IMG/VR virus record: IMGVR_UViG_3300042402_001861 | Coordinates: 64,001 to 128,000 of that record | Source: a virus | Strand: one strand, 5' to 3' | DNA: 64,000 bases | Part shown: positions 1 through 64,000 of the stretch, in pieces | Position numbering within the stretch: the first letter of the stretch is position 1 | Layout: each line of letters opens with the position of its first letter | The notes under the pieces: generated by a model | What the model saw: the letters and a program-made list of their open reading frames with translations, nothing else | What the model was told of the DNA's origin: nothing | Database searches by the model: none | Translations under genes and position numbers: made by a program

Positions 1-624
1 CTTATTGAAGTTGTGGGTAATCGATATAACGAAGCATACGCCCTCATCGAATTGAACGACACCGGACAACAGGTTTCCGACATTCTGAGAGAAGAACAGG
101 AATATGAAAATCTCATAACCATCACAGTCAAGGGAAAGAAGGGACAGAAAGCAGGCGAAGGATTCGGTGCAGGAAGGGTGCAGTACGGCATCAAGATGTC
201 CATACAGACAAAGAAGACGGGATGCCTTGTCCTCAAGGAGATGATCGAAGGAGATAAGATCATCCTCAACGACTTTGACATCATTGCCGAACTTTCCACC
301 TATATCGCCAAGGGTGCCGCTTACGAGGCAAGTTCGGGCTACAACGATGACCTGATATCTACCCTTGTTATGTTTGGTTGGTTGACTACGCAGCCATATT
401 TTAAGGATTTGGTGAATACCGACATACGCCGCAAACTGTTTGAAGACAAACTCAAAAAGTTAGAAGATGACCTCGTTCCGTTTGGCTTCTTGGAGATGGG
501 AATGGACGATGATCGTAGCGAGGACGAGATCGAATTGTCCCGAGAACTTTCACCAAAGCAGAAGCGATTGCAGGAGAATGACCCGTTCATGGACGAGGAC
601 ATCATTCCAAGGGGTAACTGGTAG
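1..624 (+). CDS. gp17: Terminase large subunit, C-terminal nuclease part (5' truncated)
   Basis: Frame open from base 1; motifs YGIKMS, GYNDDLISTLVMFGWL; directly upstream of gp18. Confidence 0.95.
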   Translation, partial: LIEVVGNRYNEAYALIELNDTGQQVSDILREEQEYENLITITVKGKKGQKAGEGFGAGRVQYGIKMSIQTKKTGCLVLKEMIEGDKIILNDFDIIAELSTYIAKGAAYEASSGYNDDLISTLVMFGWLTTQPYFKDLVNTDIRRKLFEDKLKKLEDDLVPFGFLEMGMDDDRSEDEIELSRELSPKQKRLQENDPFMDEDIIPRGNW

Positions 625-678
625 AAATGCTAAATACCTCCGTTCGCATCTTTTCAATAATCACAGGAGACAGCGCAC

Positions 679-2457
679 ATGGCATTTCAACTTAGCCCCG
701 GTGTGTCAATCACAGAGAGAGACTTGACCACAATCATCCCTGCCGTTGCGACTACGAATGCAGGCTTTGCAGGTTACTTCCGGTGGGGTCCAGCCGATCA
801 GCGAGTGGTTGTGAGTGATGTTTCCAACCTCGTCCAACTCTACGGAACGCCCGACGACAACAACTTCAAGCATTGGTTCAGCGCCGCCAACTTCCTTGGC
901 TACGGCAACAACCTTCAGATCGTTCGTGCCTGCCACACCGGTGCGGCCAACGCAAGCCAGACTACGGGTGCTGCTTATCTTCCCAACAACGAGTCCGACT
1001 TTGCTGGTACTTCTACAGCCATCTACGGAATGTTTGCTGCCCGTTATCCGGGTCAACTTGGAAACAGCCTTGCCGTGGAAATCTGTGGAGCCGATGCTGG
1101 CGTGACTTCGTTCAATACTTGGACTTACTCGTCTGAGTTTGACGGTAAGCCCTCTACCTCGTTCTTTGCAGAAAATTCGCTTGGTCTGACTCAGGCCAAC
1201 GATGAATTCCACATGGTGGTTCTTGACCGCCTCGGTCGCTTCACGGGAGCCGTGAATACGGTTCTTGAGCGTTTCGCCGGTCTTTCGATTGATCCTGCCG
1301 CAGTTGCACAGGATGGAACCTCGATGTACTTCAAGGCAAAGATCAACAATGAATCAAAGTATCTTGTTGCTCTTGGGTCGATCACCACTCTTGATGGCAC
1401 AGCCTTCAAGATTAATGGTGTGACTGGTTCGGGTGTGACTGGCTGGAGTGGTTCAGGCACATGGGCCTACAATTCGACCGACTACACCTCCAACCGTTAT
1501 GACACGGGTTCGGGTGCAGGAGCCACCGGTGGCGTGTTCCGTGTAGAGTTCCAGGGTGGTACGGGAGAATGGGATTCGACCGGCAACCGACTCTTCACCG
1601 AAGGCTACGGATATCAGTTGTTTGCTGATGCCGATACTTCCAATGTCTCCCTGCTCATCGGTGGGCCTCTCACCGCCAGCACGGTAAACAGCCTAGTAAC
1701 GATTGCCAATGACCGCAAGGACTGCGTTGCCTTCGTATCTCCCGAGATCAACAATGCCTCGGTATCCGAAGCATCAAAGTTGGCAGCAGCCAAGACTTTC
1801 CGTGATGCTGTAGGAAACTCCTCCTACACGGTCATCGACACGGGCTACAAGTATCAGTACGATTCTTACAATGATACCTACCGCTATGTCCCGCTGAACG
1901 GAGACATCGCCGGTCTGTGCGTCCGTACCGACCTGACCAATGATCCTTGGTACAGCCCCGCCGGATTCAACCGTGGCGTGATTCGCAACACGATTCGTCT
2001 TGCTTATAACCCAAACAAGACCCACCGTGACGAACTTTATAGTTACGGCATCAACCCCGTGATTACCCTGCCCGGTGAGGGAACCCTTCTGTACGGCGAC
2101 AAGACCGCACAGACCAAGCCCTCGGCATTTGACCGCATCAATGTCCGTCGTCTGTTCATCGTCCTTGAGAAGGCCATCGCAACGGCTGCCAAGTACAGCC
2201 TATTCGAATTCAACGATGCCTTCACACGGTCGCAGTTCCGTTCGATGATCGAGCCGTTCCTCCGTGATGTTCAGAGCCGCCGTGGCATCACCGATTTCTT
2301 GGTGAAGTGCGACGAGTCCAACAACACTTCGGAGGTCATCGACAGCAACCGCTTCGTCGCTGACATCTTCGTCAAGCCTGCCCGTAGCATCAACTTCATC
2401 CAACTCAATTTCATCGCCACTAAGACCGGAGTATCGTTCACCGAAGTAGGTGGATGA
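679..2457 (+). CDS. gp18: Tail sheath protein
   Basis: MAFQLSPGVSITERDLT start, FRWGP, WYSPAGFNRG, AFDRINVRRLF, FIQLNFIATKTG; SD aggag; TAAATA 631-636. Confidence 0.98.
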   Translation: MAFQLSPGVSITERDLTTIIPAVATTNAGFAGYFRWGPADQRVVVSDVSNLVQLYGTPDDNNFKHWFSAANFLGYGNNLQIVRACHTGAANASQTTGAAYLPNNESDFAGTSTAIYGMFAARYPGQLGNSLAVEICGADAGVTSFNTWTYSSEFDGKPSTSFFAENSLGLTQANDEFHMVVLDRLGRFTGAVNTVLERFAGLSIDPAAVAQDGTSMYFKAKINNESKYLVALGSITTLDGTAFKINGVTGSGVTGWSGSGTWAYNSTDYTSNRYDTGSGAGATGGVFRVEFQGGTGEWDSTGNRLFTEGYGYQLFADADTSNVSLLIGGPLTASTVNSLVTIANDRKDCVAFVSPEINNASVSEASKLAAAKTFRDAVGNSSYTVIDTGYKYQYDSYNDTYRYVPLNGDIAGLCVRTDLTNDPWYSPAGFNRGVIRNTIRLAYNPNKTHRDELYSYGINPVITLPGEGTLLYGDKTAQTKPSAFDRINVRRLFIVLEKAIATAAKYSLFEFNDAFTRSQFRSMIEPFLRDVQSRRGITDFLVKCDESNNTSEVIDSNRFVADIFVKPARSINFIQLNFIATKTGVSFTEVGG

Positions 2458-2489
2458 TAACCGATAAATAAGGCAAAGGAGACACATCG

Positions 2490-3122
2490 ATGGCATATAG
2501 CCAATTCAGCCTAGACGCTTTCCGAGCGAACCTTATCAATGGTGGAGCGAGAGACAACCTTTATCTCGTCACGGGTTCATTCCCAAATGGCGGAAGCCGT
2601 TCGATCAATGCTGCGGCAGGAATTGCAGGAGCAATCTTCGGAACTGCTGCTGCCGGTGCCGTGTCTGCGGTTGGTGGGTTGGTAAACAATGGAAATGCAA
2701 ACGGTCAGATCACCTTCCTGACGAAGGGTGCCAAGATTCCGGCTGCCAAGATGTCCGAGGGGACAGCCAACTTCATGGGTCGTACCCTGAAGTTCCCGGC
2801 TGACAGGACTTTCGACAACTGGACAATCAATGTCTACAACGATGGTTCCTACAACCTTCGCAAGGCATTCGAGTCTTGGTCGAACCTGATCAACACCTAT
2901 GCAAGCAATGTTGGTCCCAACAACTTCAATTCCTTCTTGATGGACTGGTCCGTACAGCCCCTCACTCGCGAAGGAAACGCAATCTGCACCTACAAGTTCA
3001 TCGGCTGCTATCCTGCAACCGTTGGAGAAGTGAACCTGTCCTTCGAAGCAAAGAATTCGATTTCGGAGTTCCAAGTCGATCTGTCGTATCAATACTACGA
3101 ACTAGTCGGAACAACCACCTGA
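2490..3122 (+). CDS. gp19: Tail tube protein
   Basis: GGARDNLY, FMGRTLKFPADRTFDNWTINVYND, EFQVDLSYQY; follows gp18. Confidence 0.95.
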   Translation: MAYSQFSLDAFRANLINGGARDNLYLVTGSFPNGGSRSINAAAGIAGAIFGTAAAGAVSAVGGLVNNGNANGQITFLTKGAKIPAAKMSEGTANFMGRTLKFPADRTFDNWTINVYNDGSYNLRKAFESWSNLINTYASNVGPNNFNSFLMDWSVQPLTREGNAICTYKFIGCYPATVGEVNLSFEAKNSISEFQVDLSYQYYELVGTTT

Positions 3123-3151
3123 TAGTCAGGCAACAAGGAGAGATTTAAACT

Positions 3152-4651
3152 ATGGAGTTGTTTGGCTTCAAACTTGAACGGTCACCGAAGCAGAAGAGCG
3201 ATTTCAAGGCACTAAAGTCATTCGTAGTCCCAACTACGGATGACGGTGCCATTCCGGTGGAGGCTGGTGGCTTCTACGGGCAATATGTCGATCTTGACGG
3301 TTCTGTACGCAATGACTTTGAACTGGTTGCCAAGTATCGCGAAATGTCCATGGACCCGATCTGCGAGATCGCCGTCGATGACATCGTGAACGAGGCCATT
3401 GTGACCGAGCCGGGAAAGATGCCGATCAAGTTGGCATTCATAAACGACAAGACCATTTCGCCAAAAATCAAGAATAAGATTGAGGAAGAATTCAAGAATC
3501 TTCTTCGGTTGATGTCCTTTGATACAAAGGGGTATGAAGTCTTTCGCCGTTGGTATGTTGATGGAAAGATTTACTTTCACATCATCGTTGACGAGGAGAA
3601 GCCAGAGAAGGGAATCCTTGAACTTCGCTATGTTGATCCCCTGAACATTCAGAAGATCCGTGAGTTCAAGAAGGAAACCCGTCCTGATGGAACCAAGTTA
3701 ATCACGGGATTCCGCGATTTCTACCTCTACAACAAGGACAATCCCCGTGTGGGATCGGCGCAAGGTATCAAGATCAGCGACGATGCAATCGCATTCTGCT
3801 CTTCTGGTCTGTTTGACAGCCGCTATCGTCGCACCGTGGGATTCATGCATAAGGCAATCAAGCCCCTGAATCAGTTGCGAATGATGGAAGATGCCGTAGT
3901 CATCTATCGCATCTCCCGGGCACCTGAGCGCAGGATTTTCTACATCGATGTCGGAAACCTTCCCAAGACAAAGGCTGAAGCCTATGTCAAGGACATCATG
4001 AACCGATATCGCAACAAGTTGGTCTATGACGCAACCACAGGCGAGATTCGCGATGACAAGAAGTTCCTCTCCATGCTTGAGGACTATTGGCTTCCTCGTC
4101 GCGAAGGCAGCAAGGGAACCGAGATCAGCACCCTATCGGGAGCGCAGAACCTCGGTGAACTTGCAGATATCGTGTATTTCCAGAAGAAACTCTACCGTGC
4201 TTTGAATGTGCCCGTGAGTCGCTTGGAACAGGACAGGGGAATTGCCCTTGGTCGTTCGTCGGAAATAAACCGCGATGAACTCAAGTTTTCAAAGTTCGTG
4301 ACCCGTCTACGCAGCAAGTTCAACGAACTGATTTATGACTTGCTCCGAAAGCAGTTGCTGCTCAAGAATGTCATCACGCAGGACGAATGGCCGAACATCA
4401 AGGAGATCATGTTCCTTGACTACCTTAAGGATTCATACTATGTGGAGGCCAAGAACGCCGAACTCCGCAAGCAACGCAACGGCGAACTGAACGATGTTGA
4501 AAAATACATAGGTAAGTATTATTCTCACTATTGGGTCCGCACTCAGGTGCTTGGCATGACCGAAGGCGAGATTGCGGAAATGGACAAGCAGATGGCTCAA
4601 GAGAGGGACAGCGGGCTTTATACCCTGTCCAACGAACCAGGAATTGTATAA
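3152..4651 (+). CDS. gp20: Portal vertex protein
   Basis: MELFGF start, RRWYVDG, YRISRAPERRIFYIDVGNLPK, MLEDYWLPRREG. Confidence 0.98.
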   Translation: MELFGFKLERSPKQKSDFKALKSFVVPTTDDGAIPVEAGGFYGQYVDLDGSVRNDFELVAKYREMSMDPICEIAVDDIVNEAIVTEPGKMPIKLAFINDKTISPKIKNKIEEEFKNLLRLMSFDTKGYEVFRRWYVDGKIYFHIIVDEEKPEKGILELRYVDPLNIQKIREFKKETRPDGTKLITGFRDFYLYNKDNPRVGSAQGIKISDDAIAFCSSGLFDSRYRRTVGFMHKAIKPLNQLRMMEDAVVIYRISRAPERRIFYIDVGNLPKTKAEAYVKDIMNRYRNKLVYDATTGEIRDDKKFLSMLEDYWLPRREGSKGTEISTLSGAQNLGELADIVYFQKKLYRALNVPVSRLEQDRGIALGRSSEINRDELKFSKFVTRLRSKFNELIYDLLRKQLLLKNVITQDEWPNIKEIMFLDYLKDSYYVEAKNAELRKQRNGELNDVEKYIGKYYSHYWVRTQVLGMTEGEIAEMDKQMAQERDSGLYTLSNEPGIV

Positions 4652-4660
4652 GGAACGCAA

Positions 4661-5779
4661 ATGGAAATCAATCATCTTTCAAACGCTCTTGATTCGGTCA
4701 ACGAAAAGGATGCTGTTTCCTTCAAGTCCGCCCTTTCTCAGCATTTGAACAACCGTCTTTTCACCGCATTGCAGGCAAGAAAGGCTGAAGTTGCCAAGGA
4801 GATGATTGGTGAAAAGTCCGTTGTTTCTGAAGCCAATGTAATCGCTCCTTCTGCTCCCCCTACACAAGGATTTGCAAAGAAGCCCGATGCATTCAAGGTC
4901 GATCCCGCCAAGGCAAAAATCGAAATGCAGAAAGCAAAGTCGATGGTCGTGGCCAATAAGGCAAAGATGGCGGCGGTCGATGTCAAGAAGAATGTCCTTG
5001 GTCCCAAGGAACTTGAAACCATGCAGAAGCAGATCGCTGCTGTTGCTGACAATAGCGTTGACATCGGATCGCTAAAGCCTGTTCCCGGCGGCTTTGAAGT
5101 AAAGAAGGCTGCTGACGGAGGGCTTGATCCAAATCAGGAAAAGGAATACCTGATGAAGACCTTCAATCACAACGGGAAAGTTGTCGAATTGAAGCAAGTC
5201 GGCCTTGGGTTCTCCCGTCCGATCCGTGCATACATCGACGGTGTTCGTTGGAATTTCTTCCCGAGCATGGGCAAGGCCATGGAAATGACTAAGGAATACA
5301 TCGAGATGGAAAGTGGCGCTGCAAAGAAGGAAGAGGTGCAGCAAGATGGGCAATTGGCCGAGAAGGTCGATCTTGACGGCAGAACGAAGATTGTTCGTGA
5401 TACCGTTGCGAGAATCGAACAGTATCGCAAGTTGCGTTCGGAGAAGACAAAGCCTGCTGTGGAAAACAAGGAAAACAAGTTTGCCGGAATCTATGATGAC
5501 GGCAGCGGTAAGGGAGCCTTCATTCCGCAACCAATCGACACGGGCAAGCAACATCCGTTCTTCAGAAAGACCGTGACCGAAGGTGTTCTTGACGAATTCA
5601 AGTCGATGTTTAAGAAGGAAAACATCACGGTTCGCGAGGGCGACAAGGAAGAGTACGAGCGTTTCTTCAAGGTAGCCATGAAGAAGTTTGGAATCTCAAG
5701 CCCCACCGATCTCAAGACCCCCGAGCAAAAGAAGAAGTTCTTCGATTATGTCAAGAAGAACTACAAGGGAAACGATTGA
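4661..5779 (+). CDS. Prohead core protein, gp67 position, strongly extended
   Basis: Position after gp20; N-term resembles gp67-like core proteins; K/E-rich with several xxE-type putative gp21 sites. Confidence 0.6.
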   Translation: MEINHLSNALDSVNEKDAVSFKSALSQHLNNRLFTALQARKAEVAKEMIGEKSVVSEANVIAPSAPPTQGFAKKPDAFKVDPAKAKIEMQKAKSMVVANKAKMAAVDVKKNVLGPKELETMQKQIAAVADNSVDIGSLKPVPGGFEVKKAADGGLDPNQEKEYLMKTFNHNGKVVELKQVGLGFSRPIRAYIDGVRWNFFPSMGKAMEMTKEYIEMESGAAKKEEVQQDGQLAEKVDLDGRTKIVRDTVARIEQYRKLRSEKTKPAVENKENKFAGIYDDGSGKGAFIPQPIDTGKQHPFFRKTVTEGVLDEFKSMFKKENITVREGDKEEYERFFKVAMKKFGISSPTDLKTPEQKKKFFDYVKKNYKGND

Positions 5780-6225
5780 TGCCCAAGTCAGTATTCAACT
5801 TCAATAGCAAGGAAGTCCTTGATGAGGCAATCGGCTATCTCTTGCCGAGAATGCCGGGTGGCCTGAAAACTACCACGGTAGATGGTGTGAAGTTGTGTGT
5901 TGAGGCGAGAGATTCCGGTCATATGGATGAGTTTCGCGAGGAACTGAACAATTTCAAGGAACTTCGCAGACTTGACAAGTTGACCGCAAAGGTGATTTCG
6001 ACCCTTGCTTCAATCGTCAAGGAGAACAAGAACCACACTCTTCGACTGATGAACGGAGACTTGGTTCGTCTTTCTCCCGACAATGCAAGAAAGATCGTTT
6101 CAATTCATGACCAACTTGACCATCGGGAGAATCAGGCTGCTCTTCGCATGATGGTCATCGAAAGCAAGAAATCGCATGAGGCAGCAATTCAGTTCTGCCT
6201 AGAAAAGACCAAGGAGACTGAATAA
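5776..6225 (+). CDS. Prohead core protein, gp68-like
   Basis: Position between gp20 and gp21; C-terminal LMNGDLVRLSPDNARKIVSIHDQL resembles gp68-like proteins. Confidence 0.55.
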   Translation: MMPKSVFNFNSKEVLDEAIGYLLPRMPGGLKTTTVDGVKLCVEARDSGHMDEFREELNNFKELRRLDKLTAKVISTLASIVKENKNHTLRLMNGDLVRLSPDNARKIVSIHDQLDHRENQAALRMMVIESKKSHEAAIQFCLEKTKETE

Positions 6226-6611
6226 TGGCCAACTCATTCAACTACATCGTGAAGACCAAGAATCGTTGCGTGGTTTCCGTCATTGGAGATACCGCCGGTG
6301 GAATAACATTTGGAATCAGCGGTCCAGCGTTCACCCAACCCGGCGGTTATCCCGACTTCAACGATCCAAACATCACCAATTCCTCTGCCTGCCTGTCGAG
6401 AATCCACTATGGACTCAGCGGTTCTTCCTGCCTGTTGCAGTTCTTGGGCGGAACTCCCGGCAACGCATATGTCCTGACACCGGGAACCACGGAAGTCAAC
6501 TTTGATCGTATGACGGTTCCAAACAACGCAGTAACGCCAAACGGAATCTTCTCGGTCAATGTCCCTGCGTCCACCGTTGTGACGGCTTATTTGGAATTCA
6601 CAGCCTTCTAA
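6225..6611 (+). CDS. Hypothetical beta-rich virion protein
   Basis: Coupled ORF (TAATG) inside the head operon. Confidence 0.6.
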   Translation: MANSFNYIVKTKNRCVVSVIGDTAGGITFGISGPAFTQPGGYPDFNDPNITNSSACLSRIHYGLSGSSCLLQFLGGTPGNAYVLTPGTTEVNFDRMTVPNNAVTPNGIFSVNVPASTVVTAYLEFTAF

Positions 6612-6632
6612 ACAAACGGAGCATACCAACAA

Positions 6633-7280
6633 ATGAAACTGTTCTGCGACCTAAACGAAAGCATCGAAGTCCTGACCGAGGAGACTGCTCCCGGACAGAA
6701 GAACTATTACATCGAAGGCGTGTTCCTGCAAGGGGACATCACCAACCGCAACAAGCGCCGCTATCCGATTGAAACCTTGATGAAGGAAGTAAAGCGGTAC
6801 AACGAGCAGTTTGTCAAGCAGAAGCGGGCTTTCGGTGAGTTGGGCCACCCCGAGGGTCCGACCATCAATCTTGAGAGAGTCAGCCACATGATCACCGAAC
6901 TTCGCTGTGAAGGCAAGAACTTCATGGGCAAGGCCAAGATCATGGACACCCCATACGGCAAGATTGTAAAAAACCTCATTGATGAGGGTGCAAAGTTGGG
7001 TGTTTCTAGCCGTGGAATGGGTTCCCTAGAAGAGCGCAATGGAGTCAATGTCGTAAAGGATGACTTCCAACTTGCAACAGCAGCAGACATCGTTGCCGAT
7101 CCATCGGCTCCCGAGGCATTTGTCCGTGGGATCATGGAAGGCAAGGAATGGGTATGGGAAAGCGGACGGTTGGTCGAAAAGGACATAGTACAGATCAAGA
7201 AGGACATTTTGAAAACCAACTCCCGCAAGTTGGAAGAAGCCAAGATAAACGCATTCAATAAGTTCCTCCGGGGACTTTAA
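6633..7280 (+). CDS. gp21: Prohead protease
   Basis: YIEGVFLQ, GELGHP, GVSSRGMGSL, DIVADPSAPEAFV. Confidence 0.98.
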   Translation: MKLFCDLNESIEVLTEETAPGQKNYYIEGVFLQGDITNRNKRRYPIETLMKEVKRYNEQFVKQKRAFGELGHPEGPTINLERVSHMITELRCEGKNFMGKAKIMDTPYGKIVKNLIDEGAKLGVSSRGMGSLEERNGVNVVKDDFQLATAADIVADPSAPEAFVRGIMEGKEWVWESGRLVEKDIVQIKKDILKTNSRKLEEAKINAFNKFLRGL

Positions 7281-7326
7281 CCAAAGTATAAATAACAAGC
7301 ACCCTCACTAATCAAGGAGAGAGTTC

Positions 7327-8454
7327 ATGGACTCATTCAAGAACAACGAAGTAGAGGAAATCCTCGAAGAGGAAATCCTCGAAACCGAAGAGCAGACCGA
7401 CGAGGCCACCAACGAGGCTGACGAAGCCATCGAAGAGGCCACAGATTCCGCATCCAAGCAGAAGTCCAATGTGGCTGCTGCCAAGCAAATGGGTCAGGGT
7501 GCTGCCGTTGGTGCTGCTTCCCTCCCCAAGGAGTCCCCCAAGTACAAGGGACTCTACAAGGACGGCACAGGCAAGGGTGCAATCATCCCTGAGCCAATCG
7601 ACACCGATGATGTCGAGGGTGATGCCGATGTTGCTTCCAACGAGAAGCAAATGAAGAATGTGGACAAGAAGCGTATGGCCAAGGAAGATGTTGCCGTACA
7701 CATGGATGCCATGTTCAACGGCGAAGAACTCAGCGAAGAGTTCAAGACCAAGGCTTCCACAATCTTCGAAACCGCCGTCAACGAGCGCATCGAAGCCATT
7801 GCCGAGGAACTTGAGACTGAATTCGAGACTCGTCTTCTGTCCGCACAGGAGCAGATCAAGAACGAGTTGACCGAGCAGTTGGATTCCTACCTCTCCTATG
7901 TAATCGAAGAGTGGATGGAAGAGAACCGCCTCGCCGTGGAGAAGGGCATTCGCAACGAAGTCACCGAGCAGTTCATCGAAGGTCTTCGTTCGCTCTTCCT
8001 ACAGCACAACATCGAAGTTCCTGCTTCCAAGGTTGATCTTGTCGATGAGATGGCCGAGAAGGTCGAAGAACTCACCGGCAAACTCAACGAAGAAATTCAG
8101 AAGAATGTCGAGATGTCCAAGACTGTCGGTCAGTTGCGCCGCAGCGACATCCTTGACGAACAATGCGATGGTCTTGCCGATACGCAGAAGGAGCGTTTCA
8201 AGAAGTTGGCCGAGGGCGTAGCCTTCGAAAGCGAAGATGATTACCGCAGCAAGTTGGAAATCATCCGCGAGTCCTACTTCGGCGTTGGCTCGACCGAGAC
8301 AGACTCGGAGGGCGGCGAAGAGACAGTTGCTGAGGCTTCGGATGAAGTTGGCGACAGCATCGACGGTGATGATGTTGCTGCCGAGCCAAAGGAAACCATC
8401 AGCGAGTCGATGAGTGTGTACGCAAAGGCACTCTCGCGACTCAATCGTAAGTGA
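7327..8454 (+). CDS. gp22: Prohead scaffolding protein
   Basis: Acidic coiled coil, LSEEFKTKASTIFETAV, YLSYVIEEWMEEN; TATAAATA 7287-7294. Confidence 0.95.
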   Translation: MDSFKNNEVEEILEEEILETEEQTDEATNEADEAIEEATDSASKQKSNVAAAKQMGQGAAVGAASLPKESPKYKGLYKDGTGKGAIIPEPIDTDDVEGDADVASNEKQMKNVDKKRMAKEDVAVHMDAMFNGEELSEEFKTKASTIFETAVNERIEAIAEELETEFETRLLSAQEQIKNELTEQLDSYLSYVIEEWMEENRLAVEKGIRNEVTEQFIEGLRSLFLQHNIEVPASKVDLVDEMAEKVEELTGKLNEEIQKNVEMSKTVGQLRRSDILDEQCDGLADTQKERFKKLAEGVAFESEDDYRSKLEIIRESYFGVGSTETDSEGGEETVAEASDEVGDSIDGDDVAAEPKETISESMSVYAKALSRLNRK

Positions 8455-8539
8455 TCAAAAACAGTTGATTTCTAAATAATGAGTCAGTAAATTCAGTTAG
8501 CACTTTCAATCAAAAATTAACCTGTCACAGGAGACAAAA

Positions 8540-9910
8540 ATGGACTTGACAATTTCCGAAGCACTACAGAAGAAGTGGAAGGCCATCGTTGAACACGCTG
8601 ACCTCCCTGAGATCAAGGATTCGTGGCGCAAGACCGTCACGACTCAACTCCTTGAGAATCAGGAGCAGTACCTCAAGGAAGCCGCTCCCACCAACCTCTC
8701 TAACAACCTCCCCGGCGATTCGACCGGCAATGTGGCTAAGTGGGATCCGATCCTCATCAGCCTCGTTCGCCGTGCAATGCCGAACCTGATCGCCTATGAC
8801 ATCTGCGGCGTTCAGCCGATGAGCGGCCCGACTGGGCTTATCTTCGCCCTCCGCAGCCGTTACAACAGCCAGACTGGTGCCGAGGCTCTGTTCCAAGAGG
8901 CCGACACTCGCTTTGGTGGTTCGGGTGGCACACCGTCCTACACCGGCGCTGGTTACACCGGTGGCCTCACGCAGGGTCCGGGCGTTGATCCCTTCTTCGG
9001 TGCTGCTGATGCCTCGCTGGCTGATGGCGTTGCCGATTCGTCGGCTGTCAGCCGTGCCATGACCACCCTCATGGGTGAGGCTCTTGGTGATGCTGCTAAC
9101 AATGCCTTCGCTCAGATGGCATTCAGCATCGAGAAGACCACGGTAACTGCCAAGACTCGTGCCCTGAAGGCCGAGTACACGATGGAACTCGCCCAAGACC
9201 TGAAGGCTATTCACGGTCTTGATGCCGAGACAGAACTCGCCAACATTCTTTCGAGCGAGATTCTGGCTGAGATCAACCGCGAGGTTGTTCGCACCATCTA
9301 CCGTAACGCCAAGTTGGGCGCTAAGGCTGGCACGACACAGACCCGTGGAGTGTTCGATCTCAATGTCGATTCCAACGGTCGTTGGTCGGTTGAGAAGTTC
9401 AAGGGTCTGCTGTTCCAGATTGAGCGTGAGTGCAACCAGATCGCCAAGGAAACTCGTCGTGGCAAGGGCAACTTCGTCCTCTGCTCGTCGGATGTTGCTT
9501 CGGCTCTGGCCATGTCGGGCGTTCTTGACTATGCTCCGGCTCTCAGCACCAACCTTCAGGTGGACGATACGGGCAACACCTTCGCCGGTGTTCTCAACGG
9601 TCGCCTCCGTGTTTACATCGATCCGTATTACTCATCGACACTCGCTTCGGACTTCTTCTGTGTCGGCTATAAGGGTTCCAGCCCATACGATGCTGGTATG
9701 TTCTACTGCCCCTATGTGCCGCTACAGATGGTCCGTGCAGTCGGTGAGCAGTCTTTCCAGCCGAAGATCGGCTTCAAGACTCGCTACGGCATGGTCAACA
9801 ACCCCTTCATCATTGGCAACGACAACTCGCCAATCGCTGATGTGGACAATGCCAACGCTGCTCGTAGCAACCAGTACTACCGTATCGTCAAGGTCAACAA
9901 CCTCTTCTGA
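8540..9910 (+). CDS. gp23: Major capsid protein
   Basis: LVRRAMPNLIAYDICGVQPMSGPTGLIFA, RALKAEYTMELAQDLKAIHGLDAE, FQPKIGFKTRYG. Confidence 0.99.
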   Translation: MDLTISEALQKKWKAIVEHADLPEIKDSWRKTVTTQLLENQEQYLKEAAPTNLSNNLPGDSTGNVAKWDPILISLVRRAMPNLIAYDICGVQPMSGPTGLIFALRSRYNSQTGAEALFQEADTRFGGSGGTPSYTGAGYTGGLTQGPGVDPFFGAADASLADGVADSSAVSRAMTTLMGEALGDAANNAFAQMAFSIEKTTVTAKTRALKAEYTMELAQDLKAIHGLDAETELANILSSEILAEINREVVRTIYRNAKLGAKAGTTQTRGVFDLNVDSNGRWSVEKFKGLLFQIERECNQIAKETRRGKGNFVLCSSDVASALAMSGVLDYAPALSTNLQVDDTGNTFAGVLNGRLRVYIDPYYSSTLASDFFCVGYKGSSPYDAGMFYCPYVPLQMVRAVGEQSFQPKIGFKTRYGMVNNPFIIGNDNSPIADVDNANAARSNQYYRIVKVNNLF

Positions 9911-9950
9911 TACAAGTACGGTACGACAAGTTACCCCCACACTTGGAATG

Positions 9951-9980
9951 GGAGCGGAGAAATCCGCTCCTGTTCTTTTT
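9951..9980 (+). terminator. Intrinsic terminator after gp23
   Basis: ggagcgg-agaaat-ccgctcc followed by T-rich run. Confidence 0.8.
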
Positions 9981-10002
9981 CACTAAATAGTTCGGAGGTT
10001 CC

Positions 10003-10551
10003 ATGCACTACGAAATACCCGATGAAGGTCCGTTGGGTGCTGCTTGTTCCACTCCGACGAATACCAATCTAACCGCTCCGACGAACTACAAGTTCAGCAT
10101 CAAGCGGATACCAAACATGGTGTACTTCTGCACGGGTGTATCGTTGCCGGGTTGGTCTAATCCCACGATCAATGTGCCAACAGGCTTTCCTGGTGGCAGG
10201 AATACCCTGAAGGCAAAGAGCGAATCTATCAGTCACGGGGATGCAACCTTTCGCTTTCTCGTCAACGAAGACTATTCAAACTATGACGAGGTGGCCAAGT
10301 GGTTCCGTCAATGCGTTGGACTCAATGACTACAGCCAAGTTGCATGGCGAAACTGGATGTCCGAGGAAGGATATCTGCTTGTGTTGAGCAATCGCAAGAA
10401 TCCCGTCTTCCGCATCACCTTCCGTGGACTCTTCCCCACAGGAATAAGTGACCTGAATTACAAGGCAAACGAAACCGAGAATACACCATTGGTTGCAACG
10501 GTGACCATGAACTTCACCTATTACACCTACGAATCTCTACTCAATCCATGA
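10003..10551 (+). CDS. Tail completion/terminator protein, gp3-like paralog 1
   Basis: YKFSIKRIPNMVYFCTGVSLPG, FLVNEDYSNY, FRGLFPT; position after gp23; TAAATA 9984-9989. Confidence 0.8.
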   Translation: MHYEIPDEGPLGAACSTPTNTNLTAPTNYKFSIKRIPNMVYFCTGVSLPGWSNPTINVPTGFPGGRNTLKAKSESISHGDATFRFLVNEDYSNYDEVAKWFRQCVGLNDYSQVAWRNWMSEEGYLLVLSNRKNPVFRITFRGLFPTGISDLNYKANETENTPLVATVTMNFTYYTYESLLNP

Positions 10552-11120
10552 GCATACTTGACGAAAAGGGTCTGACAGGCAAGGATTACGGAATCGCAGA
10601 TCGTGATTCTTTCGGTGCTGCATGTTCCACGCCGCTGAACACGAACACAACGATCCCGACAAATTTTCTGTTCATGTGTCGGAAGATACCGTCCTTTACC
10701 TACTTCATTCAGGACTTTTCCCTGCCCGAAACAAGCAAGGAATCTATTGCGTCTGACTTCATGTTCGGACCTTCCGTGAAGTTCCCCAATGCCACTATTG
10801 GTTATGGCACCCTAACAATCAAGTTTATCATTAATGAGGATTTCTCAAACTATCACTCCATAGTCAAGTGGATGCTTGAGAATACTGGTTACACGGAATT
10901 CGTTGCTGACCAGAAGTACAACGAAGGAGCGAACGAGGAAGGAACTCTGATTCTCCTATCCAACAAGAAGAATCCGATTCGAAGAATCAATTTCGAAGGT
11001 CTGATTCCAACAGAACTCTCTGGCATAGACTTTGCTAGCGATGTCACCGATATCAACACGCTGACCGCAACATTGAAATTTGCCGTGTCGGCATTCAGCA
11101 TCAAGACCGTTTCTCCTTGA
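10548..11120 (+). CDS. Tail completion/terminator protein, gp3-like paralog 2
   Basis: Same motif layout as the upstream gene (FIINEDFSNY, FEGLIPTELS); ATGA overlap. Confidence 0.75.
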   Translation: MSILDEKGLTGKDYGIADRDSFGAACSTPLNTNTTIPTNFLFMCRKIPSFTYFIQDFSLPETSKESIASDFMFGPSVKFPNATIGYGTLTIKFIINEDFSNYHSIVKWMLENTGYTEFVADQKYNEGANEEGTLILLSNKKNPIRRINFEGLIPTELSGIDFASDVTDINTLTATLKFAVSAFSIKTVSP

Positions 11121-11144
11121 CTTTGTTGTGTGGGGTGTTATACT
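11117..11144 (+). promoter_or_regulatory. Sigma70-type promoter for uvsY
   Basis: TTGACT-16 nt-TATACT, ATG 9 nt downstream; near-copy of the gp45 promoter. Confidence 0.75.
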
Positions 11145-11153
11145 GTTCTCACC

Positions 11154-11591
11154 ATGAACTTTGAGAAGATCAAGGAGATGGCCGAAAAAGACTTGGCCAT
11201 CGATGACACGGAACTTGGCAATGAGTCAACTCGCATTCCGCAACTTCACAATAAGTATCTCGTCATCTTCCATGATGAGAGACTTGTCCTTCGCAAGGCA
11301 CAGTCCGACTACAGGACATTGAGGAAGGACAAGTGGGAGTACTATACGGGAAAGATGTCTCAGGAACGACTGACAGAACTCGGGTGGCAGCCGTTTCAGT
11401 CGCGGATACTACGAAACGATCTGGATGTCTACATGGACTCCGATCCCGATCTGTCTGCCCTGCGGGTGAAGATAGAATATCAGGAGGAGAAGGTGGATTA
11501 TCTGGAGTCCGTGCTGAAGGGAATATCACAGAGACATTGGGTGATTCGCAATTCAATCGAATGGCGAAAGTTCACCAACGGCATCGTCTGA
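11154..11591 (+). CDS. uvsY: Recombination mediator UvsY
   Basis: ESTRIPQLHNKYL, KWEYYTGK, IRNSIEWRKFTNG; adjacent to uvsW. Confidence 0.93.
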   Translation: MNFEKIKEMAEKDLAIDDTELGNESTRIPQLHNKYLVIFHDERLVLRKAQSDYRTLRKDKWEYYTGKMSQERLTELGWQPFQSRILRNDLDVYMDSDPDLSALRVKIEYQEEKVDYLESVLKGISQRHWVIRNSIEWRKFTNGIV

Positions 11592-11623
11592 ATCAACCTG
11601 GTTTGGGCACCCTAAATAATGGG

Positions 11624-13150
11624 ATGCCTGAAGTAATCGTTCATCGGCACAATACTGTTCATGTTCGTCTGTCATGCGAACCTGCGATAGCCCGTGAGAT
11701 TCAGGAGTACTTCACCTTCGAAGTACCCAATGCACGGTTCACCCCTGCTTTCCGCAATCGACATTGGGACGGCAAGATACGGATGTTCCACCCAAGGAAC
11801 GGACTGCTGTATGTTGGTCTGTTGGATTACCTTGCACAGTTCTGCGAGGAACGCAAGTATCACCTGACGGTTGACCGCAAGTTGATAAACCCCGTGGAGC
11901 CCTGCACACGGGAGGAATGCGTCAGCAAGATCATCAAGAACTTGAATCTGTCCGCACAAGGACAATCGATTGATCCACATGAACATCAAGTGGATGCGAT
12001 TCACCATGCACTCAACAGCAATCGATGCCTGCTGCTTTCTCCGACTGCAAGCGGAAAGAGCCTCATCATCTATGTCTTGTCTCGATTTTATTCGCAGTTG
12101 CTTGCGGCTAGGGAGCAGCGAGTACTGATCGTGGTTCCGAGCATTTCGCTCGTCACTCAGTTGTTCAATGACTTCAAGGACTATGCCACGAACGATCCAA
12201 ACGGATGGACGGCAGAGGATCATTGCCACAAGGTCTACGGTGGCGAGGAGAAGGACGATCCGACAAAGCAGATCGTCATCACGACATGGCAGTCTATTTA
12301 CAAGTTGCCCAAGGACTACTTCGATCAGTTTGGTGCCGTGGTCGGGGACGAAGCACATTTGTTCAAGGCCGCAAGCCTGACGAGCATCATGTCCAAGTTG
12401 GTCGATTGCCCTTATCGCATCGCATTGACGGGAACTCTTGACGGTACGCAGACACACAAGTTGGCAATTGAAGGGCTGTTTGGTCCCGTGAAGCAAGTCA
12501 CCACGACCAAGGAATTGATCGACAAGAAACTTCTTTCCAACCTTGAGATCGACTGCATCCTCCTGACCTATCCCGATGAAGTCTGCAAGACAATCGCGGG
12601 AATACAGTATCAGGAAGAGATCGAATGGATAGTCTGCTGCGAGGCACGGAACAAGTTGATTTCCAAGTTGGCAAATTCGACCAAGGGCAACACGCTTGTG
12701 CTTTTCCAATTTGTCGAGAAACACGGCAAGCCACTTCATGCATTGATTTCATCCGAGGCAGGGGACACACGCAAGGTCTTCTATGTGTCGGGCGAAACCG
12801 AGGGCGAGGTTCGCGAAGACATTCGGCAGATTACCGAGAACGAGGACAATGCAATCATCGTAGCATCGTATGGAACATTCAGCACGGGAATCAACATTCG
12901 CTCGCTCAAGAACATCATCTTCGCTTCCCCGTCAAAGAGCCGAATCCGTGTGTTGCAAAGCATCGGCAGACAGTTGAGAAAGTCAAGCCGCAAGGACAAG
13001 GCAAGGCTCTATGACATTGCAGATGACTTGCATTGGAAGTCAAGGAAAAATCACACCCTGAAGCATTTCATCGAAAGGGTGAAAATCTACAACGAAGAAT
13101 CCTTCGAATACAAGATGGTAAAGATACCCATCAAGGGAGCAACCACATGA
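11624..13150 (+). CDS. uvsW: UvsW SF2 helicase
   Basis: SPTASGKS, GDEAH, LTGTL, ASYGTFSTGINI, LQSIGRQLR; start moved to ATG 5 nt after TAAATA 11613-11618. Confidence 0.96.
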   Translation: MPEVIVHRHNTVHVRLSCEPAIAREIQEYFTFEVPNARFTPAFRNRHWDGKIRMFHPRNGLLYVGLLDYLAQFCEERKYHLTVDRKLINPVEPCTREECVSKIIKNLNLSAQGQSIDPHEHQVDAIHHALNSNRCLLLSPTASGKSLIIYVLSRFYSQLLAAREQRVLIVVPSISLVTQLFNDFKDYATNDPNGWTAEDHCHKVYGGEEKDDPTKQIVITTWQSIYKLPKDYFDQFGAVVGDEAHLFKAASLTSIMSKLVDCPYRIALTGTLDGTQTHKLAIEGLFGPVKQVTTTKELIDKKLLSNLEIDCILLTYPDEVCKTIAGIQYQEEIEWIVCCEARNKLISKLANSTKGNTLVLFQFVEKHGKPLHALISSEAGDTRKVFYVSGETEGEVREDIRQITENEDNAIIVASYGTFSTGINIRSLKNIIFASPSKSRIRVLQSIGRQLRKSSRKDKARLYDIADDLHWKSRKNHTLKHFIERVKIYNEESFEYKMVKIPIKGATT

Positions 13151-13698
13151 TCGAATTCTCAAAGGAAAGACCGGTCGAAACGAAATTGGTTCGCCTGCGC
13201 TCAGGGGAGACATTGATATGTTGCTTGCAGGAATTTGAGACAGGTTATGTCGTGGAGAAGCCTATGTCCGTCACATCCGTGCCGCTTATGGACAAGCAGG
13301 GCATGGTTCAGAAGGTAGGTGTATACCTCAAGGATTGGATCGATTACACGGACGATACATACTTTGTCATCACGAAGGACATTGTTCTTGTCTTGGCAAA
13401 TCCTGACAAGAAGATGGTTGAGGATTACATTGAGGCAAAGATCAAGTCTGACATACAACGCTCAGAGATAGAACTTGCCGAGACAATGCAGGAATATCTT
13501 CAACAAATGGGGTCAATCGATCAGTCTAAGTTGCAGGAAGAGCGTGACATGGGGGACGAAAGCGACTACACTCCCCCACAGCAGGAAGAACAGACAGAAC
13601 AGGACAATGATGATCAAGAGGAACAGGATGAAGAGGAAGATGATGGGGATGACGGGACTCCACCGTGGTGGAACAACAATCCCCGTGTCAAATTCTGA
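13147..13698 (+). CDS. Hypothetical protein, Sm-like N-terminus, acidic tail
   Basis: LVRLRSGETLIC pattern as in the genes that follow uvsW in T4-like phages; ATGA overlap. Confidence 0.65.
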   Translation: MIEFSKERPVETKLVRLRSGETLICCLQEFETGYVVEKPMSVTSVPLMDKQGMVQKVGVYLKDWIDYTDDTYFVITKDIVLVLANPDKKMVEDYIEAKIKSDIQRSEIELAETMQEYLQQMGSIDQSKLQEERDMGDESDYTPPQQEEQTEQDNDDQEEQDEEEDDGDDGTPPWWNNNPRVKF

Positions 13699-13840
13699 CC
13701 TAACAGTTCCGTACTGGATAAACCAATAGAACCATTCATTTCATCCCGGACACCGGTATTTAGTACCTAGACCACGACAGCACCAATAATTATTCTGGTT
13801 TCATGCGAATTTCTTTTCTGAAAAAGTGAGAGTAAAAACA

Positions 13841-14416
13841 ATGGGTAAGAAGGCAAGTCATTACATAGACAACAAGCGATTCCTGAAGGAAATAACCGAT
13901 CACCGAAAGGCCGTCAGGAGAGCCAATCGTGCAGGAGAGAAGCCGCCGGGAGTAACCGATTACATCGGGCAATGCTTCCTTGACATCGCCAACAATCTTG
14001 CAAAGAAGCCCAACTTTGCAAATTACAGTTTCAAGGAAGAGATGGTCGGGGATGCCGTGGAGAACTGCATCATGTATGCGACCAACTTCGATCCCAAGAA
14101 ATCAAAGAATCCGTTCGCCTTCTTCACGCAGATAACCTTCTATGCCTTCCTTCGTCGCATAAGCAAGGAGAAGAAGCAACTCTACATCAAGTTGAAGTGC
14201 TTTGAGGACAATGACCCATCGGGCAAGTTCCGTAATTGGATGGATGAAGGCAAGATTCCCGAGAGCAGCGATGAAGTTGCCGAGATCATCGGACTTTCAG
14301 AAACAGACATGAACAACTTCAAGAACGAGAAGGAAAAGAAGTTGAAGAAGAAGAGCCGCAAGAAGAAAGACGCTGCTGGTGCCAAGAATGTCCTTGACGA
14401 CTTCATGGATGAGTGA
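13841..14416 (+). CDS. gp55: Late transcription sigma factor
   Basis: HYIDNKRFL, KKPNFANYSFKEEMVGD, NPFAFFTQITFYAFLRRI. Confidence 0.97.
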   Translation: MGKKASHYIDNKRFLKEITDHRKAVRRANRAGEKPPGVTDYIGQCFLDIANNLAKKPNFANYSFKEEMVGDAVENCIMYATNFDPKKSKNPFAFFTQITFYAFLRRISKEKKQLYIKLKCFEDNDPSGKFRNWMDEGKIPESSDEVAEIIGLSETDMNNFKNEKEKKLKKKSRKKKDAAGAKNVLDDFMDE

Positions 14417-14430
14417 TAGACTCTGACTCA

Positions 14431-15477
14431 ATGCGTATCGCCATCGTTACGGATACACACTTCGGAGCAAGATCGGATTCACCGATCTTCCTTCATCATT
14501 TCTTCAAATTCGTTGAAGAGGTGTTCTTTCCGTATCTTGAAAAGAACAAGATTGACACGGTTCTTCACTTGGGCGACTTGCTTGATCGCCGCAAGTTCGT
14601 GAACTTTGCAACTCTGAATGAGGTACGCAAGCGGTTCATGGAACCGTTGGTGAGCAAGCATCGGGTGTATGCCATTCCCGGCAACCACGATGTGTACTTC
14701 AAGAACACGAACCAAGTAAACTCGCTGCGTGAATTGTTCCATGATGACTTGGGAGATGGACTGATCGAACATCCACGAATCATCGATTTCGCTGGCTGTC
14801 GCATCGGATTCGTGCCTTGGATCACCAAGGACAACACCGACGAATGCATGAAGTTCATCAAGGACGCTGCCGATGCAAAGGTGCCGTTCCTGATGGGTCA
14901 CTTCGAACTCAACGGATACGAAGTCATGCGTGGCGTGAAGTTTGAGGAAGGCATGGATCCCGATACCCTGAAGGATTTTGAAGCGGTCTTCAGCGGACAC
15001 TTCCACCAAAAGCACAGCAAGGGCAATGTGCATTACTTGGGTACGCCCTATCAGATCACATTTGCAGATTTGAACGAGCCAAAGGGCTTCCATGTCCTTG
15101 ATACAGACAAGCACACCATTGAATACATAAAGAACCCGCTGACGATTTTCACTCAGTTGGTCTATGATGACGATAAGACCGATTACACAAACCTCAACCT
15201 CGACAAGTACAAGCACACATTCGTCCGCATCGTTGTCAAGTCCAAGACAAATCCCGTTATGTTCGATGCCCTGATTGACAGACTGACGGACTGCGGCGTG
15301 TATGGAGCGACGGTAATTGAGGACAAGGAATTGGGAATCACCTTGACCGAACAGGTCGATGTCGCTCAGGACACATTGTCCCTGATCAACAACGAGATCG
15401 ACCAGTTGAAGGTCAAGAATCCCGGCAAACTCAAGGGCATTCTGAAAGAATTGTATCTTGAATCACTCTACTCTTAA
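14431..15477 (+). CDS. gp47: Recombination endonuclease, Mre11/SbcD-like
   Basis: DTHFG, LGD, GNHD, GHFEL, SGHFH motifs; alternative GTG start at 14413. Confidence 0.96.
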   Translation: MRIAIVTDTHFGARSDSPIFLHHFFKFVEEVFFPYLEKNKIDTVLHLGDLLDRRKFVNFATLNEVRKRFMEPLVSKHRVYAIPGNHDVYFKNTNQVNSLRELFHDDLGDGLIEHPRIIDFAGCRIGFVPWITKDNTDECMKFIKDAADAKVPFLMGHFELNGYEVMRGVKFEEGMDPDTLKDFEAVFSGHFHQKHSKGNVHYLGTPYQITFADLNEPKGFHVLDTDKHTIEYIKNPLTIFTQLVYDDDKTDYTNLNLDKYKHTFVRIVVKSKTNPVMFDALIDRLTDCGVYGATVIEDKELGITLTEQVDVAQDTLSLINNEIDQLKVKNPGKLKGILKELYLESLYS

Positions 15478-15487
15478 GGAGATCAGT

Positions 15488-15802
15488 ATGGCACTTCCCG
15501 TGAAGATTTTCGGTTTGCAGACAGGAGAACAGGTTCTTGGCCAGATTGTTGCCGAGAACATGGATAACGGCACTTGCACGATCAAGAACCCTGCGGTTCT
15601 TGTTCCTGCCGGACAGGGCAAGTTGGCCCTTGTTCCTTGGCTTCCCTACGCAGAGTACGAGGATGGCGTGAGCGTCCGTGGCGTACTCTTCAGCGTGGTT
15701 CCCACCGATGGGCTGCTCAAGGAGTACACCACAGGCTTCGTGAGTGGGTTGGTGGTTCCTTCGAACAAGATCGAAACACCGACATTGAAGATCACACAAT
15801 AA
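15488..15802 (+). CDS. Hypothetical Sm-like protein
   Basis: LQTGEQVLG, IKNPAVL, LVPWLPY; SD aaggag. Confidence 0.7.
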   Translation: MALPVKIFGLQTGEQVLGQIVAENMDNGTCTIKNPAVLVPAGQGKLALVPWLPYAEYEDGVSVRGVLFSVVPTDGLLKEYTTGFVSGLVVPSNKIETPTLKITQ

Positions 15803-15820
15803 CAAAGAAAGGAGGCTCCA

Positions 15821-15943
15821 ATGGAATTCATTCAGAACGCCCTTGGGACTTTCTTCTACACGGTAGTCGTGTTCATCGCTGGTGCGGTGATCGGCGTTCC
15901 GATGTGGAAGTGGCTGTCCCCGAAGATGCCTTGGAACAAGTAA
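15821..15943 (+). CDS. 40-aa single-TM protein (not in ORF track)
   Basis: SD ggagg 15811-15815; MEFIQNALGTFFYTVVVFIAGAVIGVPMWKWLSPKMPWNK. Confidence 0.7.
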   Translation: MEFIQNALGTFFYTVVVFIAGAVIGVPMWKWLSPKMPWNK

Positions 15944-15983
15944 TCCAAGGATTCGTGATGCTGTCCGGTAGGGAGTATTTACC

Positions 15984-17711
15984 ATGATTAGATTTGAAAA
16001 ACTCCGATGGAAGAATTTGCTCTCTACCGGACAGTATTTCACGGAAATCGACCTGACAAAGGCCAACACGACATTGATTTGTGGAGAGAACGGCGCAGGG
16101 AAATCCACGATGCTGGATGCCCTGTGCTTCGTTCTTTTTGGAAAGCCTTATCGCAACATCAACCTTCCGCAGTTGGTCAACAGCATCAATCAGAAGGATT
16201 CCGTGGTGGAGATTGAATTCACCATCGGCAAGGATTCCTACAAGGTGATCCGTGGTCAGGCACCGAAGTTGTTTGAAGTACACAAGAACGGCAAGTTGAT
16301 AGATCAGGAAGCAAAGAGCAAGGACTATCAACGAATGTTCGAAGAGCAGATTCTTCGAATGAACTACAAGTCGTTCTGTCAGGTTGTCATCCTTGGTTCG
16401 GCCAACTATGTTCCGTTCATGCGGCTTGTGGCTGCGGAGCGACGATCCATCGTTGAGACTATCCTTGACATCAACATCTTCAGCACGATGAATGTGATCC
16501 TCAAGGGAAAGGTTTCGCAGAACCGAGAGGAACTTGTCGAACTTGAGGGCAAGATTGCCGTCCTGAAGGAGCGTATCTCCTTGCAGAAGAAGTACATGGA
16601 GGAGAAGACCAAGGACGAGAAGGACATCGTTGAGAAGTATCAGACCGAGATCAACGAGGCATTGGAGCGAATCGAAACTATCAAGAAAGAACTTTCCGAT
16701 CATCAGCAGCATCTGTCAGAATACCTTGAGAAGATCGATGACAAGCCCCTGATCGAAAGCAACAAGGCGAACCTTGATTCGTTGCAGAAGCAGTTGACAA
16801 CAAAGATCAAGAGCCTGAACACAAGCATCGACTTCTACGAAAAGAACGACACTTGTCCAACCTGTACGCAGTCCATCGGGAGCGATTTCAAGGAATCCGC
16901 CAAGAGCGGACTTGCATCGAAGAAGAGGGAAGTGGAGACTGCCATGGAAGAGATTGGCAAGCAGATGACCAAGGTGGCAGAACGGATGGAGGAATTGCGG
17001 GAAACCGTCCTTGCAATGAAGGAGATTGAGTCGGACATCAATGACTGCAAGAATGAACTGTCCATGCAGAAGAAGTTCATCGACAAGACCAAGCAGAAAC
17101 TTGAGGAAGCCAAGGCTCCCAAGACCGATGATTCGAAGGAAAAGGAGGAGTTTGCCAAGAGCATTGCCGATGAGGCAGAACTTGTATCCTCACGCAACGA
17201 GTTGGTGGACACTCAGTACTACTATGGCGTGGCTTCAACCCTCCTGAAGGACTCGGGCATCAAGAGCAGGATCATCAAGCATTACATTCCCGTCATCAAC
17301 AAGGTAATCAATCAGTACCTGACGCAGATGGGCCTGTTCGTGAATTTCAATCTTGACGAGGAGTTCAACGAAACGATCCTGTCTCGCCATCGCGATACCT
17401 TCACCTATGCATCCTTCAGCGAGGGAGAGAAGAAGAAGATCGATCTTGCCTTGCTGTTTGCATGGAGGGCAATTGCACAGATGAAGAATTCGGTGTCAAC
17501 AAACCTGTTGATCCTTGACGAGGTGCTTGACGGAAGTCTTGATGATGCAGCCTCCGAGTCCTTCCTTGACTTGCTGAAGGGATTGGACAACGACACGAAT
17601 GTGTTCGTGATAAGCCACAAGCCCAAGGAACTACTTGAGTCCAAGTTCAGCAGGCTACTTACCTTCGTCAAGCGAAACAACTTCAGCAGTATCGCAAGCA
17701 CGAAGGCTTGA
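15984..17711 (+). CDS. gp46: Recombination ATPase, Rad50/SbcC-like
   Basis: GENGAGKS, CPTC zinc hook, FSEGEK, LILDEVLD. Confidence 0.97.
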   Translation: MIRFEKLRWKNLLSTGQYFTEIDLTKANTTLICGENGAGKSTMLDALCFVLFGKPYRNINLPQLVNSINQKDSVVEIEFTIGKDSYKVIRGQAPKLFEVHKNGKLIDQEAKSKDYQRMFEEQILRMNYKSFCQVVILGSANYVPFMRLVAAERRSIVETILDINIFSTMNVILKGKVSQNREELVELEGKIAVLKERISLQKKYMEEKTKDEKDIVEKYQTEINEALERIETIKKELSDHQQHLSEYLEKIDDKPLIESNKANLDSLQKQLTTKIKSLNTSIDFYEKNDTCPTCTQSIGSDFKESAKSGLASKKREVETAMEEIGKQMTKVAERMEELRETVLAMKEIESDINDCKNELSMQKKFIDKTKQKLEEAKAPKTDDSKEKEEFAKSIADEAELVSSRNELVDTQYYYGVASTLLKDSGIKSRIIKHYIPVINKVINQYLTQMGLFVNFNLDEEFNETILSRHRDTFTYASFSEGEKKKIDLALLFAWRAIAQMKNSVSTNLLILDEVLDGSLDDAASESFLDLLKGLDNDTNVFVISHKPKELLESKFSRLLTFVKRNNFSSIASTKA

Positions 17712-17714
17712 TCG

Positions 17715-20189
17715 TCAGTCCGACAACTTGACAGTAATCATGTACTGCTTCTTGGGTGATACCTTGAGCATTGCCGCTGCCTTCTGTTGTGCAGCGAAAG
17801 AAGTTGGAGCCTGAACCGAAATCTTCTTTCCCGAATAGAATGCGATGTAATTGTACATCTTCTCTTCGGTGACTTTGGTTTCTTCCTTCTTTGAAGATTT
17901 GCCTACCTTTTGTCCCTTACCGATCTTCTTCAACATCTTTTCTCTTTTGGCATCTGCACGAAGACCGGCTTGAACCTTGGCCTGAGCCTCGCGGGAAGTC
18001 TCAAATCCGCCACCCCAACTTCCTGCCTCGTCAAGTTCTACTTCTTCCTTCTTGATCTTCGAACCATACTTCTTGCCGAAGGAAATCATGTCCATTGCGG
18101 CGGCAAGATTGTCCTTGGCATCCTGAAGGCTCATGCCATTTTCCCTCAGTTTCTTGGGATCGTTGATGATCGACTTGAGCCAAACGACGGAATTCTTTAA
18201 TTGCTTTTCTGTCGGCTGTGCAAATCCCTCGGCTACGACCATCTGATTGTCGTTGATTGCCTTGGCGATCTTCTTGCCGGAGATGCGTCCCGATGGCTTC
18301 TTGCCGGGTGCGCTCAGGCGATACATCGGCTCACCCATGTAGGAAGTGTCATACATCAGGGTGTAGACGGGACCAACCTCTAGGTTTGCAAATGCCACGG
18401 GTCGGTTCAACTTGATCATACGGACACCCTTGAGGACTGCCTTGTAGTCCTCAACCACTTCGACTTCTTCATTCTCCTCAACGCTTTCGCCAAAGAAAGT
18501 CTCAAAGTGATCGTTGACGAGATTGGCGGTGTTGAACCCCATGAACCTCTTCTCAACCCCGTGCTTGTTGAGAATGGCAGTAACGGATGCAAGACGCATG
18601 ACTCCTTGAGCAACACCACCACCCTTCTGCTGCTTCATCAGAGACTTGAGTTCTGCAATTGCAGCCTTGGGAATCGAATACATGAAGTTTTCGATTGCTC
18701 TCTTGGTTGCACTCTCAGAAACTTCGACTTCTTCTTTCTTGAGCATCTTGGTTGGATTCGCCTTGAAGAGTTCTGATGCTTTGAACTGTTTTTGTTTATT
18801 GTCGGGAAGCACAAGAGTGAACAATCCACCTACCACATTCTTGGATGCGGTATAACCAATCAGTTGCCCTCTCTTGTTCATTCCAGGAATCCATAGCATC
18901 TCGCCCTTCTTGAATGGCTTTGGGAATGAATCCTTTGCTTCTGCCACTTCGACTTCTTCCTTGTGAACCTTCTGCTTCGGAACTGTGATACTTGCAGGCT
19001 CACCGACATCAACCACATAGCCACCGCCATGTTGCTGTGCCTTGCCTGTGCCGCCATCATCGAAGCGAACAATCTTGCCGCTGACCATCTTGCCCTTGTG
19101 GGGAACCTTTACCTTGTCGCCTGCCTTGAACTGTTCGGTAACCTCAACATCAACCTCAAAGCCCTCTGCCTTCACATACTTGATATGCCTTGTGATATCC
19201 CATTTTTCAACTACAGGCTTTCCACCTTCGCCTTCGTCTGTGACAATGTAGCAAACGGTTCCCTTGACATTCGCTGCCCGCCAGTCTCCCTTGCTCGTAT
19301 AATCCTTTCGAGAAACACAAACTTCGTGAGGATAGCCATGACTCTTGCCCCATGAGTCCTGCGAGATGCGATATTCAAATGCTTGCTTGCCCGTCTTCTC
19401 GTAGAATCTGCCAAGGACTTTTTCATCGGGATGTGCGTATGCTTCATCGACTTCTTCCTTCACGGGATTGCCTGTCATCGCATGTTTACGAGCAGCCCGT
19501 TCGGTTCGATAAATCTTCACAACCTTGCCGTCCTTGGTGACTACTGCCTTGCCCTTGGGGTGGTGAAGATTGGTGCGAAGTCCGTTGTCCTTTGCCTCTT
19601 CGATCTCACCGTCTTCGATGATTTCCTCTTCCTCTACCTCTTCCTTCTTGCCCTGCTTCTTTGCAAGGATCTTTGCCTTCACCCCTTGATTTACTTGCTT
19701 GAGTTGGTCGGGAGTCAACTTTGTCTTTTCGGTCAGGGTCTGCTCACGCATTTCCCAAGCCTCTTCGACGGTTTCGATGATGACCCATCCGCTCTTGATG
19801 TAACTCTGCACATCCTTAGCGGCAATGACATCAAGGTCTTGGTCATCCTTGCCCCACATGATTCGGCTTCCCGGCATCCCCTGCTTCTTCTTGCGAAGTC
19901 CGCTGAACTGCTTGACGAAGAACATCGGAACCTTGTAGTGCATCAGACGGGCAACCGTGGGGTTCACGGTCTTGGTCTGTCCCGGCGTGGCTACAGCCAC
20001 GGCTTCACGCATGATCTCCATCCCACGGGAGTCCTTGATAATCTGTGCAATGGCTGCATCGTCAGCACACTCAACGATGACCATTCCGTTGGCGCTGCCG
20101 ATTACCTTACCGGCGGCCTGCTTGCGGATCGTGTTTGCGGCAAAGTTAGCGAGGGAAAAGGTCGGAAACTTGAAAGTCAAACGATGCAT
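17715..20189 (-). CDS. 824-aa modular basic protein with repeated acidic linkers, candidate internal head polyprotein
   Basis: About ten KEEVE(V/L)xE-type linkers between short basic modules; late promoter 20223-20228; SD aggag. Confidence 0.7.
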   Translation of the reverse strand: MHRLTFKFPTFSLANFAANTIRKQAAGKVIGSANGMVIVECADDAAIAQIIKDSRGMEIMREAVAVATPGQTKTVNPTVARLMHYKVPMFFVKQFSGLRKKKQGMPGSRIMWGKDDQDLDVIAAKDVQSYIKSGWVIIETVEEAWEMREQTLTEKTKLTPDQLKQVNQGVKAKILAKKQGKKEEVEEEEIIEDGEIEEAKDNGLRTNLHHPKGKAVVTKDGKVVKIYRTERAARKHAMTGNPVKEEVDEAYAHPDEKVLGRFYEKTGKQAFEYRISQDSWGKSHGYPHEVCVSRKDYTSKGDWRAANVKGTVCYIVTDEGEGGKPVVEKWDITRHIKYVKAEGFEVDVEVTEQFKAGDKVKVPHKGKMVSGKIVRFDDGGTGKAQQHGGGYVVDVGEPASITVPKQKVHKEEVEVAEAKDSFPKPFKKGEMLWIPGMNKRGQLIGYTASKNVVGGLFTLVLPDNKQKQFKASELFKANPTKMLKKEEVEVSESATKRAIENFMYSIPKAAIAELKSLMKQQKGGGVAQGVMRLASVTAILNKHGVEKRFMGFNTANLVNDHFETFFGESVEENEEVEVVEDYKAVLKGVRMIKLNRPVAFANLEVGPVYTLMYDTSYMGEPMYRLSAPGKKPSGRISGKKIAKAINDNQMVVAEGFAQPTEKQLKNSVVWLKSIINDPKKLRENGMSLQDAKDNLAAAMDMISFGKKYGSKIKKEEVELDEAGSWGGGFETSREAQAKVQAGLRADAKREKMLKKIGKGQKVGKSSKKEETKVTEEKMYNYIAFYSGKKISVQAPTSFAAQQKAAAMLKVSPKKQYMITVKLSD

Positions 20190-20242
20190 AGGATCTCCTA
20201 TAGGGATGTAAAGACGCTCCCATATTTAGGAAATCCAGCGGA

Positions 20243-20686
20243 TTACTTAAGCCACTTCTTGTGCGTCAGCAGCATGAAGTCGATGACCTGTTGGGGGGTC
20301 TTCTCCACACACTCCAACTTGTGGACATTCTCCGACAGCACCCTGTCCTGCTCTATTTCTCGTTCAATTTTTTCAATTTCTTCCTTGGACGGGGGTGTCC
20401 AAGTATGAAGAACAACCGGAGTGTTTTTCAGTTCGCTCATGGAAGGCTCAAGTCCGTTCTTGGGTATGCAGTCCCAATCAAGAATGGGCTTGGACAGCCC
20501 CATGAGCATCAGATAGACATCCCGCATCAATTCTATTACCGTTTCCCCCATTGGCTGCACGGGCTCCTCGGTGACAGCCTGTATTCGGTTCTTGTTGTCG
20601 TAGAAGACTTCGTGAATGCCGTAGGAATAATACTTCTTGCCGTTGAAGGTGGTTGTCTTACGGACGATTCTGTAATCCCAACTCAT
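20243..20686 (-). CDS. Conserved phage hypothetical protein
   Basis: MSWDYRIV...YGIHEVFYD pattern; SD ggagg; late promoter 20722-20727. Confidence 0.75.
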   Translation of the reverse strand: MSWDYRIVRKTTTFNGKKYYSYGIHEVFYDNKNRIQAVTEEPVQPMGETVIELMRDVYLMLMGLSKPILDWDCIPKNGLEPSMSELKNTPVVLHTWTPPSKEEIEKIEREIEQDRVLSENVHKLECVEKTPQQVIDFMLLTHKKWLK

Positions 20687-20741
20687 CCGTTCCTCCCTTC
20701 TCCTACGGGACAAGACAAGATTATTTAGAAGAGTCCGAATC

Positions 20742-21338
20742 CTAGATGCGATCCGCGAGAACATCATATACCCTTCTTGGGATCTTCCTGTGTGCCTGCG
20801 CTCGGAAGTTTGCAGGCATCTTGGAAATCACTTTGTTACTGTGCATCAGGTCGGTTTCGAATGGCCAGAACTTGCGGTACTCCCGCATGAAGTAGTGGGC
20901 ATAGATGTAGCAGTTGGCCATCCGTGTGTATCTGTCAACATTCACGGGAAGGTTGTATTTCTTGATCAGGCGGATTGTACGCATCTCGCAATCCCGCTCC
21001 ATCTCACGAACGACTTCGAATGCAAGATCGATCTTCTTGTTTGGGTATTGCTTGCCGTTGAACCAATCATCGATGATTGCGTTGGACTTGTCGCTGCGTC
21101 GATAGACAGGTGACTTTTCGATCCATTGAAGGAAGTGGCAGTATTCGTGTAGCAAAGTTTCAAACCACAGTATGGATCTTCGTCCCACACGAATCTCCCC
21201 ATCACCGTCGTTGAAGTAACCCGATGTTCTGTATCCCCCGCAATTGACTTCCTTGCCTCGTCCCAAGACAAGGATGCAACCATGCTCTCGTAGATGCTCT
21301 CTGACATGACGCACAAACTTCCGTTGCGCTGCAAGCAT
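20742..21338 (-). CDS. HEXXH zinc-metallopeptidase-like protein
   Basis: LLHEYCHFLQW with downstream ERDCE; SD aaggag. Confidence 0.65.
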   Translation of the reverse strand: MLAAQRKFVRHVREHLREHGCILVLGRGKEVNCGGYRTSGYFNDGDGEIRVGRRSILWFETLLHEYCHFLQWIEKSPVYRRSDKSNAIIDDWFNGKQYPNKKIDLAFEVVREMERDCEMRTIRLIKKYNLPVNVDRYTRMANCYIYAHYFMREYRKFWPFETDLMHSNKVISKMPANFRAQAHRKIPRRVYDVLADRI

Positions 21339-21363
21339 GGATATCTCCTTTCCTTGTAAAGAG

Positions 21364-21687
21364 TTACGCTAGCGTAGCATAGTCCTTTCCATCGGTCAAG
21401 AGCATGATCTTATGTCCAATAACTGTACGAATGTACTCTTTATGTTCATCAGATAGATTATCGGGCAAACGATACATGGCCGTTTTTAAAGAATCGTAGT
21501 GGCTTTTTGTCTTTTGGCAGGAGCAGGCATTTGGGTCCAGATAATTACGCATGGCCCCCATCCAAGAATCCAAGGCATGGATCCTACCCTTCGCCAGAAG
21601 GGCTTTCTTGCCCACCAGAATGCCATACAGGGCTTCCGGCGTTTCGGCGGTCTTGGGAGGCGGTTCAGCCACCCGAACGCTCTCCAA
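21364..21687 (-). CDS. Hypothetical protein
   Basis: ORF in leftward operon. Confidence 0.55.
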   Translation of the reverse strand: MESVRVAEPPPKTAETPEALYGILVGKKALLAKGRIHALDSWMGAMRNYLDPNACSCQKTKSHYDSLKTAMYRLPDNLSDEHKEYIRTVIGHKIMLLTDGKDYATLA

Positions 21688-22048
21688 GCCATCTATTGGC
21701 GATTGTAAACAGCCGATAACACAGAATACCCCCTAGGTAAGTTATCGGTACTTCCTGCCATTTTGAGAATGCGAAGGATGCCGCGACCGACAGGGCGACT
21801 CCGATGCAGTACGGGCAAGTTGCCCATCGGACCAGAAATGCGTCATGGTGCTGCCGTAGGTACTGTCCATAGGACAGGAACAGGTAGTTGCCGTCGAATT
21901 CTTGCAGGAAGCAGTACTTGGAATACTCCTTAAGCCGAGAAATGAAATTTGGAATCCGCAGAACCTTGAAGTATTCATAGACTGAACTCGTTTCGAACAG
22001 GACAAATAACGCCATCGCCACCCACAGCATTGCAAAGATGGTTTCCAT
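21665..22048 (-). CDS. Membrane protein with CPYC motif
   Basis: Hydrophobic segments, WATCPYCIG; SD aaggag. Confidence 0.65.
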   Translation of the reverse strand: METIFAMLWVAMALFVLFETSSVYEYFKVLRIPNFISRLKEYSKYCFLQEFDGNYLFLSYGQYLRQHHDAFLVRWATCPYCIGVALSVAASFAFSKWQEVPITYLGGILCYRLFTIANRWLGERSGG

Positions 22049-22050
22049 GT

Positions 22051-23112
22051 TTACTCCTTCGGTGCGGCCTGAATGCCGTACTTGCTACGAGCAGTATCGC
22101 CTTCGTGATCGTTGTAGATTTTCTCAAAGTCACGCACAACAGAACTTGGTGGGACATTCTGTGCGATCAACTTTTGAATCGAATCGATGTCGCTTCCAAG
22201 GTAATGTGCCAACGACTTCCGTAGGCTGTCATCGGAAACCGGGGAGGACACACCGGCATTCTTGATCTTGAGTCCTACGAAACTCTTGATGACTCGCTGA
22301 GGAATCGTTGGACGAGGGATGTTCTTTCCCTTGGCATCCTTGACATCGATGCCAATCATGCTCGTAACAAGTGTCTTGCCGTCAAGAGGCTTGCCGTTCT
22401 TGTCGGAATAGAACACTTGTCCTTGACCGCCGCCAAGCACAAGATGGACTTCACCGTTGAGATTTGGAGGATATGCACCCTTGGCGACTTCACCCATGGT
22501 CTTGCCGACACCTTCGTGTGTCAGAAGCAGAATGTGGTCTGGAACACGGCGTGGGCGGTTGTCGTTGTTGACCATTGCCACTCGCCAGTTGGTGAGAACC
22601 CAGATGATGTGCAGATTGTTCTTTTGGTAGCCTGCGGAAATTAGGGTATCGGTGAGATTCTTGATCTCTTCGACATTCTTGAGGGTACGGTCAAAGATGA
22701 TGTTTGGCAACTGACCACCGTAAGCCTTTACCCCGATCTTCTGCTTGGCGTTGGCAATGATATGCGGAAGGAGCATGGTGGCAATGTGCTTCTGCTCAAT
22801 CGGCCAGTCCTTCAAGGCAAGGTGAATCTTTGAGACATCCTCGGGATTCCTGAAGTTGATGTCCTTGAACTGCACGAACTTGCTTTCCTTACCGGCAGCA
22901 AAGTGCAACTTTCCGATCTTTACGACCGCTTCCTTGAACGCATCGGGATCAACGACCTTGTAGTCGAATCCGTTCATCAGATTGGAGATTGCGTAACCCT
23001 TGCCACTACCGGCACCGCCTGCCATGAATACCACTTGACCGCTTCTTGCCCCGTTGTTGGGCATGATCAACTTTTCCTCAAGATAGTCTTTGAGTCCTTG
23101 AAACTCTTTCAT
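22051..23112 (-). CDS. P-loop kinase, zeta-toxin/AAA_33-like
   Basis: VFMAGGAGSGKG, DPDAFK, IIFDRT; late promoter 23131-23136. Confidence 0.8.
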   Translation of the reverse strand: MKEFQGLKDYLEEKLIMPNNGARSGQVVFMAGGAGSGKGYAISNLMNGFDYKVVDPDAFKEAVVKIGKLHFAAGKESKFVQFKDINFRNPEDVSKIHLALKDWPIEQKHIATMLLPHIIANAKQKIGVKAYGGQLPNIIFDRTLKNVEEIKNLTDTLISAGYQKNNLHIIWVLTNWRVAMVNNDNRPRRVPDHILLLTHEGVGKTMGEVAKGAYPPNLNGEVHLVLGGGQGQVFYSDKNGKPLDGKTLVTSMIGIDVKDAKGKNIPRPTIPQRVIKSFVGLKIKNAGVSSPVSDDSLRKSLAHYLGSDIDSIQKLIAQNVPPSSVVRDFEKIYNDHEGDTARSKYGIQAAPKE

Positions 23113-23145
23113 GGCATCTCCTTGTTGGGGTATTTATTCCAATAG

Positions 23146-23172
23146 AAAACCCCCGAGTCGCATATCGGGGGT
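23146..23172 (-). terminator. Intrinsic terminator
   Basis: acccccga / tcgggggt stem with T run on minus strand, after ORF ending 23219. Confidence 0.65.
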
Positions 23173-23218
23173 GTCGCACCGAGGAAACGGTTGGAGGGAG
23201 AGGGGTGCTTCGACCGCC

Positions 23219-23629
23219 TCAAGCCTCCGTATTATCTATTGATTTTGAAGATTCGGCGGTTTCGATGTCCTTGGCGTACTTCTCAAACGCTTCCTCGCAT
23301 TGTTCGCGAGTGAGGAAAGGCCCGAAGAAATCCGTTGAGGCTTCGTTCCAGAAAATCCACCCCATGTGAACGGGGGAATAATCAACCGGATCGTTCTTAC
23401 GCAACTTGATCACGCTTGCCTTGGGGTTGTTGTAACGCTCGTTGGCAACCTTCTGATAGGTGCTGATCCACTCGCAAACCTCAAAGTCTGCGGGGAAGTG
23501 CTTGAGCAGATTCCGTGCCCGTTGCCGAATTGGCTTTGGAACCTTCGGAGACTTCTCGGGGTCCATCAAGTCCTTCAGGAAATTGCGAGTGTTCATGAGC
23601 GAAATGTAGTTTTCGTAAGGCAGCGTCAT
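23219..23629 (-). CDS. Hypothetical protein
   Basis: PKVPKPIRQRARNLLKHFP pattern seen in phage proteins. Confidence 0.7.
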   Translation of the reverse strand: MTLPYENYISLMNTRNFLKDLMDPEKSPKVPKPIRQRARNLLKHFPADFEVCEWISTYQKVANERYNNPKASVIKLRKNDPVDYSPVHMGWIFWNEASTDFFGPFLTREQCEEAFEKYAKDIETAESSKSIDNTEA

Positions 23630-23630
23630 G

Positions 23631-23909
23631 TCAACCTCCGTATTGGTCAGGAATCATTTCATCTGCAAGCAAGGCAACCGACAATTCTCTAATCACCTTG
23701 TATGCCCAAGTTCGCCGTTCTTCCTTCATGGAATCGGGCAACCTTTCATACGGCACGAAATTCTTTTTCATTTCCTGTGCCTCGTCTTGGTTGATCTTGC
23801 CCGAATCGATGAGATTGGAGACTATCGACAGCCAATGGGCGTGTTCGATTTCCGCCATCCGTTCGATGAACTTCGGATCATTGATCGTCTGTATTGGGCT
23901 TTGCTTCAT
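23631..23909 (-). CDS. RyR-domain-like protein
   Basis: EHAHW...FVPYERLPDSMKE matches the RyR repeat pattern. Confidence 0.6.
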   Translation of the reverse strand: MKQSPIQTINDPKFIERMAEIEHAHWLSIVSNLIDSGKINQDEAQEMKKNFVPYERLPDSMKEERRTWAYKVIRELSVALLADEMIPDQYGG

Positions 23910-24168
23910 TTGGCTTTTCCTTCGCCACGCTCACAGCGAGGACTTGTTGCAGTTTGCTGAGAGTGTTCTTGAGAAAGTCCCGACTTGGAATCACGCCGGG
24001 GCGAGGATACACGGCAGAATCAAGAACCATCTTGAGTCGATTGAGCAATGCTTCCTTGCTTTGAAGCCTTTCCTCAAGTTCGCGATAGCGAATGCGATCA
24101 GCCTCGGTTGGCTTTCCTTGCCATCCGAGCATCATGTCCCCAATTCGATTTCTGATCGTTCTCTTCAT
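23878..24168 (-). CDS. Hypothetical protein
   Basis: ORF in leftward operon. Confidence 0.55.
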   Translation of the reverse strand: MKRTIRNRIGDMMLGWQGKPTEADRIRYRELEERLQSKEALLNRLKMVLDSAVYPRPGVIPSRDFLKNTLSKLQQVLAVSVAKEKPNEAKPNTDDQ

Positions 24169-24202
24169 GGCGAATCCCCATCCTACACATTATGTAGGTT
24201 GT

Positions 24203-24655
24203 CTAACGGGAATGCCTCTTCCGTGCTGCAAAGAATACTGCAATGCCAAGGACAGCAAGGGCACCCGGCGCAGGAACATCAGGCGGTTCACAATCTGCGC
24301 CATTGGCTAGCGTCGAAGCAGCCATGCAGACGCTTTCGACCCGATCATGGATAACAGGAATGAACATCTCCTGATCCACTCCCTGAACGGTCATCACAAG
24401 CCGTCCTTCATTGTAGATTTTGTGAATCCAGAATCCTTGGAAAGATCCCATGAAGTGCTTGTTTGGCACGACAGGATAGTTTGCCACCGTGTTGCCGTAA
24501 ATCGACGGTGCGATGGGTTCTGTGATCGTGAACTGCGTGTCAAACACCAATCGGTCGGTGAAGGTGACTTCTTGGTAGATTGCGCCTTGATACTCAGACC
24601 GCGAGAAGGTCTGGCCGTTTGTCATGTACAGGGTTGATGTATTGCTGATAGCCAT
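24203..24655 (-). CDS. Protein with PEP-CTERM-type (VPAPG) C-terminal anchor
   Basis: Ends VPAPGALAVLGIAVFFAARKRHSR; TTGACC-17-TATACT promoter 7 nt before ATG. Confidence 0.75.
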   Translation of the reverse strand: MAISNTSTLYMTNGQTFSRSEYQGAIYQEVTFTDRLVFDTQFTITEPIAPSIYGNTVANYPVVPNKHFMGSFQGFWIHKIYNEGRLVMTVQGVDQEMFIPVIHDRVESVCMAASTLANGADCEPPDVPAPGALAVLGIAVFFAARKRHSR

Positions 24656-24687
24656 TTGGATCAGTATAGGCACGAACGCAATTCAGG

Positions 24688-25068
24688 TCAAGTGTTTGCT
24701 TGCGTGAATTTGGCGATTCCGCTGCCCGTGGTGTAGTAGATGTTGTCAAACACTTCCATGCACCAAGGCAGACACTTGGGACATGGGCGACTCAGCCTTT
24801 CATTGCCGAACCGATTGAACCTGAAATTCCAAAGTTCAATGCCTTCCCTGTCTTCGCACTTTCTAAATGCATCAAGTTCAGAGTGCAGTTCATCGAAAAG
24901 GTAGCCGTACTTCTTTGCCATTGGATGGGTCTTCATCAGGTTTGTCCCAACGGAGATCACCCGTCCTCTCTTGAGGATGATGCTGCAATGGCGCTTCGGC
25001 CTGTCAATGTGCAGGCAGAGTTCCTTTGCAAGGCTGTAGATGTTGCACGGACAGTCGATGTTCTTCAT
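24688..25068 (-). CDS. Cytidine/dCMP deaminase-like protein
   Basis: LHSE and SRPCPKC zinc-binding motifs. Confidence 0.8.
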   Translation of the reverse strand: MKNIDCPCNIYSLAKELCLHIDRPKRHCSIILKRGRVISVGTNLMKTHPMAKKYGYLFDELHSELDAFRKCEDREGIELWNFRFNRFGNERLSRPCPKCLPWCMEVFDNIYYTTGSGIAKFTQANT

Positions 25069-25475
25069 GCCGTCAGGGCATACGAAGTGCTGTAATTATT
25101 TTCGAGATTTCCGTTGGTCAACGACAAATCCGACTGCTGCTTCTTGATCAAGACTTTCCCGTCTTCATCAAGAACGGGAACAAGCCCATCCTTGATGTAT
25201 TCGTCCCACAATCGCCTCGCTTCTTCCCGAGTCACGGTGAGCATGGTTGTCTTTCCAATCATGCTTGTGCCGTCAGGAAGTCTCCGAATGAACACAGTCA
25301 TGTGATCGGTGGATTCCGGCTTCTTGAGCGAAACGCCATCACGGAACACTTCTGCAAAAGCAAACTCAACGGTGTGTGGCAGGCTTGCGGTGTCGAAGCC
25401 AACCGGTGCCGTCAGCGTGTAGTAGAAAGTGATGACACAGAAACCGTTTGCGGGTTGGTTGTTGAATTCGCCCAT
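25065..25475 (-). CDS. Hypothetical protein
   Basis: ORF with ATGA coupling to the deaminase. Confidence 0.55.
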   Translation of the reverse strand: MGEFNNQPANGFCVITFYYTLTAPVGFDTASLPHTVEFAFAEVFRDGVSLKKPESTDHMTVFIRRLPDGTSMIGKTTMLTVTREEARRLWDEYIKDGLVPVLDEDGKVLIKKQQSDLSLTNGNLENNYSTSYALTA

Positions 25476-25693
25476 TCCCGCATCTTATCAGATGTCTTCT
25501 TGTGTGTCAAGCGAGAATTTTCACGCTGCTTGGCTTTGTAAAGACCTTCTGTCATGCCACAATGCTTTCCGATCCCATAACCTCGCTTATACCCGAAACT
25601 GTAAAGCCAGATTTGCGATGCGGTCAGTAGGGTTGCGAGGGAGATTCCAAAAAAGACTGTTTCGATTACTTCCAATGCTTTGATGTTTACCAT
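25412..25693 (-). CDS. Hypothetical membrane protein
   Basis: N-terminal hydrophobic segment; overlaps next ORF, start uncertain. Confidence 0.45.
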   Translation of the reverse strand: MVNIKALEVIETVFFGISLATLLTASQIWLYSFGYKRGYGIGKHCGMTEGLYKAKQRENSRLTHKKTSDKMREWANSTTNPQTVSVSSLSTTR

Positions 25694-25758
25694 AGGACAG
25701 TATGTTGCCCTTCGCAACTTTTGAACCAAACCTGAATGTTTGAAATCAGGATCGGCGC

Positions 25759-26045
25759 TTGACCGTCTTCTTGGCGATCTTCTTCGTCTTGGTCTTCAAC
25801 TGTGTGATGACCTCGGCTTCCTTCCGTGCCTTTCGCTTGTTGATGTACTCAATGATGATGGACGGCTCAAGCAGGCCAAAGAGGGTAAAGAATGCCCCAA
25901 ACAGCATATATTCCTTGCCGTGGTTGCTGCCGAGCGAGAACCAACACATTGCCATCAGTCCGCAACCAAACCCAAACCAACGGGTAAAGATCATGTCACC
26001 GATGTTATACGAATTGTCGCCAATCTTTTCCTTGATGAGTCTCAT
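25759..26045 (-). CDS. Small membrane protein
   Basis: Two hydrophobic segments, basic tail; ATGA coupling. Confidence 0.6.
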
Positions 26046-26344
26046 TGTGAAGCCTCCATTGCTTCTTCTAGGGTGCATCGAACCATGAAGCCGGGTGTGC
26101 CTTCGCCCATCCATGCTCCAACTACATTGTGTTCCATCCATTCGATGGCTTCTTCCTCTGTGGGAATGCCTTGAGCCAAGAGTATACCAACACACTTCTG
26201 ATAGTCATAGACAAATATCGCCGGTTTTCCGACTCTTCGAATGACTCCGATGAATGCCTTCTCAAAGCCATCGGCCTTGAGTGTTTCATTCAGGTTGGGC
26301 TTGACTTCATCCCAAGTCTTCTTGGGCTTCGCTGTCTCGCTCAT
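26042..26344 (-). CDS. Conserved phage hypothetical protein
   Basis: ADGFEKAFIG, YNVVGAW-like pattern (HNVVGAWMGEGTP). Confidence 0.7.
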   Translation of the reverse strand: MSETAKPKKTWDEVKPNLNETLKADGFEKAFIGVIRRVGKPAIFVYDYQKCVGILLAQGIPTEEEAIEWMEHNVVGAWMGEGTPGFMVRCTLEEAMEASQ

Positions 26345-26972
26345 AGTCGCTTTCCTTCAACTTTCTCTGGATCTTCTTGGCCCAGATTTCCATGATTGAC
26401 AAAGGATACTCAATCGACTCAAACTTGAAGCCTCGGGCGGTGGGAGAATTGCGTCCCTTGACCAACTGCGTGTAGATGCCGTCCAACTTCATCGGGCTGA
26501 ATTCACCGATTGGTGCAACGACATTCATACCTGGCCATGCATCTGCCCGTGTGCCGATTAGGACTGCATCCTTGCGATTGGGATCCTTGAATAGGACGCA
26601 ATCCTGCCCAAACTTCTGTCCCATGCGCTTGGCGAATCCCTTCACGGCTCCTACCTGTGCAGGGCTGTTGTCCCTGCCGATGACCATGAAGGATTCCTCG
26701 GTGACCTTTACCTTCTTGTCGCCGTAATCTTCCTCGTATCGTCCGAGCATCTTGACGAACCCGAACCCCGCAGAGCGAATGTCATTTTCCAACTTTGCAT
26801 TGTTGGAACGATTGGTCTGCAAGGAGATAAGTTCTCCTGTCTGCTTGTCCTTGAATCGGAACGCAGTAAGCAGGGCAAACGGGCGATCCTTGATATGCGA
26901 AGCAACTCGCGAAAGCGAGATTTCGTTGAGTGGCTGACGGTCGAATCTGTCGTTTGTATCGTCATCATGCAT
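26307..26972 (-). CDS. Conserved T4-like phage protein, DUF3293-like
   Basis: LNEISLSRV, LLTAFR, NNAKLENDI, EESFMV, FGQDCVLF. Confidence 0.65.
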   Translation of the reverse strand: MHDDDTNDRFDRQPLNEISLSRVASHIKDRPFALLTAFRFKDKQTGELISLQTNRSNNAKLENDIRSAGFGFVKMLGRYEEDYGDKKVKVTEESFMVIGRDNSPAQVGAVKGFAKRMGQKFGQDCVLFKDPNRKDAVLIGTRADAWPGMNVVAPIGEFSPMKLDGIYTQLVKGRNSPTARGFKFESIEYPLSIMEIWAKKIQRKLKESDYERDSEAQEDLG

Positions 26973-27153
26973 CGCTTGCGCTCCCGTTTGAATCCTGATT
27001 TCTTGAGTTCTCCAACTGTATGTAGAGTCTCTTGATTTCCTCAAACGCCTTGGAAGAAGTGAACTTCCCTTCCTTCTCCAATTGCAAAATCCATGCTGTC
27101 TTTCTCGCAAACTCTCCGATGTTCGCATGGACAATGAAATCTTCAATAAGCAT
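26965..27153 (-). CDS. Hypothetical protein
   Basis: 62-aa ORF with SD, downstream of tmRNA. Confidence 0.55.
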   Translation of the reverse strand: MLIEDFIVHANIGEFARKTAWILQLEKEGKFTSSKAFEEIKRLYIQLENSRNQDSNGSASDA

Positions 27154-27181
27154 GAAAGTCCTTTCTTTGGTGACTAGTGAG

Positions 27182-27520
27182 TGGAGATGAGGGGAGTCGA
27201 ACCCCTGTGTTGAAATGACCTACGCAACGGCACCTACATGAATAGTCCCTGTCTGTTGTACTTGCCTTGGGCAGGGACACCCTTGGCAAGTTTTTCGCCG
27301 TTCATCTTATGAACCAAAGCACGGCGAAGGCTTTGTGTTCAAGTCCCGATGTCTTCGAATCGTACCCTATCGGGGTCAGTCACGATTCGTTCGCCGCTTA
27401 AGCAGCGAGGGCAAGTCTGCGGTTGGCAGTTCTTGTTTTGATTGCATTTTTACGAAGCCTAGCAATCTTCTTCGTCATGCTCCGTTGTTTTGCTCATCCA
27501 ATCGAAACCTATTCATCCCC
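27182..27520 (-). ncRNA. ssrA: tmRNA, tag (A)ANRRLALAA
   Basis: 5' GGGGATGAATAGGTTTCGA; 3' T arm AGGGG-TTCGACT-CCCCT then CATCTCC-A giving G3:U70; tag frame 27398-27427 after AGAACT. Confidence 0.92.
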
Positions 27521-27652
27521 AAAAAGGTTAGGAGGGATTTTCACCCTCTTTCCTGCTTCATCGGTCAATTGAGTAGACCGTTTTACGCAGGCGAGTCTCT
27601 TGTCAAGACCGTGTGTTCATACCACACCGCTAACCAAACGAATCCAAGTGAA

Positions 27653-27847
27653 TTACTTGGCAACAGCAGTCGTGACGATTTGCCAAGCGGCGGTCAGCCC
27701 CTCGGCCACAAAGTTCACGCCCTGCCAAGCGAACGGCAGCAGAGCAAGCGTGATCATGAGGCTGCGGGTAACGCCGACCTTCGAAAGAAGGCACGACAAC
27801 TTGTCACAACCACCTGTGACCGGGCAACTGTTCTTAACCTTATCCAT
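27653..27847 (-). CDS. Small hypothetical membrane protein
   Basis: SD aaggag; hydrophobic C-terminal half. Confidence 0.55.
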   Translation of the reverse strand: MDKVKNSCPVTGGCDKLSCLLSKVGVTRSLMITLALLPFAWQGVNFVAEGLTAAWQIVTTAVAK

Positions 27848-28004
27848 TTGAATTCTCCTTTCTGGAATGGTTAATATCTCTGGTCTTCCTGACCTTGGTA
27901 CGCCTCGGCTTCTTCTTGCCGAACACAGCGTCCCAATTCTTAGACCACATCCTGTAGTCTACGGGGCGATATGAATCGCCCTTACCGGCTTCTCCGTTGA
28001 GCAT
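27840..28004 (-). CDS. 54-aa conserved small phage protein (not in ORF track)
   Basis: MLNGEAGKGDSYRPVDYRMWSKNWDAVFGKKK; TGATG coupling. Confidence 0.65.
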   Translation of the reverse strand: MLNGEAGKGDSYRPVDYRMWSKNWDAVFGKKKPRRTKVRKTRDINHSRKENSNG

Positions 28005-28345
28005 CAGAAATCGACCTTCTCGCGGAAGGCAGAAACCTTGAACCGAACGGAGGATAGTTTTTCCTTAGTCATCGGATCTTCCGAGTCTTCCATGAAAATC
28101 TCAGACACGAAACGACCATCCCCGACGATGCCGTACATCATCAGGTCATCACCGATTGCCACCATCGGACCACCCTCAAAGTCCGCATAGATGAGTCGCT
28201 TGTCGTTGCTTCCGCCACGCATGAAGCGACTGTGGCCTTCGATCTTGTATTCGTTCTCCGACAACTTCCATACGGTTCTGCGATCACCGTATCGGGAGTT
28301 GAATGAGGAAACGATCCAAGGAAGGATGGTATCGGTGTTGCTCAT
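28004..28345 (-). CDS. Hypothetical protein
   Basis: TTGACC-17-TATACT promoter 10 nt before ATG. Confidence 0.65.
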   Translation of the reverse strand: MSNTDTILPWIVSSFNSRYGDRRTVWKLSENEYKIEGHSRFMRGGSNDKRLIYADFEGGPMVAIGDDLMMYGIVGDGRFVSEIFMEDSEDPMTKEKLSSVRFKVSAFREKVDF

Positions 28346-28380
28346 ATGGTCTATGAGTATACCCCCACCTACCAATCAGG

Positions 28381-28740
28381 TCAAGCCAACCTCAACAGAT
28401 ACTTGGTCTGATTGAGGACGGCAACCATCTCGTCGCGAATATTCAAAAGATCGCTATCGCCTTCTTTGAGAATCAAGGGAAGATCATTCATCAGATAGGC
28501 AATGTAAGAATCGATCACGGACATGGCATTCGTGTCCTTATAATTCACAGCAGACATTTGAAAATTTGTCTTGGCGAGGGTGTTGCCGTACTTACCCGAA
28601 TGCACCTCAACGAATTGATCCATTAGACCGTCAAGGGCATCGTAAGCCTTGCCGAAAGCCTTGTGTTCGGCATAGGACTTGGTTTGCCAATGAAGAATCT
28701 TGAGTTGAGACTGAATGGTCAGAAAGGTATTGATGTGCAT
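28381..28740 (-). CDS. Ferritin/Dps-like four-helix protein, DUF5856-like
   Basis: LHWQTKSYAEHKAFGKAYD...DQFVE, IRDEM; late promoter 28760-28765. Confidence 0.75.
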   Translation of the reverse strand: MHINTFLTIQSQLKILHWQTKSYAEHKAFGKAYDALDGLMDQFVEVHSGKYGNTLAKTNFQMSAVNYKDTNAMSVIDSYIAYLMNDLPLILKEGDSDLLNIRDEMVAVLNQTKYLLRLA

Positions 28741-28793
28741 GGAATTTCTCCTGAACTTATATTTAGCACTTGTCCACGGTCCAAGTCTAGATT

Positions 28794-29027
28794 TTAGAAA
28801 TCAGGATTTGAATTTTCAGAGAGGAAGGTGCGGCTTTCGTTCATCTGCCGTTTCTTGGCATCTTCAAGAATTTTGGTGTTGGCCTCGGTGTAACCGTGGT
28901 TGTACTCGCTCCAATATGGATCGGCATTGTTGAGTGCGCTTTCAAAGAATCGACTGGCTCGCCCCATCAGGCGATCTGTCCATCCGTCACGGAAGCCCTT
29001 TCCCGGTATGTAATCGTTAGATTGCAT
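28794..29027 (-). CDS. Hypothetical protein
   Basis: SD gaggag; 77 aa. Confidence 0.6.
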   Translation of the reverse strand: MQSNDYIPGKGFRDGWTDRLMGRASRFFESALNNADPYWSEYNHGYTEANTKILEDAKKRQMNESRTFLSENSNPDF

Positions 29028-29036
29028 TTCTTCTCC

Positions 29037-30050
29037 TCAATAGATGACCGAGCCGCAAGAGATCATGGCCAAGTCGCTGTTGTACATGACCTGTGCCAAC
29101 TTTCTCATGTCATATTCAGGAACCCATCCAAGTTCTTTTCGAGCCTTGGATGAATCCCCAAGTAGATATGGAACTTCGTTGGGACGCATCAGGCGAGGAT
29201 CGACGACCACATAGTCATGCCAATCCCCAAGCCCTGCATGGGTGAATACTTCATGCAAGAAGTCCTCAACTCGGTATGTCTCGCCCGTGGCAACCACATA
29301 GTCGCTTGGATTGTCCTGCTGCAACATCAGCCACATGGCCTTCACATAGTCCATGGCATGACCCCAATCTCGCTTGGCATCAAGATTTCCTAGACGCAAC
29401 TTGTCCTGCATTCCCTTGGCGATCCTTGCAGCAGCCATCGTGATCTTTCGGGTCACGAATGTCTCGCCTCGCCGTGGGCTTTCGTGGTTGAACAGGATGC
29501 CGCAGGAAGCGTGGATTCCATAAGCCTCGCGATAGACACGGACCATGTTGTGTGCATACAACTTGGCAACCGCATAGGGAGACACGGGCATCATCCTGCT
29601 GTTTTCGTTGTAACCCTTTGGTCCGAAATCCGTGCTGTCTCCGTACATTTCCGAAGACGATGCCTGATACATCTTTGTCATCGGGGAGATGGAACGAATT
29701 GCATTGAGGATGTTCTGTGTGCCTTGGCAGATTCCGTTGGTTGTGTAGTCGGGAATCTCAAAGGAAACCGCAACATGGGACTGCGCCGCAAGATTGTAGA
29801 TTTCGTCAACTTCCTCGGTCATGAGCAGATGGTTCATGAACGATGCGTCCTGAAGGTCATAGTACTTCAGGACGAAGTTTGGATGTGCAATGAGATGGTC
29901 AATGCGACCCGTGCTGATGGTCGAAGTCCTGCGCTTCAATCCAATGACACGATAGCCCTTGGAGAGGAGCAGTTCGCCAAGATAGGAACCGTCCTGTCCG
30001 TTGACCCCCGTTATTACGGCAGTCTTCTGTAGATTAGAATCTTCCTGCAT
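29037..30050 (-). CDS. gmd: GDP-mannose 4,6-dehydratase
   Basis: ITGVNGQDGSYL, NLAAQSHV, QASSSEMYG, PVSPYAVAK, FNHESPRRG, RDWGHA. Confidence 0.97.
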   Translation of the reverse strand: MQEDSNLQKTAVITGVNGQDGSYLGELLLSKGYRVIGLKRRTSTISTGRIDHLIAHPNFVLKYYDLQDASFMNHLLMTEEVDEIYNLAAQSHVAVSFEIPDYTTNGICQGTQNILNAIRSISPMTKMYQASSSEMYGDSTDFGPKGYNENSRMMPVSPYAVAKLYAHNMVRVYREAYGIHASCGILFNHESPRRGETFVTRKITMAAARIAKGMQDKLRLGNLDAKRDWGHAMDYVKAMWLMLQQDNPSDYVVATGETYRVEDFLHEVFTHAGLGDWHDYVVVDPRLMRPNEVPYLLGDSSKARKELGWVPEYDMRKLAQVMYNSDLAMISCGSVIY

Positions 30051-30065
30051 GATGTACCTTTCATT

Positions 30066-30596
30066 TCAATAACCCAATGTCTTGAGTTTCTTCAAAGTAT
30101 CTTCGGTGCTGGTGTGAAGAATCCCGATTCCACCGGCAGCCTCCCACTCACGGATGTTCTGTGCAAAGTCATCAATCAGGATGTTTGGAATCCCGTTGGT
30201 CTTTGCGTAGTCTTTCTTCTGTGCCCGAAGCACAAGGTGAATCTTGCTCGGCTTGGGACTCATGTTGGCGTTGATCCAAGTCATCTTGTCTTCCTTGGAT
30301 GTCGGTTGCCAAGTCCTCGTATGTGCCGACAGAATGTGTGCGCCGTGCTTTGAGATGTATGCCCACAGACGCTTGCCATCGGACTTCCAAGGCAAATGTG
30401 CGAAAAGCCTTGGATGTTCCTTGTCGAAGATGGCCTTGTGGGTTTCAAGCCATTTCTCAAAATCAGCATTGTTCTTGAAGCAGGGGATTCCCTTGAGTTT
30501 GCACATTCCCCCGATGATGTCAACCAACACACCGTCCATGTCGCAATGGATAATGCCCTGCGGCTTCTCGTTGATGTGTTGGTGAAAGTCTCTCAT
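30066..30596 (-). CDS. HAD-family 5'(3')-deoxyribonucleotidase-like phosphatase
   Basis: CDMDGVLVD, ILIDD, WEAAGGIGILH; N-term MRDFHQHINE. Confidence 0.85.
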   Translation of the reverse strand: MRDFHQHINEKPQGIIHCDMDGVLVDIIGGMCKLKGIPCFKNNADFEKWLETHKAIFDKEHPRLFAHLPWKSDGKRLWAYISKHGAHILSAHTRTWQPTSKEDKMTWINANMSPKPSKIHLVLRAQKKDYAKTNGIPNILIDDFAQNIREWEAAGGIGILHTSTEDTLKKLKTLGY

Positions 30597-30600
30597 CCTC

Positions 30601-30900
30601 TTATGTAGTCGGTGGCTCATTGGGCTTGGAACGCTCGTCCTTGATGAATTCCACGCCATCGACCTTGGTGAAGGTGAGGGCATAATCCACGGCTCTCTTC
30701 CAGAGTTCGTGGTCTACTTCCTTCACATACTCGCTGAACTTGAACGAAAATTCTATGAGAGCCTTGCGGACAAGGATGTCGTCTTCGTCTTCCTCGTCTT
30801 CAGGAAATTCTTCAACATCATCTTCATCTTCTTCGTCATCTCCATAAGAGGCGGCTTCTTCCTGCGGGTCGTATTCTTCTTCGTTGTCTTCAAAGTCCAT
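30601..30900 (-). CDS. Acidic hypothetical protein
   Basis: D/E-rich N-terminus. Confidence 0.6.
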   Translation of the reverse strand: MDFEDNEEEYDPQEEAASYGDDEEDEDDVEEFPEDEEDEDDILVRKALIEFSFKFSEYVKEVDHELWKRAVDYALTFTKVDGVEFIKDERSKPNEPPTT

Positions 30901-30907
30901 CGTTGAA

Positions 30908-30978
30908 TTCTCCCGCTAGGATTCGAACCTAGACAAGCAGGACCAAAACCTGCTGTGCTACCGTTACACTACAGGAGA
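30908..30978 (-). tRNA. tRNA-Gln(UUG)
   Basis: Full cloverleaf, anticodon arm GCAGG-TTTTGGT-CCTGC; no encoded CCA. Confidence 0.93.
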
Positions 30979-31047
30979 GCATTTATGCTGCCCTGCGTTG
31001 GTGATGGTTGTTCATGTGACTCATTGCGACTCAAGAATATTTAGGAA

Positions 31048-31120
31048 TGCTCTCGGCGGGACTTGAACCCACAACCAATTGATTAAAAGTCAACTGCGCT
31101 ACCGATTGCGCTACGAGAGC
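31048..31120 (-). tRNA. tRNA-Lys(UUU)
   Basis: GCTCTCG/CGAGAGC acceptor, CT-TTT-AA loop. Confidence 0.95.
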
Positions 31121-31124
31121 GTAG

Positions 31125-31197
31125 CGTCCCTGACTGGATTCGAACCAGTAGCCTACTGCTTAGAAGGCAGTTGCACTATCCATTATGCTACAGGGAC
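31125..31197 (-). tRNA. tRNA-Arg(UCU)
   Basis: GTCCCTG/CAGGGAC acceptor, CT-TCT-AA loop. Confidence 0.95.
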
Positions 31198-31210
31198 ATT
31201 TCTCTCCCCG

Positions 31211-31489
31211 TCATTTGCTTTCAACAATCTCACGCACCGTTTCAAACTTGATGATCGAATCGATGCGGAACGAACGCCAAGCGGACTTGTCCGTGTCCCA
31301 TGCCACGATATGGTCGTTGCTTTCTGTGAGCCCACGATTCTTCTTCGTGGACGAAGAGGGTTCCTTCGGTGGCGGAAGGATTGATTCATGAAGCGTACAA
31401 GTCATGTCACGCTCCGTGCCGTCAACCTTCTTGAACTTGACTGAGCAGATTCCGATCTTCAGATTGTCGATGATTTCTTGCTTGTTCAT
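31211..31489 (-). CDS. SH3/WYL-like protein, DUF2693-like
   Basis: VKFKKVDGTERDMTCTL...WDTDKSAWRSFRIDSI. Confidence 0.75.
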   Translation of the reverse strand: MNKQEIIDNLKIGICSVKFKKVDGTERDMTCTLHESILPPPKEPSSSTKKNRGLTESNDHIVAWDTDKSAWRSFRIDSIIKFETVREIVESK

Positions 31490-31493
31490 GGTG

Positions 31494-31607
31494 TTACTTC
31501 TTTGGCTGCTTTGGCTTCTTCGGTGCCGCTGCCTTCTTTGGTGCCTTCGTCTTCTTCGGTGCTACTGCCTTCTTTGGCCCTACGGGTTTCTTTGGCTTAA
31601 TTGCCAT
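31494..31607 (-). CDS. 37-aa Lys/Pro/Ala-rich histone-H1-like peptide
   Basis: MAIKPKKPVGPKKAVAPKKTKAPKKAAAPKKPKQPKK; SD upstream. Confidence 0.7.
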   Translation of the reverse strand: MAIKPKKPVGPKKAVAPKKTKAPKKAAAPKKPKQPKK

Positions 31608-32019
31608 CTCCAAACAACCTCCACTTTCGGCTGAAAGTCTTCCACTTCGTGATGTCATCATCCTGCGACTTGATCTCGTCCTTGGGATGATACACACCGT
31701 TGTCCCACTCGGGTGCTTCCTGCTGTTCGTCCTCGTATTGCTTGAGTTCTTCCTCAAATTCATCAAGGACTTCGTGGATCATCTTGGCCTTGAACTGCAA
31801 AATCACGCAGTCTCGCTCATCGGCGTTCTTGGCCTGAAGCAATTCTGCAATGATGTCGATTGGCACCGCCACATTCTTGGCCTTGCATAGAGTGCCGAAC
31901 ATATCGATGATGCACAGATAAGCGGAGATGCGCTCGTTCTGACGGTCGATCAGAACCCGCTGCTTGTCCACGATGCTCTTCAGCAGGGTGTTGGAATTGT
32001 CTTCGGGGGTGGTTTCCAT
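31597..32019 (-). CDS. Hypothetical protein
   Basis: TTGACA-17-TATACT promoter 7 nt before ATG. Confidence 0.65.
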   Translation of the reverse strand: METTPEDNSNTLLKSIVDKQRVLIDRQNERISAYLCIIDMFGTLCKAKNVAVPIDIIAELLQAKNADERDCVILQFKAKMIHEVLDEFEEELKQYEDEQQEAPEWDNGVYHPKDEIKSQDDDITKWKTFSRKWRLFGDGN

Positions 32020-32069
32020 TGACGAAAGTATAGGTGACGCTTGATTACCTGTCAAGGATAAATACGGGC

Positions 32070-32768
32070 ATGAAGAGCCTGTTGGAACATCTTTTGCAGG
32101 AGGATGACTGCGCCAAGATTTTTGGAAATGTGCTTTTTGGAAATCCTCCCGGCGAAGAGCGAGACAGCACCAAGGAAAGAGACATTAGAAAGGCAGTCAT
32201 GTCCTTCTTCGGTGATAACTTGACCTACAAGCAGAAGCCCGAAACGGTGGTCAGAGCATTCCGTGAATTATTGAAATGCAAGGGCAAGTTCCCCGACGAA
32301 CTTCAACCCAATGTCAGCCTGCTGTATCGGGGCATCCGCCTGAAAGAAAGTGAAATTGTGAAAATCAAGGATTGGAAGTTTGCCGACGATACAAAGCAGG
32401 AATTGGTCGGCACCGGGACATACAAGTCCAAGTATCCGATTCAGTCATGGTCGGCAAGCAAGATCCGTGCAGAGTTCTTCTCAATCGACTTCCCCGAATG
32501 GCGAAGACAGAAGATGCTGCCTGCAATCGTCATGGCGGTTCCTGACAAGTCCGAAATGCTCTTCAACACCAAGTTCGTCATGGAACTGAAGAAGAGCGCA
32601 AGAGGAACGCAGAAGTACTACATGGAGCAGGAGATCGTCCGTGTCAGCGAGAAGAAGATCAACTGCAAGTTCTTCCTACCCACCCAATATGTCAGGATGG
32701 TCGATGGCCTGTCACGAAAGACAATCGATCACCTCGTCAGCACGGCAGGTTTCCGCCCGACAGCCTAA
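32070..32768 (+). CDS. ADP-ribosyltransferase-like protein
   Basis: LYRG, QSWS, EQE in R-S-E order; TAAATA 32059-32064. Confidence 0.65.
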   Translation: MKSLLEHLLQEDDCAKIFGNVLFGNPPGEERDSTKERDIRKAVMSFFGDNLTYKQKPETVVRAFRELLKCKGKFPDELQPNVSLLYRGIRLKESEIVKIKDWKFADDTKQELVGTGTYKSKYPIQSWSASKIRAEFFSIDFPEWRRQKMLPAIVMAVPDKSEMLFNTKFVMELKKSARGTQKYYMEQEIVRVSEKKINCKFFLPTQYVRMVDGLSRKTIDHLVSTAGFRPTA

Positions 32769-33004
32769 AGAATGTTCTTGGCCTTGAGCCGCTGCACGAT
32801 CTGATCGAACTCTGTATTCTTGCCGTCGATCAGCAACTGAGCCGCATCGGCAAGGGCAAGAAGTTCCCTCAAGGATTCCACGGTCTGGTTCACGAAGGGG
32901 TATGTCACCTCCATGAATATCTTGTTCCTCTCCGATTTCTTCTGCATCGCTGCGGCACTCTCAAGGCGATCAGCAAGTTCTCGGGCGGTGTGGTGGTGTC
33001 TCAT
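32765..33004 (-). CDS. Hypothetical protein
   Basis: SD aaggagg; TAAATA 33044-33049. Confidence 0.65.
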   Translation of the reverse strand: MRHHHTARELADRLESAAAMQKKSERNKIFMEVTYPFVNQTVESLRELLALADAAQLLIDGKNTEFDQIVQRLKAKNIL

Positions 33005-33055
33005 GGAACCTCCTTGGGTAAGACATGGCAAAGAGAACAAATGTATTTAACACGA

Positions 33056-33127
33056 AGCCATCTGCGGGAATCGAACCCGCGATCTGCTCATTACAAGTGA
33101 GCCGCATTACCACTCTGCTAAGATGGC
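33056..33127 (-). tRNA. tRNA-Thr(UGU)
   Basis: GCCATCT/AGATGGC acceptor, CT-TGT-AA loop. Confidence 0.95.
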
Positions 33128-33132
33128 GTGAA

Positions 33133-33214
33133 TGGGAGCGGAAGGATTCGAACCTTCGTAGCCAATGGCAGCAGATTTACAGTCTGCCCTCGTTGTCCGC
33201 TTGAGTACACTCCC
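33133..33214 (-). tRNA. tRNA-Tyr(GUA)
   Basis: GGGAGTG/CGCTCCC acceptor, CT-GTA-AA loop, long variable arm. Confidence 0.95.
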
Positions 33215-33219
33215 TGAAT

Positions 33220-33462
33220 TCAGAATGTCCGCAGGGCGATGATGAGACTCATCGTCATGAAGAATGCCGTCAGGATCGTCGTTGTGACGAGGGGATGATC
33301 GAATGCAAAGTACTGCGCTTGCGTCAATGTCTTCACCGTGTCAAACTTCTTTTTCATCTTTGTAACTCCTTTGGTGTCATGGTTCGCCAAGTGGTCAAGG
33401 GCATGGGAGTGCCTTCGATTCACTTCTTCTATTGATCTCAGCAACTTTTCCTTCGGTCGCAT
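33220..33462 (-). CDS. Small hypothetical membrane protein (alternative start 33357)
   Basis: C-terminal hydrophobic helix; internal SD before MKKKF. Confidence 0.45.
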   Translation of the reverse strand: MRPKEKLLRSIEEVNRRHSHALDHLANHDTKGVTKMKKKFDTVKTLTQAQYFAFDHPLVTTTILTAFFMTMSLIIALRTF

Positions 33463-33471
33463 ATGTCGTTC

Positions 33472-33915
33472 CTATTCGCCGTCCGTCTTGCGAAATTGAC
33501 TGTTGTTTGCGTTTGCCTCTTCCAACTCAGCGAGTTTTTCCGATGCCCACTTGCGAACGGCTATCTCCCGATCAGTCGGGGGAACCTTGGTAGTCCCGTA
33601 CACAACCATCTTTTCGTGGACTTTGCGAATCTCATCGGCTACCAACTCGGCAAGGATCGGCTCACGGATTCGATATTGGTCTTCCATGAATTCGTCCGTG
33701 ATACGCATCCATGTATCGGTGGATCGATTCACCATGTCATACTTCACGAAGTACATGAACGGTGCGGTTTCGATCTTGATGAGTCGCCGCTCCAACTCAC
33801 CGATGGTGTGATATGCCTCGGAAAGAGTCTCAATGACTTCAGGAGCAAACAGATCGCTGCGCTTGGTCAACTCGCGAATCTTGTACGCGACCTCTTCGAC
33901 TTCTTTTCTGTTCAT
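33472..33915 (-). CDS. Hypothetical protein
   Basis: ATGA coupling to the methyltransferase. Confidence 0.6.
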   Translation of the reverse strand: MNRKEVEEVAYKIRELTKRSDLFAPEVIETLSEAYHTIGELERRLIKIETAPFMYFVKYDMVNRSTDTWMRITDEFMEDQYRIREPILAELVADEIRKVHEKMVVYGTTKVPPTDREIAVRKWASEKLAELEEANANNSQFRKTDGE

Positions 33916-34703
33916 GGCGTATCCTTGTTTTCTTCAGCAAACAAAAGATCAAGTCCGTTCTTTGTAGTGCGCTGTCGTGCAATTCTACACGCTTCGGGAT
34001 TCTTGTCAACCAATACAAATTTTCGATTCATCTGCATCGCCGCCTCTCCCGTTGTTCCTGATCCACAGAAGAAGTCAAGGACAAGATCGCCCTCGTCGGT
34101 GTAGGATTTCAACAATCGCTTGAGCAATTCCAAGGGTTTCTGCGTTGGATAACCGTTTCGTTCCTTGGCGGTCGTTGACAGAATTCCTATCTGCCACCAA
34201 TCATTCATGATGCGTCCATCGGGATGGAATCCATCTCGGTCGCCGTAGTCACGGGGATAGGGTTCACGCTGAACATTGAACTTGCACTTATCCGCATCCT
34301 TGGAGAACACGAACAGGTTGTCATGCTTGCGTGAGAAGTGTCGCTTGGACGCACCTCCCGAAGAGTAGCACCAAATGATCTCGTTTCTGAAGTTGTCCTC
34401 CCCAAACACTTCCTCCAATGCAACACGGACATGATGCGCCCCGTGCCAATCGACATGGACGCAGATGTTGCCGTGATCCTTCAGCACCCGCTTGGATTCG
34501 ATGAACAGGGGCTTGAGCATCGATATGTACTCGCCCACATTCTCCCAATTGTCGTTGAACTGCCCGAAGTCCCGTTGGCAGTAGTAGGGTGGATCGATAT
34601 AGATGAAGTCATACTTCCCATCGGGTTCACCGATGAGAAAGTCGATTGCATCGGATTGGACAATCATCAGTCCATCCACTTCCCATGCTTGAACAGGTGC
34701 CAC
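33912..34703 (-). CDS. Orphan DNA N6-adenine/N4-cytosine methyltransferase, beta class
   Basis: IYIDPPY before DFFCGSGTT, YPTQKP, RNEIIW. Confidence 0.93.
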   Translation of the reverse strand: MAPVQAWEVDGLMIVQSDAIDFLIGEPDGKYDFIYIDPPYYCQRDFGQFNDNWENVGEYISMLKPLFIESKRVLKDHGNICVHVDWHGAHHVRVALEEVFGEDNFRNEIIWCYSSGGASKRHFSRKHDNLFVFSKDADKCKFNVQREPYPRDYGDRDGFHPDGRIMNDWWQIGILSTTAKERNGYPTQKPLELLKRLLKSYTDEGDLVLDFFCGSGTTGEAAMQMNRKFVLVDKNPEACRIARQRTTKNGLDLLFAEENKDTP

Positions 34704-34834
34704 AGTCTATGGGACAGGATCGACCAACCAAGGCCAATCCAAGTCTTTGACTGATACACGCCTGCGGGACAGAGCATCGTGTATCTGCAAAGTTCCATGT
34801 CACTCATGTCTTTGATGCTTTTCTTCTTGCTCAC
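34667..34834 (-). CDS. Small hypothetical protein
   Basis: GTGA coupling; start inferred. Confidence 0.45.
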   Translation of the reverse strand: MSKKKSIKDMSDMELCRYTMLCPAGVYQSKTWIGLGWSILSHRLWHLFKHGKWMD

Positions 34835-35187
34835 TTGCCGTCCTCCTGTTTGAAGCAGTCCCAGCCACGCCGATTCGCAACTTGATTTGCCGTGCATGGC
34901 GGTGATGGTGAAGGACGATATGCTTCATCCCTGCATACCTCCCGCCGTGCCTCATCACGCTCATTGCGAAGTTTTTCAATCTCAATGCGGCAGTCGGTCA
35001 CGGTAGACCGCAGCAACTCAATCTCGCCCAATGCCTCGTTCCGTTCCTTCATCAGACGCAGAGCATCATCTTCCCATCGCTCTGCCTGTTCGGTCAGGTA
35101 TGCGATCTTCTTGTGGAGTTGTTCGGTTTGTGCCATCAACTCTTGATTTCTCATGAGAATGTCCTCGTACTCCATGCCCGTGTTCAT
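34831..35187 (-). CDS. Coiled-coil protein with ERDEARR...GWDCF module
   Basis: Module shared with 35429-35953. Confidence 0.65.
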   Translation of the reverse strand: MNTGMEYEDILMRNQELMAQTEQLHKKIAYLTEQAERWEDDALRLMKERNEALGEIELLRSTVTDCRIEIEKLRNERDEARREVCRDEAYRPSPSPPCTANQVANRRGWDCFKQEDGK

Positions 35188-35432
35188 GGTGCTTCCTCTC
35201 TTGACAAATCATCCCCGCCCGTACTCATTCTTTCGTTTATTTGTTTCATTGCTGCATTTACAAGAGTATCTTCAGTATAGCCCGAAGATCGAAGACAAAC
35301 CATAAACCGTCTAATTGCATTTGAGAAAGTTGGATCGTTTTCCTCCGCAATTGTCAATGCTGTCAGCATATCCAACGCATACATTGGACTCATGCTGAAC
35401 TGAATTCGTGGAATTTCCTCGTTGTCGTTCAC
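35184..35432 (-). CDS. Hypothetical protein
   Basis: GTGA coupling at start; start inferred. Confidence 0.5.
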   Translation of the reverse strand: MNDNEEIPRIQFSMSPMYALDMLTALTIAEENDPTFSNAIRRFMVCLRSSGYTEDTLVNAAMKQINERMSTGGDDLSREEAP

Positions 35433-35953
35433 TTGGTTTCCTCCTTTGTGCCAAAGCAATCCCAACCAAGTTCCGCTGCATAGTCTTCCTTGGTCATCTT
35501 ACTTGCCGGTGGTTGATGCTGTGCATACATCTCGCAAAGTGTTCTCCTCGCCTCGTCCCTCTCTCTTTGCAACTCATCGGCATTTGGAACTGGAACGATG
35601 CTTGAGCCGTATCCATCGGGCAGGAATACCATCCTGTTTTTGTACATCTCTGCATCGGTGTAGATTGAATTGTGGATGTCAAGGTATCCACAGTCCATGC
35701 CGATTGAGTATGCATCGGGACCAAACCCGAACACGGTGTAAAGCACATAGCGATACGAACCGCGATCCTCCATGTCTCCCTTGTGAATTCGCTTGCAGAC
35801 GCTGTAGAAAGCCTTCAGGCGATCATCGTAGGAGAGGCCGTTCCAGAATGCATCGGCGGATGCGGAGAATGCCTGCTTGGACTCTTCAAGCCGGTCGGCC
35901 AAGGTCTTGCCCTCGCTGTCGGGACGGTTGATGATGTCGATGATGTCTTTCAT
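35429..35953 (-). CDS. Hypothetical protein with ERDEARR...GWDCF module
   Basis: ATGA coupling; shared C-terminal module. Confidence 0.65.
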   Translation of the reverse strand: MKDIIDIINRPDSEGKTLADRLEESKQAFSASADAFWNGLSYDDRLKAFYSVCKRIHKGDMEDRGSYRYVLYTVFGFGPDAYSIGMDCGYLDIHNSIYTDAEMYKNRMVFLPDGYGSSIVPVPNADELQRERDEARRTLCEMYAQHQPPASKMTKEDYAAELGWDCFGTKEETK

Positions 35954-36234
35954 GGTTCCCATCGTGTATTGTCCTGCATGTCGAAGATTCGGTCACGCAG
36001 GGATTCGATCTCTGCCTGCATGGAAAGAAAAGACTCCTTGAGGAAGTTGAAGTTCTTGCGCTCTGATGCCGAATATGCCTCCCTGTCGGCAAGAAGGCGG
36101 TCGATCACTTCGACGGGATTGACCTTCTTCTTCGGTTCCGGCTTGGGCTTGGGAGCATCCCATTCGATGTGGATGCCACGCTTGAGGCCGTTTGCGGTGC
36201 GAGAATTCCGTGGACGGTTGGGTGCGGTTGCCAT
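35950..36234 (-). CDS. Hypothetical protein, first gene of an early operon
   Basis: TTGACT-17-TATGAT promoter 6 nt before ATG. Confidence 0.7.
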   Translation of the reverse strand: MATAPNRPRNSRTANGLKRGIHIEWDAPKPKPEPKKKVNPVEVIDRLLADREAYSASERKNFNFLKESFLSMQAEIESLRDRIFDMQDNTRWEP

Positions 36235-36429
36235 GGTGAAATCATATCACCCATGGCCGAATCAGTCAAGCAAAACTTACCCGCACTCCAATTCGTAAAT
36301 TGCACGAATCTCCTGCTGCCGAATTGTCCTCTGATTTTCAAATTCCTGCCACTTCAGGAGTTTGGCGACGATCTGTTCGTCGGTTGCCAAAGTCAAAGAT
36401 TGAATCTCGGGCTGTTGCTCTTGCATATG

Positions 36430-36822
36430 TCAGGTATTGTACTGCAAAAGCCAGACAAGGCAAGCGATGTCGATGGTAGAAAGTTGGCTTCCCGTCCAGT
36501 TGGCTTCCATCTTTGAAACCGAAGACCCCTTGTATATCGCTCTTCGCGAGATGTTGTAGAGCGCCGTGCTTGTGCCTGCTCCCTTGTAGACGAGATTGCC
36601 CTTGATGGTGTAGAGGCAGTTGCTTGTGCCCGAGCCCGAGAAGACCTGGTTTCCGCGAAGGTTCATCAATGCCTTGGATGTGGACGATCCAAGGAAGACG
36701 ATGTTGCCACGAATCTTCAGCAATGCGTTTCCCGTGGATGACTGGTCATAGAAGATGTCACCGTACTTCTTGACGAAGGCGGTGCTTGTGCCGAGTCCCT
36801 TGTATACCTGTGTCAGTCCCAT
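36430..36822 (-). CDS. 18-aa beta-repeat protein, beta-flower-like
   Basis: Six repeats of (V/I)(Y/F)xGxxTSxAL...GN. Confidence 0.7.
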   Translation of the reverse strand: MGLTQVYKGLGTSTAFVKKYGDIFYDQSSTGNALLKIRGNIVFLGSSTSKALMNLRGNQVFSGSGTSNCLYTIKGNLVYKGAGTSTALYNISRRAIYKGSSVSKMEANWTGSQLSTIDIACLVWLLQYNT

Positions 36823-36829
36823 TTCGTCC

Positions 36830-38215
36830 TCATTCCTCGTTGACGGGCTTTCGCGGATCAAATGGCTTCTTGCCCATCATCAGGCCGCTGTATATGTTGT
36901 TGTAGACATTCTGCATCTTGGTGCCATCGGTTCGCTTCATGTTGGCGATTGCCTTGTTGAATTCCTGAACGGTAGGAACCTTGCCCTGCGCCATTCGGGA
37001 ATTGTACTCGCTGATGATGTTTCTGACATCCTGCAAGAGCGAAACGGTTCGCGACAGGAACTTCTCCCTGCGCTTGGGTTCCTCAAGGAAGAACTTTGCC
37101 GTGCTGTATGCCTGCCACGAAACGAATATGAGGCAGAAGTTGCCCACCGCACCCATGTTGTACTTGTCGAGCCCGAACTTGGTCGCATGTTCCCTTGCCC
37201 AAGGCTCCGCGATTGCATCGGACATCTTCCGATACAGTTCCGCGACCACCACCTCGGCAACCTCCTTGCACCTTGCGGTGGGAGTCATGGTGTTGAAGTT
37301 TGAATTTGCGGCCAATGCCTTTGCGGCAGAGCGTTCATTGGTGGCAGCGATCAGGAACGACTGCACGGCATTCTCAACGATCTCAGCCGCACTCTGAAAG
37401 TATGCATTCCACTCCGCATCGCTTGTGTAGTAGTCCTTCTTGAAGACATCCTTGCTGTCATATGACGCATCGATTCCACGCTTGATGTTGCCGGGATGGC
37501 TTGACTTGGACTTGTACCGAAAGTCATCGAACAGGTGGATGAATTCGTGGATGTAGATGTCAGCCGTGTTGGACAATTCGGCCTCGAATTGGTCAAGCCA
37601 CTTGTTCAGGGGCCGTGCAAGTGCCTGAGCCGACTTTCCCTCAATCTTGCCACGAAGAGTCTGTATGATGGCATGGTGGAAGGGCTTGTCGGGCTTGAAC
37701 TGCAATGTCTCCATGTGGTGAATCTGAACCTCGGGATTGTTTCGTCCCATCTTTCCCGAATGGTAGGTTCCCTTGGCATTGCCGCTGCTGAACATGGACC
37801 GACCCGTGGTGCTTCGAAGCGTTGTCTGCAACAGGACGATGTTTCCCTTGTCAACCAACTGACGATACTGCTTCATCGTGATGTAGGAAGGCAGCACCAT
37901 CTGCGACTCGTCCCTGATGCACATGGCGATCACCACATCCCATCCGTTCTTTGTGGCAAGGACAAAGTGCGAGGAAGGCTGGTTCAGCGTGAAGGCATGG
38001 ATCAGGTTGTTGGCAATGGTATGGTCGCTGTCCATGGTGTAGTGGAAGACTCTGTTCTCTGCCATGTCCTTGACGAAGGCGGCGACCTGCCTGCGGAGTA
38101 TGACCATCAGGTTCTTCTTGAATCTTTCAAATGACTTCCTTGCCGCATCCCGTGTCGGGCGGTCAAGTTCACGCTCAAGCAGCAGGGCTTCCATCATCTC
38201 TTCGAAAGTCTTCAT
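36830..38215 (-). CDS. HEXXH zinc-peptidase-like protein with internal-protein-type leader
   Basis: YIHEFIHLFD, downstream EWNAYF; N-term MKTFEEMMEALLLE; ATGA coupling. Confidence 0.7.
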   Translation of the reverse strand: MKTFEEMMEALLLERELDRPTRDAARKSFERFKKNLMVILRRQVAAFVKDMAENRVFHYTMDSDHTIANNLIHAFTLNQPSSHFVLATKNGWDVVIAMCIRDESQMVLPSYITMKQYRQLVDKGNIVLLQTTLRSTTGRSMFSSGNAKGTYHSGKMGRNNPEVQIHHMETLQFKPDKPFHHAIIQTLRGKIEGKSAQALARPLNKWLDQFEAELSNTADIYIHEFIHLFDDFRYKSKSSHPGNIKRGIDASYDSKDVFKKDYYTSDAEWNAYFQSAAEIVENAVQSFLIAATNERSAAKALAANSNFNTMTPTARCKEVAEVVVAELYRKMSDAIAEPWAREHATKFGLDKYNMGAVGNFCLIFVSWQAYSTAKFFLEEPKRREKFLSRTVSLLQDVRNIISEYNSRMAQGKVPTVQEFNKAIANMKRTDGTKMQNVYNNIYSGLMMGKKPFDPRKPVNEE

Positions 38216-38454
38216 CGCTTGCCCTTTTGCCCTATTCCGTACTTTCTGAAAATCTCGTCCCGCTTGGCCTGAAGTTCTCTCTGCCGTGGAGAACCCGCCA
38301 TGGCACGAAAGATCAACTTGGTCAGTCGATTGGCTTCCCGACGATCCTCGGGGGACATGACAGCCCAAGGATCCTTGAAACCCTTGAATGAATGGGAAGA
38401 GGAAGCCGACGAAGCCGACGAAGCCTCAAGGATGTGCTGCCGAAAACTCTGCAT
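38212..38454 (-). CDS. Small basic protein with internal-protein-type leader
   Basis: MQSFRQHILE-A; TAAATA 38463-38468. Confidence 0.7.
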   Translation of the reverse strand: MQSFRQHILEASSASSASSSHSFKGFKDPWAVMSPEDRREANRLTKLIFRAMAGSPRQRELQAKRDEIFRKYGIGQKGKR

Positions 38455-38465
38455 GGCGAGGGTAT

Positions 38466-39140
38466 TTAGAAACCCATGGTCCGCAGCCCGTAGGCAGCGA
38501 CCATCTCGCCTGCAACCAAGTCGGAAGGAAAGTGGACTCCAAGGATCATTCGGCTGTCTGCGATCTTCCGTGCCATTGATTCAAATTCTGCCTTATGCTC
38601 AGGATGGAACTTGGAGAGCATCCCTGCCACGAAATGAGAATCGGCAGCATGGCCAGACGGATACGATGCGGTGTCGATGTTGCCGATGAGGCTCGAAAGC
38701 GTTCGGTTCATGTACGGGGCTATCTCGTAGGGACGAGGACGGCAGTACTTGATCTTGAGATGGTTGGTCAGCCCGTCAAGCCTTGAGGCATGGTCACGAA
38801 GCCAGCCGTAGCCATAGCCCTTGCCGGTGAGTCGGAAAGCCTCACGATCAAACCATTCATAGACTTCAAGAATGTCATCCATCTTTCTTGAAAATTCAAT
38901 CTCTTCGTGAGTGGCATCTGCCTGACGCTGAATCACGATGTCAAGTTCGATGCGAGTCTCGTTGGAGGAGTTTCGTGGAGGATCGGGAATGTGGCAGGGT
39001 TCATTGGAATTCAAATGATGCCACAGGGCCGTCGATGAATCCTTGGCCTGCCGCTTGACCTTGCTGACATACTTTGCAATGTCCCCGTCATGGCGAAGGG
39101 AGTCAAGGAAAGAGATGTGCGAAAGGTGAGGCAGGCTCAT
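38466..39140 (-). CDS. PAP2-superfamily phosphatase
   Basis: KIKYCRPRP, SYPSGH, SRMILGVHFPSD. Confidence 0.9.
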   Translation of the reverse strand: MSLPHLSHISFLDSLRHDGDIAKYVSKVKRQAKDSSTALWHHLNSNEPCHIPDPPRNSSNETRIELDIVIQRQADATHEEIEFSRKMDDILEVYEWFDREAFRLTGKGYGYGWLRDHASRLDGLTNHLKIKYCRPRPYEIAPYMNRTLSSLIGNIDTASYPSGHAADSHFVAGMLSKFHPEHKAEFESMARKIADSRMILGVHFPSDLVAGEMVAAYGLRTMGF

Positions 39141-39189
39141 GGAATTATGTATCGGAAGGCGGTAACTGACTTGCCCCATTACCACTCTT

Positions 39190-39480
39190 TTTCAAATACT
39201 CAGGGAAAGAATTGTTGGAAGCGGTCATATGGGGGGAGAGTATAGGTCAAGGAGGGAAAGAAGTCAAAAACCACTCTGAGACATTGCAAATGAGGTTTGG
39301 GGGGAAAACGATTTGAAGAAAGTACTCTGCGCCCCCCGTGGGGGAGGGTGGGGGAATATGGGGATGAGTGGAGATGAATGGGGAAGAGGTGGGGAAAGAA
39401 AAGGTAAGTGTCCGTCTTAGGGGCCGAAATCCCGAGTCACTTCGGACGAAAATTTCACGAAATCCGTTGGGATTTTCCCA
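39190..39480. other. Non-coding strand-asymmetric tract (G/A-rich on +)
   Basis: No credible ORF; four G runs at 39340-39363. Confidence 0.6.
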
Positions 39481-39552
39481 GAATTTATTTTCCGTTGTAA
39501 CTCGTTGTTGCGGCGTAACTTACGCTCACACACTCCCCCGAATTCTTGTCAC

Positions 39553-39807
39553 TCAGATTTCGCCCTGCACTACAGCGCCGATGAAGGCACGAAACTTTTT
39601 CTCGTCGGCTCCGTTGGCAGTCACGAATCGCTGAAACACTTTGCCACTCTCCAAGTCAACCCATCCACAGTTGAAAGTGTACGCAGGATTCCCATAGAAA
39701 TCCTTGGTGTTGTAATGCTTGAGTATCTGTAGGAAGACATGCGGAGGAATCTCCACGAATTCCTGAGTCCACAAATCCTGAGCGATGAAGACGGTGCTTT
39801 CGTTCAT
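39553..39807 (-). CDS. Hypothetical protein
   Basis: TAAATA 39814-39819, 6 nt before ATG. Confidence 0.65.
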   Translation of the reverse strand: MNESTVFIAQDLWTQEFVEIPPHVFLQILKHYNTKDFYGNPAYTFNCGWVDLESGKVFQRFVTANGADEKKFRAFIGAVVQGEI

Positions 39808-39874
39808 TGGATGTATTTATGACAACCCCCCTATGGTGAGGGGGGTGGCTGTGAGAGGGGGGGGGTGGTATGCC

Positions 39875-40486
39875 CTAGGGGGTAGGGTTGTTGTAGTTGA
39901 TGGGGTGGTACTGGGAGCGGTGGCTCCTGCGTGGCGGTGGGGGTGGGGTGGCCGCAGGCGGGGAGGAGTTGTCGAAGGCGTAGTAGGGGCCACCGAAGTA
40001 CTTGTTGGCCGACTGGATCGCGATATCGATGATGTGCGGCCACGCCATCCCCCCGTCATGCAACTTCAACAGTTCATCCTCAAACTCCTCGGCGGTGTCC
40101 ACGGTGCCCATGGTGTTGGAACCCTTGCAGCGGTAAGTCCACTCGGCATCGATCAGGCTCTCCCACAGGGAACGGGCGATGGGGGTCGGCAGGCTGTTGC
40201 ACACACCGTGCTTGTGGGGCAGTCCTGCTGCCTTGATCTCGGGGAAGGCATCCCACATAGGCGGGTCTTTGCCGTCACAGGTACGGTAGATGACCGTCAT
40301 CTCGCTGGTGTCTTTCGGAAGCAGGACACGGAGTTTCGTGAAGATGAGGAAGATGTTGGAATTGGTGGGATGCCACATTCGCCAGAAAGCCATGGGGCGA
40401 ATCTTGTTGTGCAACAGATGGTTGCTCCACTCTGCCCTAGGCATGGAGGGGTAGGTCAGGAATCTGGCAGTCGCACTCTTGTTCAC
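39875..40486 (-). CDS. Hypothetical protein with Pro-rich tail
   Basis: GTGA coupling; start inferred. Confidence 0.55.
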   Translation of the reverse strand: MNKSATARFLTYPSMPRAEWSNHLLHNKIRPMAFWRMWHPTNSNIFLIFTKLRVLLPKDTSEMTVIYRTCDGKDPPMWDAFPEIKAAGLPHKHGVCNSLPTPIARSLWESLIDAEWTYRCKGSNTMGTVDTAEEFEDELLKLHDGGMAWPHIIDIAIQSANKYFGGPYYAFDNSSPPAATPPPPPRRSHRSQYHPINYNNPTP

Positions 40487-40710
40487 TTCTGTCTCTTGGC
40501 CAGCAGGCGGTAGTACAGGCTCGGCAGGGCCATGATGGTGAAGCCGGTGGCGATCAGGGCATTGGATGACCAAAACCCGTAGCCACGGTCACGCAGGAAT
40601 TGGTAAATTCCAAAGAGCAGGCTCTGCCCGATGAAGACCACCGATGCGTACAGGGGAAGCACGACCAACATCGTGGTCAGGGTAATCAGAATGGGCTTCT
40701 TGGAATTCAC
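40483..40710 (-). CDS. Small membrane protein
   Basis: Two hydrophobic segments; SD gaggag; GTG start. Confidence 0.6.
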   Translation of the reverse strand: MNSKKPILITLTTMLVVLPLYASVVFIGQSLLFGIYQFLRDRGYGFWSSNALIATGFTIMALPSLYYRLLAKRQK

Positions 40711-40820
40711 TTGTTCATCTCCTCAAAGAGAAAGCCACAGACGACAATCCACAGCAGGATGATGACTGAAATCAAAAACAGTCCCAATCCCATGTTGAAG
40801 ACCACCGAAAGAAATGTCAT
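40707..40820 (-). CDS. 37-aa single-TM protein (not in ORF track)
   Basis: MTFLSVVFNMGLGLFLISVIILLWIVVCGFLFEEMNK; TGATG and GTGA coupling on both sides. Confidence 0.65.
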   Translation of the reverse strand: MTFLSVVFNMGLGLFLISVIILLWIVVCGFLFEEMNK

Positions 40821-41197
40821 CACGGCTTCAACTCCTTCGTGAGAGTGCCAGCGAACGGCGGCAGGTTCTTCACCCACATCAGAATCTCAACCAACTCGTC
40901 AGGACTCACATGGCCCTTGACTTGCTGATCGTCGGAAAAGAGGATGAAGTCCTCGTTGGGATCGAAGATTGCAACTTCAACATTGGCAGCAGGCTCAAGT
41001 TCAAGATGCTCACTCGGTGCAGGGTACTTGTCCCTCTCATAAGTATTGCTTCGATGGGGTTCGCTGTACATGCCAACCCCATACACGACCGAAACCTTGT
41101 AGCCGTTACGGAAACGCATCACCATCGATCCCTTGGGATACTCTCCGGGACCGTGGCGTTGAACCATGAACAACTGCGGGAATTCTTGAATATCCAT
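40820..41197 (-). CDS. Conserved phage hypothetical protein
   Basis: FRNGYKVSVV...EVAIFD pattern. Confidence 0.7.
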   Translation of the reverse strand: MDIQEFPQLFMVQRHGPGEYPKGSMVMRFRNGYKVSVVYGVGMYSEPHRSNTYERDKYPAPSEHLELEPAANVEVAIFDPNEDFILFSDDQQVKGHVSPDELVEILMWVKNLPPFAGTLTKELKP

Positions 41198-41199
41198 GT

Positions 41200-43557
41200 T
41201 CAGTCTCGCTTGCTCACTCGGGCGGCGATACGAGCCATCAGCGGACGGCTCGACTTGTTCTTGGAAATCTCGTCGGAGAGGGCACGGGCCAACTTGGCCT
41301 TCGTCGCCGTGGTGCCGTCGATGGCATCAAGGTAGTCCTCCTCGTCGGCCTCAAGGTCGGTCAGGCCGAACCACTCGGAGTAGCCCATCCACTCCTCGCC
41401 CGAAACCCAACCCTCGTCGCGGAGGAACTTCTTCTTGGCCGCGATGTAGGCCTCGCCGTTGACAACGGCCTTGGCATACTCCTTGGTCTTCTTGCTCATT
41501 CGGGCCACGCAAGTCTGCATGTAGGAGTTGAGGGCACGGGTTCCGTCGATGCGGAAGCCGATCACATTGCAGTCAGCCTCAACCCGAAGGTAGCGAAGGT
41601 AGGCATCCTCGGCACCCGTGTAGGCTTCCACCGCCCGCTTGCCCTGAATGTTGACTTCAGCGAAGTCGCGGCTGTAGCCCGTGGGCGAGTTATCGTCGGT
41701 CCACACATTCACCCAACGGTCAGCCACATAGCGGTAGCCCGTCCGATCCGTAGCCTCGCCATCGGTGAGGATGACGGTGTTCACGATCTGGACACCGGTC
41801 TTTGCACGGAACATCGGGACCACGGTAGCCATCGAAGCGATGGCCGCATTCAGCGGAGTGCCGTTGAGGTAGTACTTGGAGGCAAGGTGATCGCCCTTGG
41901 CATTCTTGCCAAACATCTCGTCGTGACGGTAGGACCGGCTGTGCTTGGCCCAAGCGAGGAGTCCCGCGAGGGCAGTACGAATCTGCACGGGCTTGGCCGA
42001 AGCCGACAAGATGTTCAGCAGGCGGAAGTCGGAGAAGATGAGTTCGCCGTCATTGCGAGTCCAAACCTTTTCCTTAACGATGCCGTGAGCATCGGAGAAA
42101 GCGTAGACTTCGCAGGGGATGTTCGCCGCAGCGCAGAACTGCACCAAGCAGCCCAACTGCATGATCGTGGGCTCAAGGATGCGATTCATGCTGCCCGACC
42201 AGTCAAGCAGGAACACAAGTCCGTGATTCTTGCCTTCCTTCTTGACTTCGTAGGAACCGAAGATTTCCTCCGAAATCCGATAGGCCCACAGGCGGCTGGG
42301 GTCGATGGCACCCGTATCGGCGGTGCGAGTGCGGTTAGCCTCGTCAGCGGCCTTGCGGCGCATGAATTCCTGAACAAGCGCCGTGATCGAACGGCGATTC
42401 TTGGCCATGAACTGCTGATAGAGGGCGAAGCCGTCACCCTTCTCGGCCATCAGCCGAAGATCATCGATAACCTCGCTGAAGGGCAGGATGCCCTTGGCGG
42501 CATCGAAGGTCGGCATTCTGACCGTGGAAGTCCCATAGTTGGAATGCTCGTCGCGGTTCTGCTTGGCAAGTTCCTCGAAAGCCGAATCCGTCACCGACTC
42601 ACGGGGAGTCCGATTCTTGGATTCCTTCGTTGACTTGCCCTGAGCCTCGCCCTCGCTCTCATCGTCCGAATCCGACTCCGACTCCTCGCCCTCGTCGCTG
42701 GCGTTATCGGACTCCTCGCCCTCCTCGCCACCTTCGGTGCTTTCGTCGGCGTTTTCGTTCTCGCCCTCGTCGGCGGTATCGCCCCGCTCCTCGCCCTCTT
42801 CGGACTCGTCAGAACCCGACGAATCGCCCTGCTCCTCGTCGGACTCCTGCTTTTGGTTGTCCTGCGGACTGCCGCTGCCCTCGCCTTCCTCACCGTCCTG
42901 CGGCTCGGACATGTCGCCGTCCTCGCCCTGCGACTCTTCCTGCGAGGAGTAGTCGAAGAGTTCCTTGGCAAGGGCAACAACCTCGTCCCAAGACTTGGTA
43001 GTCGCGACCCGCTTGACAAGGGGAAGTTCAGCGGCAGAGAACGGGACATTGACCGCGAAACCAACCTTATAGTGAATGTTGATTCGGTCAATCAGCGGGA
43101 GTTCCGAAAGATCCTTGTCAAGGGCAAGCAACTTCGGGTTCGTGATCGTCAGACTACGGTACGCCTTGGCGAAGGTCGAACGCAGGCCGGGATAGGTATC
43201 CTTCATGCTGCGTTCGATTCGGGCATCCTCAACGATGTTCACATAGCCCTTGAAGGAGTTGAAGCCTTCCTTGCCGACGAGTTCGGTGAGTTCCTTCACC
43301 CATGCGTCACCCTTGGGGCTGTGCATGGCGTGGCCGACTTCGTGAGCGACGAGCATGTCGTACAGGTCGCCGTCCATCGCCTTCCAAACAGGAAGGGTCA
43401 GAAGACGGGTCTTGGTGTCAAACGATGCGGTCGCGGCCCGATGCGAGTGCTGCACCCGAATGTTTTCGGTCGCAAGCAGACGGGCCAGAAGCGAAAGAGC
43501 CTCAACCTGACGGCGGTTCAGGTTTGGCTTCGGGGTGTTGGCTAGGGTAGGGGTCAC
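41200..43557 (-). CDS. Metallopeptidase-like + acidic linker + vWA domain protein, CobT-like partner of MoxR ATPase
   Basis: AHEVGHA; D/E/S/G linker; MIDAS DWSGS, GTP, LTDG; GTG start. Confidence 0.88.
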   Translation of the reverse strand: MTPTLANTPKPNLNRRQVEALSLLARLLATENIRVQHSHRAATASFDTKTRLLTLPVWKAMDGDLYDMLVAHEVGHAMHSPKGDAWVKELTELVGKEGFNSFKGYVNIVEDARIERSMKDTYPGLRSTFAKAYRSLTITNPKLLALDKDLSELPLIDRINIHYKVGFAVNVPFSAAELPLVKRVATTKSWDEVVALAKELFDYSSQEESQGEDGDMSEPQDGEEGEGSGSPQDNQKQESDEEQGDSSGSDESEEGEERGDTADEGENENADESTEGGEEGEESDNASDEGEESESDSDDESEGEAQGKSTKESKNRTPRESVTDSAFEELAKQNRDEHSNYGTSTVRMPTFDAAKGILPFSEVIDDLRLMAEKGDGFALYQQFMAKNRRSITALVQEFMRRKAADEANRTRTADTGAIDPSRLWAYRISEEIFGSYEVKKEGKNHGLVFLLDWSGSMNRILEPTIMQLGCLVQFCAAANIPCEVYAFSDAHGIVKEKVWTRNDGELIFSDFRLLNILSASAKPVQIRTALAGLLAWAKHSRSYRHDEMFGKNAKGDHLASKYYLNGTPLNAAIASMATVVPMFRAKTGVQIVNTVILTDGEATDRTGYRYVADRWVNVWTDDNSPTGYSRDFAEVNIQGKRAVEAYTGAEDAYLRYLRVEADCNVIGFRIDGTRALNSYMQTCVARMSKKTKEYAKAVVNGEAYIAAKKKFLRDEGWVSGEEWMGYSEWFGLTDLEADEEDYLDAIDGTTATKAKLARALSDEISKNKSSRPLMARIAARVSKRD

Positions 43558-43563
43558 GACCCA

Positions 43564-43592
43564 ATTGTAACAGATTCGCCCTCGCTCCGCAA
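43564..43592 (-). promoter_or_regulatory. Leftward sigma70-type early promoter, leaderless
   Basis: TTGCGG-17-TACAAT, then 6 nt to GTG at 43557. Confidence 0.7.
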
Positions 43593-43784
43593 GAGCCTAC
43601 CCCCGTAGAAGGTTATAGGACGAAAAACAAATAATAGACGATATTGTATTCTGTAATTACCGCTATCGGACGCTGATAAGTTATCGGACTCTGTGCCGCC
43701 CCCCTCTACTATAGAGAGAGTTGACCGAAAGTTATCGGACTTTAAGAAAAAAGATTATTGGCTAGCAAAACGCACCCATGGGGA

Positions 43785-43813
43785 TTGACTTTTGAGAATG
43801 CTTCGTTTACACT
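43785..43813 (+). promoter_or_regulatory. Rightward sigma70-type early promoter
   Basis: TTGACT-17-TACACT; SD aaggag before ATG 43842. Confidence 0.75.
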
Positions 43814-43841
43814 TTGGTCAGCCAAAGGAGCAATCGACCCC

Positions 43842-45110
43842 ATGAAGCGTTCTGAAGCCAAGTCCAAGTTCCTCACCGCCGCCTACGCCATTACGGGCGG
43901 CTCCCGTGAGATTACCCGCCCACAAGTAGTTCAGGCCGCCGATGACGCAGGGCTTCCGATCCCTGCGTGGTTCGTCAACGACCGCGAGTATCGGGTCGCT
44001 TGGGGACGCTACCGCCTGCCGCTACAGGATGGCGTGGTCGCTCCTCGCAAGGCGACTGCCCCGTCCGTGACCGTCCGTCCCGCCCCCGTGGCGACTCCCG
44101 TTCAGGTGGCCCCGCCGCCGATGGTTGAGTCCGCTCCCGTGGCTCAGACTTCCCTTGACCTTGCCATCCTGAGTGGCGAGGCCGTTGTTCCGACCGTGGA
44201 TCCCAACTATGTGGCTTGGGGCAACCACGACACGATTTACGAAATCGTCAAGAGCGGACGGTTCTTCCCCGTCTATGTGTGGGGTCTGTCCGGTAACGGC
44301 AAGACCTTCACTACCGAACAGGTCTGCGCCATGCTTGGCCGCGAGTACTATCGGGTGAACATCACCCCCGAGACTTGCGAAGACGATTTGCTTGGCGGGT
44401 TCCGACTCGTCAGCGGCGAAACCAAGTTCGTGTACGGGCCGGTGTCCCTCGCGATGGAGCGGGGCGGCGTTCTCCTGCTTGACGAGGTTGACCTTGGGTC
44501 GGATAAGATCATGGCGCTTCAGCCCGTCCTTGAGGGCAAGCCCGTGTATCTGAAGAAAATCAACAAGTGGGTCCGTCCCGCCCCCGGCTTCACGGTCGTG
44601 ATGACCGGTAACACCAAGGGTCTTGGCGACGAGACTGGCAAGTTCGCGGGAACTCGCATCCTGAACACGGCCTTCCTTGAGCGAGTGAACATCATGCTCA
44701 AGCAGGAATACCCCCGTCCCACGGTTGAGAAGAAGATTCTCACGAAGATGATGGAATCTTCGGGTTGCGTGGACGAGAAGTTCGCTGATGCGCTGGTCCG
44801 TTGGGCCGAGGCCATCCGCAAGACCTACGACGAAGGCGTGAGCGAGGAAGTCATCACGACCCGCCGCCTCGTCCAGATCGTCAGCGGGTACTGCATCTTC
44901 AAGGATCGCCTGACCGCCGTTCGTCACGGCGTGGGCCGGTTCGATGATGTCACGGCTGAAGCCTTCCTCAATCTCTACCAGAAGATTGACGCTGAGGCTA
45001 CCGCCGCCGATCCCGATGCGTCCAAGGCGGGTGCAGCCCCTGATGAACACCTTCAGGCTCACGCTGCCGCCGCTGCGGCCACGGCTTCCACGACCAAGGC
45101 TCCCTTCTGA
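43842..45110 (+). CDS. MoxR-type AAA+ ATPase, CbbQ/NirQ/NorQ/CobS-like
   Basis: GLSGNGKT, LLLDEVD, TGNTKG, LNTAFLER, TTRRLV. Confidence 0.92.
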   Translation: MKRSEAKSKFLTAAYAITGGSREITRPQVVQAADDAGLPIPAWFVNDREYRVAWGRYRLPLQDGVVAPRKATAPSVTVRPAPVATPVQVAPPPMVESAPVAQTSLDLAILSGEAVVPTVDPNYVAWGNHDTIYEIVKSGRFFPVYVWGLSGNGKTFTTEQVCAMLGREYYRVNITPETCEDDLLGGFRLVSGETKFVYGPVSLAMERGGVLLLDEVDLGSDKIMALQPVLEGKPVYLKKINKWVRPAPGFTVVMTGNTKGLGDETGKFAGTRILNTAFLERVNIMLKQEYPRPTVEKKILTKMMESSGCVDEKFADALVRWAEAIRKTYDEGVSEEVITTRRLVQIVSGYCIFKDRLTAVRHGVGRFDDVTAEAFLNLYQKIDAEATAADPDASKAGAAPDEHLQAHAAAAAATASTTKAPF

Positions 45111-45130
45111 GAAATTAAGAAAGGCAAGCC

Positions 45131-45412
45131 ATGGAACTACCTGACGAGCGTACATTCTCCGTAACTGACTACTACCAAGGAACAGTCAACCTTTGGATGC
45201 ATTCTGATTGGCAGGATAATCCAAAGAGTTTCCACAACCTCCGTTCCTTGATAGAGTACTTCGTGCTGGCCCTTGAGAACAATCCCTTCCTCTGGCTTAT
45301 GGATGAGGAAGAGGAGTTGGTCCGTGCCATCGCTGAGGATGTCAAACTTTCCAAGTTCTACCCTGAACGATTTCATCCCATTGAGGAATGGGGAAACCCG
45401 CCTCAAAAATAA
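45131..45412 (+). CDS. Hypothetical protein
   Basis: ORF with upstream purine-rich site. Confidence 0.6.
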   Translation: MELPDERTFSVTDYYQGTVNLWMHSDWQDNPKSFHNLRSLIEYFVLALENNPFLWLMDEEEELVRAIAEDVKLSKFYPERFHPIEEWGNPPQK

Positions 45413-45437
45413 AACTTCCCTTTGACGAAATACCTCT

Positions 45438-45465
45438 TGACAAACGGTTTGTCAGGGGTACAATC
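45438..45465 (+). promoter_or_regulatory. Sigma70-type promoter with palindrome overlapping -35
   Basis: TTGACA-16-TACAAT; TGACAAA-CGG-TTTGTCA inverted repeat. Confidence 0.7.
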
Positions 45466-45494
45466 TACGCAACATCTCTTCGGAGAACTTCACC

Positions 45495-45788
45495 ATGACG
45501 ATGAACACCATCAACCTGAACAAGCGCCAGATCAACTTCCTCGCCGCCTTTGAGGCCGCTAACGGCCAGCCGGACACGGTGACGAGGCAGGAACTGCTCA
45601 ACTTCAAGAATTCACTTGGCCCGAATCAGACTGGCCCCCTTGGCTATGTGATTCGTTGGCCTGCATGGCTTACCAACAGCGGCACCTTTACCACTTCCCG
45701 AGCGGTCTATACCCTCCCGTGGGGGAAGTACAACGAATGGAAGGCAGCAAACGCCGCCTCCGTCACTCCCGCCGCCGCTGTTGCGTGA
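45495..45788 (+). CDS. Hypothetical early protein
   Basis: SD ggag; own promoter. Confidence 0.75.
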   Translation: MTMNTINLNKRQINFLAAFEAANGQPDTVTRQELLNFKNSLGPNQTGPLGYVIRWPAWLTNSGTFTTSRAVYTLPWGKYNEWKAANAASVTPAAAVA

Positions 45789-45928
45789 TGAGGGTCGCTT
45801 CAGATCAGAGCGTAGGGGTCATGCTCTGATCAATCGTCGTGTGGAGAGGGAAACCTCTCCTCACGATTTCCCAACCTAGCCAACCGTCAGGGCTGACGGA
45901 TATTGGCGCAACTCTTTTAGGAGATACT

Positions 45929-46234
45929 ATGCCCACGATGACCGTGAATGGACCGAATGTCAAGATCCGCAACCGCAGCCGCATCGCTGTTCAGAACCTC
46001 ATGGAGGGCGATGAGTTCCTTCTGCGTGGTGAGCCGAGCCTGGTGGTCGATTCGATCACCCGCAACGAGGACAAGGGCACCGTCAAGGTGACCTTCGACA
46101 CCGGCGAGTCTCGTCGGTTCGCTTGGAACTCCAAGGTTTCGATCAAGGAGACTGCCGAGCGTAACTCGTTCCGTCGCAACTCGCTGCGTCGGTACGGCTA
46201 CCCCAACTACATGGATTACATCTACGGCGGCTAA
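45929..46234 (+). CDS. Hypothetical SH3-like early protein
   Basis: SD aggag; structured leader. Confidence 0.75.
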   Translation: MPTMTVNGPNVKIRNRSRIAVQNLMEGDEFLLRGEPSLVVDSITRNEDKGTVKVTFDTGESRRFAWNSKVSIKETAERNSFRRNSLRRYGYPNYMDYIYGG

Positions 46235-46352
46235 TCGCCCGTAGTCCATGCGGCGGGGCAGGAGCCAATAGATGATGGCTTTCCTGTGACGGCTCCTGCC
46301 CCCGCCGTTGGGTGACATTCAAATTTCCCTGAAGCCCTAGTCTTCTGGGTTT

Positions 46353-46378
46353 GCCCCGCCGAAAGGCGGGGCTTTCTT
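46353..46378 (+). terminator. Intrinsic terminator
   Basis: gccccgcc-gaaa-ggcggggc-tttctt. Confidence 0.85.
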
Positions 46379-46596
46379 ATACCCATTTTGCATTTTCAAA
46401 AGTCCGCGGCAACTGTAGCCGGGGCAGCCTGACCTGCTGTTCGAGTAGCCCCACAGTCTCAACCCAACTTCAACGCATTCGTTGGATTCAACTCCAAATG
46501 ACCTCAACTTGCCCTCCGGCGGAGTCACCGGCTGTACCGGTTTTGGATGTGCCCGCCGGTCACGAGAACTCCTGCTCGCTACATACTTTCAACCCA

Positions 46597-47091
46597 ATGC
46601 TTGAGAAACTGCTCCAATCCCTCAACAAAGCCAACGAATACCTCAACTCTTCGTTGCATTTAAACGCTGTCGAGAAGACATCGAGCGAGCCAACCAGCAG
46701 ACAATCAAGCCAGTCTCAAGCCAATTACAACGACTCCAACGACGATCTCACCGAAGCCCCAATTTCAAAGATACTGAATGTAAACGGGAAGGCAGCAAAG
46801 ACTCTGGACTTCTCCTCCAACCCCAACGACCCCAATGTCAATGTCTTTGGTCTAGGCACATACAGCCTTTCAAATCTCAAGAAGATGACAATCATGGATG
46901 CAAAGAAACTTGCGGAAATCATCGCAAGCGACAATGCAGACTATGGGAGAGTCCTGAAGATGATGTCTGATGTAGAGGGCAAGGACTCATCTGTCTACCT
47001 AGCCTACAGGTTGCTTGCATTGGCAGAGGTACAGCAGTACATGAAGCAGCCTGCCACCAAGAGAAGAATCACCCTGATGAAGAGAGGGTGA
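46597..47091 (+). CDS. Hypothetical protein
   Basis: Start moved to ATG after TACATA 46580-46585. Confidence 0.65.
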   Translation: MLEKLLQSLNKANEYLNSSLHLNAVEKTSSEPTSRQSSQSQANYNDSNDDLTEAPISKILNVNGKAAKTLDFSSNPNDPNVNVFGLGTYSLSNLKKMTIMDAKKLAEIIASDNADYGRVLKMMSDVEGKDSSVYLAYRLLALAEVQQYMKQPATKRRITLMKRG

Positions 47092-47340
47092 CTCTCGCAG
47101 TCAACTGCGGAGCAGAGTGTGTGCGAGGATGTGTGCGAGGGCTTGAGTGATTTCATATTTTGGAATGCGGACCCCCACCTTATATTTTGGAAAATGGTTT
47201 TGAAGGAGTGGGGTTTAGGTCTACCGAACCTTCGCACAAAAGGGTTCCCATTCCACACTTAAACCCCCGCCCATCCCATAGTCACAACTCAACTCTCCCC
47301 GTCGATCCCCGCATATGACTTGGGCATCCCCCTCTCTCTC

Positions 47341-47460
47341 CCAAACCACTTACGGCTTCCCCAAAACACTTACCTAGCCGCCCCCTCTCCCCAAACCACT
47401 TATTCCGATCTCTCATTCCAATCTGTCCTTCCCATACGGCCAGATTTCCCCCAAACTGTC
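47341..47460 (+). repeat. Phased direct repeats CCAAA(C/A)CACTTA in a C/T-rich non-coding tract
   Basis: Copies start at 47341, 47361, 47391, partial at 47451. Confidence 0.75.
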
Positions 47461-47655
47461 CTTCTCAGACGGCCACTTTTGAAACCTTCGTGAAATCAAA
47501 TTCCCAAAATTTGCAAAAATCCCTTGGTACATTTTTGGCCAAAACAGGTCGCACTCCCCTCACCACATATCCCTCTCTCCTTCACCCCTTTCCTAAATAT
47601 CCCTTGTCATGTTGCGTCTGCATTCTCTGCATCCCCATCTTCCCTGCACAGCCCC

Positions 47656-48618
47656 ATGAGAAGTTTCTACGATTTCTCAAAGTCTGTCCCTGTCACTCCT
47701 GTCACTCCTGTCAATTTGAAACTTGACGAGGCGAGCAGGGTGAAGTCTTCAGAGGACTTGCAGAAATTGGCAAAGAAGATTCGTCCCATCACCGTATGCG
47801 ACATCTTCTCTGATTCCACTCCCAAGCGTCTGTATGAATTGATGGACGAGAATCTTTGGCATCAGACACTTGTTTCAAATGGCATCATCTCAAGCAGGGG
47901 GTATTCCTACGATTATGATGCTCCTGCATGGATGGAAAGGCTCAAGCGTGACATCTGGTCACCCTTTGTTGAATGGTTCGAAGCCGAGGGTGGTTCCAAG
48001 CAGGGGATGATTCCCAAGATCGCGGCGATGGCCTCATGCAGGAAGAGGGCAGCATGGGCGAACTGGTCGGGAACCGCCTATCGCGGACTCAGCCGAAGCC
48101 TTGCACGGATCGCCAAGTACGAGTACACCAGCAAGACCGAGGCTGTCGGTGGCAGGACATGGCTTGTGGCAAGTGTCTCCTATCAGAGCAAGTATGCCAT
48201 TCAGTCATGGACGAGTGAACCTAAGGTTGCCAAGAACTTTGCCGATGGCGGCATGGATGTTGCCGTGATGTTGCAGATGGACATAAAAAAAGGCGAGGGG
48301 TTCCTGTCGCCCGAGGTGAGCAACAGATTGGGCAAGCACTACAAGGAGAGCGAGGTGCTGCGAATCGGCAACGCCAAGACGAGGGTGAAGGCTCTGGTTG
48401 ACATGAGAGACTTGCTGAACGAACTTGACGAGATCCTTGGTGTCATGCGTCTTCCCGCATCATGGGATACGATGCCCACGAAGATGCGTAAGCAGGCATG
48501 GCCCGAGGCCGTGGCGGCGAAGATGATTCGACTTGGATTCTCAAAGTCCTCTGTCGCAAGCCTCATGTCTTCGGGGCATCCATTTTACGCATCGGTGATG
48601 AAGAGGGTGCCATGGTAA
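47656..48618 (+). CDS. ADP-ribosyltransferase-like protein with IPI-like leader
   Basis: AYRG, QSWTS, ESE in R-S-E order; TAAATA 47594-47599. Confidence 0.65.
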   Translation: MRSFYDFSKSVPVTPVTPVNLKLDEASRVKSSEDLQKLAKKIRPITVCDIFSDSTPKRLYELMDENLWHQTLVSNGIISSRGYSYDYDAPAWMERLKRDIWSPFVEWFEAEGGSKQGMIPKIAAMASCRKRAAWANWSGTAYRGLSRSLARIAKYEYTSKTEAVGGRTWLVASVSYQSKYAIQSWTSEPKVAKNFADGGMDVAVMLQMDIKKGEGFLSPEVSNRLGKHYKESEVLRIGNAKTRVKALVDMRDLLNELDEILGVMRLPASWDTMPTKMRKQAWPEAVAAKMIRLGFSKSSVASLMSSGHPFYASVMKRVPW

Positions 48619-48917
48619 ACTTCAAGTCATACATCAGCGAGGCAAAGGTCAGGATGTCGTGGAAGCGATATGTCATGAAGACTGTTGATGGAAAGATTGC
48701 AGATTGGATAGAGGCTGCTTACGAAAGCAGCAACAAACGATTTGTCATCAAGAAGCACAGACGAAGTTCGACATATGAACTGTTTGACAGACGGCATCCG
48801 AGGACATCTTTTGGATCATATGAAACCCTTGATGCGGCAAAGGAGAGTGCAGAGTGGGCATTGCTGAACGATCCACGGACAGAGTGGCATCCTTCTCTGC
48901 GTGAGGGCACGGCATGA
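48612..48917 (+). CDS. Small basic protein with internal-protein-type leader
   Basis: MVNFKSYISE-A; coupled. Confidence 0.7.
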   Translation: MVNFKSYISEAKVRMSWKRYVMKTVDGKIADWIEAAYESSNKRFVIKKHRRSSTYELFDRRHPRTSFGSYETLDAAKESAEWALLNDPRTEWHPSLREGTA

Positions 48918-49654
48918 AGTCTTTCCGTGGCCACATCACCGAGGTGTTCGACACGACACACTCATGGGAGCCTGTGTCCACGGGAGGCAACCATTGGGTC
49001 TATCGCTTTGCCTTGGCAAAGGTTCGCCGTGGTTTGTTCCTTCCTGCTCCCCTGCGTGGCGAGGAGATCGTCAAGTTCTACGAAAAGCAGGGAATGAGAA
49101 TCACGGGCAAGGATGGGCAGAACCGTCCCTTGGTAAACGGCAAGGACATTGCAAGCACTCCTCTTGCGGGTGCGATGTACGAGGTTGGCTTTCGTTCATT
49201 GGGACACAACATGGAGAAGTATTCCGAGTTGTTCAAGCGTTCCAACCTTGGCGGCAACGACAAGTATCTCCTGTGGGAAATAGACTTTGCACGAAACGAT
49301 TCGATGCTCAAGTGGTCAAACGGAAACTGGCAATGGGACTATGAATCGAATTCAGGGGGTTCTGACGAGGATCTTGGAATCATGGGAGGCGGCGATGCTG
49401 CTGCCATACTGTCCACGGTGGTCGCCATCGCCAAGGAATTCGTCGCCAAGGTCAAGCCCATGGGAATTCTCCTTGGCACGAAGATGGACGCAAAGGGAGC
49501 AAGGAGCCGAATCTATGCTGGCCTTGCAAGCAGAAACAATGCACGGATGATTCCCATTCCCTACTCGCCAAGGTCAGGCATGGGCAATGCGAACATGCTG
49601 TGGTTTGGCAAGGACAAGGACTTCCAGCCCGTCAGCAAGGAAGGCAAGCCATGA
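48914..49654 (+). CDS. Hypothetical protein with internal-protein-type leader, possible Alt-N-like domain
   Basis: MKSFRGHITE-VFD; GDAAAILSTVVAIAKEF...SRIY; ATGA coupling. Confidence 0.65.
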   Translation: MKSFRGHITEVFDTTHSWEPVSTGGNHWVYRFALAKVRRGLFLPAPLRGEEIVKFYEKQGMRITGKDGQNRPLVNGKDIASTPLAGAMYEVGFRSLGHNMEKYSELFKRSNLGGNDKYLLWEIDFARNDSMLKWSNGNWQWDYESNSGGSDEDLGIMGGGDAAAILSTVVAIAKEFVAKVKPMGILLGTKMDAKGARSRIYAGLASRNNARMIPIPYSPRSGMGNANMLWFGKDKDFQPVSKEGKP

Positions 49655-50298
49655 AGTCATTCATCGCATTCATCAGCGAGGCACAGTCCTTCGCACAATG
49701 GGTTGCACGGAATGCCGAGAAGCGCAAGGCACCCGCATCGGGTTCTCCCCGCAGTTCCTTCCCGTGGATGCAGAATGCCAACATGGTTCCCGGTTGGTGG
49801 CATCCGACCAAGCAATGGTTCACTTTCGCCCACGGCAAGCAGGGCTACCATGTCACGCATCTTGTGAACAACCTCTCAAAGTTCGGCATTTCCGAAAAGG
49901 AGTTGATGGCTGCTGCGGCGAAGGAAGCGCAGAGGCCATATTGGGACAACGAATTGAGAAAGCAACGGGGACACAATCTTGTCGATGCCGAGCGGGTGAT
50001 CCACATGATCAAGAACGAGAACATCGACAACTCCTATCCGATCATGGCACTAGCCTACAAGCGTGGATGGCTCAAGGCATACGGCGGGAAGTTCCACACC
50101 GGCGACCGTGGCGGCGCAATCGAAGGTTCCGACAAGAAGAGCATCAAGGCCGCGATCCGCGAGATAGAGCAGGCGGCATCCATGGCAGGAATCGATGACA
50201 TCCGTATCGATGCAACGGAGCGGTCAAACACCACATACGAGCCAAAGTTCTTCGTTCTGGATTCAAAGTTCAAGCGTGATGGATACATGAGGCAATGA
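49651..50298 (+). CDS. Hypothetical protein with internal-protein-type leader
   Basis: MKSFIAFISE-A; ATGA coupling. Confidence 0.7.
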   Translation: MKSFIAFISEAQSFAQWVARNAEKRKAPASGSPRSSFPWMQNANMVPGWWHPTKQWFTFAHGKQGYHVTHLVNNLSKFGISEKELMAAAAKEAQRPYWDNELRKQRGHNLVDAERVIHMIKNENIDNSYPIMALAYKRGWLKAYGGKFHTGDRGGAIEGSDKKSIKAAIREIEQAASMAGIDDIRIDATERSNTTYEPKFFVLDSKFKRDGYMRQ

Positions 50299-50299
50299 C

Positions 50300-50773
50300 A
50301 TGAGCAACCACTTTTCACAACTTCGTTTCTCTCCCGTCAGCAAGAGGAAGGTTCTGTATTCCTTCTATGACCTGACCATCCGCCCGATGCGGACCATGCC
50401 GCCATTCTCCTACGGTGTCAACAACATCGAAGGGCTCCGTGTCGTTACGATGACACCCGATGGCAAGGAGACTTCCAACACAGCATCCAAGGGAGACATC
50501 ATCATGAGCGGGGTAAGCCGCGAGAAGTATGTCATCCGTGGGGCGAAGTTCGGGAAGTTGTATGTGGGCACCATCGGTTCCACCGTATATCCCGAGCAGT
50601 CACCGAGGATGGTCGCAAGGTATGACGGTCCCAATGTCACATTCAAGGCTCCGTGGGGCGAGGACATGGTTGCCAAGAAGGGCGACTACATCGTCCGCGA
50701 GGGCGATGGTGCAGGATTCTACCGTGTGGCCAAGGCCGAATTCGAGAAGACCTACAACCCTCTGCCGAAATAA
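50300..50773 (+). CDS. PGDYG-family-like protein
   Basis: KGDIIMSG...EKY, APWGEDM..KKGDYIV...FEKTY. Confidence 0.7.
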   Translation: MSNHFSQLRFSPVSKRKVLYSFYDLTIRPMRTMPPFSYGVNNIEGLRVVTMTPDGKETSNTASKGDIIMSGVSREKYVIRGAKFGKLYVGTIGSTVYPEQSPRMVARYDGPNVTFKAPWGEDMVAKKGDYIVREGDGAGFYRVAKAEFEKTYNPLPK

Positions 50774-50794
50774 ATACAAAAACAGGAGAACGCC

Positions 50795-51271
50795 ATGGGA
50801 TTCAACGACAACTGGGACGGAGTGAAGCGCATCGACCTCAACGAAAAGTTGATCGGCAAGCAGCACAAACTTGACTTCAACAAGGACGGCAAGTTGACCA
50901 AGACCGACTTCGACATCCTCAAGGGAATCCGCAAGGATGCCGAGAAGAAGAAGGACAAGAAGGAGTCCGTCGAAGAAGTCGATGAGGCCACGAATCAGGC
51001 ACCGAGACTGCCGCACTTCACCGACCTGAAGGACTTCGCTGCCAATGTCCGAAAGACAGCAATGACAGTCAAGTCTTCGGACATGCAGAACTATCTCCTG
51101 CAAGTCTCGGGTTCACTTGCTCATGCCGGTCAGCAGCAGGCATATTTCTTTGAAGGACTCATCAGTTCCCTTACGGACATTCACCGCAAGACCATGAGTC
51201 CTTCCAAGCACGGCAACATGGAAATACTGAAAGACCTTGAGATGGTGATCAAGGAACTCAAGAAGTATTGA
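50795..51271 (+). CDS. Hypothetical late protein with EF-hand-like loop
   Basis: LDFNKDGKLTKTDF; internal KKESVEEVDE-A; TAAATA 50771-50776. Confidence 0.7.
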   Translation: MGFNDNWDGVKRIDLNEKLIGKQHKLDFNKDGKLTKTDFDILKGIRKDAEKKKDKKESVEEVDEATNQAPRLPHFTDLKDFAANVRKTAMTVKSSDMQNYLLQVSGSLAHAGQQQAYFFEGLISSLTDIHRKTMSPSKHGNMEILKDLEMVIKELKKY

Positions 51272-51356
51272 AATAGGCATTCGTGGGGTTGCGACATTTG
51301 ACTTGCATTCGGCGGTTCATGCTGTATACTTGTCGCAACCATCAAGGACAAACACC

Positions 51357-51539
51357 ATGCAGAAAGCGGAAAATACGATTCAGCGGCTCCTTGCCCTGCG
51401 AGACAAGTACGAGTACAACGACGATATTCGTGATGTGTGCAATCTCGCGATTTCTCAACTTCAGATGTTCGTCAAGGAAGATCGAAACACGATTGATCGT
51501 TTCTTCTTCCGTGGATGGGGAAAGGGAAAGGACGAGTGA
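51357..51539 (+). CDS. Hypothetical protein
   Basis: Upstream TTGCAT-16-TATACT promoter and SD aagga. Confidence 0.6.
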   Translation: MQKAENTIQRLLALRDKYEYNDDIRDVCNLAISQLQMFVKEDRNTIDRFFFRGWGKGKDE

Positions 51540-51793
51540 TGATGGATATTGCAAGATATCGCTTCCTGTCCAATGGGACGGGACCGTGTGTGAGGCTGAC
51601 GAGGGAAGAGCAAGAGCAGGGATGGCATTGGTGTTGGGAGTGGGATGACATGCTTGTCGGTCCCCACATGGCCGAGGCTTTCTCATGCACCTGTGGCGTG
51701 AAGAATCTTGAGGAGTGGAAGAACTCCCCCGAGGGAAAGAAGTTCGAAGAGGAACAGTTCAAGTGCGAACCCTTGGACGGTGGAACTTTCTGA
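51539..51793 (+). CDS. Hypothetical protein
   Basis: TGATG coupling; Trp/Cys-rich. Confidence 0.55.
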   Translation: MMDIARYRFLSNGTGPCVRLTREEQEQGWHWCWEWDDMLVGPHMAEAFSCTCGVKNLEEWKNSPEGKKFEEEQFKCEPLDGGTF

Positions 51794-52004
51794 TTTCCTA
51801 AACACTTGGGTGAAAGAACCCGAGCGAAGAAACATCCGCACCGTAAACTTCAAGATCGAAGGCGGTATCTCTGCAACTCTCGCAAGCAACATGATGATCC
51901 GTGAGAGCAACCGTGCCAAGGCTGAGGGATGGGAACAGGTATTGCTTGAAGTCCACACCAAGAACAACACATTTCAGTTGACCCTGACGGGCATCAAGTA
52001 CTGA
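51780..52004 (+). CDS. Hypothetical protein
   Basis: GTG start inferred; overlap coupling. Confidence 0.45.
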   Translation: MELSDFLNTWVKEPERRNIRTVNFKIEGGISATLASNMMIRESNRAKAEGWEQVLLEVHTKNNTFQLTLTGIKY

Positions 52005-53282
52005 TTACTTGACGCAGCCCCAGAAAAGGTCTGCGCCAGCCTTGCTTGTTATGTCTATGCCCTTTTTGGCGGTAGTCTTTGACTTCGAACCCTCAACACG
52101 GGGAGCGATGGCAAAGGTCACTCTTGCCTTCTTGCTCTCTATTGTGCAAGACACATCAAATACGGACATTGATCTAGCCTGACGGTTTATGTCGGTTGCC
52201 TTTGTCGGAGTTGAGTGTACTTGTGTTATCTTTCCGATTTCTAGGTTTCCTGATGTTGCAGGGAACGGTTTCATGCTATAGATGTACTGTTGACCGTTCA
52301 CCTTGATCGTCTTGCTTGATGTGTTGAAGTCCACGGCTCCTGTCTTGGCAAGATTCGACAGGACTTTCTCTTCCATGTAGACGGGCTTCCCTACCTTTAT
52401 ATCGTTTATGGATGCCGCTTGGATTCTTATCCTTCTTTTCAGGGCAACCGTGGTTTCGCTCAATGATCCTCGCTTGAGGCGAACCTCCATCTCTCTCGCA
52501 GAATCATCCATCTTGTCAAGTGAGGAAATCGATGGGACTGTTCCGCCAACAAACCACGAAGGAAGTTTGGCACCAGAGTAAAGAAGCCCGATGTTTTCAA
52601 TATAGACAAAGTGGTCACCGCCATTCTTTGCAAGACCTTGCAAAGTTGCCCAGTAACTGTCTAGGGTGATTCTCCACTTTTCGCCGCTTTCCTGTGTCGT
52701 GTACTTCTTCAGTATTGGATTCCATATTTCCTTTGTGACCCAGAAGTGTATGTTTCCCGAGATAGTGGATTGATCGTTCATCCACTTTCCGATAGTCGGC
52801 AACATGACATCAAGTCTGGCTTCCACGGTTGTCAACTTCTTGAGTACCGACTTTCGGTTTATCTCACTCATGGAGTTCCACTTGCCAAGGGACACCTCTG
52901 TGGGGCTCCACTTCTTGTTGTTTCGATTGAGAGTGATGCTGACTCCCTGTGCTTCTTCTTTCTTCACTTCGATCACGATAGGATCGCTGAGTCTCTTTCC
53001 GTTCTTGTCTAGTTTGTAGATTGTAATGTCAGGCTGTACAGAACCAATTCCCTTGTCTCCTCCACCTTGAGAGAAATTGCTTACGACCTCTATCTTTCCC
53101 TGAAGATGCGAAGGCATTTCCTTGAGAAGTGCCTTGGCTATTTTGTTCTGCAACACACCGCCAGCCTGCCCACGAATCGACTTCTGCGGAGCCTTGGCTT
53201 CGAGGAACATACGGGCAGCAGGGGACAGCAGAGGAGAACTCTCGTCCAGATGGATGAACTGTTTTAGGGTTAGTGGCTTCAT
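52005..53282 (-). CDS. PD-(D/E)xK nuclease-like protein with internal-protein-type leader
   Basis: QPDITIY...IVIEVKK; MKPLTLKQFIHLDE; TAAATA 53289-53294. Confidence 0.65.
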   Translation of the reverse strand: MKPLTLKQFIHLDESSPLLSPAARMFLEAKAPQKSIRGQAGGVLQNKIAKALLKEMPSHLQGKIEVVSNFSQGGGDKGIGSVQPDITIYKLDKNGKRLSDPIVIEVKKEEAQGVSITLNRNNKKWSPTEVSLGKWNSMSEINRKSVLKKLTTVEARLDVMLPTIGKWMNDQSTISGNIHFWVTKEIWNPILKKYTTQESGEKWRITLDSYWATLQGLAKNGGDHFVYIENIGLLYSGAKLPSWFVGGTVPSISSLDKMDDSAREMEVRLKRGSLSETTVALKRRIRIQAASINDIKVGKPVYMEEKVLSNLAKTGAVDFNTSSKTIKVNGQQYIYSMKPFPATSGNLEIGKITQVHSTPTKATDINRQARSMSVFDVSCTIESKKARVTFAIAPRVEGSKSKTTAKKGIDITSKAGADLFWGCVK

Positions 53283-53320
53283 GCTCGGTATTTATCTAAA
53301 TAAAAACCGAGGATACCCCC

Positions 53321-53578
53321 ATGAAGAGTTTCAAGAAACTTAAGGAAGAGTTGGCAGGCCGTGTTCAGGTTCACTACGGATCGAAGGACGGCTTTGGTAA
53401 GGATGTCAAGATCATCGCCACGGTTCCCCCGATGACTGAACCTGCCATCGAAAACAAGTACGACCTCATGCGAAAAATTGAAAAGTACATCAAAGACATG
53501 AAGACAAAGGGGTTGATCAAGGGGAATGGCTACAAAATCGTATACCCACATGACCCACAATGGCGTGGGAGTAAGTGA
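53321..53578 (+). CDS. Small basic protein with internal-protein-type leader
   Basis: MKSFKKLKEE; TAAATA 53297-53302; SD gagga. Confidence 0.7.
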   Translation: MKSFKKLKEELAGRVQVHYGSKDGFGKDVKIIATVPPMTEPAIENKYDLMRKIEKYIKDMKTKGLIKGNGYKIVYPHDPQWRGSK

Positions 53579-53584
53579 GCAAAC

Positions 53585-53752
53585 ATGGGAAGAGAGCGTA
53601 AGGGAAAGATGGACAAGGGGGGCAAGAAGCCCGGACTTTCGTTGCAGGGACTGCCGAAGATTTATCCACCCAATGGTCAACCCATAAGCAAGGAACTTCG
53701 TGCTTGGGCAGAGCGGAAGATTGCCGCCAACAAGGCAGCAGGCAAGCGTTAA
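53585..53752 (+). CDS. 55-aa basic protein (not in ORF track)
   Basis: MGRERKGKMDKGGKKPGLSLQGLPKIYPPNGQPISKELRAWAERKIAANKAAGKR. Confidence 0.55.
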   Translation: MGRERKGKMDKGGKKPGLSLQGLPKIYPPNGQPISKELRAWAERKIAANKAAGKR

Positions 53753-54078
53753 CGGTAGCGGACGATCAGGGTCTTCTGCCAGATCGACCAAGTGACCTTC
53801 TCGTCATCGCCAACGATGTCCGAGAGAAGTTGCTCCACTTTTTGCCGAGCAGACTTGCGTAGTTCTGAATCGTCCTGCCGTTGCGAGTCACCAATTGGAA
53901 TCTGTCCGTTGAGTCCCTGTATCAGGTTGAAGTCGGGTGCATTCCTGAATTCAGGTATCTCCATCATTAGCCAACTAATGTCATAGGTCTTGATGACATC
54001 GGGACACATGAGCATCAGGCTCGTAAGCAGGACGGGAAGAATCTGCATCAGTATTGCTCCGAATAGGGCTTGGCCCAT
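53749..54078 (-). CDS. Hypothetical protein, possible signal peptide
   Basis: Hydrophobic N-terminus. Confidence 0.55.
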   Translation of the reverse strand: MGQALFGAILMQILPVLLTSLMLMCPDVIKTYDISWLMMEIPEFRNAPDFNLIQGLNGQIPIGDSQRQDDSELRKSARQKVEQLLSDIVGDDEKVTWSIWQKTLIVRYR

Positions 54079-54323
54079 GACAGGGCGATGATGTCCTCTA
54101 TGCCTAGAGGATTTGCGATCCTACGCAGCACACCCTTTTCCGTGGATGTTGGCTCTCCCGGCGTACCATTACGCATGGCACGGACGCACTTTTCAAGTGT
54201 TGCCTCGTCCAAGGATTTCAAAATTTCAAGGTATTCCTCGGGAATCGAAGCGGATTCGGGGACAGCCTCGTAGGCAATTTCAATCGGAGGCATTGAGATG
54301 TTTCCGTATCGGAATCTTGGCAT
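54048..54323 (-). CDS. Hypothetical protein
   Basis: SD gaggag; TAGATA 54338-54343. Confidence 0.6.
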   Translation of the reverse strand: MPRFRYGNISMPPIEIAYEAVPESASIPEEYLEILKSLDEATLEKCVRAMRNGTPGEPTSTEKGVLRRIANPLGIEDIIALSWAKPYSEQY

Positions 54324-54389
54324 GGAAGTCTCCTCTGTATCTATGGGGGCAGGCGAATTTGAGGAATAGATACAGTAGAGGAATTCCCC

Positions 54390-54860
54390 ATGGCATATGC
54401 ACACAAGTTGGCAGAACTAGCCAACCAAATCACTAATCTCACCGAGGCTCCGATGCTTGCTCCAAGCACGGACACCGGCATGTTCGGCTACAGCAAGTCG
54501 CAGTTTGAGATGAAGATTCGCCAACTGCTTCAGAGAATGGGATTTGAGAAGGGCATCAACAAGATGGAGATCGGCTCCAACGGTAAGATGATGCTCCACT
54601 TCGCCAATGCAGCGAAGGCACGGGACTTCATGATCACATTCAACGGCATGGTTCGTCGCATGGCCAAGGGCGGTGCCACGGCTGCACAGATGGTGACTTC
54701 CTTCGACAAGAACAAGTCTCCCGGCACGGCTGCCGTTGTATCCGTTGACTTCTCCGTGATGATGAAGAAGGAAGGTGTCGAGGTCACCGAGGACATCTTC
54801 GTGATGCTCGAAAGCCTGCACGATTCGTTCATCAAGGAACAAACTTCTACGGAAGAATAA
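54390..54860 (+). CDS. Hypothetical late protein
   Basis: SD gagga; TAGATA 54367-54372; NLTE-A putative gp21 site. Confidence 0.7.
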   Translation: MAYAHKLAELANQITNLTEAPMLAPSTDTGMFGYSKSQFEMKIRQLLQRMGFEKGINKMEIGSNGKMMLHFANAAKARDFMITFNGMVRRMAKGGATAAQMVTSFDKNKSPGTAAVVSVDFSVMMKKEGVEVTEDIFVMLESLHDSFIKEQTSTEE

Positions 54861-55174
54861 TGCACTATCGTGACTTGAAGAAAAAGTTGGAAGAGGAGAT
54901 TGCCAACACCACGGCGATCATCAATTATCCCGCAGGGTTCCAAGTAGACACGGTTCCATCTGACTTCGATGTCGAAGACTTTCCCGAGGATGATGAGTGG
55001 AGCAGAGACAGAAAAGACCTTGGCGACAAGTGGGAAGTTGCAAATGCAGCGGCAGCACGGGAACGCCGTGAGACTGTACTTCGCTGGCTTAAAGCCGCCT
55101 CTGGCAATCAGTTAAATGCGGTTGACAACAAGAGCCTCCCCAAGGTTCCCGGTTGGCAATCCGAGAAGTATTAA
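54860..55174 (+). CDS. Hypothetical protein
   Basis: TAATG coupling; MHYRDLKKKLEEE. Confidence 0.65.
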   Translation: MHYRDLKKKLEEEIANTTAIINYPAGFQVDTVPSDFDVEDFPEDDEWSRDRKDLGDKWEVANAAAARERRETVLRWLKAASGNQLNAVDNKSLPKVPGWQSEKY

Positions 55175-55262
55175 ACTTGACACGAATTGTGGGGTGAATG
55201 TAGACTCCCTCCCTATACATACCTATCCCTATCCATTGTGGGTCGGGAGTTACAAAGGAGAA

Positions 55263-56033
55263 ATGATGAAGAAAGTAATTACCTACGCTGCGGCTATGGT
55301 TGCCGCTCTTTCCTTCGGCCACATGGCTGCTGCTCAGGAGGCTGCTGCTCCTGCCGCTGCTCCGGTGTTCGAAGTCAAGAATTGGTACTTCCGCGAGAGC
55401 ATCGATGTGAATGCCCTCAAGGATAACGGCGGCACCTTCGTTGGACTGAACCAGACCCTAGGATTCGACATCATGAAGGATGTGACTGTCGATTTCAATG
55501 TTCCCGTGTATGCACAGAATGGCTACACCTCGGTGGCCAACCTCATGCTCGGTGCAAATTGGGCTGCGTTCAAGGGCAACAACAGCGTCCTTGGTGACTG
55601 GATGCTGAACTTCGGTGGCGGTTTCTACATTCCCGTTGGTACGGAATACTTCCGCAATGCGAATGTGAACCCGTTCGTGAACACCAAGTTCGGCTTCGAT
55701 CTGTGGAAGTTCGACTTCGCACAGACCGTTGACTACCGCTTCAACGGTGGAGAGTCCTACATCACTTGGCTCGGAGCCAAGACCGATTCGGATGTCCTCA
55801 CCCTTGTGTCGGATCTGTCCTATGCTTGGAACGCTTGGAACTTCGGCCTACAGTTTGACCAGTTGTACTATGTCAACAGCGGCGAGTACCAGTTGTTCCT
55901 TGGTCCGGTTGCTTCGTGGGAGGTTGCTTCGAATGTTTCGTTCGACGCTGCCATCCTCATCCCTGTTGCACAACAGGTCACTAGCGCCGAGTCCAATGCC
56001 TTCGTGAAGGCTGGCATCGAAGTCAAGTTCTGA
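55263..56033 (+). CDS. Outer-membrane beta-barrel-like protein with signal peptide
   Basis: MKKVITYAAAMVAALSFGHMAAA signal, amphipathic aromatic strands, terminal GIEVKF. Confidence 0.75.
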   Translation: MMKKVITYAAAMVAALSFGHMAAAQEAAAPAAAPVFEVKNWYFRESIDVNALKDNGGTFVGLNQTLGFDIMKDVTVDFNVPVYAQNGYTSVANLMLGANWAAFKGNNSVLGDWMLNFGGGFYIPVGTEYFRNANVNPFVNTKFGFDLWKFDFAQTVDYRFNGGESYITWLGAKTDSDVLTLVSDLSYAWNAWNFGLQFDQLYYVNSGEYQLFLGPVASWEVASNVSFDAAILIPVAQQVTSAESNAFVKAGIEVKF

Positions 56034-56057
56034 TTTCAAATTTCTGCTACTTCAACG

Positions 56058-56087
56058 GCAGGGAGTCGAAAGACTCCCTGCTGTTTT
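56058..56087 (+). terminator. Intrinsic terminator
   Basis: gcagggagtc-gaaa-gactccctgc-tgtttt. Confidence 0.85.
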
Positions 56088-56100
56088 CCTAAATATCCAT

Positions 56101-56985
56101 ATGCGTAGATTCCGAAGTTTCGTTTCCGAAGGTTACAACGGCGATGGCGATTGCATGGAAGCCGCCGCCAACCTAATGATGCGTTTTCACACTCCTTTCT
56201 TCGGAAAGCAGTTGCAGTCCAAGTCGGGAAATCCCATTCTCGTCCATGCCCTCGTCTACGGACAGGGGCCGGTGAAGAATCTTCGGTTCCCCCATGCATG
56301 GGTTGAGGATGGAGATACCGTCATCGACCAATCCAACGGTCGCGATATCCAAATGGACAAGCGAGTTTACTACGCAGTAGGCAAGATTGATCCCAAGCAG
56401 AAGGGTGCCTACAAGACATATACCTTCAAGGAAATGAAGAAGAAGTTGACATCTACAGGTCACTACGGACATTGGGACTTGGATGAGAAACTTGAGGAAG
56501 TCACTTCGCGAATTGGCAAGATGCGAAAGCCGGTTGGACGCAAGGTGATGGACATCCTGAAGGAAGCAATCGTCAGCGGAGTGGGCGGTGGCGTAAGAAA
56601 GCCGATGCCCCCTTCATCCCCCGTCAAGAAGATTGAGTGGAACGAGTTGAAGCGGCTTGAGTCGATGCTTGACAATCTGTTCGCCGCTGCAAAGTTGGAC
56701 ATCAAGTTCACCAAGCACTTCCTTGAGAGAGTCAACGGTTCCCGTGGGTACGGCGGCACCGTGACGATGGGTGAGATTCAGGATGCCTTCAACAAGACAT
56801 TCAAGAAGTATGCAAGCGTCATTCAGAACAAGCCCGTCGATTGGAAGGCAGTCATCAACGATGTCTCCAAGAATCTCAACATGCCGTTTGCGTTGGATTG
56901 GGACGCAAGCAAGAAAAGCATGGTGATCCTGACGGCGATGAAGAAACCCAACTTTGCCTCGCCCGACCCAAAGTTGAAGGTCTGA
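56101..56985 (+). CDS. Two-domain protein: transglutaminase-like C/H/D domain plus possible RNase-like domain, internal-protein-type leader
   Basis: MRRFRSFVSE-G; CMEAA, HAWVE, VID; FTKHFLERVN; TAAATA 56090-56095. Confidence 0.6.
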   Translation: MRRFRSFVSEGYNGDGDCMEAAANLMMRFHTPFFGKQLQSKSGNPILVHALVYGQGPVKNLRFPHAWVEDGDTVIDQSNGRDIQMDKRVYYAVGKIDPKQKGAYKTYTFKEMKKKLTSTGHYGHWDLDEKLEEVTSRIGKMRKPVGRKVMDILKEAIVSGVGGGVRKPMPPSSPVKKIEWNELKRLESMLDNLFAAAKLDIKFTKHFLERVNGSRGYGGTVTMGEIQDAFNKTFKKYASVIQNKPVDWKAVINDVSKNLNMPFALDWDASKKSMVILTAMKKPNFASPDPKLKV

Positions 56986-57070
56986 TAACAAACAAAGTTA
57001 TTGGTCAAATTCCGCAGCATCCAAGGGGGTTGACGGCGAGAACGGATTTTGCTAAACTTGGGTCAGACAA

Positions 57071-57943
57071 ATGACCACGACGATGACCGCCAACTCCCCA
57101 ACCGTCACGAACCGCCCCCTGCTGCCCGAGATGCAACCGGACTTCGCGACGATGGCGGTGCCTTCGACCGCCGATTGGGATTTTGTCAGGGAAACGGTTT
57201 CTATGACAAATTTTGTCAGGGAAACCTACCGTGGTGTCGTGTTCAGCGCCAAAAAGGTGGAAGATGCCCTAGAGCAACTACGCTCTCGCGGGGAAGTCTA
57301 CGCCGCCGTCATGACGGTCGATGTTGATGAGTCCCGCCCCGTATCCTCCGACTACGATCCTACCGTGTTTGGTAGGGTCTACCTTCGGGTGGCTTATCGG
57401 AACAACGCAACACCGAACAATCCCGTCGATGTCACCGCCATTCCCTTGGCTTCGATGTACACGCAGTTCTATCCGACCGCGAGTGACCGTGAGCGGCTGA
57501 GGGCCACCGTCACCGAGATGGTGGAAACCGTCAGTCCGCTGACGGATTATTGGAAGTCCCTGCTCACCACGGCCAAGTCGATGGTGGCTTCTCCCGACCG
57601 TGTTGAAGCAGCACGGACGGAATTGATCCTTGGGATGATGGAGCAAATCCGCAACGATATGCGGGCTGCTCTCAACGACAAAATGCGCCGTGGCTGCAAC
57701 ATCGGAGTCAAGGTCGTGAGAGGACGCAAGGTTCCTGTTGGCACCATGGGCAAGGTCTTTTGGGCAGGCAAGAATCAATGGGGTCTTCGGGTCGGGCTGA
57801 AGACGGACAAGGGAACCGTCTATTGGACCAGCGTGGCAAATGTTGAAGTCACCGACCAGCCCAACGAAATGGAAGTCCTGGCCACGGCTAGGCAGCGATA
57901 CACCAACATCTACTCCGACCTGTTCGGTTCCGCCCGAGACTAA
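57071..57943 (+). CDS. Hypothetical early protein, C-terminal KOW/SH3-like
   Basis: TTGACG-17-TAAACT promoter; VKVVRGRKVPVGTMGKVFW. Confidence 0.75.
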   Translation: MTTTMTANSPTVTNRPLLPEMQPDFATMAVPSTADWDFVRETVSMTNFVRETYRGVVFSAKKVEDALEQLRSRGEVYAAVMTVDVDESRPVSSDYDPTVFGRVYLRVAYRNNATPNNPVDVTAIPLASMYTQFYPTASDRERLRATVTEMVETVSPLTDYWKSLLTTAKSMVASPDRVEAARTELILGMMEQIRNDMRAALNDKMRRGCNIGVKVVRGRKVPVGTMGKVFWAGKNQWGLRVGLKTDKGTVYWTSVANVEVTDQPNEMEVLATARQRYTNIYSDLFGSARD

Positions 57944-57962
57944 CAAAAGTTTGTCTTTGCTG

Positions 57963-57990
57963 CCCCGCCCAAGAGGCGGGGTTTTTCTTT
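57963..57990 (+). terminator. Intrinsic terminator
   Basis: ccccgcc-caaga-ggcgggg-tttttcttt. Confidence 0.85.
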
Positions 57991-57991
57991 G

Positions 57992-58019
57992 TTGACATCA
58001 ACCCCCCATGGGGTATAAT
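57992..58019 (+). promoter_or_regulatory. Sigma70-type promoter of tRNA cluster
   Basis: TTGACA-16-TATAAT, tRNA starts 9 nt later. Confidence 0.8.
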
Positions 58020-58028
58020 CCCGACAAT

Positions 58029-58101
58029 GGCACGGTAGACCAACGGCAGAGTCAGTTGACTCAAAATCAACATAGTGTGGGTTCGAATCCCACCCGTGCT
58101 A
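58029..58101 (+). tRNA. tRNA with CAA (Leu) anticodon and short variable loop
   Basis: GTTGA-CTCAAAA-TCAAC anticodon arm; 5-nt variable region; G1:U72. Confidence 0.85.
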
Positions 58102-58113
58102 CTATAGATACTT

Positions 58114-58185
58114 GCGAATGTAACTCAGCGGTAGAGTCTCGGTTTTCCAAACCGATGGTCGTGGGTTCGAATCCCATCATTCGCT
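58114..58185 (+). tRNA. tRNA-Gly(UCC)
   Basis: GCGAATG/CATTCGC acceptor, TT-TCC-AA loop. Confidence 0.93.
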
Positions 58186-58190
58186 TATAT

Positions 58191-58295
58191 GCGTAGTTAA
58201 GCAGCAGGGGATAAACCGCTAGGCTTACTAGGGTCGCCTACTTGCAAGGGGTGATCTGATACAGAGCAACAGAGGTGCAAGTCCTCCGCTACGCT
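58191..58295 (+). ncRNA. tRNA-like RNA without a canonical anticodon arm
   Basis: GCGTAGT/GCTACGC acceptor-like stem, GAGG-TGCAAGT-CCTC T-like arm, enlarged middle. Confidence 0.6.
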
Positions 58296-58299
58296 TCGA

Positions 58300-58371
58300 T
58301 GGCCCATAGCACAACGGTAGTGCGATCCGCTGTTAACGGATAGGTTGAAGGTTCGAATCCTTCTGGGCCAG
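58300..58371 (+). tRNA. tRNA-Asn(GUU)
   Basis: TGGCCCA/TGGGCCA acceptor, CT-GTT-AA loop. Confidence 0.95.
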
Positions 58372-58416
58372 TTTATAAATAACCGTGTATGAGCCGATGT
58401 TGAAAGGAGGCTCACC

Positions 58417-59214
58417 ATGCGGATGCGTAATCTAGCGGCGGCTGCACTTGCGGTCGCTCTTCCCACGGTAGGGCTGAATGCCTGCAAAGGTGTCAGCCCT
58501 TTGTCTTTCCATGAGTCGATGGAGGCACAGCGAACGGTGGTGATACGCAGGATAATTTCCTGCAATATTGCAATCTCGTACAACAATGCATTGGGTTCGG
58601 GTGTTGTGTATCGCAAAGATGGAAAGTTGTATGCACTTACCGCTGCCCATGTCGTTGAAGACGAACCCACCACGGTCGCAGCATTTTCGGTAAACGGTTC
58701 AGCACCGATTCCTTTCGTCACAAAGACCCACGGAACCAAGGACATACTTGTGTTTGCCGTGGAGGAAAATGGAACGAATGTGTATTATGCCTGCAAGGCA
58801 GACATTGTTCTTGTGGTTCCAGAAGAGGACATAGCGGTCTTGCAGTTGCAGGAAATACCCGGCTTGGTTGAAAACATTGGCAATTCAACTTTTGACTTTT
58901 CGACTCCAACCATTGGTGAAAGAGTCTTTGCCGTTGGCAACACCTCTTTCGAAATTGGAACTTTGTCGGCAGGGATAGTTCAGCATGGAAACAGAAAGCC
59001 CGCAGGAAGCACAGGAGAACAAAGATTCGTACAGAGCGACTGTGCAGGAGGACCGGGGATGAGTGGTGGTGGGCTGTTCCTGCAAAGCACGGGAGAGTGC
59101 ATCGGAATCGTGTCCATGAAGAGCGATATCACGGGAAGCATTTATGCCATCCCTATGAGCAAAGTCAAAACTTCAATTTTGAATTCCCTTCGGAAGGATG
59201 TCTGTCCCGACTGA
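58417..59214 (+). CDS. Trypsin-like serine protease, predicted lipoprotein
   Basis: TAAHVV, EDIAVL, GPGMSGGG triad; lipobox-like LNAC; TATAAATA 58374-58381. Confidence 0.85.
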   Translation: MRMRNLAAAALAVALPTVGLNACKGVSPLSFHESMEAQRTVVIRRIISCNIAISYNNALGSGVVYRKDGKLYALTAAHVVEDEPTTVAAFSVNGSAPIPFVTKTHGTKDILVFAVEENGTNVYYACKADIVLVVPEEDIAVLQLQEIPGLVENIGNSTFDFSTPTIGERVFAVGNTSFEIGTLSAGIVQHGNRKPAGSTGEQRFVQSDCAGGPGMSGGGLFLQSTGECIGIVSMKSDITGSIYAIPMSKVKTSILNSLRKDVCPD

Positions 59215-59256
59215 ACATCCATTGTCTCTATCTCGTACTTCTAGCAGGAGATCACC

Positions 59257-60663
59257 ATGCTGCTACCTCTAGCAACCACCCTGTCGCTTCTCGCCCCTCC
59301 ACAGATTGCCGAAGTTCCGCAAGTGGATACCATGTTCATCCAATGGAAGCAGTCAGCAGACAAGGCACGAATACTTTCCTCGCTTGATGGCATTGAATCC
59401 GTACACCACTACGAGAACATTCCCAACCTTACTTTGGTTGACATGGTTGATGTTTCGTCAATGCAGCAGGCAACATCTAAACTTTCGGGAAATCCAAGCA
59501 TTGAATTCATCGAAGAGGATCGATGGGTCATCGTTGAGAGGCAGACTTTCCCACCACCGAATGATCCCGGCTTCTCTCAATGTTGGGGTCTTCGCAACAC
59601 CGGCTCAAGTGGCGGTCAGGCGGGATGGGACATGAATGCCTTGGGTGCTTGGGATGTAACCACGGGGAATCCTGCCGTCAGAGTGATGATCATCGAAACG
59701 GGAGTGGATGAGACACATGCTGACCTGAACCTAGACCAAGGCAGGGACTTTACCACAGGTGCCGTAAATGGCATCTTGGGTGGGGGGCCAAGCAATCAAT
59801 GTGACAATCATGGCACAGCCGTGGCAGGATGCATCTCCGCAAGGATCAACAACGCATCAGGCACGGTCGGGATCGCTCCCAATTGCAAGGTGGTATCGGC
59901 AAAGGTAGGCATTGCAACTACGCCATGCAGCGGCTCATGGAATGGACAGATCAGTTGGACGGTGAATGCCTTGAATTGGGCAATCGGTGCAGGCATAAAG
60001 GTGACCAACAACAGCAACGATTACGGCACATCCTCCAATGCAATGAGCAGCGCATATTCGGCAGGCCGTGCAGCAGGCATCGTGCATTTTGCAAGTGCAG
60101 GCAACGGAGGAACGGAGGGCATGGGATTCCCCGCAAGATTGAGCAGCGTCAATGCTGTAGGCTCTGCCTCAAGGAATGGAACCAAGTCTTCTTTCTCAAG
60201 TTACGGCAACGGAATTGCATTCGTTGCTCCCGGTCAGTCCATCTATACAACCGACAGAACAGGAAGTGCAGGATACAATTCAACAAATTGGGTTACCATC
60301 GACGGCACATCGTTCTCGTCGCCATATGCAGCCGGTGTCGCTGCCCTGCTGTTTTCCGTAAATCCAACCTTGACTCCCACGCAAGTTGAAAATGCGATGA
60401 AGTCAACAGCCGATGACATGGGAACCGCAGGCTATGACACACTTACGGGATGGGGAATGATCGATGCAGCAAAGGCCGTGCAGGCAGTTGCACCACAGCC
60501 CTGTCCTGCCGACTTGAACGGGGATTCAATCGTAGACGGAAATGATCTTGGAATTTTCCTGAGCCTGTGGGGGCAGTCAAATTCAGCAGCCGATTTCAAC
60601 AATGACAATTTTGTAGATGGAATCGATCTTGGAATTTTGCTAAACGCTTGGGGTGGCTGCTGA
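59257..60663 (+). CDS. S8 subtilisin-like protease with C-terminal GC-type dockerin
   Basis: ETG(D-site variant), HGTAVAG, GTSFSSP; CPADLNGDSIVDGNDL...DFNNDNFVDGIDL...WGGC; signal peptide. Confidence 0.92.
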   Translation: MLLPLATTLSLLAPPQIAEVPQVDTMFIQWKQSADKARILSSLDGIESVHHYENIPNLTLVDMVDVSSMQQATSKLSGNPSIEFIEEDRWVIVERQTFPPPNDPGFSQCWGLRNTGSSGGQAGWDMNALGAWDVTTGNPAVRVMIIETGVDETHADLNLDQGRDFTTGAVNGILGGGPSNQCDNHGTAVAGCISARINNASGTVGIAPNCKVVSAKVGIATTPCSGSWNGQISWTVNALNWAIGAGIKVTNNSNDYGTSSNAMSSAYSAGRAAGIVHFASAGNGGTEGMGFPARLSSVNAVGSASRNGTKSSFSSYGNGIAFVAPGQSIYTTDRTGSAGYNSTNWVTIDGTSFSSPYAAGVAALLFSVNPTLTPTQVENAMKSTADDMGTAGYDTLTGWGMIDAAKAVQAVAPQPCPADLNGDSIVDGNDLGIFLSLWGQSNSAADFNNDNFVDGIDLGILLNAWGGC

Positions 60664-60680
60664 AAGAAACCGAGAGTGGC

Positions 60681-60708
60681 TTGACTTTGCTGTCCCTGTC
60701 GTTATACT
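60681..60708 (+). promoter_or_regulatory. Sigma70-type promoter for gp45 operon
   Basis: TTGACT-16-TATACT. Confidence 0.75.
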
Positions 60709-60735
60709 GTGAGCAACACTTTGGAGAACTACACC

Positions 60736-61443
60736 ATGAAGATCAGCCAAGACACACTCGCAATCCTCAAGAACTTCAGCACGATCAACAGCAATCTGCT
60801 CGTTCGTCCGGGAAACACCCTGACCACGATCAGCCCCACCAAGAACATCCTCGCTGAAGCCACCGTCACCGAGACATTTGATGTTGAGTTTGGAGTTTGG
60901 GATTTGTCCAAGTTCCTCGCCACCATCAGCCTGTTCAAGGATCCCGAGTTTGACTTCAGCGATTCCTATGTGGAGATTTCCTCCACCGGCAGCAAGGCTT
61001 CGGTGAAGTACTACTACAGCGAACCCGAACTGCTCGTCAAGGCCGATAAGAAGTTGAAGATGCCGGGGACTCCCGTGAACTTCACCCTCACGGCCAAGGA
61101 CTACACGGAGTTGCAGAAGGCTGCATCCGTCCTTCAGGCACCTGACCTTGCATTGGAGTCCACCGACGATGACCGCATGGTTCTCCGTGTCTTTGATCGC
61201 AAGGACAGCACAAGCCACTCCTACAGCATCGATGTCGGAGAGAACAAGAGCGGTGCGGCTTTCTCTTTCCTCTTCAAGACCGAGAACCTGAAGATGATTC
61301 CTGGCACCTACGAGGTGGGCATCAGCGAGAAGAAGGTGAGTCAGTTCCGCAACAGCAACGGCATCACCTATTGGATTTCACTAGAGGCAGACAGCGAGTA
61401 CGAGGCTTCCAACAACAAGATCGCCAATGTCGCTTCTCGTTGA
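60736..61443 (+). CDS. gp45: Sliding clamp
   Basis: MKISQDTLAILKNFSTINSNL, FGVWDLSKFL, YWISLE. Confidence 0.96.
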   Translation: MKISQDTLAILKNFSTINSNLLVRPGNTLTTISPTKNILAEATVTETFDVEFGVWDLSKFLATISLFKDPEFDFSDSYVEISSTGSKASVKYYYSEPELLVKADKKLKMPGTPVNFTLTAKDYTELQKAASVLQAPDLALESTDDDRMVLRVFDRKDSTSHSYSIDVGENKSGAAFSFLFKTENLKMIPGTYEVGISEKKVSQFRNSNGITYWISLEADSEYEASNNKIANVASR

Positions 61444-62356
61444 AAAGTATCGTCCCGCCAAAATTGCCGATTGCGTCCTGCCCAAGAACATCAAGAAGAT
61501 GTTTGAGGATATCGCCAAGACTGGCGACATCCCCAACTTGATTCTCAACGGCGGTGCGGGTTGCGGCAAGACTACGGTAGCCAAGGCACTATGCAACGAA
61601 CTAGGCATCGACTACCTGTTCGTGAATGCTAGTGAGGACAGCGGCATCGATGTGCTGCGGACTCGCATCCGCAACTTTGCATCGACCGTTGCCCTTGGTG
61701 GAGGGAAGAAGGTTGTCATCCTTGATGAGGCTGACTATCTCAATCCGCAGTCCACGCAACCCGCACTCCGTGGGTTCATCGAAGAGTTCGCGGCAAACTG
61801 TCGCTTCATCATGACTTGCAACTTCAAGAGTCGGATCATCGAACCGCTGCACTCCCGCTGCACGATGATCGACTTCAAGATTCCAAGCAAGGAGAAGCCA
61901 ACGCTTGCATCGGAGTTTCTTGAACGGGCGAAGTTCGTGCTTGGCAGCGAGGGGATCGCTTATGACGAGAAGGTGGTTGCCCAACTCATCGTAAAGAACT
62001 TCCCCGATTTCCGCAAGGTTCTCAACCTGATTCAGCGTTATTCTGTGTCGGGTGCGATTGACTCGGGCATCCTGTCTGCATCTACGGACATCACGGTCAA
62101 CTCCCTCATCGAATCGATGAAGAAGAAGGACTTCAATGGCATCCGCAAGTGGGCAGTAGACAACGCCGACAAGGAGATGGCAGGAATTTTCCGCCGTATT
62201 TATGATTCTCTGCAAGACCACATCGACGCTCCATCGATTCCACAGGCCGTGCTGATTCTGTCGGAGTATCAGTACAAGTCTGCGTTCGTCGCGGATCAGG
62301 AAATCAACCTAGTCGCTTGCTGTCTCATGCTTGCTTCCGATTGCACCTTTCGATAA
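61427..62356 (+). CDS. gp44: Clamp loader large subunit
   Basis: LVEKYRP, GGAGCGKTT, ILDEAD, IIEPLHSRC, FPDFRK. Confidence 0.97.
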   Translation: MSLLVEKYRPAKIADCVLPKNIKKMFEDIAKTGDIPNLILNGGAGCGKTTVAKALCNELGIDYLFVNASEDSGIDVLRTRIRNFASTVALGGGKKVVILDEADYLNPQSTQPALRGFIEEFAANCRFIMTCNFKSRIIEPLHSRCTMIDFKIPSKEKPTLASEFLERAKFVLGSEGIAYDEKVVAQLIVKNFPDFRKVLNLIQRYSVSGAIDSGILSASTDITVNSLIESMKKKDFNGIRKWAVDNADKEMAGIFRRIYDSLQDHIDAPSIPQAVLILSEYQYKSAFVADQEINLVACCLMLASDCTFR

Positions 62357-62379
62357 ATAGAGAGCGAAGGGAGGTCGGT

Positions 62380-63099
62380 ATGGACAAGAAGATCCCTAGC
62401 CTCAATGACCTGTCGATCAATCTGCACTTGATCAACAAGAAGTACAAGATCAAGGACTTCATCGCGGAGTACCGCGAGGAGATATCCAAGATCAATGATC
62501 TTCTTCGGCAGGAACTCATCACTTCGGATGGTCTGACCAATCCCGTGCAGAAAGTTGTGCAAATCAGCCAAATGCTCACGGAAGAGGAGTTGGATCAGAC
62601 GATAGAAGTAGTGGAGAAGTTGTCTCACAAGTACGACTACACCTCCTACATTGAAGAGTGCGAAACCATTCGCAGAAACTTCATGGTTGACCGCGAGAAC
62701 TACTTTGCGGTGAAGGCAACCAAAAGCCAAGCCAAGATAGTTGATGAAGTGACCACGATCTTTGAATTGACGGGAACCTCGGAGATAATTTTCTCAAAAT
62801 GGATGGACAAGATCCTAGAGAAGATACAGCCCAAGACCCTTGAGATTGACTACGAAGACATCGACGGCAAGCGCAAGAAGGCCAAGGCAAAGCACAAAGT
62901 TGCCTCAATGAGCGATGACTTTGTTGAAGCACCACTCATTGATCGCTATCATGGCATCAATGCATACGACTCGTTCCTACTGCACTCGTTCTTTGATGTG
63001 TATCAGAACAAGTGGATTTACATACCAGTAAAGTTAATCATCTCATTGAGATGCGATGACGATATCGATGACCTTGATGTCGGTGAAGGGAAAAAATGA
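62380..63099 (+). CDS. Hypothetical protein inserted between gp44 and gp62
   Basis: Own TAAATA 62354-62359 and SD ggagg; C-terminal SH3/WYL-like pattern. Confidence 0.7.
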   Translation: MDKKIPSLNDLSINLHLINKKYKIKDFIAEYREEISKINDLLRQELITSDGLTNPVQKVVQISQMLTEEELDQTIEVVEKLSHKYDYTSYIEECETIRRNFMVDRENYFAVKATKSQAKIVDEVTTIFELTGTSEIIFSKWMDKILEKIQPKTLEIDYEDIDGKRKKAKAKHKVASMSDDFVEAPLIDRYHGINAYDSFLLHSFFDVYQNKWIYIPVKLIISLRCDDDIDDLDVGEGKK

Positions 63100-63482
63100 A
63101 CCCGTTTGAGTTTGTGAAGAGCATCAACGAAAAGACCGGAAACATCCTTGAGCAGAATTCAGACCTAGAGAAGGCATACACTCCCTTCTTGGTCAACCGT
63201 GGGCTGTCGTTCACTCCCGACACGATCCTCTCTGCCAACGAGATGAATGCCGCTCCATTCCTTGACAAGCGAATGCAGTATGACTATCTGTATTCAACGG
63301 TTCGCAAGAAGAAGCGGTATGCCAAGTGGATCAAGGCAGAGCAGGACGATCTTGAGGATTTGGTGGTCGAACACTTTCAGGTCAGTCGCCGTAGGGCAGC
63401 AGAATATCTTGCCTTGCTGACCGATAGGGACTTGCAGGAAATCAAGGAAAGAAACAACAAGGGCGGAATTCGCAAATCCTGA
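63096..63482 (+). CDS. gp62: Clamp loader small subunit
   Basis: MNPFEFVKSIN, YTPFLVNRGLS, QYDYL, RKKKRYAKW. Confidence 0.93.
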   Translation: MNPFEFVKSINEKTGNILEQNSDLEKAYTPFLVNRGLSFTPDTILSANEMNAAPFLDKRMQYDYLYSTVRKKKRYAKWIKAEQDDLEDLVVEHFQVSRRRAAEYLALLTDRDLQEIKERNNKGGIRKS

Positions 63483-63530
63483 AACACGGATTGACTAAAT
63501 ATCTCCTGTATGCCCAACTAGGAGATCGTC

Positions 63531-63938
63531 ATGGATTTGTCAACATTCATTGAGGTGACCCTGCCACAGCAGGAGAACTTCCTAAAGGTCAAGGAAACGC
63601 TTACCCGAATCGGGATTTCGTCCAAGACCGAAAATAAACTCTACCAGTCCTGCCACATTCTCCACAAGAAGGGCAAGTACTACATCGTCCATTTCAAGGA
63701 ATTGTTCATGCTTGACGGAATGCCAACGACATTCCCCGAGAGCGACATTGCCCGACGAAATACCATCGCAAACCTATTGGCCGAGTGGGGCTTGGTCAAA
63801 CTTGTCGAAACTGCCAAGAGCAAGGAACCTGTAGTGCCCGTGTCGTATTTGAAAATTCTGCCTTACGGGGAAAAGAAGGATTGGGAATTGGTTCCCAAGT
63901 ACAACATCGGCAGAAAAAAGTCACCTGACAGCGAGTGA
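63531..63938 (+). CDS. regA: Translational repressor RegA
   Basis: FLKVKETLTRIGISS, LYQSCHILHKKGKYYIVHFKELF. Confidence 0.97.
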   Translation: MDLSTFIEVTLPQQENFLKVKETLTRIGISSKTENKLYQSCHILHKKGKYYIVHFKELFMLDGMPTTFPESDIARRNTIANLLAEWGLVKLVETAKSKEPVVPVSYLKILPYGEKKDWELVPKYNIGRKKSPDSE

Positions 63939-63943
63939 TTGCT

Positions 63944-63972
63944 TGACGGGGGTTGATTGCTGCGATACAATG
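63944..63972 (+). promoter_or_regulatory. Sigma70-type promoter for the next (truncated) gene
   Basis: TTGACG-17-TACAAT, ATG at 63981. Confidence 0.7.
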
Positions 63973-64000
63973 TCTGAACTATGAACAACGATGAACCAAG

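Follow-up and report, generated by a model that had tools for sequence, protein, structure and literature searches.

Does a phage gene that reads as one long protein specify, in fact, a whole set of small ones? The question is raised by an ORF of an uncultured T4-like phage (source genome, 177,364 bp) within the 64,000-nucleotide stretch of DNA analyzed here (the window; positions 64,001 to 128,000 of IMG/VR record IMGVR_UViG_3300042402_001861). The ORF is real and encodes a protein of 824 aa (hereafter P0001; 91.6 kDa, pI 9.4), for which a first-pass annotation had proposed cleavage by the gp21-type prohead protease into about ten separate peptides. The orientation claimed for the gene, inverted against gp46, holds, in that it is convergent with gp46 (SbcC-like, 15984-17711); as for the late promoter proposed for it, the gene is preceded by an AGGAG ribosome-binding site and, 33 nt 5′ of its ATG, by a late-promoter-like CTAAATA box. 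This heptamer occurs 15 times in the window versus 3.7 expected, also 5′ of gp18 (630) and gp23 (8472), and TAAATA lies 28-74 nt 5′ of the start at 17 loci of relatives. A gp21-type prohead protease is encoded by the same phage, and Peptidase_S77 is likewise found in all three near-complete records bearing the P0001 family. The local gp23 carries an L-K-E↓A site (the arrow marks a proposed cut here and below), presumably matching the position at which T4 gp23 is cut.

P0001 is composed of about 12 segments of 44-103 aa, with basic cores (pI 8.5-10.8) and acidic tails and with acidic linkers between them; together with a count of 109 Lys versus 30 Arg, this agrees with the Lys-rich modules of 40-100 aa described before. 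All ten linker junctions quoted in the first-pass annotation are present, at IMRE↓AV (residue 62), EIEE↓AK (198), EVDE↓AY (249), VTE↓QF (352), VAE↓AK (417), VSE↓SA (492), VVE↓DY (580), VAE↓GF (654), LDE↓AG (721), and KVTE↓E (775). An eleventh, LTE↓K at 154, was revealed by homologues, so that the multi-piece organization stands while the number of pieces is raised from about ten to about twelve (Table 1).

Table 1. Coordinates of the P0001 gene, its segments, and associated features in the window (aa, residues of P0001).
Feature	Window positions	Strand	Basis
CTAAATA late-promoter-like box	20223..20229	-	33 nt 5′ of P0001 ATG
AGGAG ribosome-binding site of P0001 gene	20195-20199	-	sequence
P0001 gene (mosaic, proposed polyprotein)	17715..20189	-	ORF, translation
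Module 1, aa 1-62, ferredoxin-like beta-alpha-beta-beta-alpha-beta, ends IMRE↓A	20004..20189	-	AF2 pLDDT 82-89
Module 2, aa 63-154, ends LTE↓K	19728..20003	-	phrog_1175 match, weak
Mini-module 3, aa 155-198, K-rich helix and long acidic tail, ends EIEE↓A	19596..19727	-	cluster M17
Module 4, aa 199-249, ends EEVDE↓A	19443..19595	-	cluster M11
Module 5, aa 250-352, beta-rich, ends VEVTE↓Q	19134..19442	-	phrog_23785 E 6.8e-10; AF2 pLDDT >90
Module 6, aa 353-417, SH3/Tudor-like barrel, ends EEVEVAE↓A	18939..19133	-	AF2 pLDDT 83-88; VIA Z 7.8
Module 7, aa 418-492, second small beta module, ends KKEEVEVSE↓S	18714..18938	-	four strands, pLDDT about 50-56
Module 8, aa 493-580, helical, ends EEVEVVE↓D	18450..18713	-	AF2 pLDDT 82-85; cluster M1
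Module 9, aa 581-654, alpha/beta, ends MVVAE↓G	18228..18449	-	AF2
Module 10, aa 655-721, helical, ends KKEEVELDE↓A	18027..18227	-	AF2
Module 11 (WGGGF module), aa 722-775, ends KVTE↓E	17865..18026	-	M6 junction statistics
Module 12 (YNYIAFY module), aa 776-824 and stop	17715..17864	-	pLDDT 81-90; phrog_19202 match, weak
gp21-type prohead protease, same phage, proposed processing enzyme	6633..7280	+	PF03420 Peptidase_S77, E 2.5e-36

The AF2 model of the whole protein consists of separate folded islands, with a pTM of 0.28 and low pLDDT at all the proposed linkers, and the model of aa 250-417 contains two confident domains joined by a linker (342-351) with pLDDT <50; the modules of P0001 are thus predicted to fold independently and the linkers to be disordered. 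A single continuous fold was rejected on the basis of this pTM and of the shuffled module order in relatives. Also rejected were a Hoc-type Ig-like decoration protein (the folds are not Ig-like, the protein is basic, and the joints are of protease type) and one internal translation start per module (the joints contain neither stops nor start contexts). Module 1 resembles CutA-type folds (VIA Z 8.5) and module 12 PaaB (Z 6.2), both being generic folds, and the model of module 6 matches Tudor, chromo, CAP-Gly, and NusG-KOW barrels at Z 5.9-7.8, a range that may mean a shared arrangement only. The KOW/SH3-like character assigned earlier is retained for aa 353-417 as a modeled SH3/Tudor-like barrel but finds no counterpart in Pfam KOW (PF00467), which gave no match in P0001 at E <= 1, the sub-cut-off hit being Ribosomal_L21e only (E 0.063). 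The last module, said to resemble a stand-alone phage gene, does match phrog_19202, albeit weakly (E 1.5e-3). P0001 yielded nothing at the Pfam gathering threshold; it contains neither an effector or enzyme domain recognizable by Pfam nor a peptidase of its own. Foldseek searches with the whole model against PDB and BFVD returned meaningless long high-rmsd alignments only, the first domain of aa 250-417 had no clear match in PDB, and in ESM Atlas a feature search gave no usable match and a structure search nothing but strings of SH3-like domains.

The linkers follow a definite grammar. The acidic linkers of P0001 end in [V/L/I/M]-x-E, the consensus being K-E-E-V-E-[V/L/I]-x-E and then a small residue, and this pattern exceeds chance: its strict form, EE[VIL][EDQ][VLIM].E, occurs four times in P0001 and in none of the other 591 six-frame ORFs (>=60 aa) of the 177,364-bp genome, and BLAST end-points with 120 homologues fall <=8 aa from the proposed sites in 54% of cases versus 21% expected. 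Junction statistics were anchored on the modules, not on the linker motif. At the 93 unique junction contexts of the SH3-like module, P1 is Glu in 84 and Asp in none, and P3 is Val in 47, Ile in 30, Leu in 5, Met in 2, and Phe in 5. The junctions of the helical module (cluster M1) have Glu at P1 and a hydrophobic residue at P3 in 39/39 contexts each, with Ser or Gly at P1′, and in a third set P1 is Glu in 33 of 39 and Asp in one. Asp is frequent at P2 and essentially absent at P1, and the rule of an aliphatic P3 and a Glu at P1 is kept whatever module adjoins. The same rule applies to leaders at the N-terminus that are not acidic (for example, ...NPQPI.E↓A or NDNWDG.KR....L.E↓Q). In the T4 capsid-targeting sequence (CTS), processing is controlled by positions 8 and 10 and is prevented when position 10 is Asp (PMC9026906). 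At the sequence level, the junction grammar of the family matches this substrate rule of T4 gp21, and the aliphatic-x-Glu ending of the linkers is, read in this way, the substrate signature of a T4-type prohead protease.

The family comprises 306 non-redundant metagenomic relatives with 252 different module architectures; these homologues are mosaics and cannot be aligned as a single continuous fold. Clustering of the modules with the linkers trimmed gave at least 68 recurrent module families, some being N-terminal-only and others C-terminal-only. Module 1 occupies the first position in all 37 relatives carrying it, mini-module 3 (cluster M17) is internal in 14/14, and module 7 is found at a different position in P0004. 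Modules 1 and 2 are separable, as seen in P0142, and module 10 is preceded by KKEEVEE↓GFAQP in P0196. The most widespread is module 6, with 132 copies adjoined by 36 neighbor families upstream and 47 downstream. Stand-alone modules also exist behind short leaders ending in [LIV]xE, and module 2 has stand-alone relatives in P0204 and P0212. No family protein longer than 1442 aa turned up in a search for such forms, a negative of little weight. Among 50,697 GenBank phage records, tblastn detected no P0001 homologue at 1e-5, and at E <= 1 it detected one module only, in the Sinorhizobium phiM12 group. The counterpart of module 5 in this group, phiM12 gene 312, stands alone without a leader, lies in a region that looks early, and is the only cultured-phage homologue of any module.

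The joints at which this mosaicism arises can be seen in two syntenic phages (L040 and L041), whose flanks are 91-99.6% identical and which differ by cassettes only. All seven DNA break-points fall in linkers, including those at aa 202 with L041 and at aa 248 with L040; one module has been relocated, and L040 has an extra module inserted at module 11. The earlier suggestion that the cassette could gain modules is thereby borne out, close relatives gaining, losing, and moving modules exactly at linkers. The linkers probably act as recombination joints, so that single modules are exchanged, moved, added, or deleted with the frame and the predicted processing sites unbroken. Three of the five EEVE linkers carry the identical 12-mer GAAGAAGTCGAA (background probability, 0.048 each), which, together with the location of the break-points, indicates that nucleotide-level selection could account for part of the linker conservation; linker codons vary among family genes, which in turn points to selection at the amino-acid level.

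We consider it fairly probable that P0001 is a head-packaged, gp21-processed polyprotein of internal proteins, whose linkers double as recombination joints. Since modules are swapped exactly at linkers that bear a protease-site signature, a single gene probably supplies the capsid with a set of small proteins whose members can be exchanged. In every respect open to computation, the prediction of the first-pass annotation was confirmed. The scheme that we infer for cleavage, packaging, and ejection (and, further below, for module functions) is as follows. A late-expressed precursor, consisting of about twelve domains that are small and basic and fold independently, with exposed acidic linkers at the joints, would join the prohead core, for which the position-restricted N-terminal module may be the targeting element. 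The Peptidase_S77 protease would then cleave after every linker Glu, and the resulting Lys-rich peptides of 5-12 kDa would remain with the DNA, like the T4 internal proteins, which are basic, of 8-20 kDa, and contact DNA through Lys (PMC3012670, PMC9026906), and would probably be ejected into the host. The head context speaks for this reading, in that the genome has seven strict CTS-like leaders, relatives have T4-CTS-like N-termini, and a family module occurs in a gene lying between those for the portal and the protease. We speculate further, though with slightly less than even confidence, that the linker serves two purposes, as a prohead-protease cut site in the peptide and as an in-frame recombination joint in the DNA, thereby establishing a combinatorial ‘cargo cassette’ system in T4-like phages; a small protein placed between two linkers could then be inserted, moved, or deleted and would still be released as a separate peptide.

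Several observations speak against the gp21 reading. Val predominates at P3 in the family, unlike the Leu or Ile given for T4 sites, and the seven strict CTS-like leaders of the phage's own genome have Leu or Ile at P3. Relatives begin with T4-CTS-like N-termini (MRFTEFISE, ...FKSFRSELTE / MSENKRFKSFRSELTE), but the N-terminus of P0001 (MHRLTFKFPTF...) is not a T4-type CTS, and its place is taken by the 62-aa ferredoxin-like domain, with the site 62/63 lying inside the last predicted strand of that fold. phiM12 gene 312, being leaderless and in an early-looking region, does not suit a packaged precursor, and cutting after Glu would leave on each peptide a nine-residue acidic tail of unexplained purpose. 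Part of the linker conservation could, moreover, derive from the role as a DNA recombination joint, not from a protease site.

In an unlikely alternative, P0001 is an uncleaved string of beads in the style of polyvalent proteins, the linkers are merely flexible soluble spacers and in-frame recombination joints, and the full-length chain of 92 kDa uses its SH3-like and basic domains for multivalent binding (e.g., to DNA or to host factors), whether in the virion or in the cell. The break-points in linkers and the shared 12-mer are as expected for such joints, the polyvalent-protein domain LPD29 (PF18847) occurs in five relatives (P0027, P0030, P0058, P0099, and P0261), and some polyvalent proteins, the virion RNA polymerase of N4 among them, are packaged without being processed (PMC5512222). 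However, a spacer or joint has no need of Glu, not Asp, at P1 while Asp is frequent at P2; the aliphatic-x-Glu ending of the non-acidic leaders of stand-alone modules would be left unaccounted for, and the differing linker codons bespeak amino-acid-level selection.

If the chain is cut, its fate might be another. It is quite improbable that P0001 is an accessory component of the prohead core or scaffold, in the manner of gp22, gp67, and gp68, with pieces that exit the capsid before DNA packaging and are not delivered to the host. T4 core proteins have many cut sites each (PMC5694885). In this phage, a gene of 372 aa that is flanked by those for the portal and the protease has a family module as its C-terminal part. 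In T4, gp67 and gp68 occupy this position. Yet scaffold proteins show conservation and are for the most part helical or acidic, whereas the P0001 family is hyper-variable, its folded basic domains look like cargo, and the P0001 gene lies outside the head gene cluster in its own genome. Very improbable, finally, is cleavage by a protease of the host or by another one of the phage, either cytoplasmic or following injection, to release late-acting small proteins. The predominance of Val at P3, unlike the Leu/Ile of the genome's CTS-like leaders, and the putative nature of the link between substrate and gp21 would allow for it, but no other protease with aliphatic-x-Glu specificity is indicated, and the family co-occurs with Peptidase_S77 and includes relatives with T4-CTS-like leaders.

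The proposed internal-protein polyprotein is worth comparing with the systems that it recalls. As in T4 IPI, IPII, IPIII, and Alt, the modules are small, basic, and Lys-rich, and a T4-type prohead protease is encoded in the same genome; an aliphatic-x-Glu precedes the mature part with Asp disfavored at P1 (here, as judged from sequences), expression is late (here, a prediction from a late-promoter-like box), gene content is hyper-variable among related phages, and relatives and stand-alone modules have short leaders predicted to be cleavable. In contrast, each T4 internal protein has one gene and one leader, whereas P0001 joins about twelve units in one chain with a site per joint, prefers Val at P3 in its family, and starts with a 62-aa fold instead of a 10-residue CTS; sequence similarity between them is absent. 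Polyvalent proteins combine two to 15 domains per polypeptide in highly variable architectures (Iyer et al. 2017, PMC5512222), and P0001 shares with them its dozen or so unrelated modules, extreme mosaicism, predicted delivery with DNA, and, in five relatives, LPD29; unlike them, it has no signature effector or enzyme domains (such as MuF, ART, MPTase, and LPD), its modules are tiny, and a uniform, conserved, protease-site-like linker is not a described feature of theirs. Head and ejection proteins of phiKZ and SPN3US are processed by a gp21-related protease at S/A/G-x-E or A-x-E (PMC5694885, PMC10052503), resembling P0001 in the three-residue motif, the Glu at the (predicted) cut, several sites per substrate, and long N-terminal propeptides with a presumed role in prohead targeting. 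However, their sequences are unrelated, with another P3 preference, and their sites mainly strip propeptides from one mature protein, whereas those of P0001 would separate independent modules. T4 gp22, gp67, and gp68 are likewise cut by gp21 at many sites, and a family module is here fused to the gene in the gp67/gp68 position; these core proteins are conserved, act in assembly, and yield fragments most of which exit the head, in contrast to the variable family of folded basic domains. The polyproteins of RNA viruses (e.g., picornaviruses) offer an analogy only, namely one ORF, a virus protease, and a short conserved junction site; there is no homology, the products of P0001 are proposed to be accessory cargo, not replication and structural proteins, and its modules come in no set order.

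If cleavage of the linkers takes place in the prohead, capsid loading in tailed phages would rely on the polyprotein strategy that has so far been a hallmark of RNA viruses. Through cassette exchange, the phage equivalent of exon shuffling, the small-protein load would be diversified, and the specificity of gp21-type proteases beyond the model phages would be defined, with Val at P3 included. The precursor would constitute a natural vehicle for multi-protein delivery and a natural design by which a single construct could bring several foreign proteins into T4-like capsids. More injected phage proteins would also become known, such proteins being likely early anti-defense or take-over factors.

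All ten junctions quoted by the first-pass annotation were found in P0001, and an eleventh, LTE/K at residue 154 (a slash marks the proposed cut), was revealed by homologues and added because the relative P0142 joins the first 62 residues directly to the mini-module starting at P0001 residue 155. The modular organization originally described thus stands, with about twelve pieces of 44–103 residues instead of about ten. The module cores are basic (pI 8.5–10.8), each with an acidic C-terminal tail, and the protein contains 109 Lys vs 30 Arg. P0001 contains four copies of the strict linker pattern EE[VIL][EDQ][VLIM].E, whereas the 591 other six-frame ORFs (≥60 aa) of the whole genome contain none; the linker observation is not due to chance.

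AlphaFold2 modeling of whole P0001 gave a pTM of 0.28, with confident islands at residues 1–63, 90–140, 493–568, 581–653, 659–706, and 779–824, a weaker one at 214–240 (pLDDT 61–68), and all proposed linkers in or next to stretches with pLDDT <50. Remodeling of residues 250–417 on a better alignment (mean pLDDT 80) yielded two β domains separated by a disordered stretch, 342–351, which is a linker. As modeled, P0001 consists of independent domains, and a single continuous fold is contradicted by this pTM and by the shuffled module order of homologues. Residues 1–69 are modeled with a ferredoxin-like fold of a generic type, matching CutA proteins at Z 8.5. The model of residues 353–417 resembles SH3/Tudor-like barrels with Z scores of up to 7.8, within the range of common arrangements, and may thus fit the KOW/SH3-like character proposed earlier for this module. 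A Pfam search of P0001 recognized nothing. In PHROGs, residues 256–338 match phrog_23785 (E 6.8e-10), with weak matches for residues 106–164 and the last module, the latter agreeing in part with its suggested likeness to a stand-alone phage gene. As to function, the modeled SH3-like domains and the small basic ones hint at no more than binding of nucleic acids or peptides.

The relatives are all metagenomic (168 of similar length, 127 shorter, 358 representatives of 50%-identity clusters); none exceeded 1442 aa in a search for longer forms, which is weak evidence. BLAST finds the same modules in differing order, with alignment ends clustering at the proposed joints (54% within 8 aa vs 21% expected). 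When 306 non-redundant proteins were cut at linker-like sites, the linkers trimmed, and the segments clustered, 1137 segments fell into 285 clusters (68 with at least three members), and comparison of module order, as initially proposed, gave 252 distinct architectures. Some positions are fixed: the first module of P0001 is first in 37/37 proteins and a second type in 36/42, while two C-terminal modules are last in 34/34 and 20/20. Other modules move freely, the SH3-like module (residues 353–417) having 36 upstream and 47 downstream neighbor families. Stand-alone or paired modules follow short leaders with aliphatic-x-Glu directly before the module (...NTIKNLNE/QFKDGD, ...NSQPIKE/AYKAGD, MSRKTFEQFKQEIRE/A), and at several IMG/VR loci two or three genes of the family lie one after another.

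Junction statistics were anchored on conserved module starts, and the result is therefore independent of the site definition used. Before the SH3-like module (93 unique contexts), P1, the last residue before the proposed cut, is Glu in 84 and Asp in none, P3 is V in 47, I in 30, L in 5, M in 2, and F in 5, and P2 is variable, including eight Asp. Before the helical module (residues 493–580), all 39 unique contexts have P1 Glu and a hydrophobic P3, followed by Ser or Gly at P1'; before the WGGGF module (residues 722–775), 33 of 39 have P1 Glu and one Asp, with L, I, V, or M at P3 in 32. The triplet also terminates non-acidic N-terminal leaders. The local major capsid protein carries L-K-E/A at the position of the T4 gp23 cut. 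To judge from these sequences, the joints have the grammar of a protease site, not mere acidity. In the T4 capsid-targeting sequence (CTS), the processing determinants are residues 8 and 10, that is, P3 and P1 (PMC9026906).

Exchange of modules is visible in two contigs, L040 (P0004, 751 aa) and L041 (P0003, 787 aa), that keep the gene order of the 353-aa P-loop gene, four small genes, the polyprotein, and convergent gp46 and gp47. In blastn against the window (Table), all seven break-points lie in linkers (190–198, 244–249, 343–352, 409–417, 484–492 twice, and 767–775), with aliphatic-x-Glu retained at each junction, and the module at residues 418–492, which follows the SH3-like barrel in P0001, precedes the last module in P0004. 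An identical 12-mer, GAAGAAGTCGAA, occurs in three of the five EEVE linkers of P0001 (background probability 0.048 each), a small-sample hint that microhomology in linker DNA may aid cassette exchange. The 14-mer GAAGAAGTCGAAGT recurs unchanged in three linkers (Table), and it is within linkers of this kind that the nucleotide identity of both contigs to the window begins or ends.

Features of the phage (window coordinates unless marked genome) and blastn blocks of syntenic contigs (P0001 residues)
Feature	Position	Strand	Details
Sheath	679-2457		
gp19-like tube	2490-3122		
Portal	3152-4651		
372-aa family gene	4661-5779	+	Multi-module, between portal and protease; sites VVSE/A, QLAE/K, VTE/G
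Peptidase_S77 prohead protease	6633-7280		E 2.5e-36
Scaffold gp22	7327-8454	+	
Major capsid protein	8540-9910		
Paralogue 1	10003-10551	+	~185 aa
Paralogue 2	10548-11120	+	~185 aa
P0001	17715-20189	-	824 aa
Linkers with GAAGAAGTCGAAGT	18449-18476; 18713-18740; 18938-18965		
P-loop gene	22051-23112	-	353 aa
ORFs with CTS-like leaders	32070; 36830-38215 (-); 38212-38454 (-); 48914; 49651; 52005-53282 (-); 53321		
P0322	50795-51271	+	Leader MGFNDNWDGVKRIDLNE/, 45-aa module, linker KKESVEEVDE/A, helical module
P0323	54390-54860	+	Alternative N-terminal module, stand-alone; leader ...NQITNLTE/AP
1061-aa protein	genome 150733-153918	+	22.7 kb past window end
L040	up to 248.3		95.6% identity
L040	248.3-483.7		No match
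L040	483.7-771.7		96.3% identity
L040	after 771.7		~226 extra nt
L040	767 onward		90.8% identity
L041	up to 202.3		96.0% identity
L041	347.0-419.7		90.9% identity, island
L041	483.7 onward		99.6% identity, far into gp46 and gp47

The source IMG/VR record (177,364 bp, 98% complete) is, on its gene content, that of a T4-like phage, which also encodes a UvsW-like helicase, gp47, and gp46; the identity of its major capsid protein to those of cultured phages does not exceed 63%, the closest being Pelagibacter phages Mosig and Melnitz and cyanophages. Two adjacent paralogues behind the capsid gene have the common motif GAACSTP.NTN, the first with a weak gp19 (tail tube)-like match under the cut-off (Pfam E 0.0066). 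The 353-aa protein matches phrog_5268 and, at its N-terminus, has a P-loop like that of Zeta_toxin (PF06414, E 1.7e-7); its gene is kept beside the polyprotein in L040 and, at a different distance, in the locus L001. The gene for P0001 is indeed inverted against gp46, the two being convergent with stop codons 3 nt apart. CTAAATA lies 33 nt 5' of its ATG, with an AGGAG ribosome-binding site between; because this heptamer occurs 15 times in the window vs 3.7 expected, and also upstream of gp18 and gp23, we infer that it is the late-promoter core, in keeping with the predicted late promoter of the gene.

Besides P0001, the genome holds three further family instances (Table). One of them, the module at the C-terminal end of the 372-aa gene, has a homologue in the first module of the family protein P0225. 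A related 168-kb phage (L039) encodes this module as a gene of its own (157 aa, starting MSEENINE/KVGIDGRT), whereas in the 372-aa gene it is fused after ...DGQLAE/KVDLDGRT. This gene and scaffold gp22 have in common G-[IL]-Y-x-D-G-x-G-K-G-A-x-I-P-x-P-I-D-T, which may be a shared docking element, since the relative G001 also keeps this motif in its versions of the two genes. The 1061-aa protein has an MKTFSE leader and an N-terminal nucleotidyltransferase-like domain, then KEEVIVEE/T; the domain is homologous to residues 3–181 of P0220, which also has a P0001-type module, and family modules therefore combine with enzymes.

Several observations bear on the phage head. TAAATA lies 28–74 nt before the start in 17 of 32 IMG/VR loci that contain an SH3-like module, where leaders include the T4-like MRFTEFISE and ...FKSFRSELTE. 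Each of the three near-complete records tested encodes Peptidase_S77; the two that lack it are ~50% complete. Seven ORFs of the genome start with the strict T4-CTS-like leader M-[KRQ]-[STP]-[FL]-...-[LIVMF]-x-E (e.g., MKSFRGHITE and MKSFIAFISE), or more narrowly MK[ST]F...[LI]xE, suggesting that many proteins may be targeted to the head. The internal proteins of T4 are basic and 8–20 kDa in size; there are ~300 copies of each, and they co-purify with gp22 and contact DNA through Lys (PMC3012670, PMC9026906).

From these sequence features, P0001 is probably a polyprotein of internal proteins that is packaged into the head and cut by the prohead protease. Counting against this reading, Val predominates at P3, whereas T4 sites and the CTS-like leaders of the same genome use L or I. 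Processing by another protease is highly improbable. Also against the favored reading, the N-terminus of P0001 is modeled as a folded domain, not a CTS, and the 62/63 site falls within the final strand of that domain. A further point against it is Sinorhizobium phage phiM12 gene 312 (L003:3974-4255), the sole relative that any P0001 module has among GenBank phages: its product is a stand-alone protein of 93 aa with no leader, and it lies among small, early-looking genes near RNA ligase and MutT (phiM12-group matches are 33–37% identical to residues 250–352). An uncleaved bead-on-a-string protein is unlikely, as there is no reason for a plain spacer, or for a joint acting purely as DNA, to bar Asp at P1 while using it freely at P2, and we doubt strongly that P0001 is a disposable core component.

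In a literature search of incomplete coverage, no paper was found that describes a cargo polyprotein of phages whose joints are all of one prohead-protease type. In concept, P0001 comes nearest to T4 CTS cargo and to polyvalent proteins (Iyer et al. 2017, PMC5512222), sharing some defining features with each and lacking others. In the head-packaged polyprotein that we favor, the linkers would probably double as recombination joints.

Follow-up and report, generated by a model that had tools for sequence, protein, structure and literature searches.

Probable capsid targeting leaders of the T4 type on many late proteins of a T4-superfamily phage suggest a large cargo delivered with the DNA

Results

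Leader genes and head assembly genes in the window

The stretch of DNA analyzed here ("the window", 64,000 nucleotides) is contained in the 177-kb genome of a T4-superfamily phage recovered from a metagenome (IMGVR_UViG_3300042402_001861), whose capsid protein shares ~60% identity with its Kyanoviridae counterparts and 43–47% with that of T4. An earlier note had singled out about 15 late genes for a short shared N-terminal leader ending in a hydrophobic-x-E site and had read their products as packaged effectors; all of its open reading frame starts were found where it had placed them. These genes are listed together with the head assembly genes in Table 1 and are designated below by start coordinate and strand, with positions outside the window given as window-equivalents.

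The gp21-type protease retains the H and the GVSSRG block when aligned with T4 gp21, and the gp22-type scaffold is presumably what the leaders dock onto. The cleavage site of gp23 aligns to L-T-E↓A-E of T4 gp23, which we take to be the position cut in T4, with L-x-E↓A conserved. The N-terminus of the gp21-type protease itself starts with M-K-L-F and has L-N-E as residues 7–9.

Table 1. Positions of head assembly genes, leader-bearing genes and late-promoter cores in the window (↓, cleavage site)
Feature	Position	Strand	Remarks
gp21-type prohead core serine protease	6633..7280	+	Pfam Peptidase_S77, E 2.5e-36
gp22-type scaffolding core protein	7327..8454	+	Pfam T4_CASP, E 1.5e-74; TAAATA 32 nt upstream
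gp23 major capsid protein	8540..9910	+	propeptide site L-K-E↓A-A, conserved
gp55-like late sigma factor	13841..14416	+	50% identity to annotated late sigma factor of pelagiphage Mosig
824-aa late polyprotein	17715..20189	-	outside the earlier note's coordinates; TAAATA 33 nt upstream
P-loop (Zeta-toxin-like) kinase-like protein	22051..23112	-	13-residue variant leader; Pfam Zeta_toxin, E 1.7e-7
HAD 5'(3')-deoxyribonucleotidase-like enzyme, 176 aa	30066..30596	-	strict leader; Pfam NT5C, phrog_2643, E 2e-19
ART-like enzyme, 232 aa	32070..32768	+	11-residue variant leader; TAAATA 5 nt upstream
447-aa basic protein, no known family	36830..38215	-	14-residue variant leader
70-aa very basic protein (pI 11)	38212..38454	-	strict leader; TAAATA 8 nt upstream
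TAAATA late-promoter core	47594..47599	+	heads four-gene leader operon
Second ART-like enzyme, 320 aa	47656..48618	+	25-residue variant leader; first gene of late operon
91-aa basic protein	48612..48917	+	strict leader; second gene of the operon
236-aa basic orphan protein	48914..49654	+	strict leader; third gene of the operon
205-aa basic protein	49651..50298	+	strict leader; fourth gene of the operon
411-aa basic protein, no known family	52005..53282	-	14-residue variant leader; TAAATA 6 nt upstream
76-aa basic protein	53321..53578	+	9–10-residue variant leader; TAAATA 18 nt upstream
Candidate processed head protein	54390..54860	+	L-T-E↓A-P at residues 17–21
TAAATA late-promoter core	56090..56095	+	5 nt before ATG of 56101+
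Two-domain basic protein	56101..56985	+	strict leader; leaderless start

A ten-residue leader with the determinants of the T4 signal

In its strict form the leader comprises ten residues, M-x-x-F-x-x-[H/Y/F]-[I/V]-x-E, and stands at 7 of the 205 gene N-termini of the whole genome, six of them in the window (30596-, 38454-, 48612+, 48914+, 49651+ and 56101+) and one outside it (89924+). The motif occurs at 4 of 52,754 internal positions, which corresponds to 0.016 expected at N-termini (Poisson P ~4e-17). The earlier note had proposed a profile scan of N-termini; a profile made independently from leaders of other phages only (T4, Melnitz, S-SRM01 and one IMG/VR contig) cleanly set apart the seven strict leaders, ranking them top in a set of 2,232 ATGs, each with 50 or more open codons (17.6–25.1 bits, next best 11.9). 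A single DNA pattern found seven strict leaders here versus 0–3 in eight reference genomes; related IMG/VR fragments hold 2–6 leaders each, and the reversed-pattern control gave 0. Look-alikes do exist, such as a collagen-like fibre protein (97505+) with a similar N-terminus that lacks the Glu.

The conserved positions 4, 7, 8 and 10 are the experimentally defined T4 determinants of capsid targeting and gp21 cleavage; mutagenesis in T4 assigned positions 4 and 7 to targeting and 8 and 10 to processing (PMC9026906). Among 50 homologue clusters of the 56101+ family, which contain 40 different leaders, these four determinants are kept, positions 1, 4, 7, 8 and 10 being nearly invariant and the others free. 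With leaders of just ten residues one might suspect coincidence, or recent duplication of the 5' end of one gene, but this explanation can be ruled out because of the motif statistics, the persistence of the pattern over the 50 diverged clusters, and the divergence of the DNA: leader codons vary synonymously, the DNA upstream of the leader genes is unrelated, and neither shows nucleotide-level identity. The mature parts of the leader proteins are mutually unrelated.

Strict and variant leader genes

The leader recurs in homologues of several strict-leader genes: it is canonical in the orthologues of 30596- (L048, L068) and in the L076 homologue of 38454-, near-identical to that of T4 in the L076 homologue of 49651+, and retained in both sequences inspected for 48914+ (P0002, P0003), which has only three homologue clusters. 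The HAD motif D-x-D-G is conserved in 30596-, and the family matches to NT5C and phrog_2643 support the HAD phosphatase label given earlier; this gene comes second in a unit whose TAAATA is at 31038–31043. Three residues of the 56101+ N-domain, Cys18, His65 and Asp76, are invariant. The protein has weak fold matches to papain/transglutaminase-like proteins, and its leader is disordered in the AF2 model. One public gene call starts 56101+ at Met19.

Six looser leaders (23112-, 32070+, 38215-, 47656+, 53282- and 53321+) score within the noise of the independent profile, with 53321+ (11.9) at its edge. Taken alone these six are not significant; what suggests that they belong to the set are their relatives in related phages, where the leaders are canonical or off at one or two positions. 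The homologues of 23112- (L071, L069, L068) have canonical or near-canonical leaders preceding the same core, that of 47656+ (L070) has a canonical one, and that of 53282- (L068) has a near-canonical leader at the second ATG, 8 nt past TAAATA. The start of 38215-, a putative member of the set, overlaps the stop of 38454-. A match to phrog_5268 begins at residue 1 of 23112-, which is preceded by a terminator, TAAATA and a Shine-Dalgarno site, and together with the Zeta_toxin match it bears out the kinase label. Of the "about 15" leader genes first proposed, the six strict ones stand on their own, as does the strict leader of 89924+ outside the window, but the six looser ones do not; the proposed leader-bearing cargo would number seven proteins or more, probably about fifteen. 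Among the weaker cases, 54390+, 54860+ and 50795+ gain some support from relatives, but 26972- has neither leader nor late promoter.

The two proteins proposed to be ADP-ribosyltransferase (ART)-like have no sequence match to Pfam ART families, but fold and motif support the assignment. The AF2 model of 32070+ (pLDDT 91.7) has an ART fold in each of its 50 highest-ranking structural matches, led by Vis (Z 8.0 over 147 residues), and R87, Q-S-W125-127 and E186-x-E188 are nearly invariant. Alignment with 47656+ shows Y-R-G, Q-S-W and E-S-E common to both, and both have the R-S-ExE motif. A strict leader is present in 40 of the best 150 representatives of the family. A nuclease, also suggested earlier, was not found among the cargo; a DUF6267 protein encoded outside the window is among the proposed cargo. 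For the majority of the cargo proteins no function could be assigned.

The 824-aa polyprotein, which has a homologue in L068, consists of small Lys-rich modules and about eight acidic linkers ending in V/L-x-E↓A/S. In L068 the polyprotein begins with a module homologous to 54390+, in which the L-x-E↓A-P site is conserved. Presumably cut at similar sites, the late polyprotein is probably part of the cargo.

All 14 cargo proteins with a strict or variant leader have a pI >9, compared with 17% of other genes (Fisher 2e-10). This strongly basic character, the small size of several cargo proteins without an enzyme motif and the Lys-rich polyprotein modules would also suit proteins that are targeted to the prohead and act inside the capsid, as scaffold accessories or DNA-condensing counter-ions. 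We consider such an in-capsid role unlikely, as catalytic motifs have been preserved (R-S-ExE in both ART-like proteins, D-x-D-G in the HAD protein, the P-loop) and the T4 internal proteins, which share this design, are injected and inhibit nucleases of the host (PMC12373910).

Confinement to late transcription units

Among hexamers preceding genes, TAAATA shows the strongest enrichment (31 genes, 1.5 expected). Units headed by it hold 7/7 strict genes (P 0.010) and 15/15 strict, near and loose leader genes, whereas the leader is absent from all 18 genes that directly follow a TTGACN-N16-18-TAnnnT promoter. Both associations had been claimed before and hold; rather than being spread equally over early and late genes, the leader is confined to late units. 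Seven canonical-type leader genes, of which two are strict, four are variants and one is the DUF6267 gene, have their own box, at 5–8 nt before the ATG in four of them, and several leader-gene starts are leaderless.

This spacing could mean that the shared N-terminus reflects a constraint on translation initiation, with favoured first codons on late, often leaderless mRNAs instead of a protein signal. That is very unlikely: residues 7, 8 and 10 are conserved too, despite synonymous codon variation, strict leaders also occur on operon-internal genes without their own promoter, the motif is missing from leaderless late genes, uvsW among them, and in S-CREM2 the motif coincides with presence in the virion.

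The same leader on virion enzymes of S-CREM2 and S-CRM01

In the T4-like cyanophages S-CREM2, a related phage in culture, and S-CRM01, purified virions were found to contain a kinase, a cytidylyltransferase and a SAM hydrolase, in S-CREM2 by mass spectrometry (PMC10665884). We observed that these virion enzymes begin with the same leader, which is carried by 2–4 genes in each phage, fewer than here. The strict pattern fits three S-CREM2 gene starts, and the products of all three (SAM hydrolase, kinase and cytidylyltransferase) are in the published virion proteome, as is ORF13, which has Leu at position 4, whereas neighbouring genes without the leader are absent from it; the leader proteins are exactly the non-structural enzymes detected in the purified virions. 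This genome encodes a 1061-aa protein whose first module is a homologue of the S-CREM2 cytidylyltransferase. The authors of that study, which nowhere mentions a targeting sequence or propeptide, warned that abundant proteins may co-purify with virions and left it open whether the virion enzymes are contaminants (PMC10665884).

A short amphipathic N-terminus could in principle suit another sorting system and direct the proteins to a membrane, to secretion or to regulated degradation. We consider this very unlikely, since the leader has no hydrophobic core or signal-peptidase site, equals the T4 signal at its four functional positions and is borne by proteins found in S-CREM2 virions.

Discussion

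The motif positions, the head assembly machinery, the late units, the charge of the cargo, the conservation of the leader and the S-CREM2 virions all favour reading the leaders as T4-type capsid targeting sequences, as the earlier note had done. We think it likely that they are, and that the late cargo proteins would be cleaved, packaged and injected by this phage.

[quoted passage not shown] IPI, IPII and IPIII have a ten-residue leader that is aromatic at positions 4 and 7, aliphatic at 8 and Glu at the tenth, they are basic products of late genes in a phage with gp21 protease and gp22 core, and the same DNA pattern that finds the leader genes here finds ipII and ipIII. However, T4 has three such proteins, all small nuclease inhibitors, whereas the present Kyanoviridae-like lineage has seven canonical and about eight variant leaders of 9 to 25 residues, many leaderless mRNAs, and putative cargo of up to 51 kDa that includes enzymes. 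T4 Alt is an ADP-ribosyltransferase of the R-S-ExE type that travels in the phage head, is processed there by gp21, the prohead protease, and is injected. It has propeptides at both termini (PMC9026906); the ART-like proteins described here are much smaller and have leaders of the internal-protein type. In the giant phages phiKZ and SPN3US, a T4-like prohead protease related to gp21 cleaves many proteins inside the head after Glu, and these ejection proteins are delivered to the host (PMC5694885, PMC7411985). Both phages have genomes >200 kb and form an inner body or bolus, and they are not reported to use a ten-residue leader of the T4 type.

In the mechanism that we propose, TAAATA promoters and the gp55-type sigma factor would provide late transcription of the leader genes, and aromatic residues 4 and 7 would dock each new protein onto the gp22 core while the prohead assembles around this scaffold. 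Cleavage by the gp21-type protease would follow, directly behind the Glu of [I/V/L]-x-E (residue 10 of canonical leaders, 9–25 of variants), and the freed basic protein would remain with the packaged DNA and enter the host cell alongside it. The ART-like pair, the kinase-like P-loop protein, the HAD deoxyribonucleotidase-like enzyme, the Cys-His-Asp domain protein and the DUF6267 protein would be part of the cargo, and the enzymes among them may act in the host. The mechanism, T4 capsid targeting, is a known one, which here would serve many unrelated late proteins, several of them enzymes. So many leader-bearing late proteins point to an unusually large arsenal that would be injected with the DNA.

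Prohead machinery and lineage

The window spans bases 64001-128000 of a single IMG/VR viral contig of 177,364 bp (estimated completeness 98%). In its major capsid protein the phage shares 57-63% identity with pelagiphage Mosig, Methylophilales phage Melnitz and T4-like cyanophages (Kyanoviridae), and 43-47% with gp23 of T4; a megablast search with 20 kb against phage records gave no match. Genes for the portal, prohead protease, scaffold, major capsid protein and a late sigma factor all lie in the window (see the table). When the gp23 propeptide sites are aligned, L-T-E/A-E of T4 corresponds to L-K-E/A-A in this phage and to L-S-E/A-A in Mosig (slash, cut), and because this site is conserved, the sequence argues that the protease has retained its aliphatic-x-Glu specificity.

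The protease itself begins with M-K-L-F and has L-N-E at residues 7-9, and the scaffold begins with M-D-S-F and contains an internal, in-frame L-D-S-Y-L-S-Y-V-I-E that fits the leader pattern treated below. Between the portal gene and two small ORFs 5' of the protease gene lies a 372-aa ORF that matched no Pfam or PHROG family; at the corresponding position T4 has the small gp67 and gp68.

Features of the phage genome, in window numbering
Feature	Position	Strand	Remark
Portal gene	in window
372-aa ORF	4661-5779	+
Two small ORFs	5779-6225, 6225-6611
Prohead protease (Peptidase_S77)	6633-7280	+	Pfam E 2.5e-36
Protease N-terminus	6633-6660	+
gp22-type scaffold (T4_CASP)	7327-8454	+	Pfam E 1.5e-74
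Scaffold N-terminus	7327-7356	+
Leader-like stretch inside scaffold	7879-7908	+
gp23 major capsid protein	8540-9910	+
Promoter close to ATG	11613-11626
gp55-like late sigma factor	13841-14416	+
Polyprotein	17715-20189	-	824 aa
Strict leader	30596	-
Promoter close to ATG	32059-32072
Strict leader	38454	-
Promoter close to ATG	39814-39807	-
Strict leader	48612	+
Strict leader	48914	+
Strict leader	49651	+
Promoter close to ATG	53294-53280	-
Promoter close to ATG	56090-56103
Strict leader	56101	+
N-terminal segment of 56101+	56101-56155	+
Seventh strict leader	89924	+	26 kb past window end
Collagen-repeat fibre protein	97505-98959	+	161505-162959 of whole record

A strict leader at seven gene starts

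The ORF starts that the earlier note had listed as leader-bearing are all present at the positions it named. A regular-expression scan of every ATG in six frames of the genome found the strict form of the leader (M-x-x-F-x-x-H/Y/F-I/V-x-E) at seven starts and no more; their ORFs are 80-294 residues long, and all have F4, H/Y/F7, I/V8 and E10. In the set of 205 genes, these seven N-termini compare with four occurrences among 52,754 internal positions, which gives an N-terminal expectation of 0.016 and P ~4e-17. To avoid circularity, a position matrix was built only from the leaders of other phages (T4 IPII, IPIII and gp61.1, Melnitz, S-SRM01 and one IMG/VR contig); of 2,232 ATGs followed by 50 or more open codons, the strict cases came out at 17.6-25.1 bits and the next start at 11.9. 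Variant leaders terminate in L/I-x-E at positions 9-25. In a wider sense, 14 of the 205 genes start with M-K/R/Q-x-F/Y, versus 1.2% of internal Met positions, and 13 of these 14, the protease included, are late, the exception being DNA polymerase.

The capsid targeting sequence (CTS) of T4 is M-K-T-Y-Q-E-F-I-A-E, in which amber-suppressor mutagenesis identified residues 4 and 7 as determinants of targeting and residues 8 and 10 as determinants of processing, Asp at position 10 keeping targeting without cleavage (PMC9026906). The positions fixed in this phage are the same four, and one DNA pattern picks up T4 ipII, ipIII and gene 61.1 together with the seven genes described here. T4 gene 61.1 (NC_000866, 18966-19130) encodes a 54-aa hypothetical protein whose start, M-K-T-F-K-E-F-I-K-E, is a canonical CTS-type leader; gp61.1 is not named among the T4 internal proteins in the literature searched.

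The leader codons vary at synonymous sites and the 5' DNA of the leader genes is unrelated, which points to selection on the peptide and rules out a shared nucleotide cassette of promoter and first codons. Paralogy of the mature proteins was also ruled out, since all-versus-all blastp showed that the leaders are all they have in common, apart from the weakly related pair 32070+ and 47656+.

Late promoters and leaderless transcripts

TAAATA is the top enriched hexamer 5' of genes (31 genes versus 1.5 expected) and stands ahead of the sheath, tube, scaffold and capsid genes; in a simple operon walk, the units that it heads take in 108 of the 205 genes. The enrichment of leaders behind this late-promoter core that the note had anticipated was found: all seven strict leaders lie in late units (P 0.010), as do all nine when near cases are added (P 0.003). 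With the loose cases the count becomes 15 of 15, a figure that is inflated because these had been picked partly by their promoters. Leaders are not spread equally over early and late genes, an outcome that the note had named as refuting, as none of the 18 genes directly behind TTGACN-N16-18-TAnnnT promoters has one. The leader genes are thus predicted from their promoters to be expressed late, together with the prohead.

Of the 46 TAAATA boxes that are followed within 60 nt by the start of an ORF of 60 aa or more, 10 are 5-8 nt ahead of the ATG, versus 2.6% for control hexamers, and the distance from promoter end to ATG is 5-10 nt for 9 of the 18 TTGACN promoters. The start of uvsW, 5 nt past TAAATA, is backed by a Pfam UvsW_N match from residue 5. 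Promoters so near the ATG imply that many mRNAs are leaderless or nearly so, which may be informative on translation in the host. It is unlikely that the shared N-terminus is itself a translational effect, as conservation extends to residue 10 despite synonymous variation and the motif is missing from leaderless late genes, uvsW among them. A public protein collection has 56101+ beginning only at Met19, so automatic gene callers can miss leaderless starts and trim off the leader, which would hide such leaders in databases.

Variant leaders and related genomes

Judged by matrix score alone, the leaders of 23112-, 32070+, 38215-, 47656+, 53282- and 53321+ are indistinguishable from noise. Most of these loose cases found their backing in relatives on IMG/VR contigs. 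In the kinase-like family of 23112-, the member on contig L071 starts with a canonical ten-residue leader and those on L069 and L068 with near-canonical ones, the same K-L-I core following each; on contig L070, the 47656+ family carries a canonical leader and the 32070+ family one of the M-K-D-F type. In the L068 homologue of 53282-, a near-canonical leader begins with the second ATG, which lies 8 nt past TAAATA. Among the strict cases, the HAD gene 30596- has orthologues with canonical leaders in L048 and L068, and the homologue of 49651+ in contig L076 starts with an almost exact copy of the T4 leader. No informative relative was found for 38215-, and none in viral contigs for 48914+, which has only three homologue clusters. 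The SAM-lyase-like gene 26972- found no support as a leader gene, having neither an M-K-x-F start nor a late promoter.

Partial genomes of the relatives contain 2-6 strict leaders in 18-53 kb and a reversed-pattern control none, and whole genomes range from none (Mosig, HTVC008M, P-SSM2) through one (Melnitz), two (S-SRM01, S-CRM01) and three (S-CREM2, T4) to the seven of this phage. In L068 (IMG/VR contig 3300010354_003850, 1-14700) a cargo cluster lies on one strand, with homologues of 53321+, the polyprotein, 54860+, 56101+, 23112-, 26972-, 30596- and 53282-, genes that are scattered on both strands in this phage.

A collagen-repeat fibre protein beyond the window starts with M-A-K-F-R-D-F-I-G-K, 6 nt past TAAATA. 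It was not counted as cargo for its Lys in place of Glu10, its nature as a fibre protein and its noise-level matrix score, and its N-terminus is probably a chance look-alike, though T4 tolerates Asp at that position for targeting.

Charge and identity of the candidate cargo

All 14 cargo proteins considered (seven strict, seven variant) have a pI of 9.2-10.9, versus 17% of the remaining genes with a pI above 9 (Fisher 2e-10 for the 14, 9e-6 for the strict ones alone). The basic pI is not imposed by the leader motif, and the cargo resembles in this the internal proteins of T4, which are basic and DNA-associated.

Two ADP-ribosyltransferase (ART)-like enzymes had been claimed among the cargo, and the fold of one and the R-S-ExE motifs of both bear this out. 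The AlphaFold model of 32070+ (pLDDT 91.7) has Vis as its top structural match (Z 8.0, rmsd 3.5 over 147 residues). As this Z sits at the caution threshold of the structure-comparison tool, we put the weight on the uniformity of the matches, all 50 listed having the ART fold. The motifs Y-R-G, Q-S-W-S/T and E-x-E of 32070+ and 47656+ are conserved in four sequences and nearly invariant over 60 relatives. The Pfam ART families matched neither protein nor any of the 60 aligned relatives, and a PDB profile search was negative; since the curated families did not match, sequence and model lead us to call the pair ART-like rather than to name a family. A profile of the pair retrieved 458 representative clusters among 1.84 billion proteins, and in the best 150 of these, 40 have the strict leader and many more start with M-K-x-F/Y.

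For the strict-leader gene 56101+ there are 62 homologue clusters, and the 50 full-length ones that were aligned contain 40 distinct leaders, in which Met1, Phe4, Tyr/His/Phe7, Leu/Ile/Val8 and Glu10 are nearly invariant and positions 3, 5, 6 and 9 are free to vary. In its model the leader is disordered and the N-domain, with invariant C18, H65 and D76, is well modelled; the wide structural search reached papain/transglutaminase-like hydrolases with weak scores only (3c9q, Z 5.3; LapG, Z 4.9; SpvD, Z 4.7), and Foldseek found nothing significant. For 30596-, a Pfam NT5C score of 23.3 bits, just short of the 24.8 cut-off, phrog_2643 (E 2.3e-19) and D-M-D-G at residues 19-22 suggest a HAD 5'(3')-deoxyribonucleotidase-like protein. 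The Pfam Zeta_toxin match of 23112- (31.3 bits) is over the cut-off but spans the P-loop segment 26-62 alone, pointing to a Zeta-toxin-type P-loop. For 32070+, 38215-, 38454-, 47656+, 48612+, 48914+, 49651+, 53282- and 56101+, no usable match came from sequence searches of Pfam, PADLOC and PDB, and the nuclease and peptidase that the note had included could not be assigned.

Beyond the window, a late three-gene operon encodes first a DUF6267 protein whose leader has 11 residues, then a 1061-aa protein that carries nucleotidyltransferase, RimK ATP-grasp, Zn-protease, DUF5824 and DUF3140 modules, and last a DUF5824 fragment with a strict leader. The late polyprotein consists of Lys-rich modules of 40-100 aa separated by about eight acidic linkers of the form K-K-E-E-V-E-V-x-E followed by A or S. 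By its sequence it looks like a precursor that the prohead protease would cut to small basic internal proteins. In its L068 homologue a 54390+ module is fused at the N-terminus as the first module, with a conserved L-x-E/A-P site.

The main rival to delivery into the host holds that the cargo is packaged yet active solely inside the head, and the conserved catalytic motifs speak against it.

Leaders and the virion proteomes of cyanophages

In CsCl-purified virions of the T4-like cyanophage S-CREM2, Li et al. detected by mass spectrometry several hypothetical proteins alongside a kinase, a cytidylyltransferase and a SAM hydrolase; they noted that kinases and cytidylyltransferases are frequent in virions of cyanophages, and they could not exclude contamination (PMC10665884). 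The S-CREM2 genome (OR473000) measures 174.9 kb at 47.9% G+C; its capsid protein shares 60% identity with that of our phage. Among the genes of these virion proteins, the N-termini of ORF6, ORF14 and ORF154 are canonical leaders, and that of ORF13 is a leader with Leu at position 4, whereas neighbouring genes absent from the virion proteome lack a leader. The boxes upstream of the leader genes read TATAAATA on two and GATAAATA on one, ORF14 having no box of its own. The strict DNA pattern occurs at five places in this genome, three of which are gene starts, and all three encode virion proteins, for which the chance is ~0.013 given 52 virion proteins and the 221 annotated features of the record. 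The first module of the 1061-aa protein of our phage has a homologue in the S-CREM2 cytidylyltransferase.

The virion-detected Cas9-like nuclease of S-CREM2 (7704-10313, minus strand) carries a leader-like R-F-A-S-F-M-A-E/A at residues 18-25, away from its annotated start; either the start is mis-called or the signal is functional internally. In S-CRM01 the two strict matches are an acetyltransferase gene and a Ser/Thr kinase gene, and the S-CREM2 paper reports a protein kinase in S-CRM01 virions, which may or may not be the product of the leader-bearing gene (PMC10665884). That paper makes no mention of a targeting sequence or propeptide (PMC10665884), and in the literature searched only a general review ties the capsid targeting sequence to cyanophages.

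A candidate delivery platform

Sequence features, machinery, timing signals and how the relatives behave are all shown by the analysis, and the best reading of the leader genes is the T4 pathway. The cargo proteins would be made late and dock on the scaffold core via residues 4 and 7, the S77 protease would cut them after Glu, and the cut proteins would be kept with the DNA and delivered at infection. Docking, cleavage, copy number and host targets are what we infer, and injection into the host along with the DNA would follow by analogy with T4 (PMC12373910). The same contact and cleavage logic may be shared by core proteins and cargo.

Knowledge of the CTS and of how it works goes back to 1996 (PMC9026906), and polymorphic leader-bearing genes are known in T-even phages (PMC9026906, PMC12373910). 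New here are the scale, with seven canonical and about eight variant leaders and a cleavable polyprotein, the large, enzymatic nature of the cargo, the occurrence in a Kyanoviridae-like lineage, for which metagenomes contain leader-tagged families by the hundreds, and the tie to unexplained virion-associated enzymes of cyanophage proteomes. We lean slightly towards the view that in a Kyanoviridae-like T4 phage lineage the CTS and the prohead protease form a general delivery platform that loads at least 15 different enzymes and cleavable polyprotein arrays per head, that the leader predicts injected effectors from sequence only in thousands of uncultured phages, and that this explains the 'non-structural' enzymes of cyanophage virions. 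Such cargo would include ADP-ribosyltransferases, kinase-like proteins, nucleotidases and nucleotidyltransferase/ATP-grasp modules.

Phage proteins injected with the DNA act ahead of phage gene expression and are thus a first line against host defences; to our knowledge, only a handful have been characterised, mostly small T4 internal proteins. Should the leader mark cargo in the way it does in T4, candidate injected enzymes could be listed straight from this genome and those of its relatives. That would also supply a mechanistic reason for the recurring kinases, cytidylyltransferases and SAM hydrolases in cyanophage virion proteomes, a point that their authors left open, and the leader may be a portable packaging tag beyond the T-even phages.
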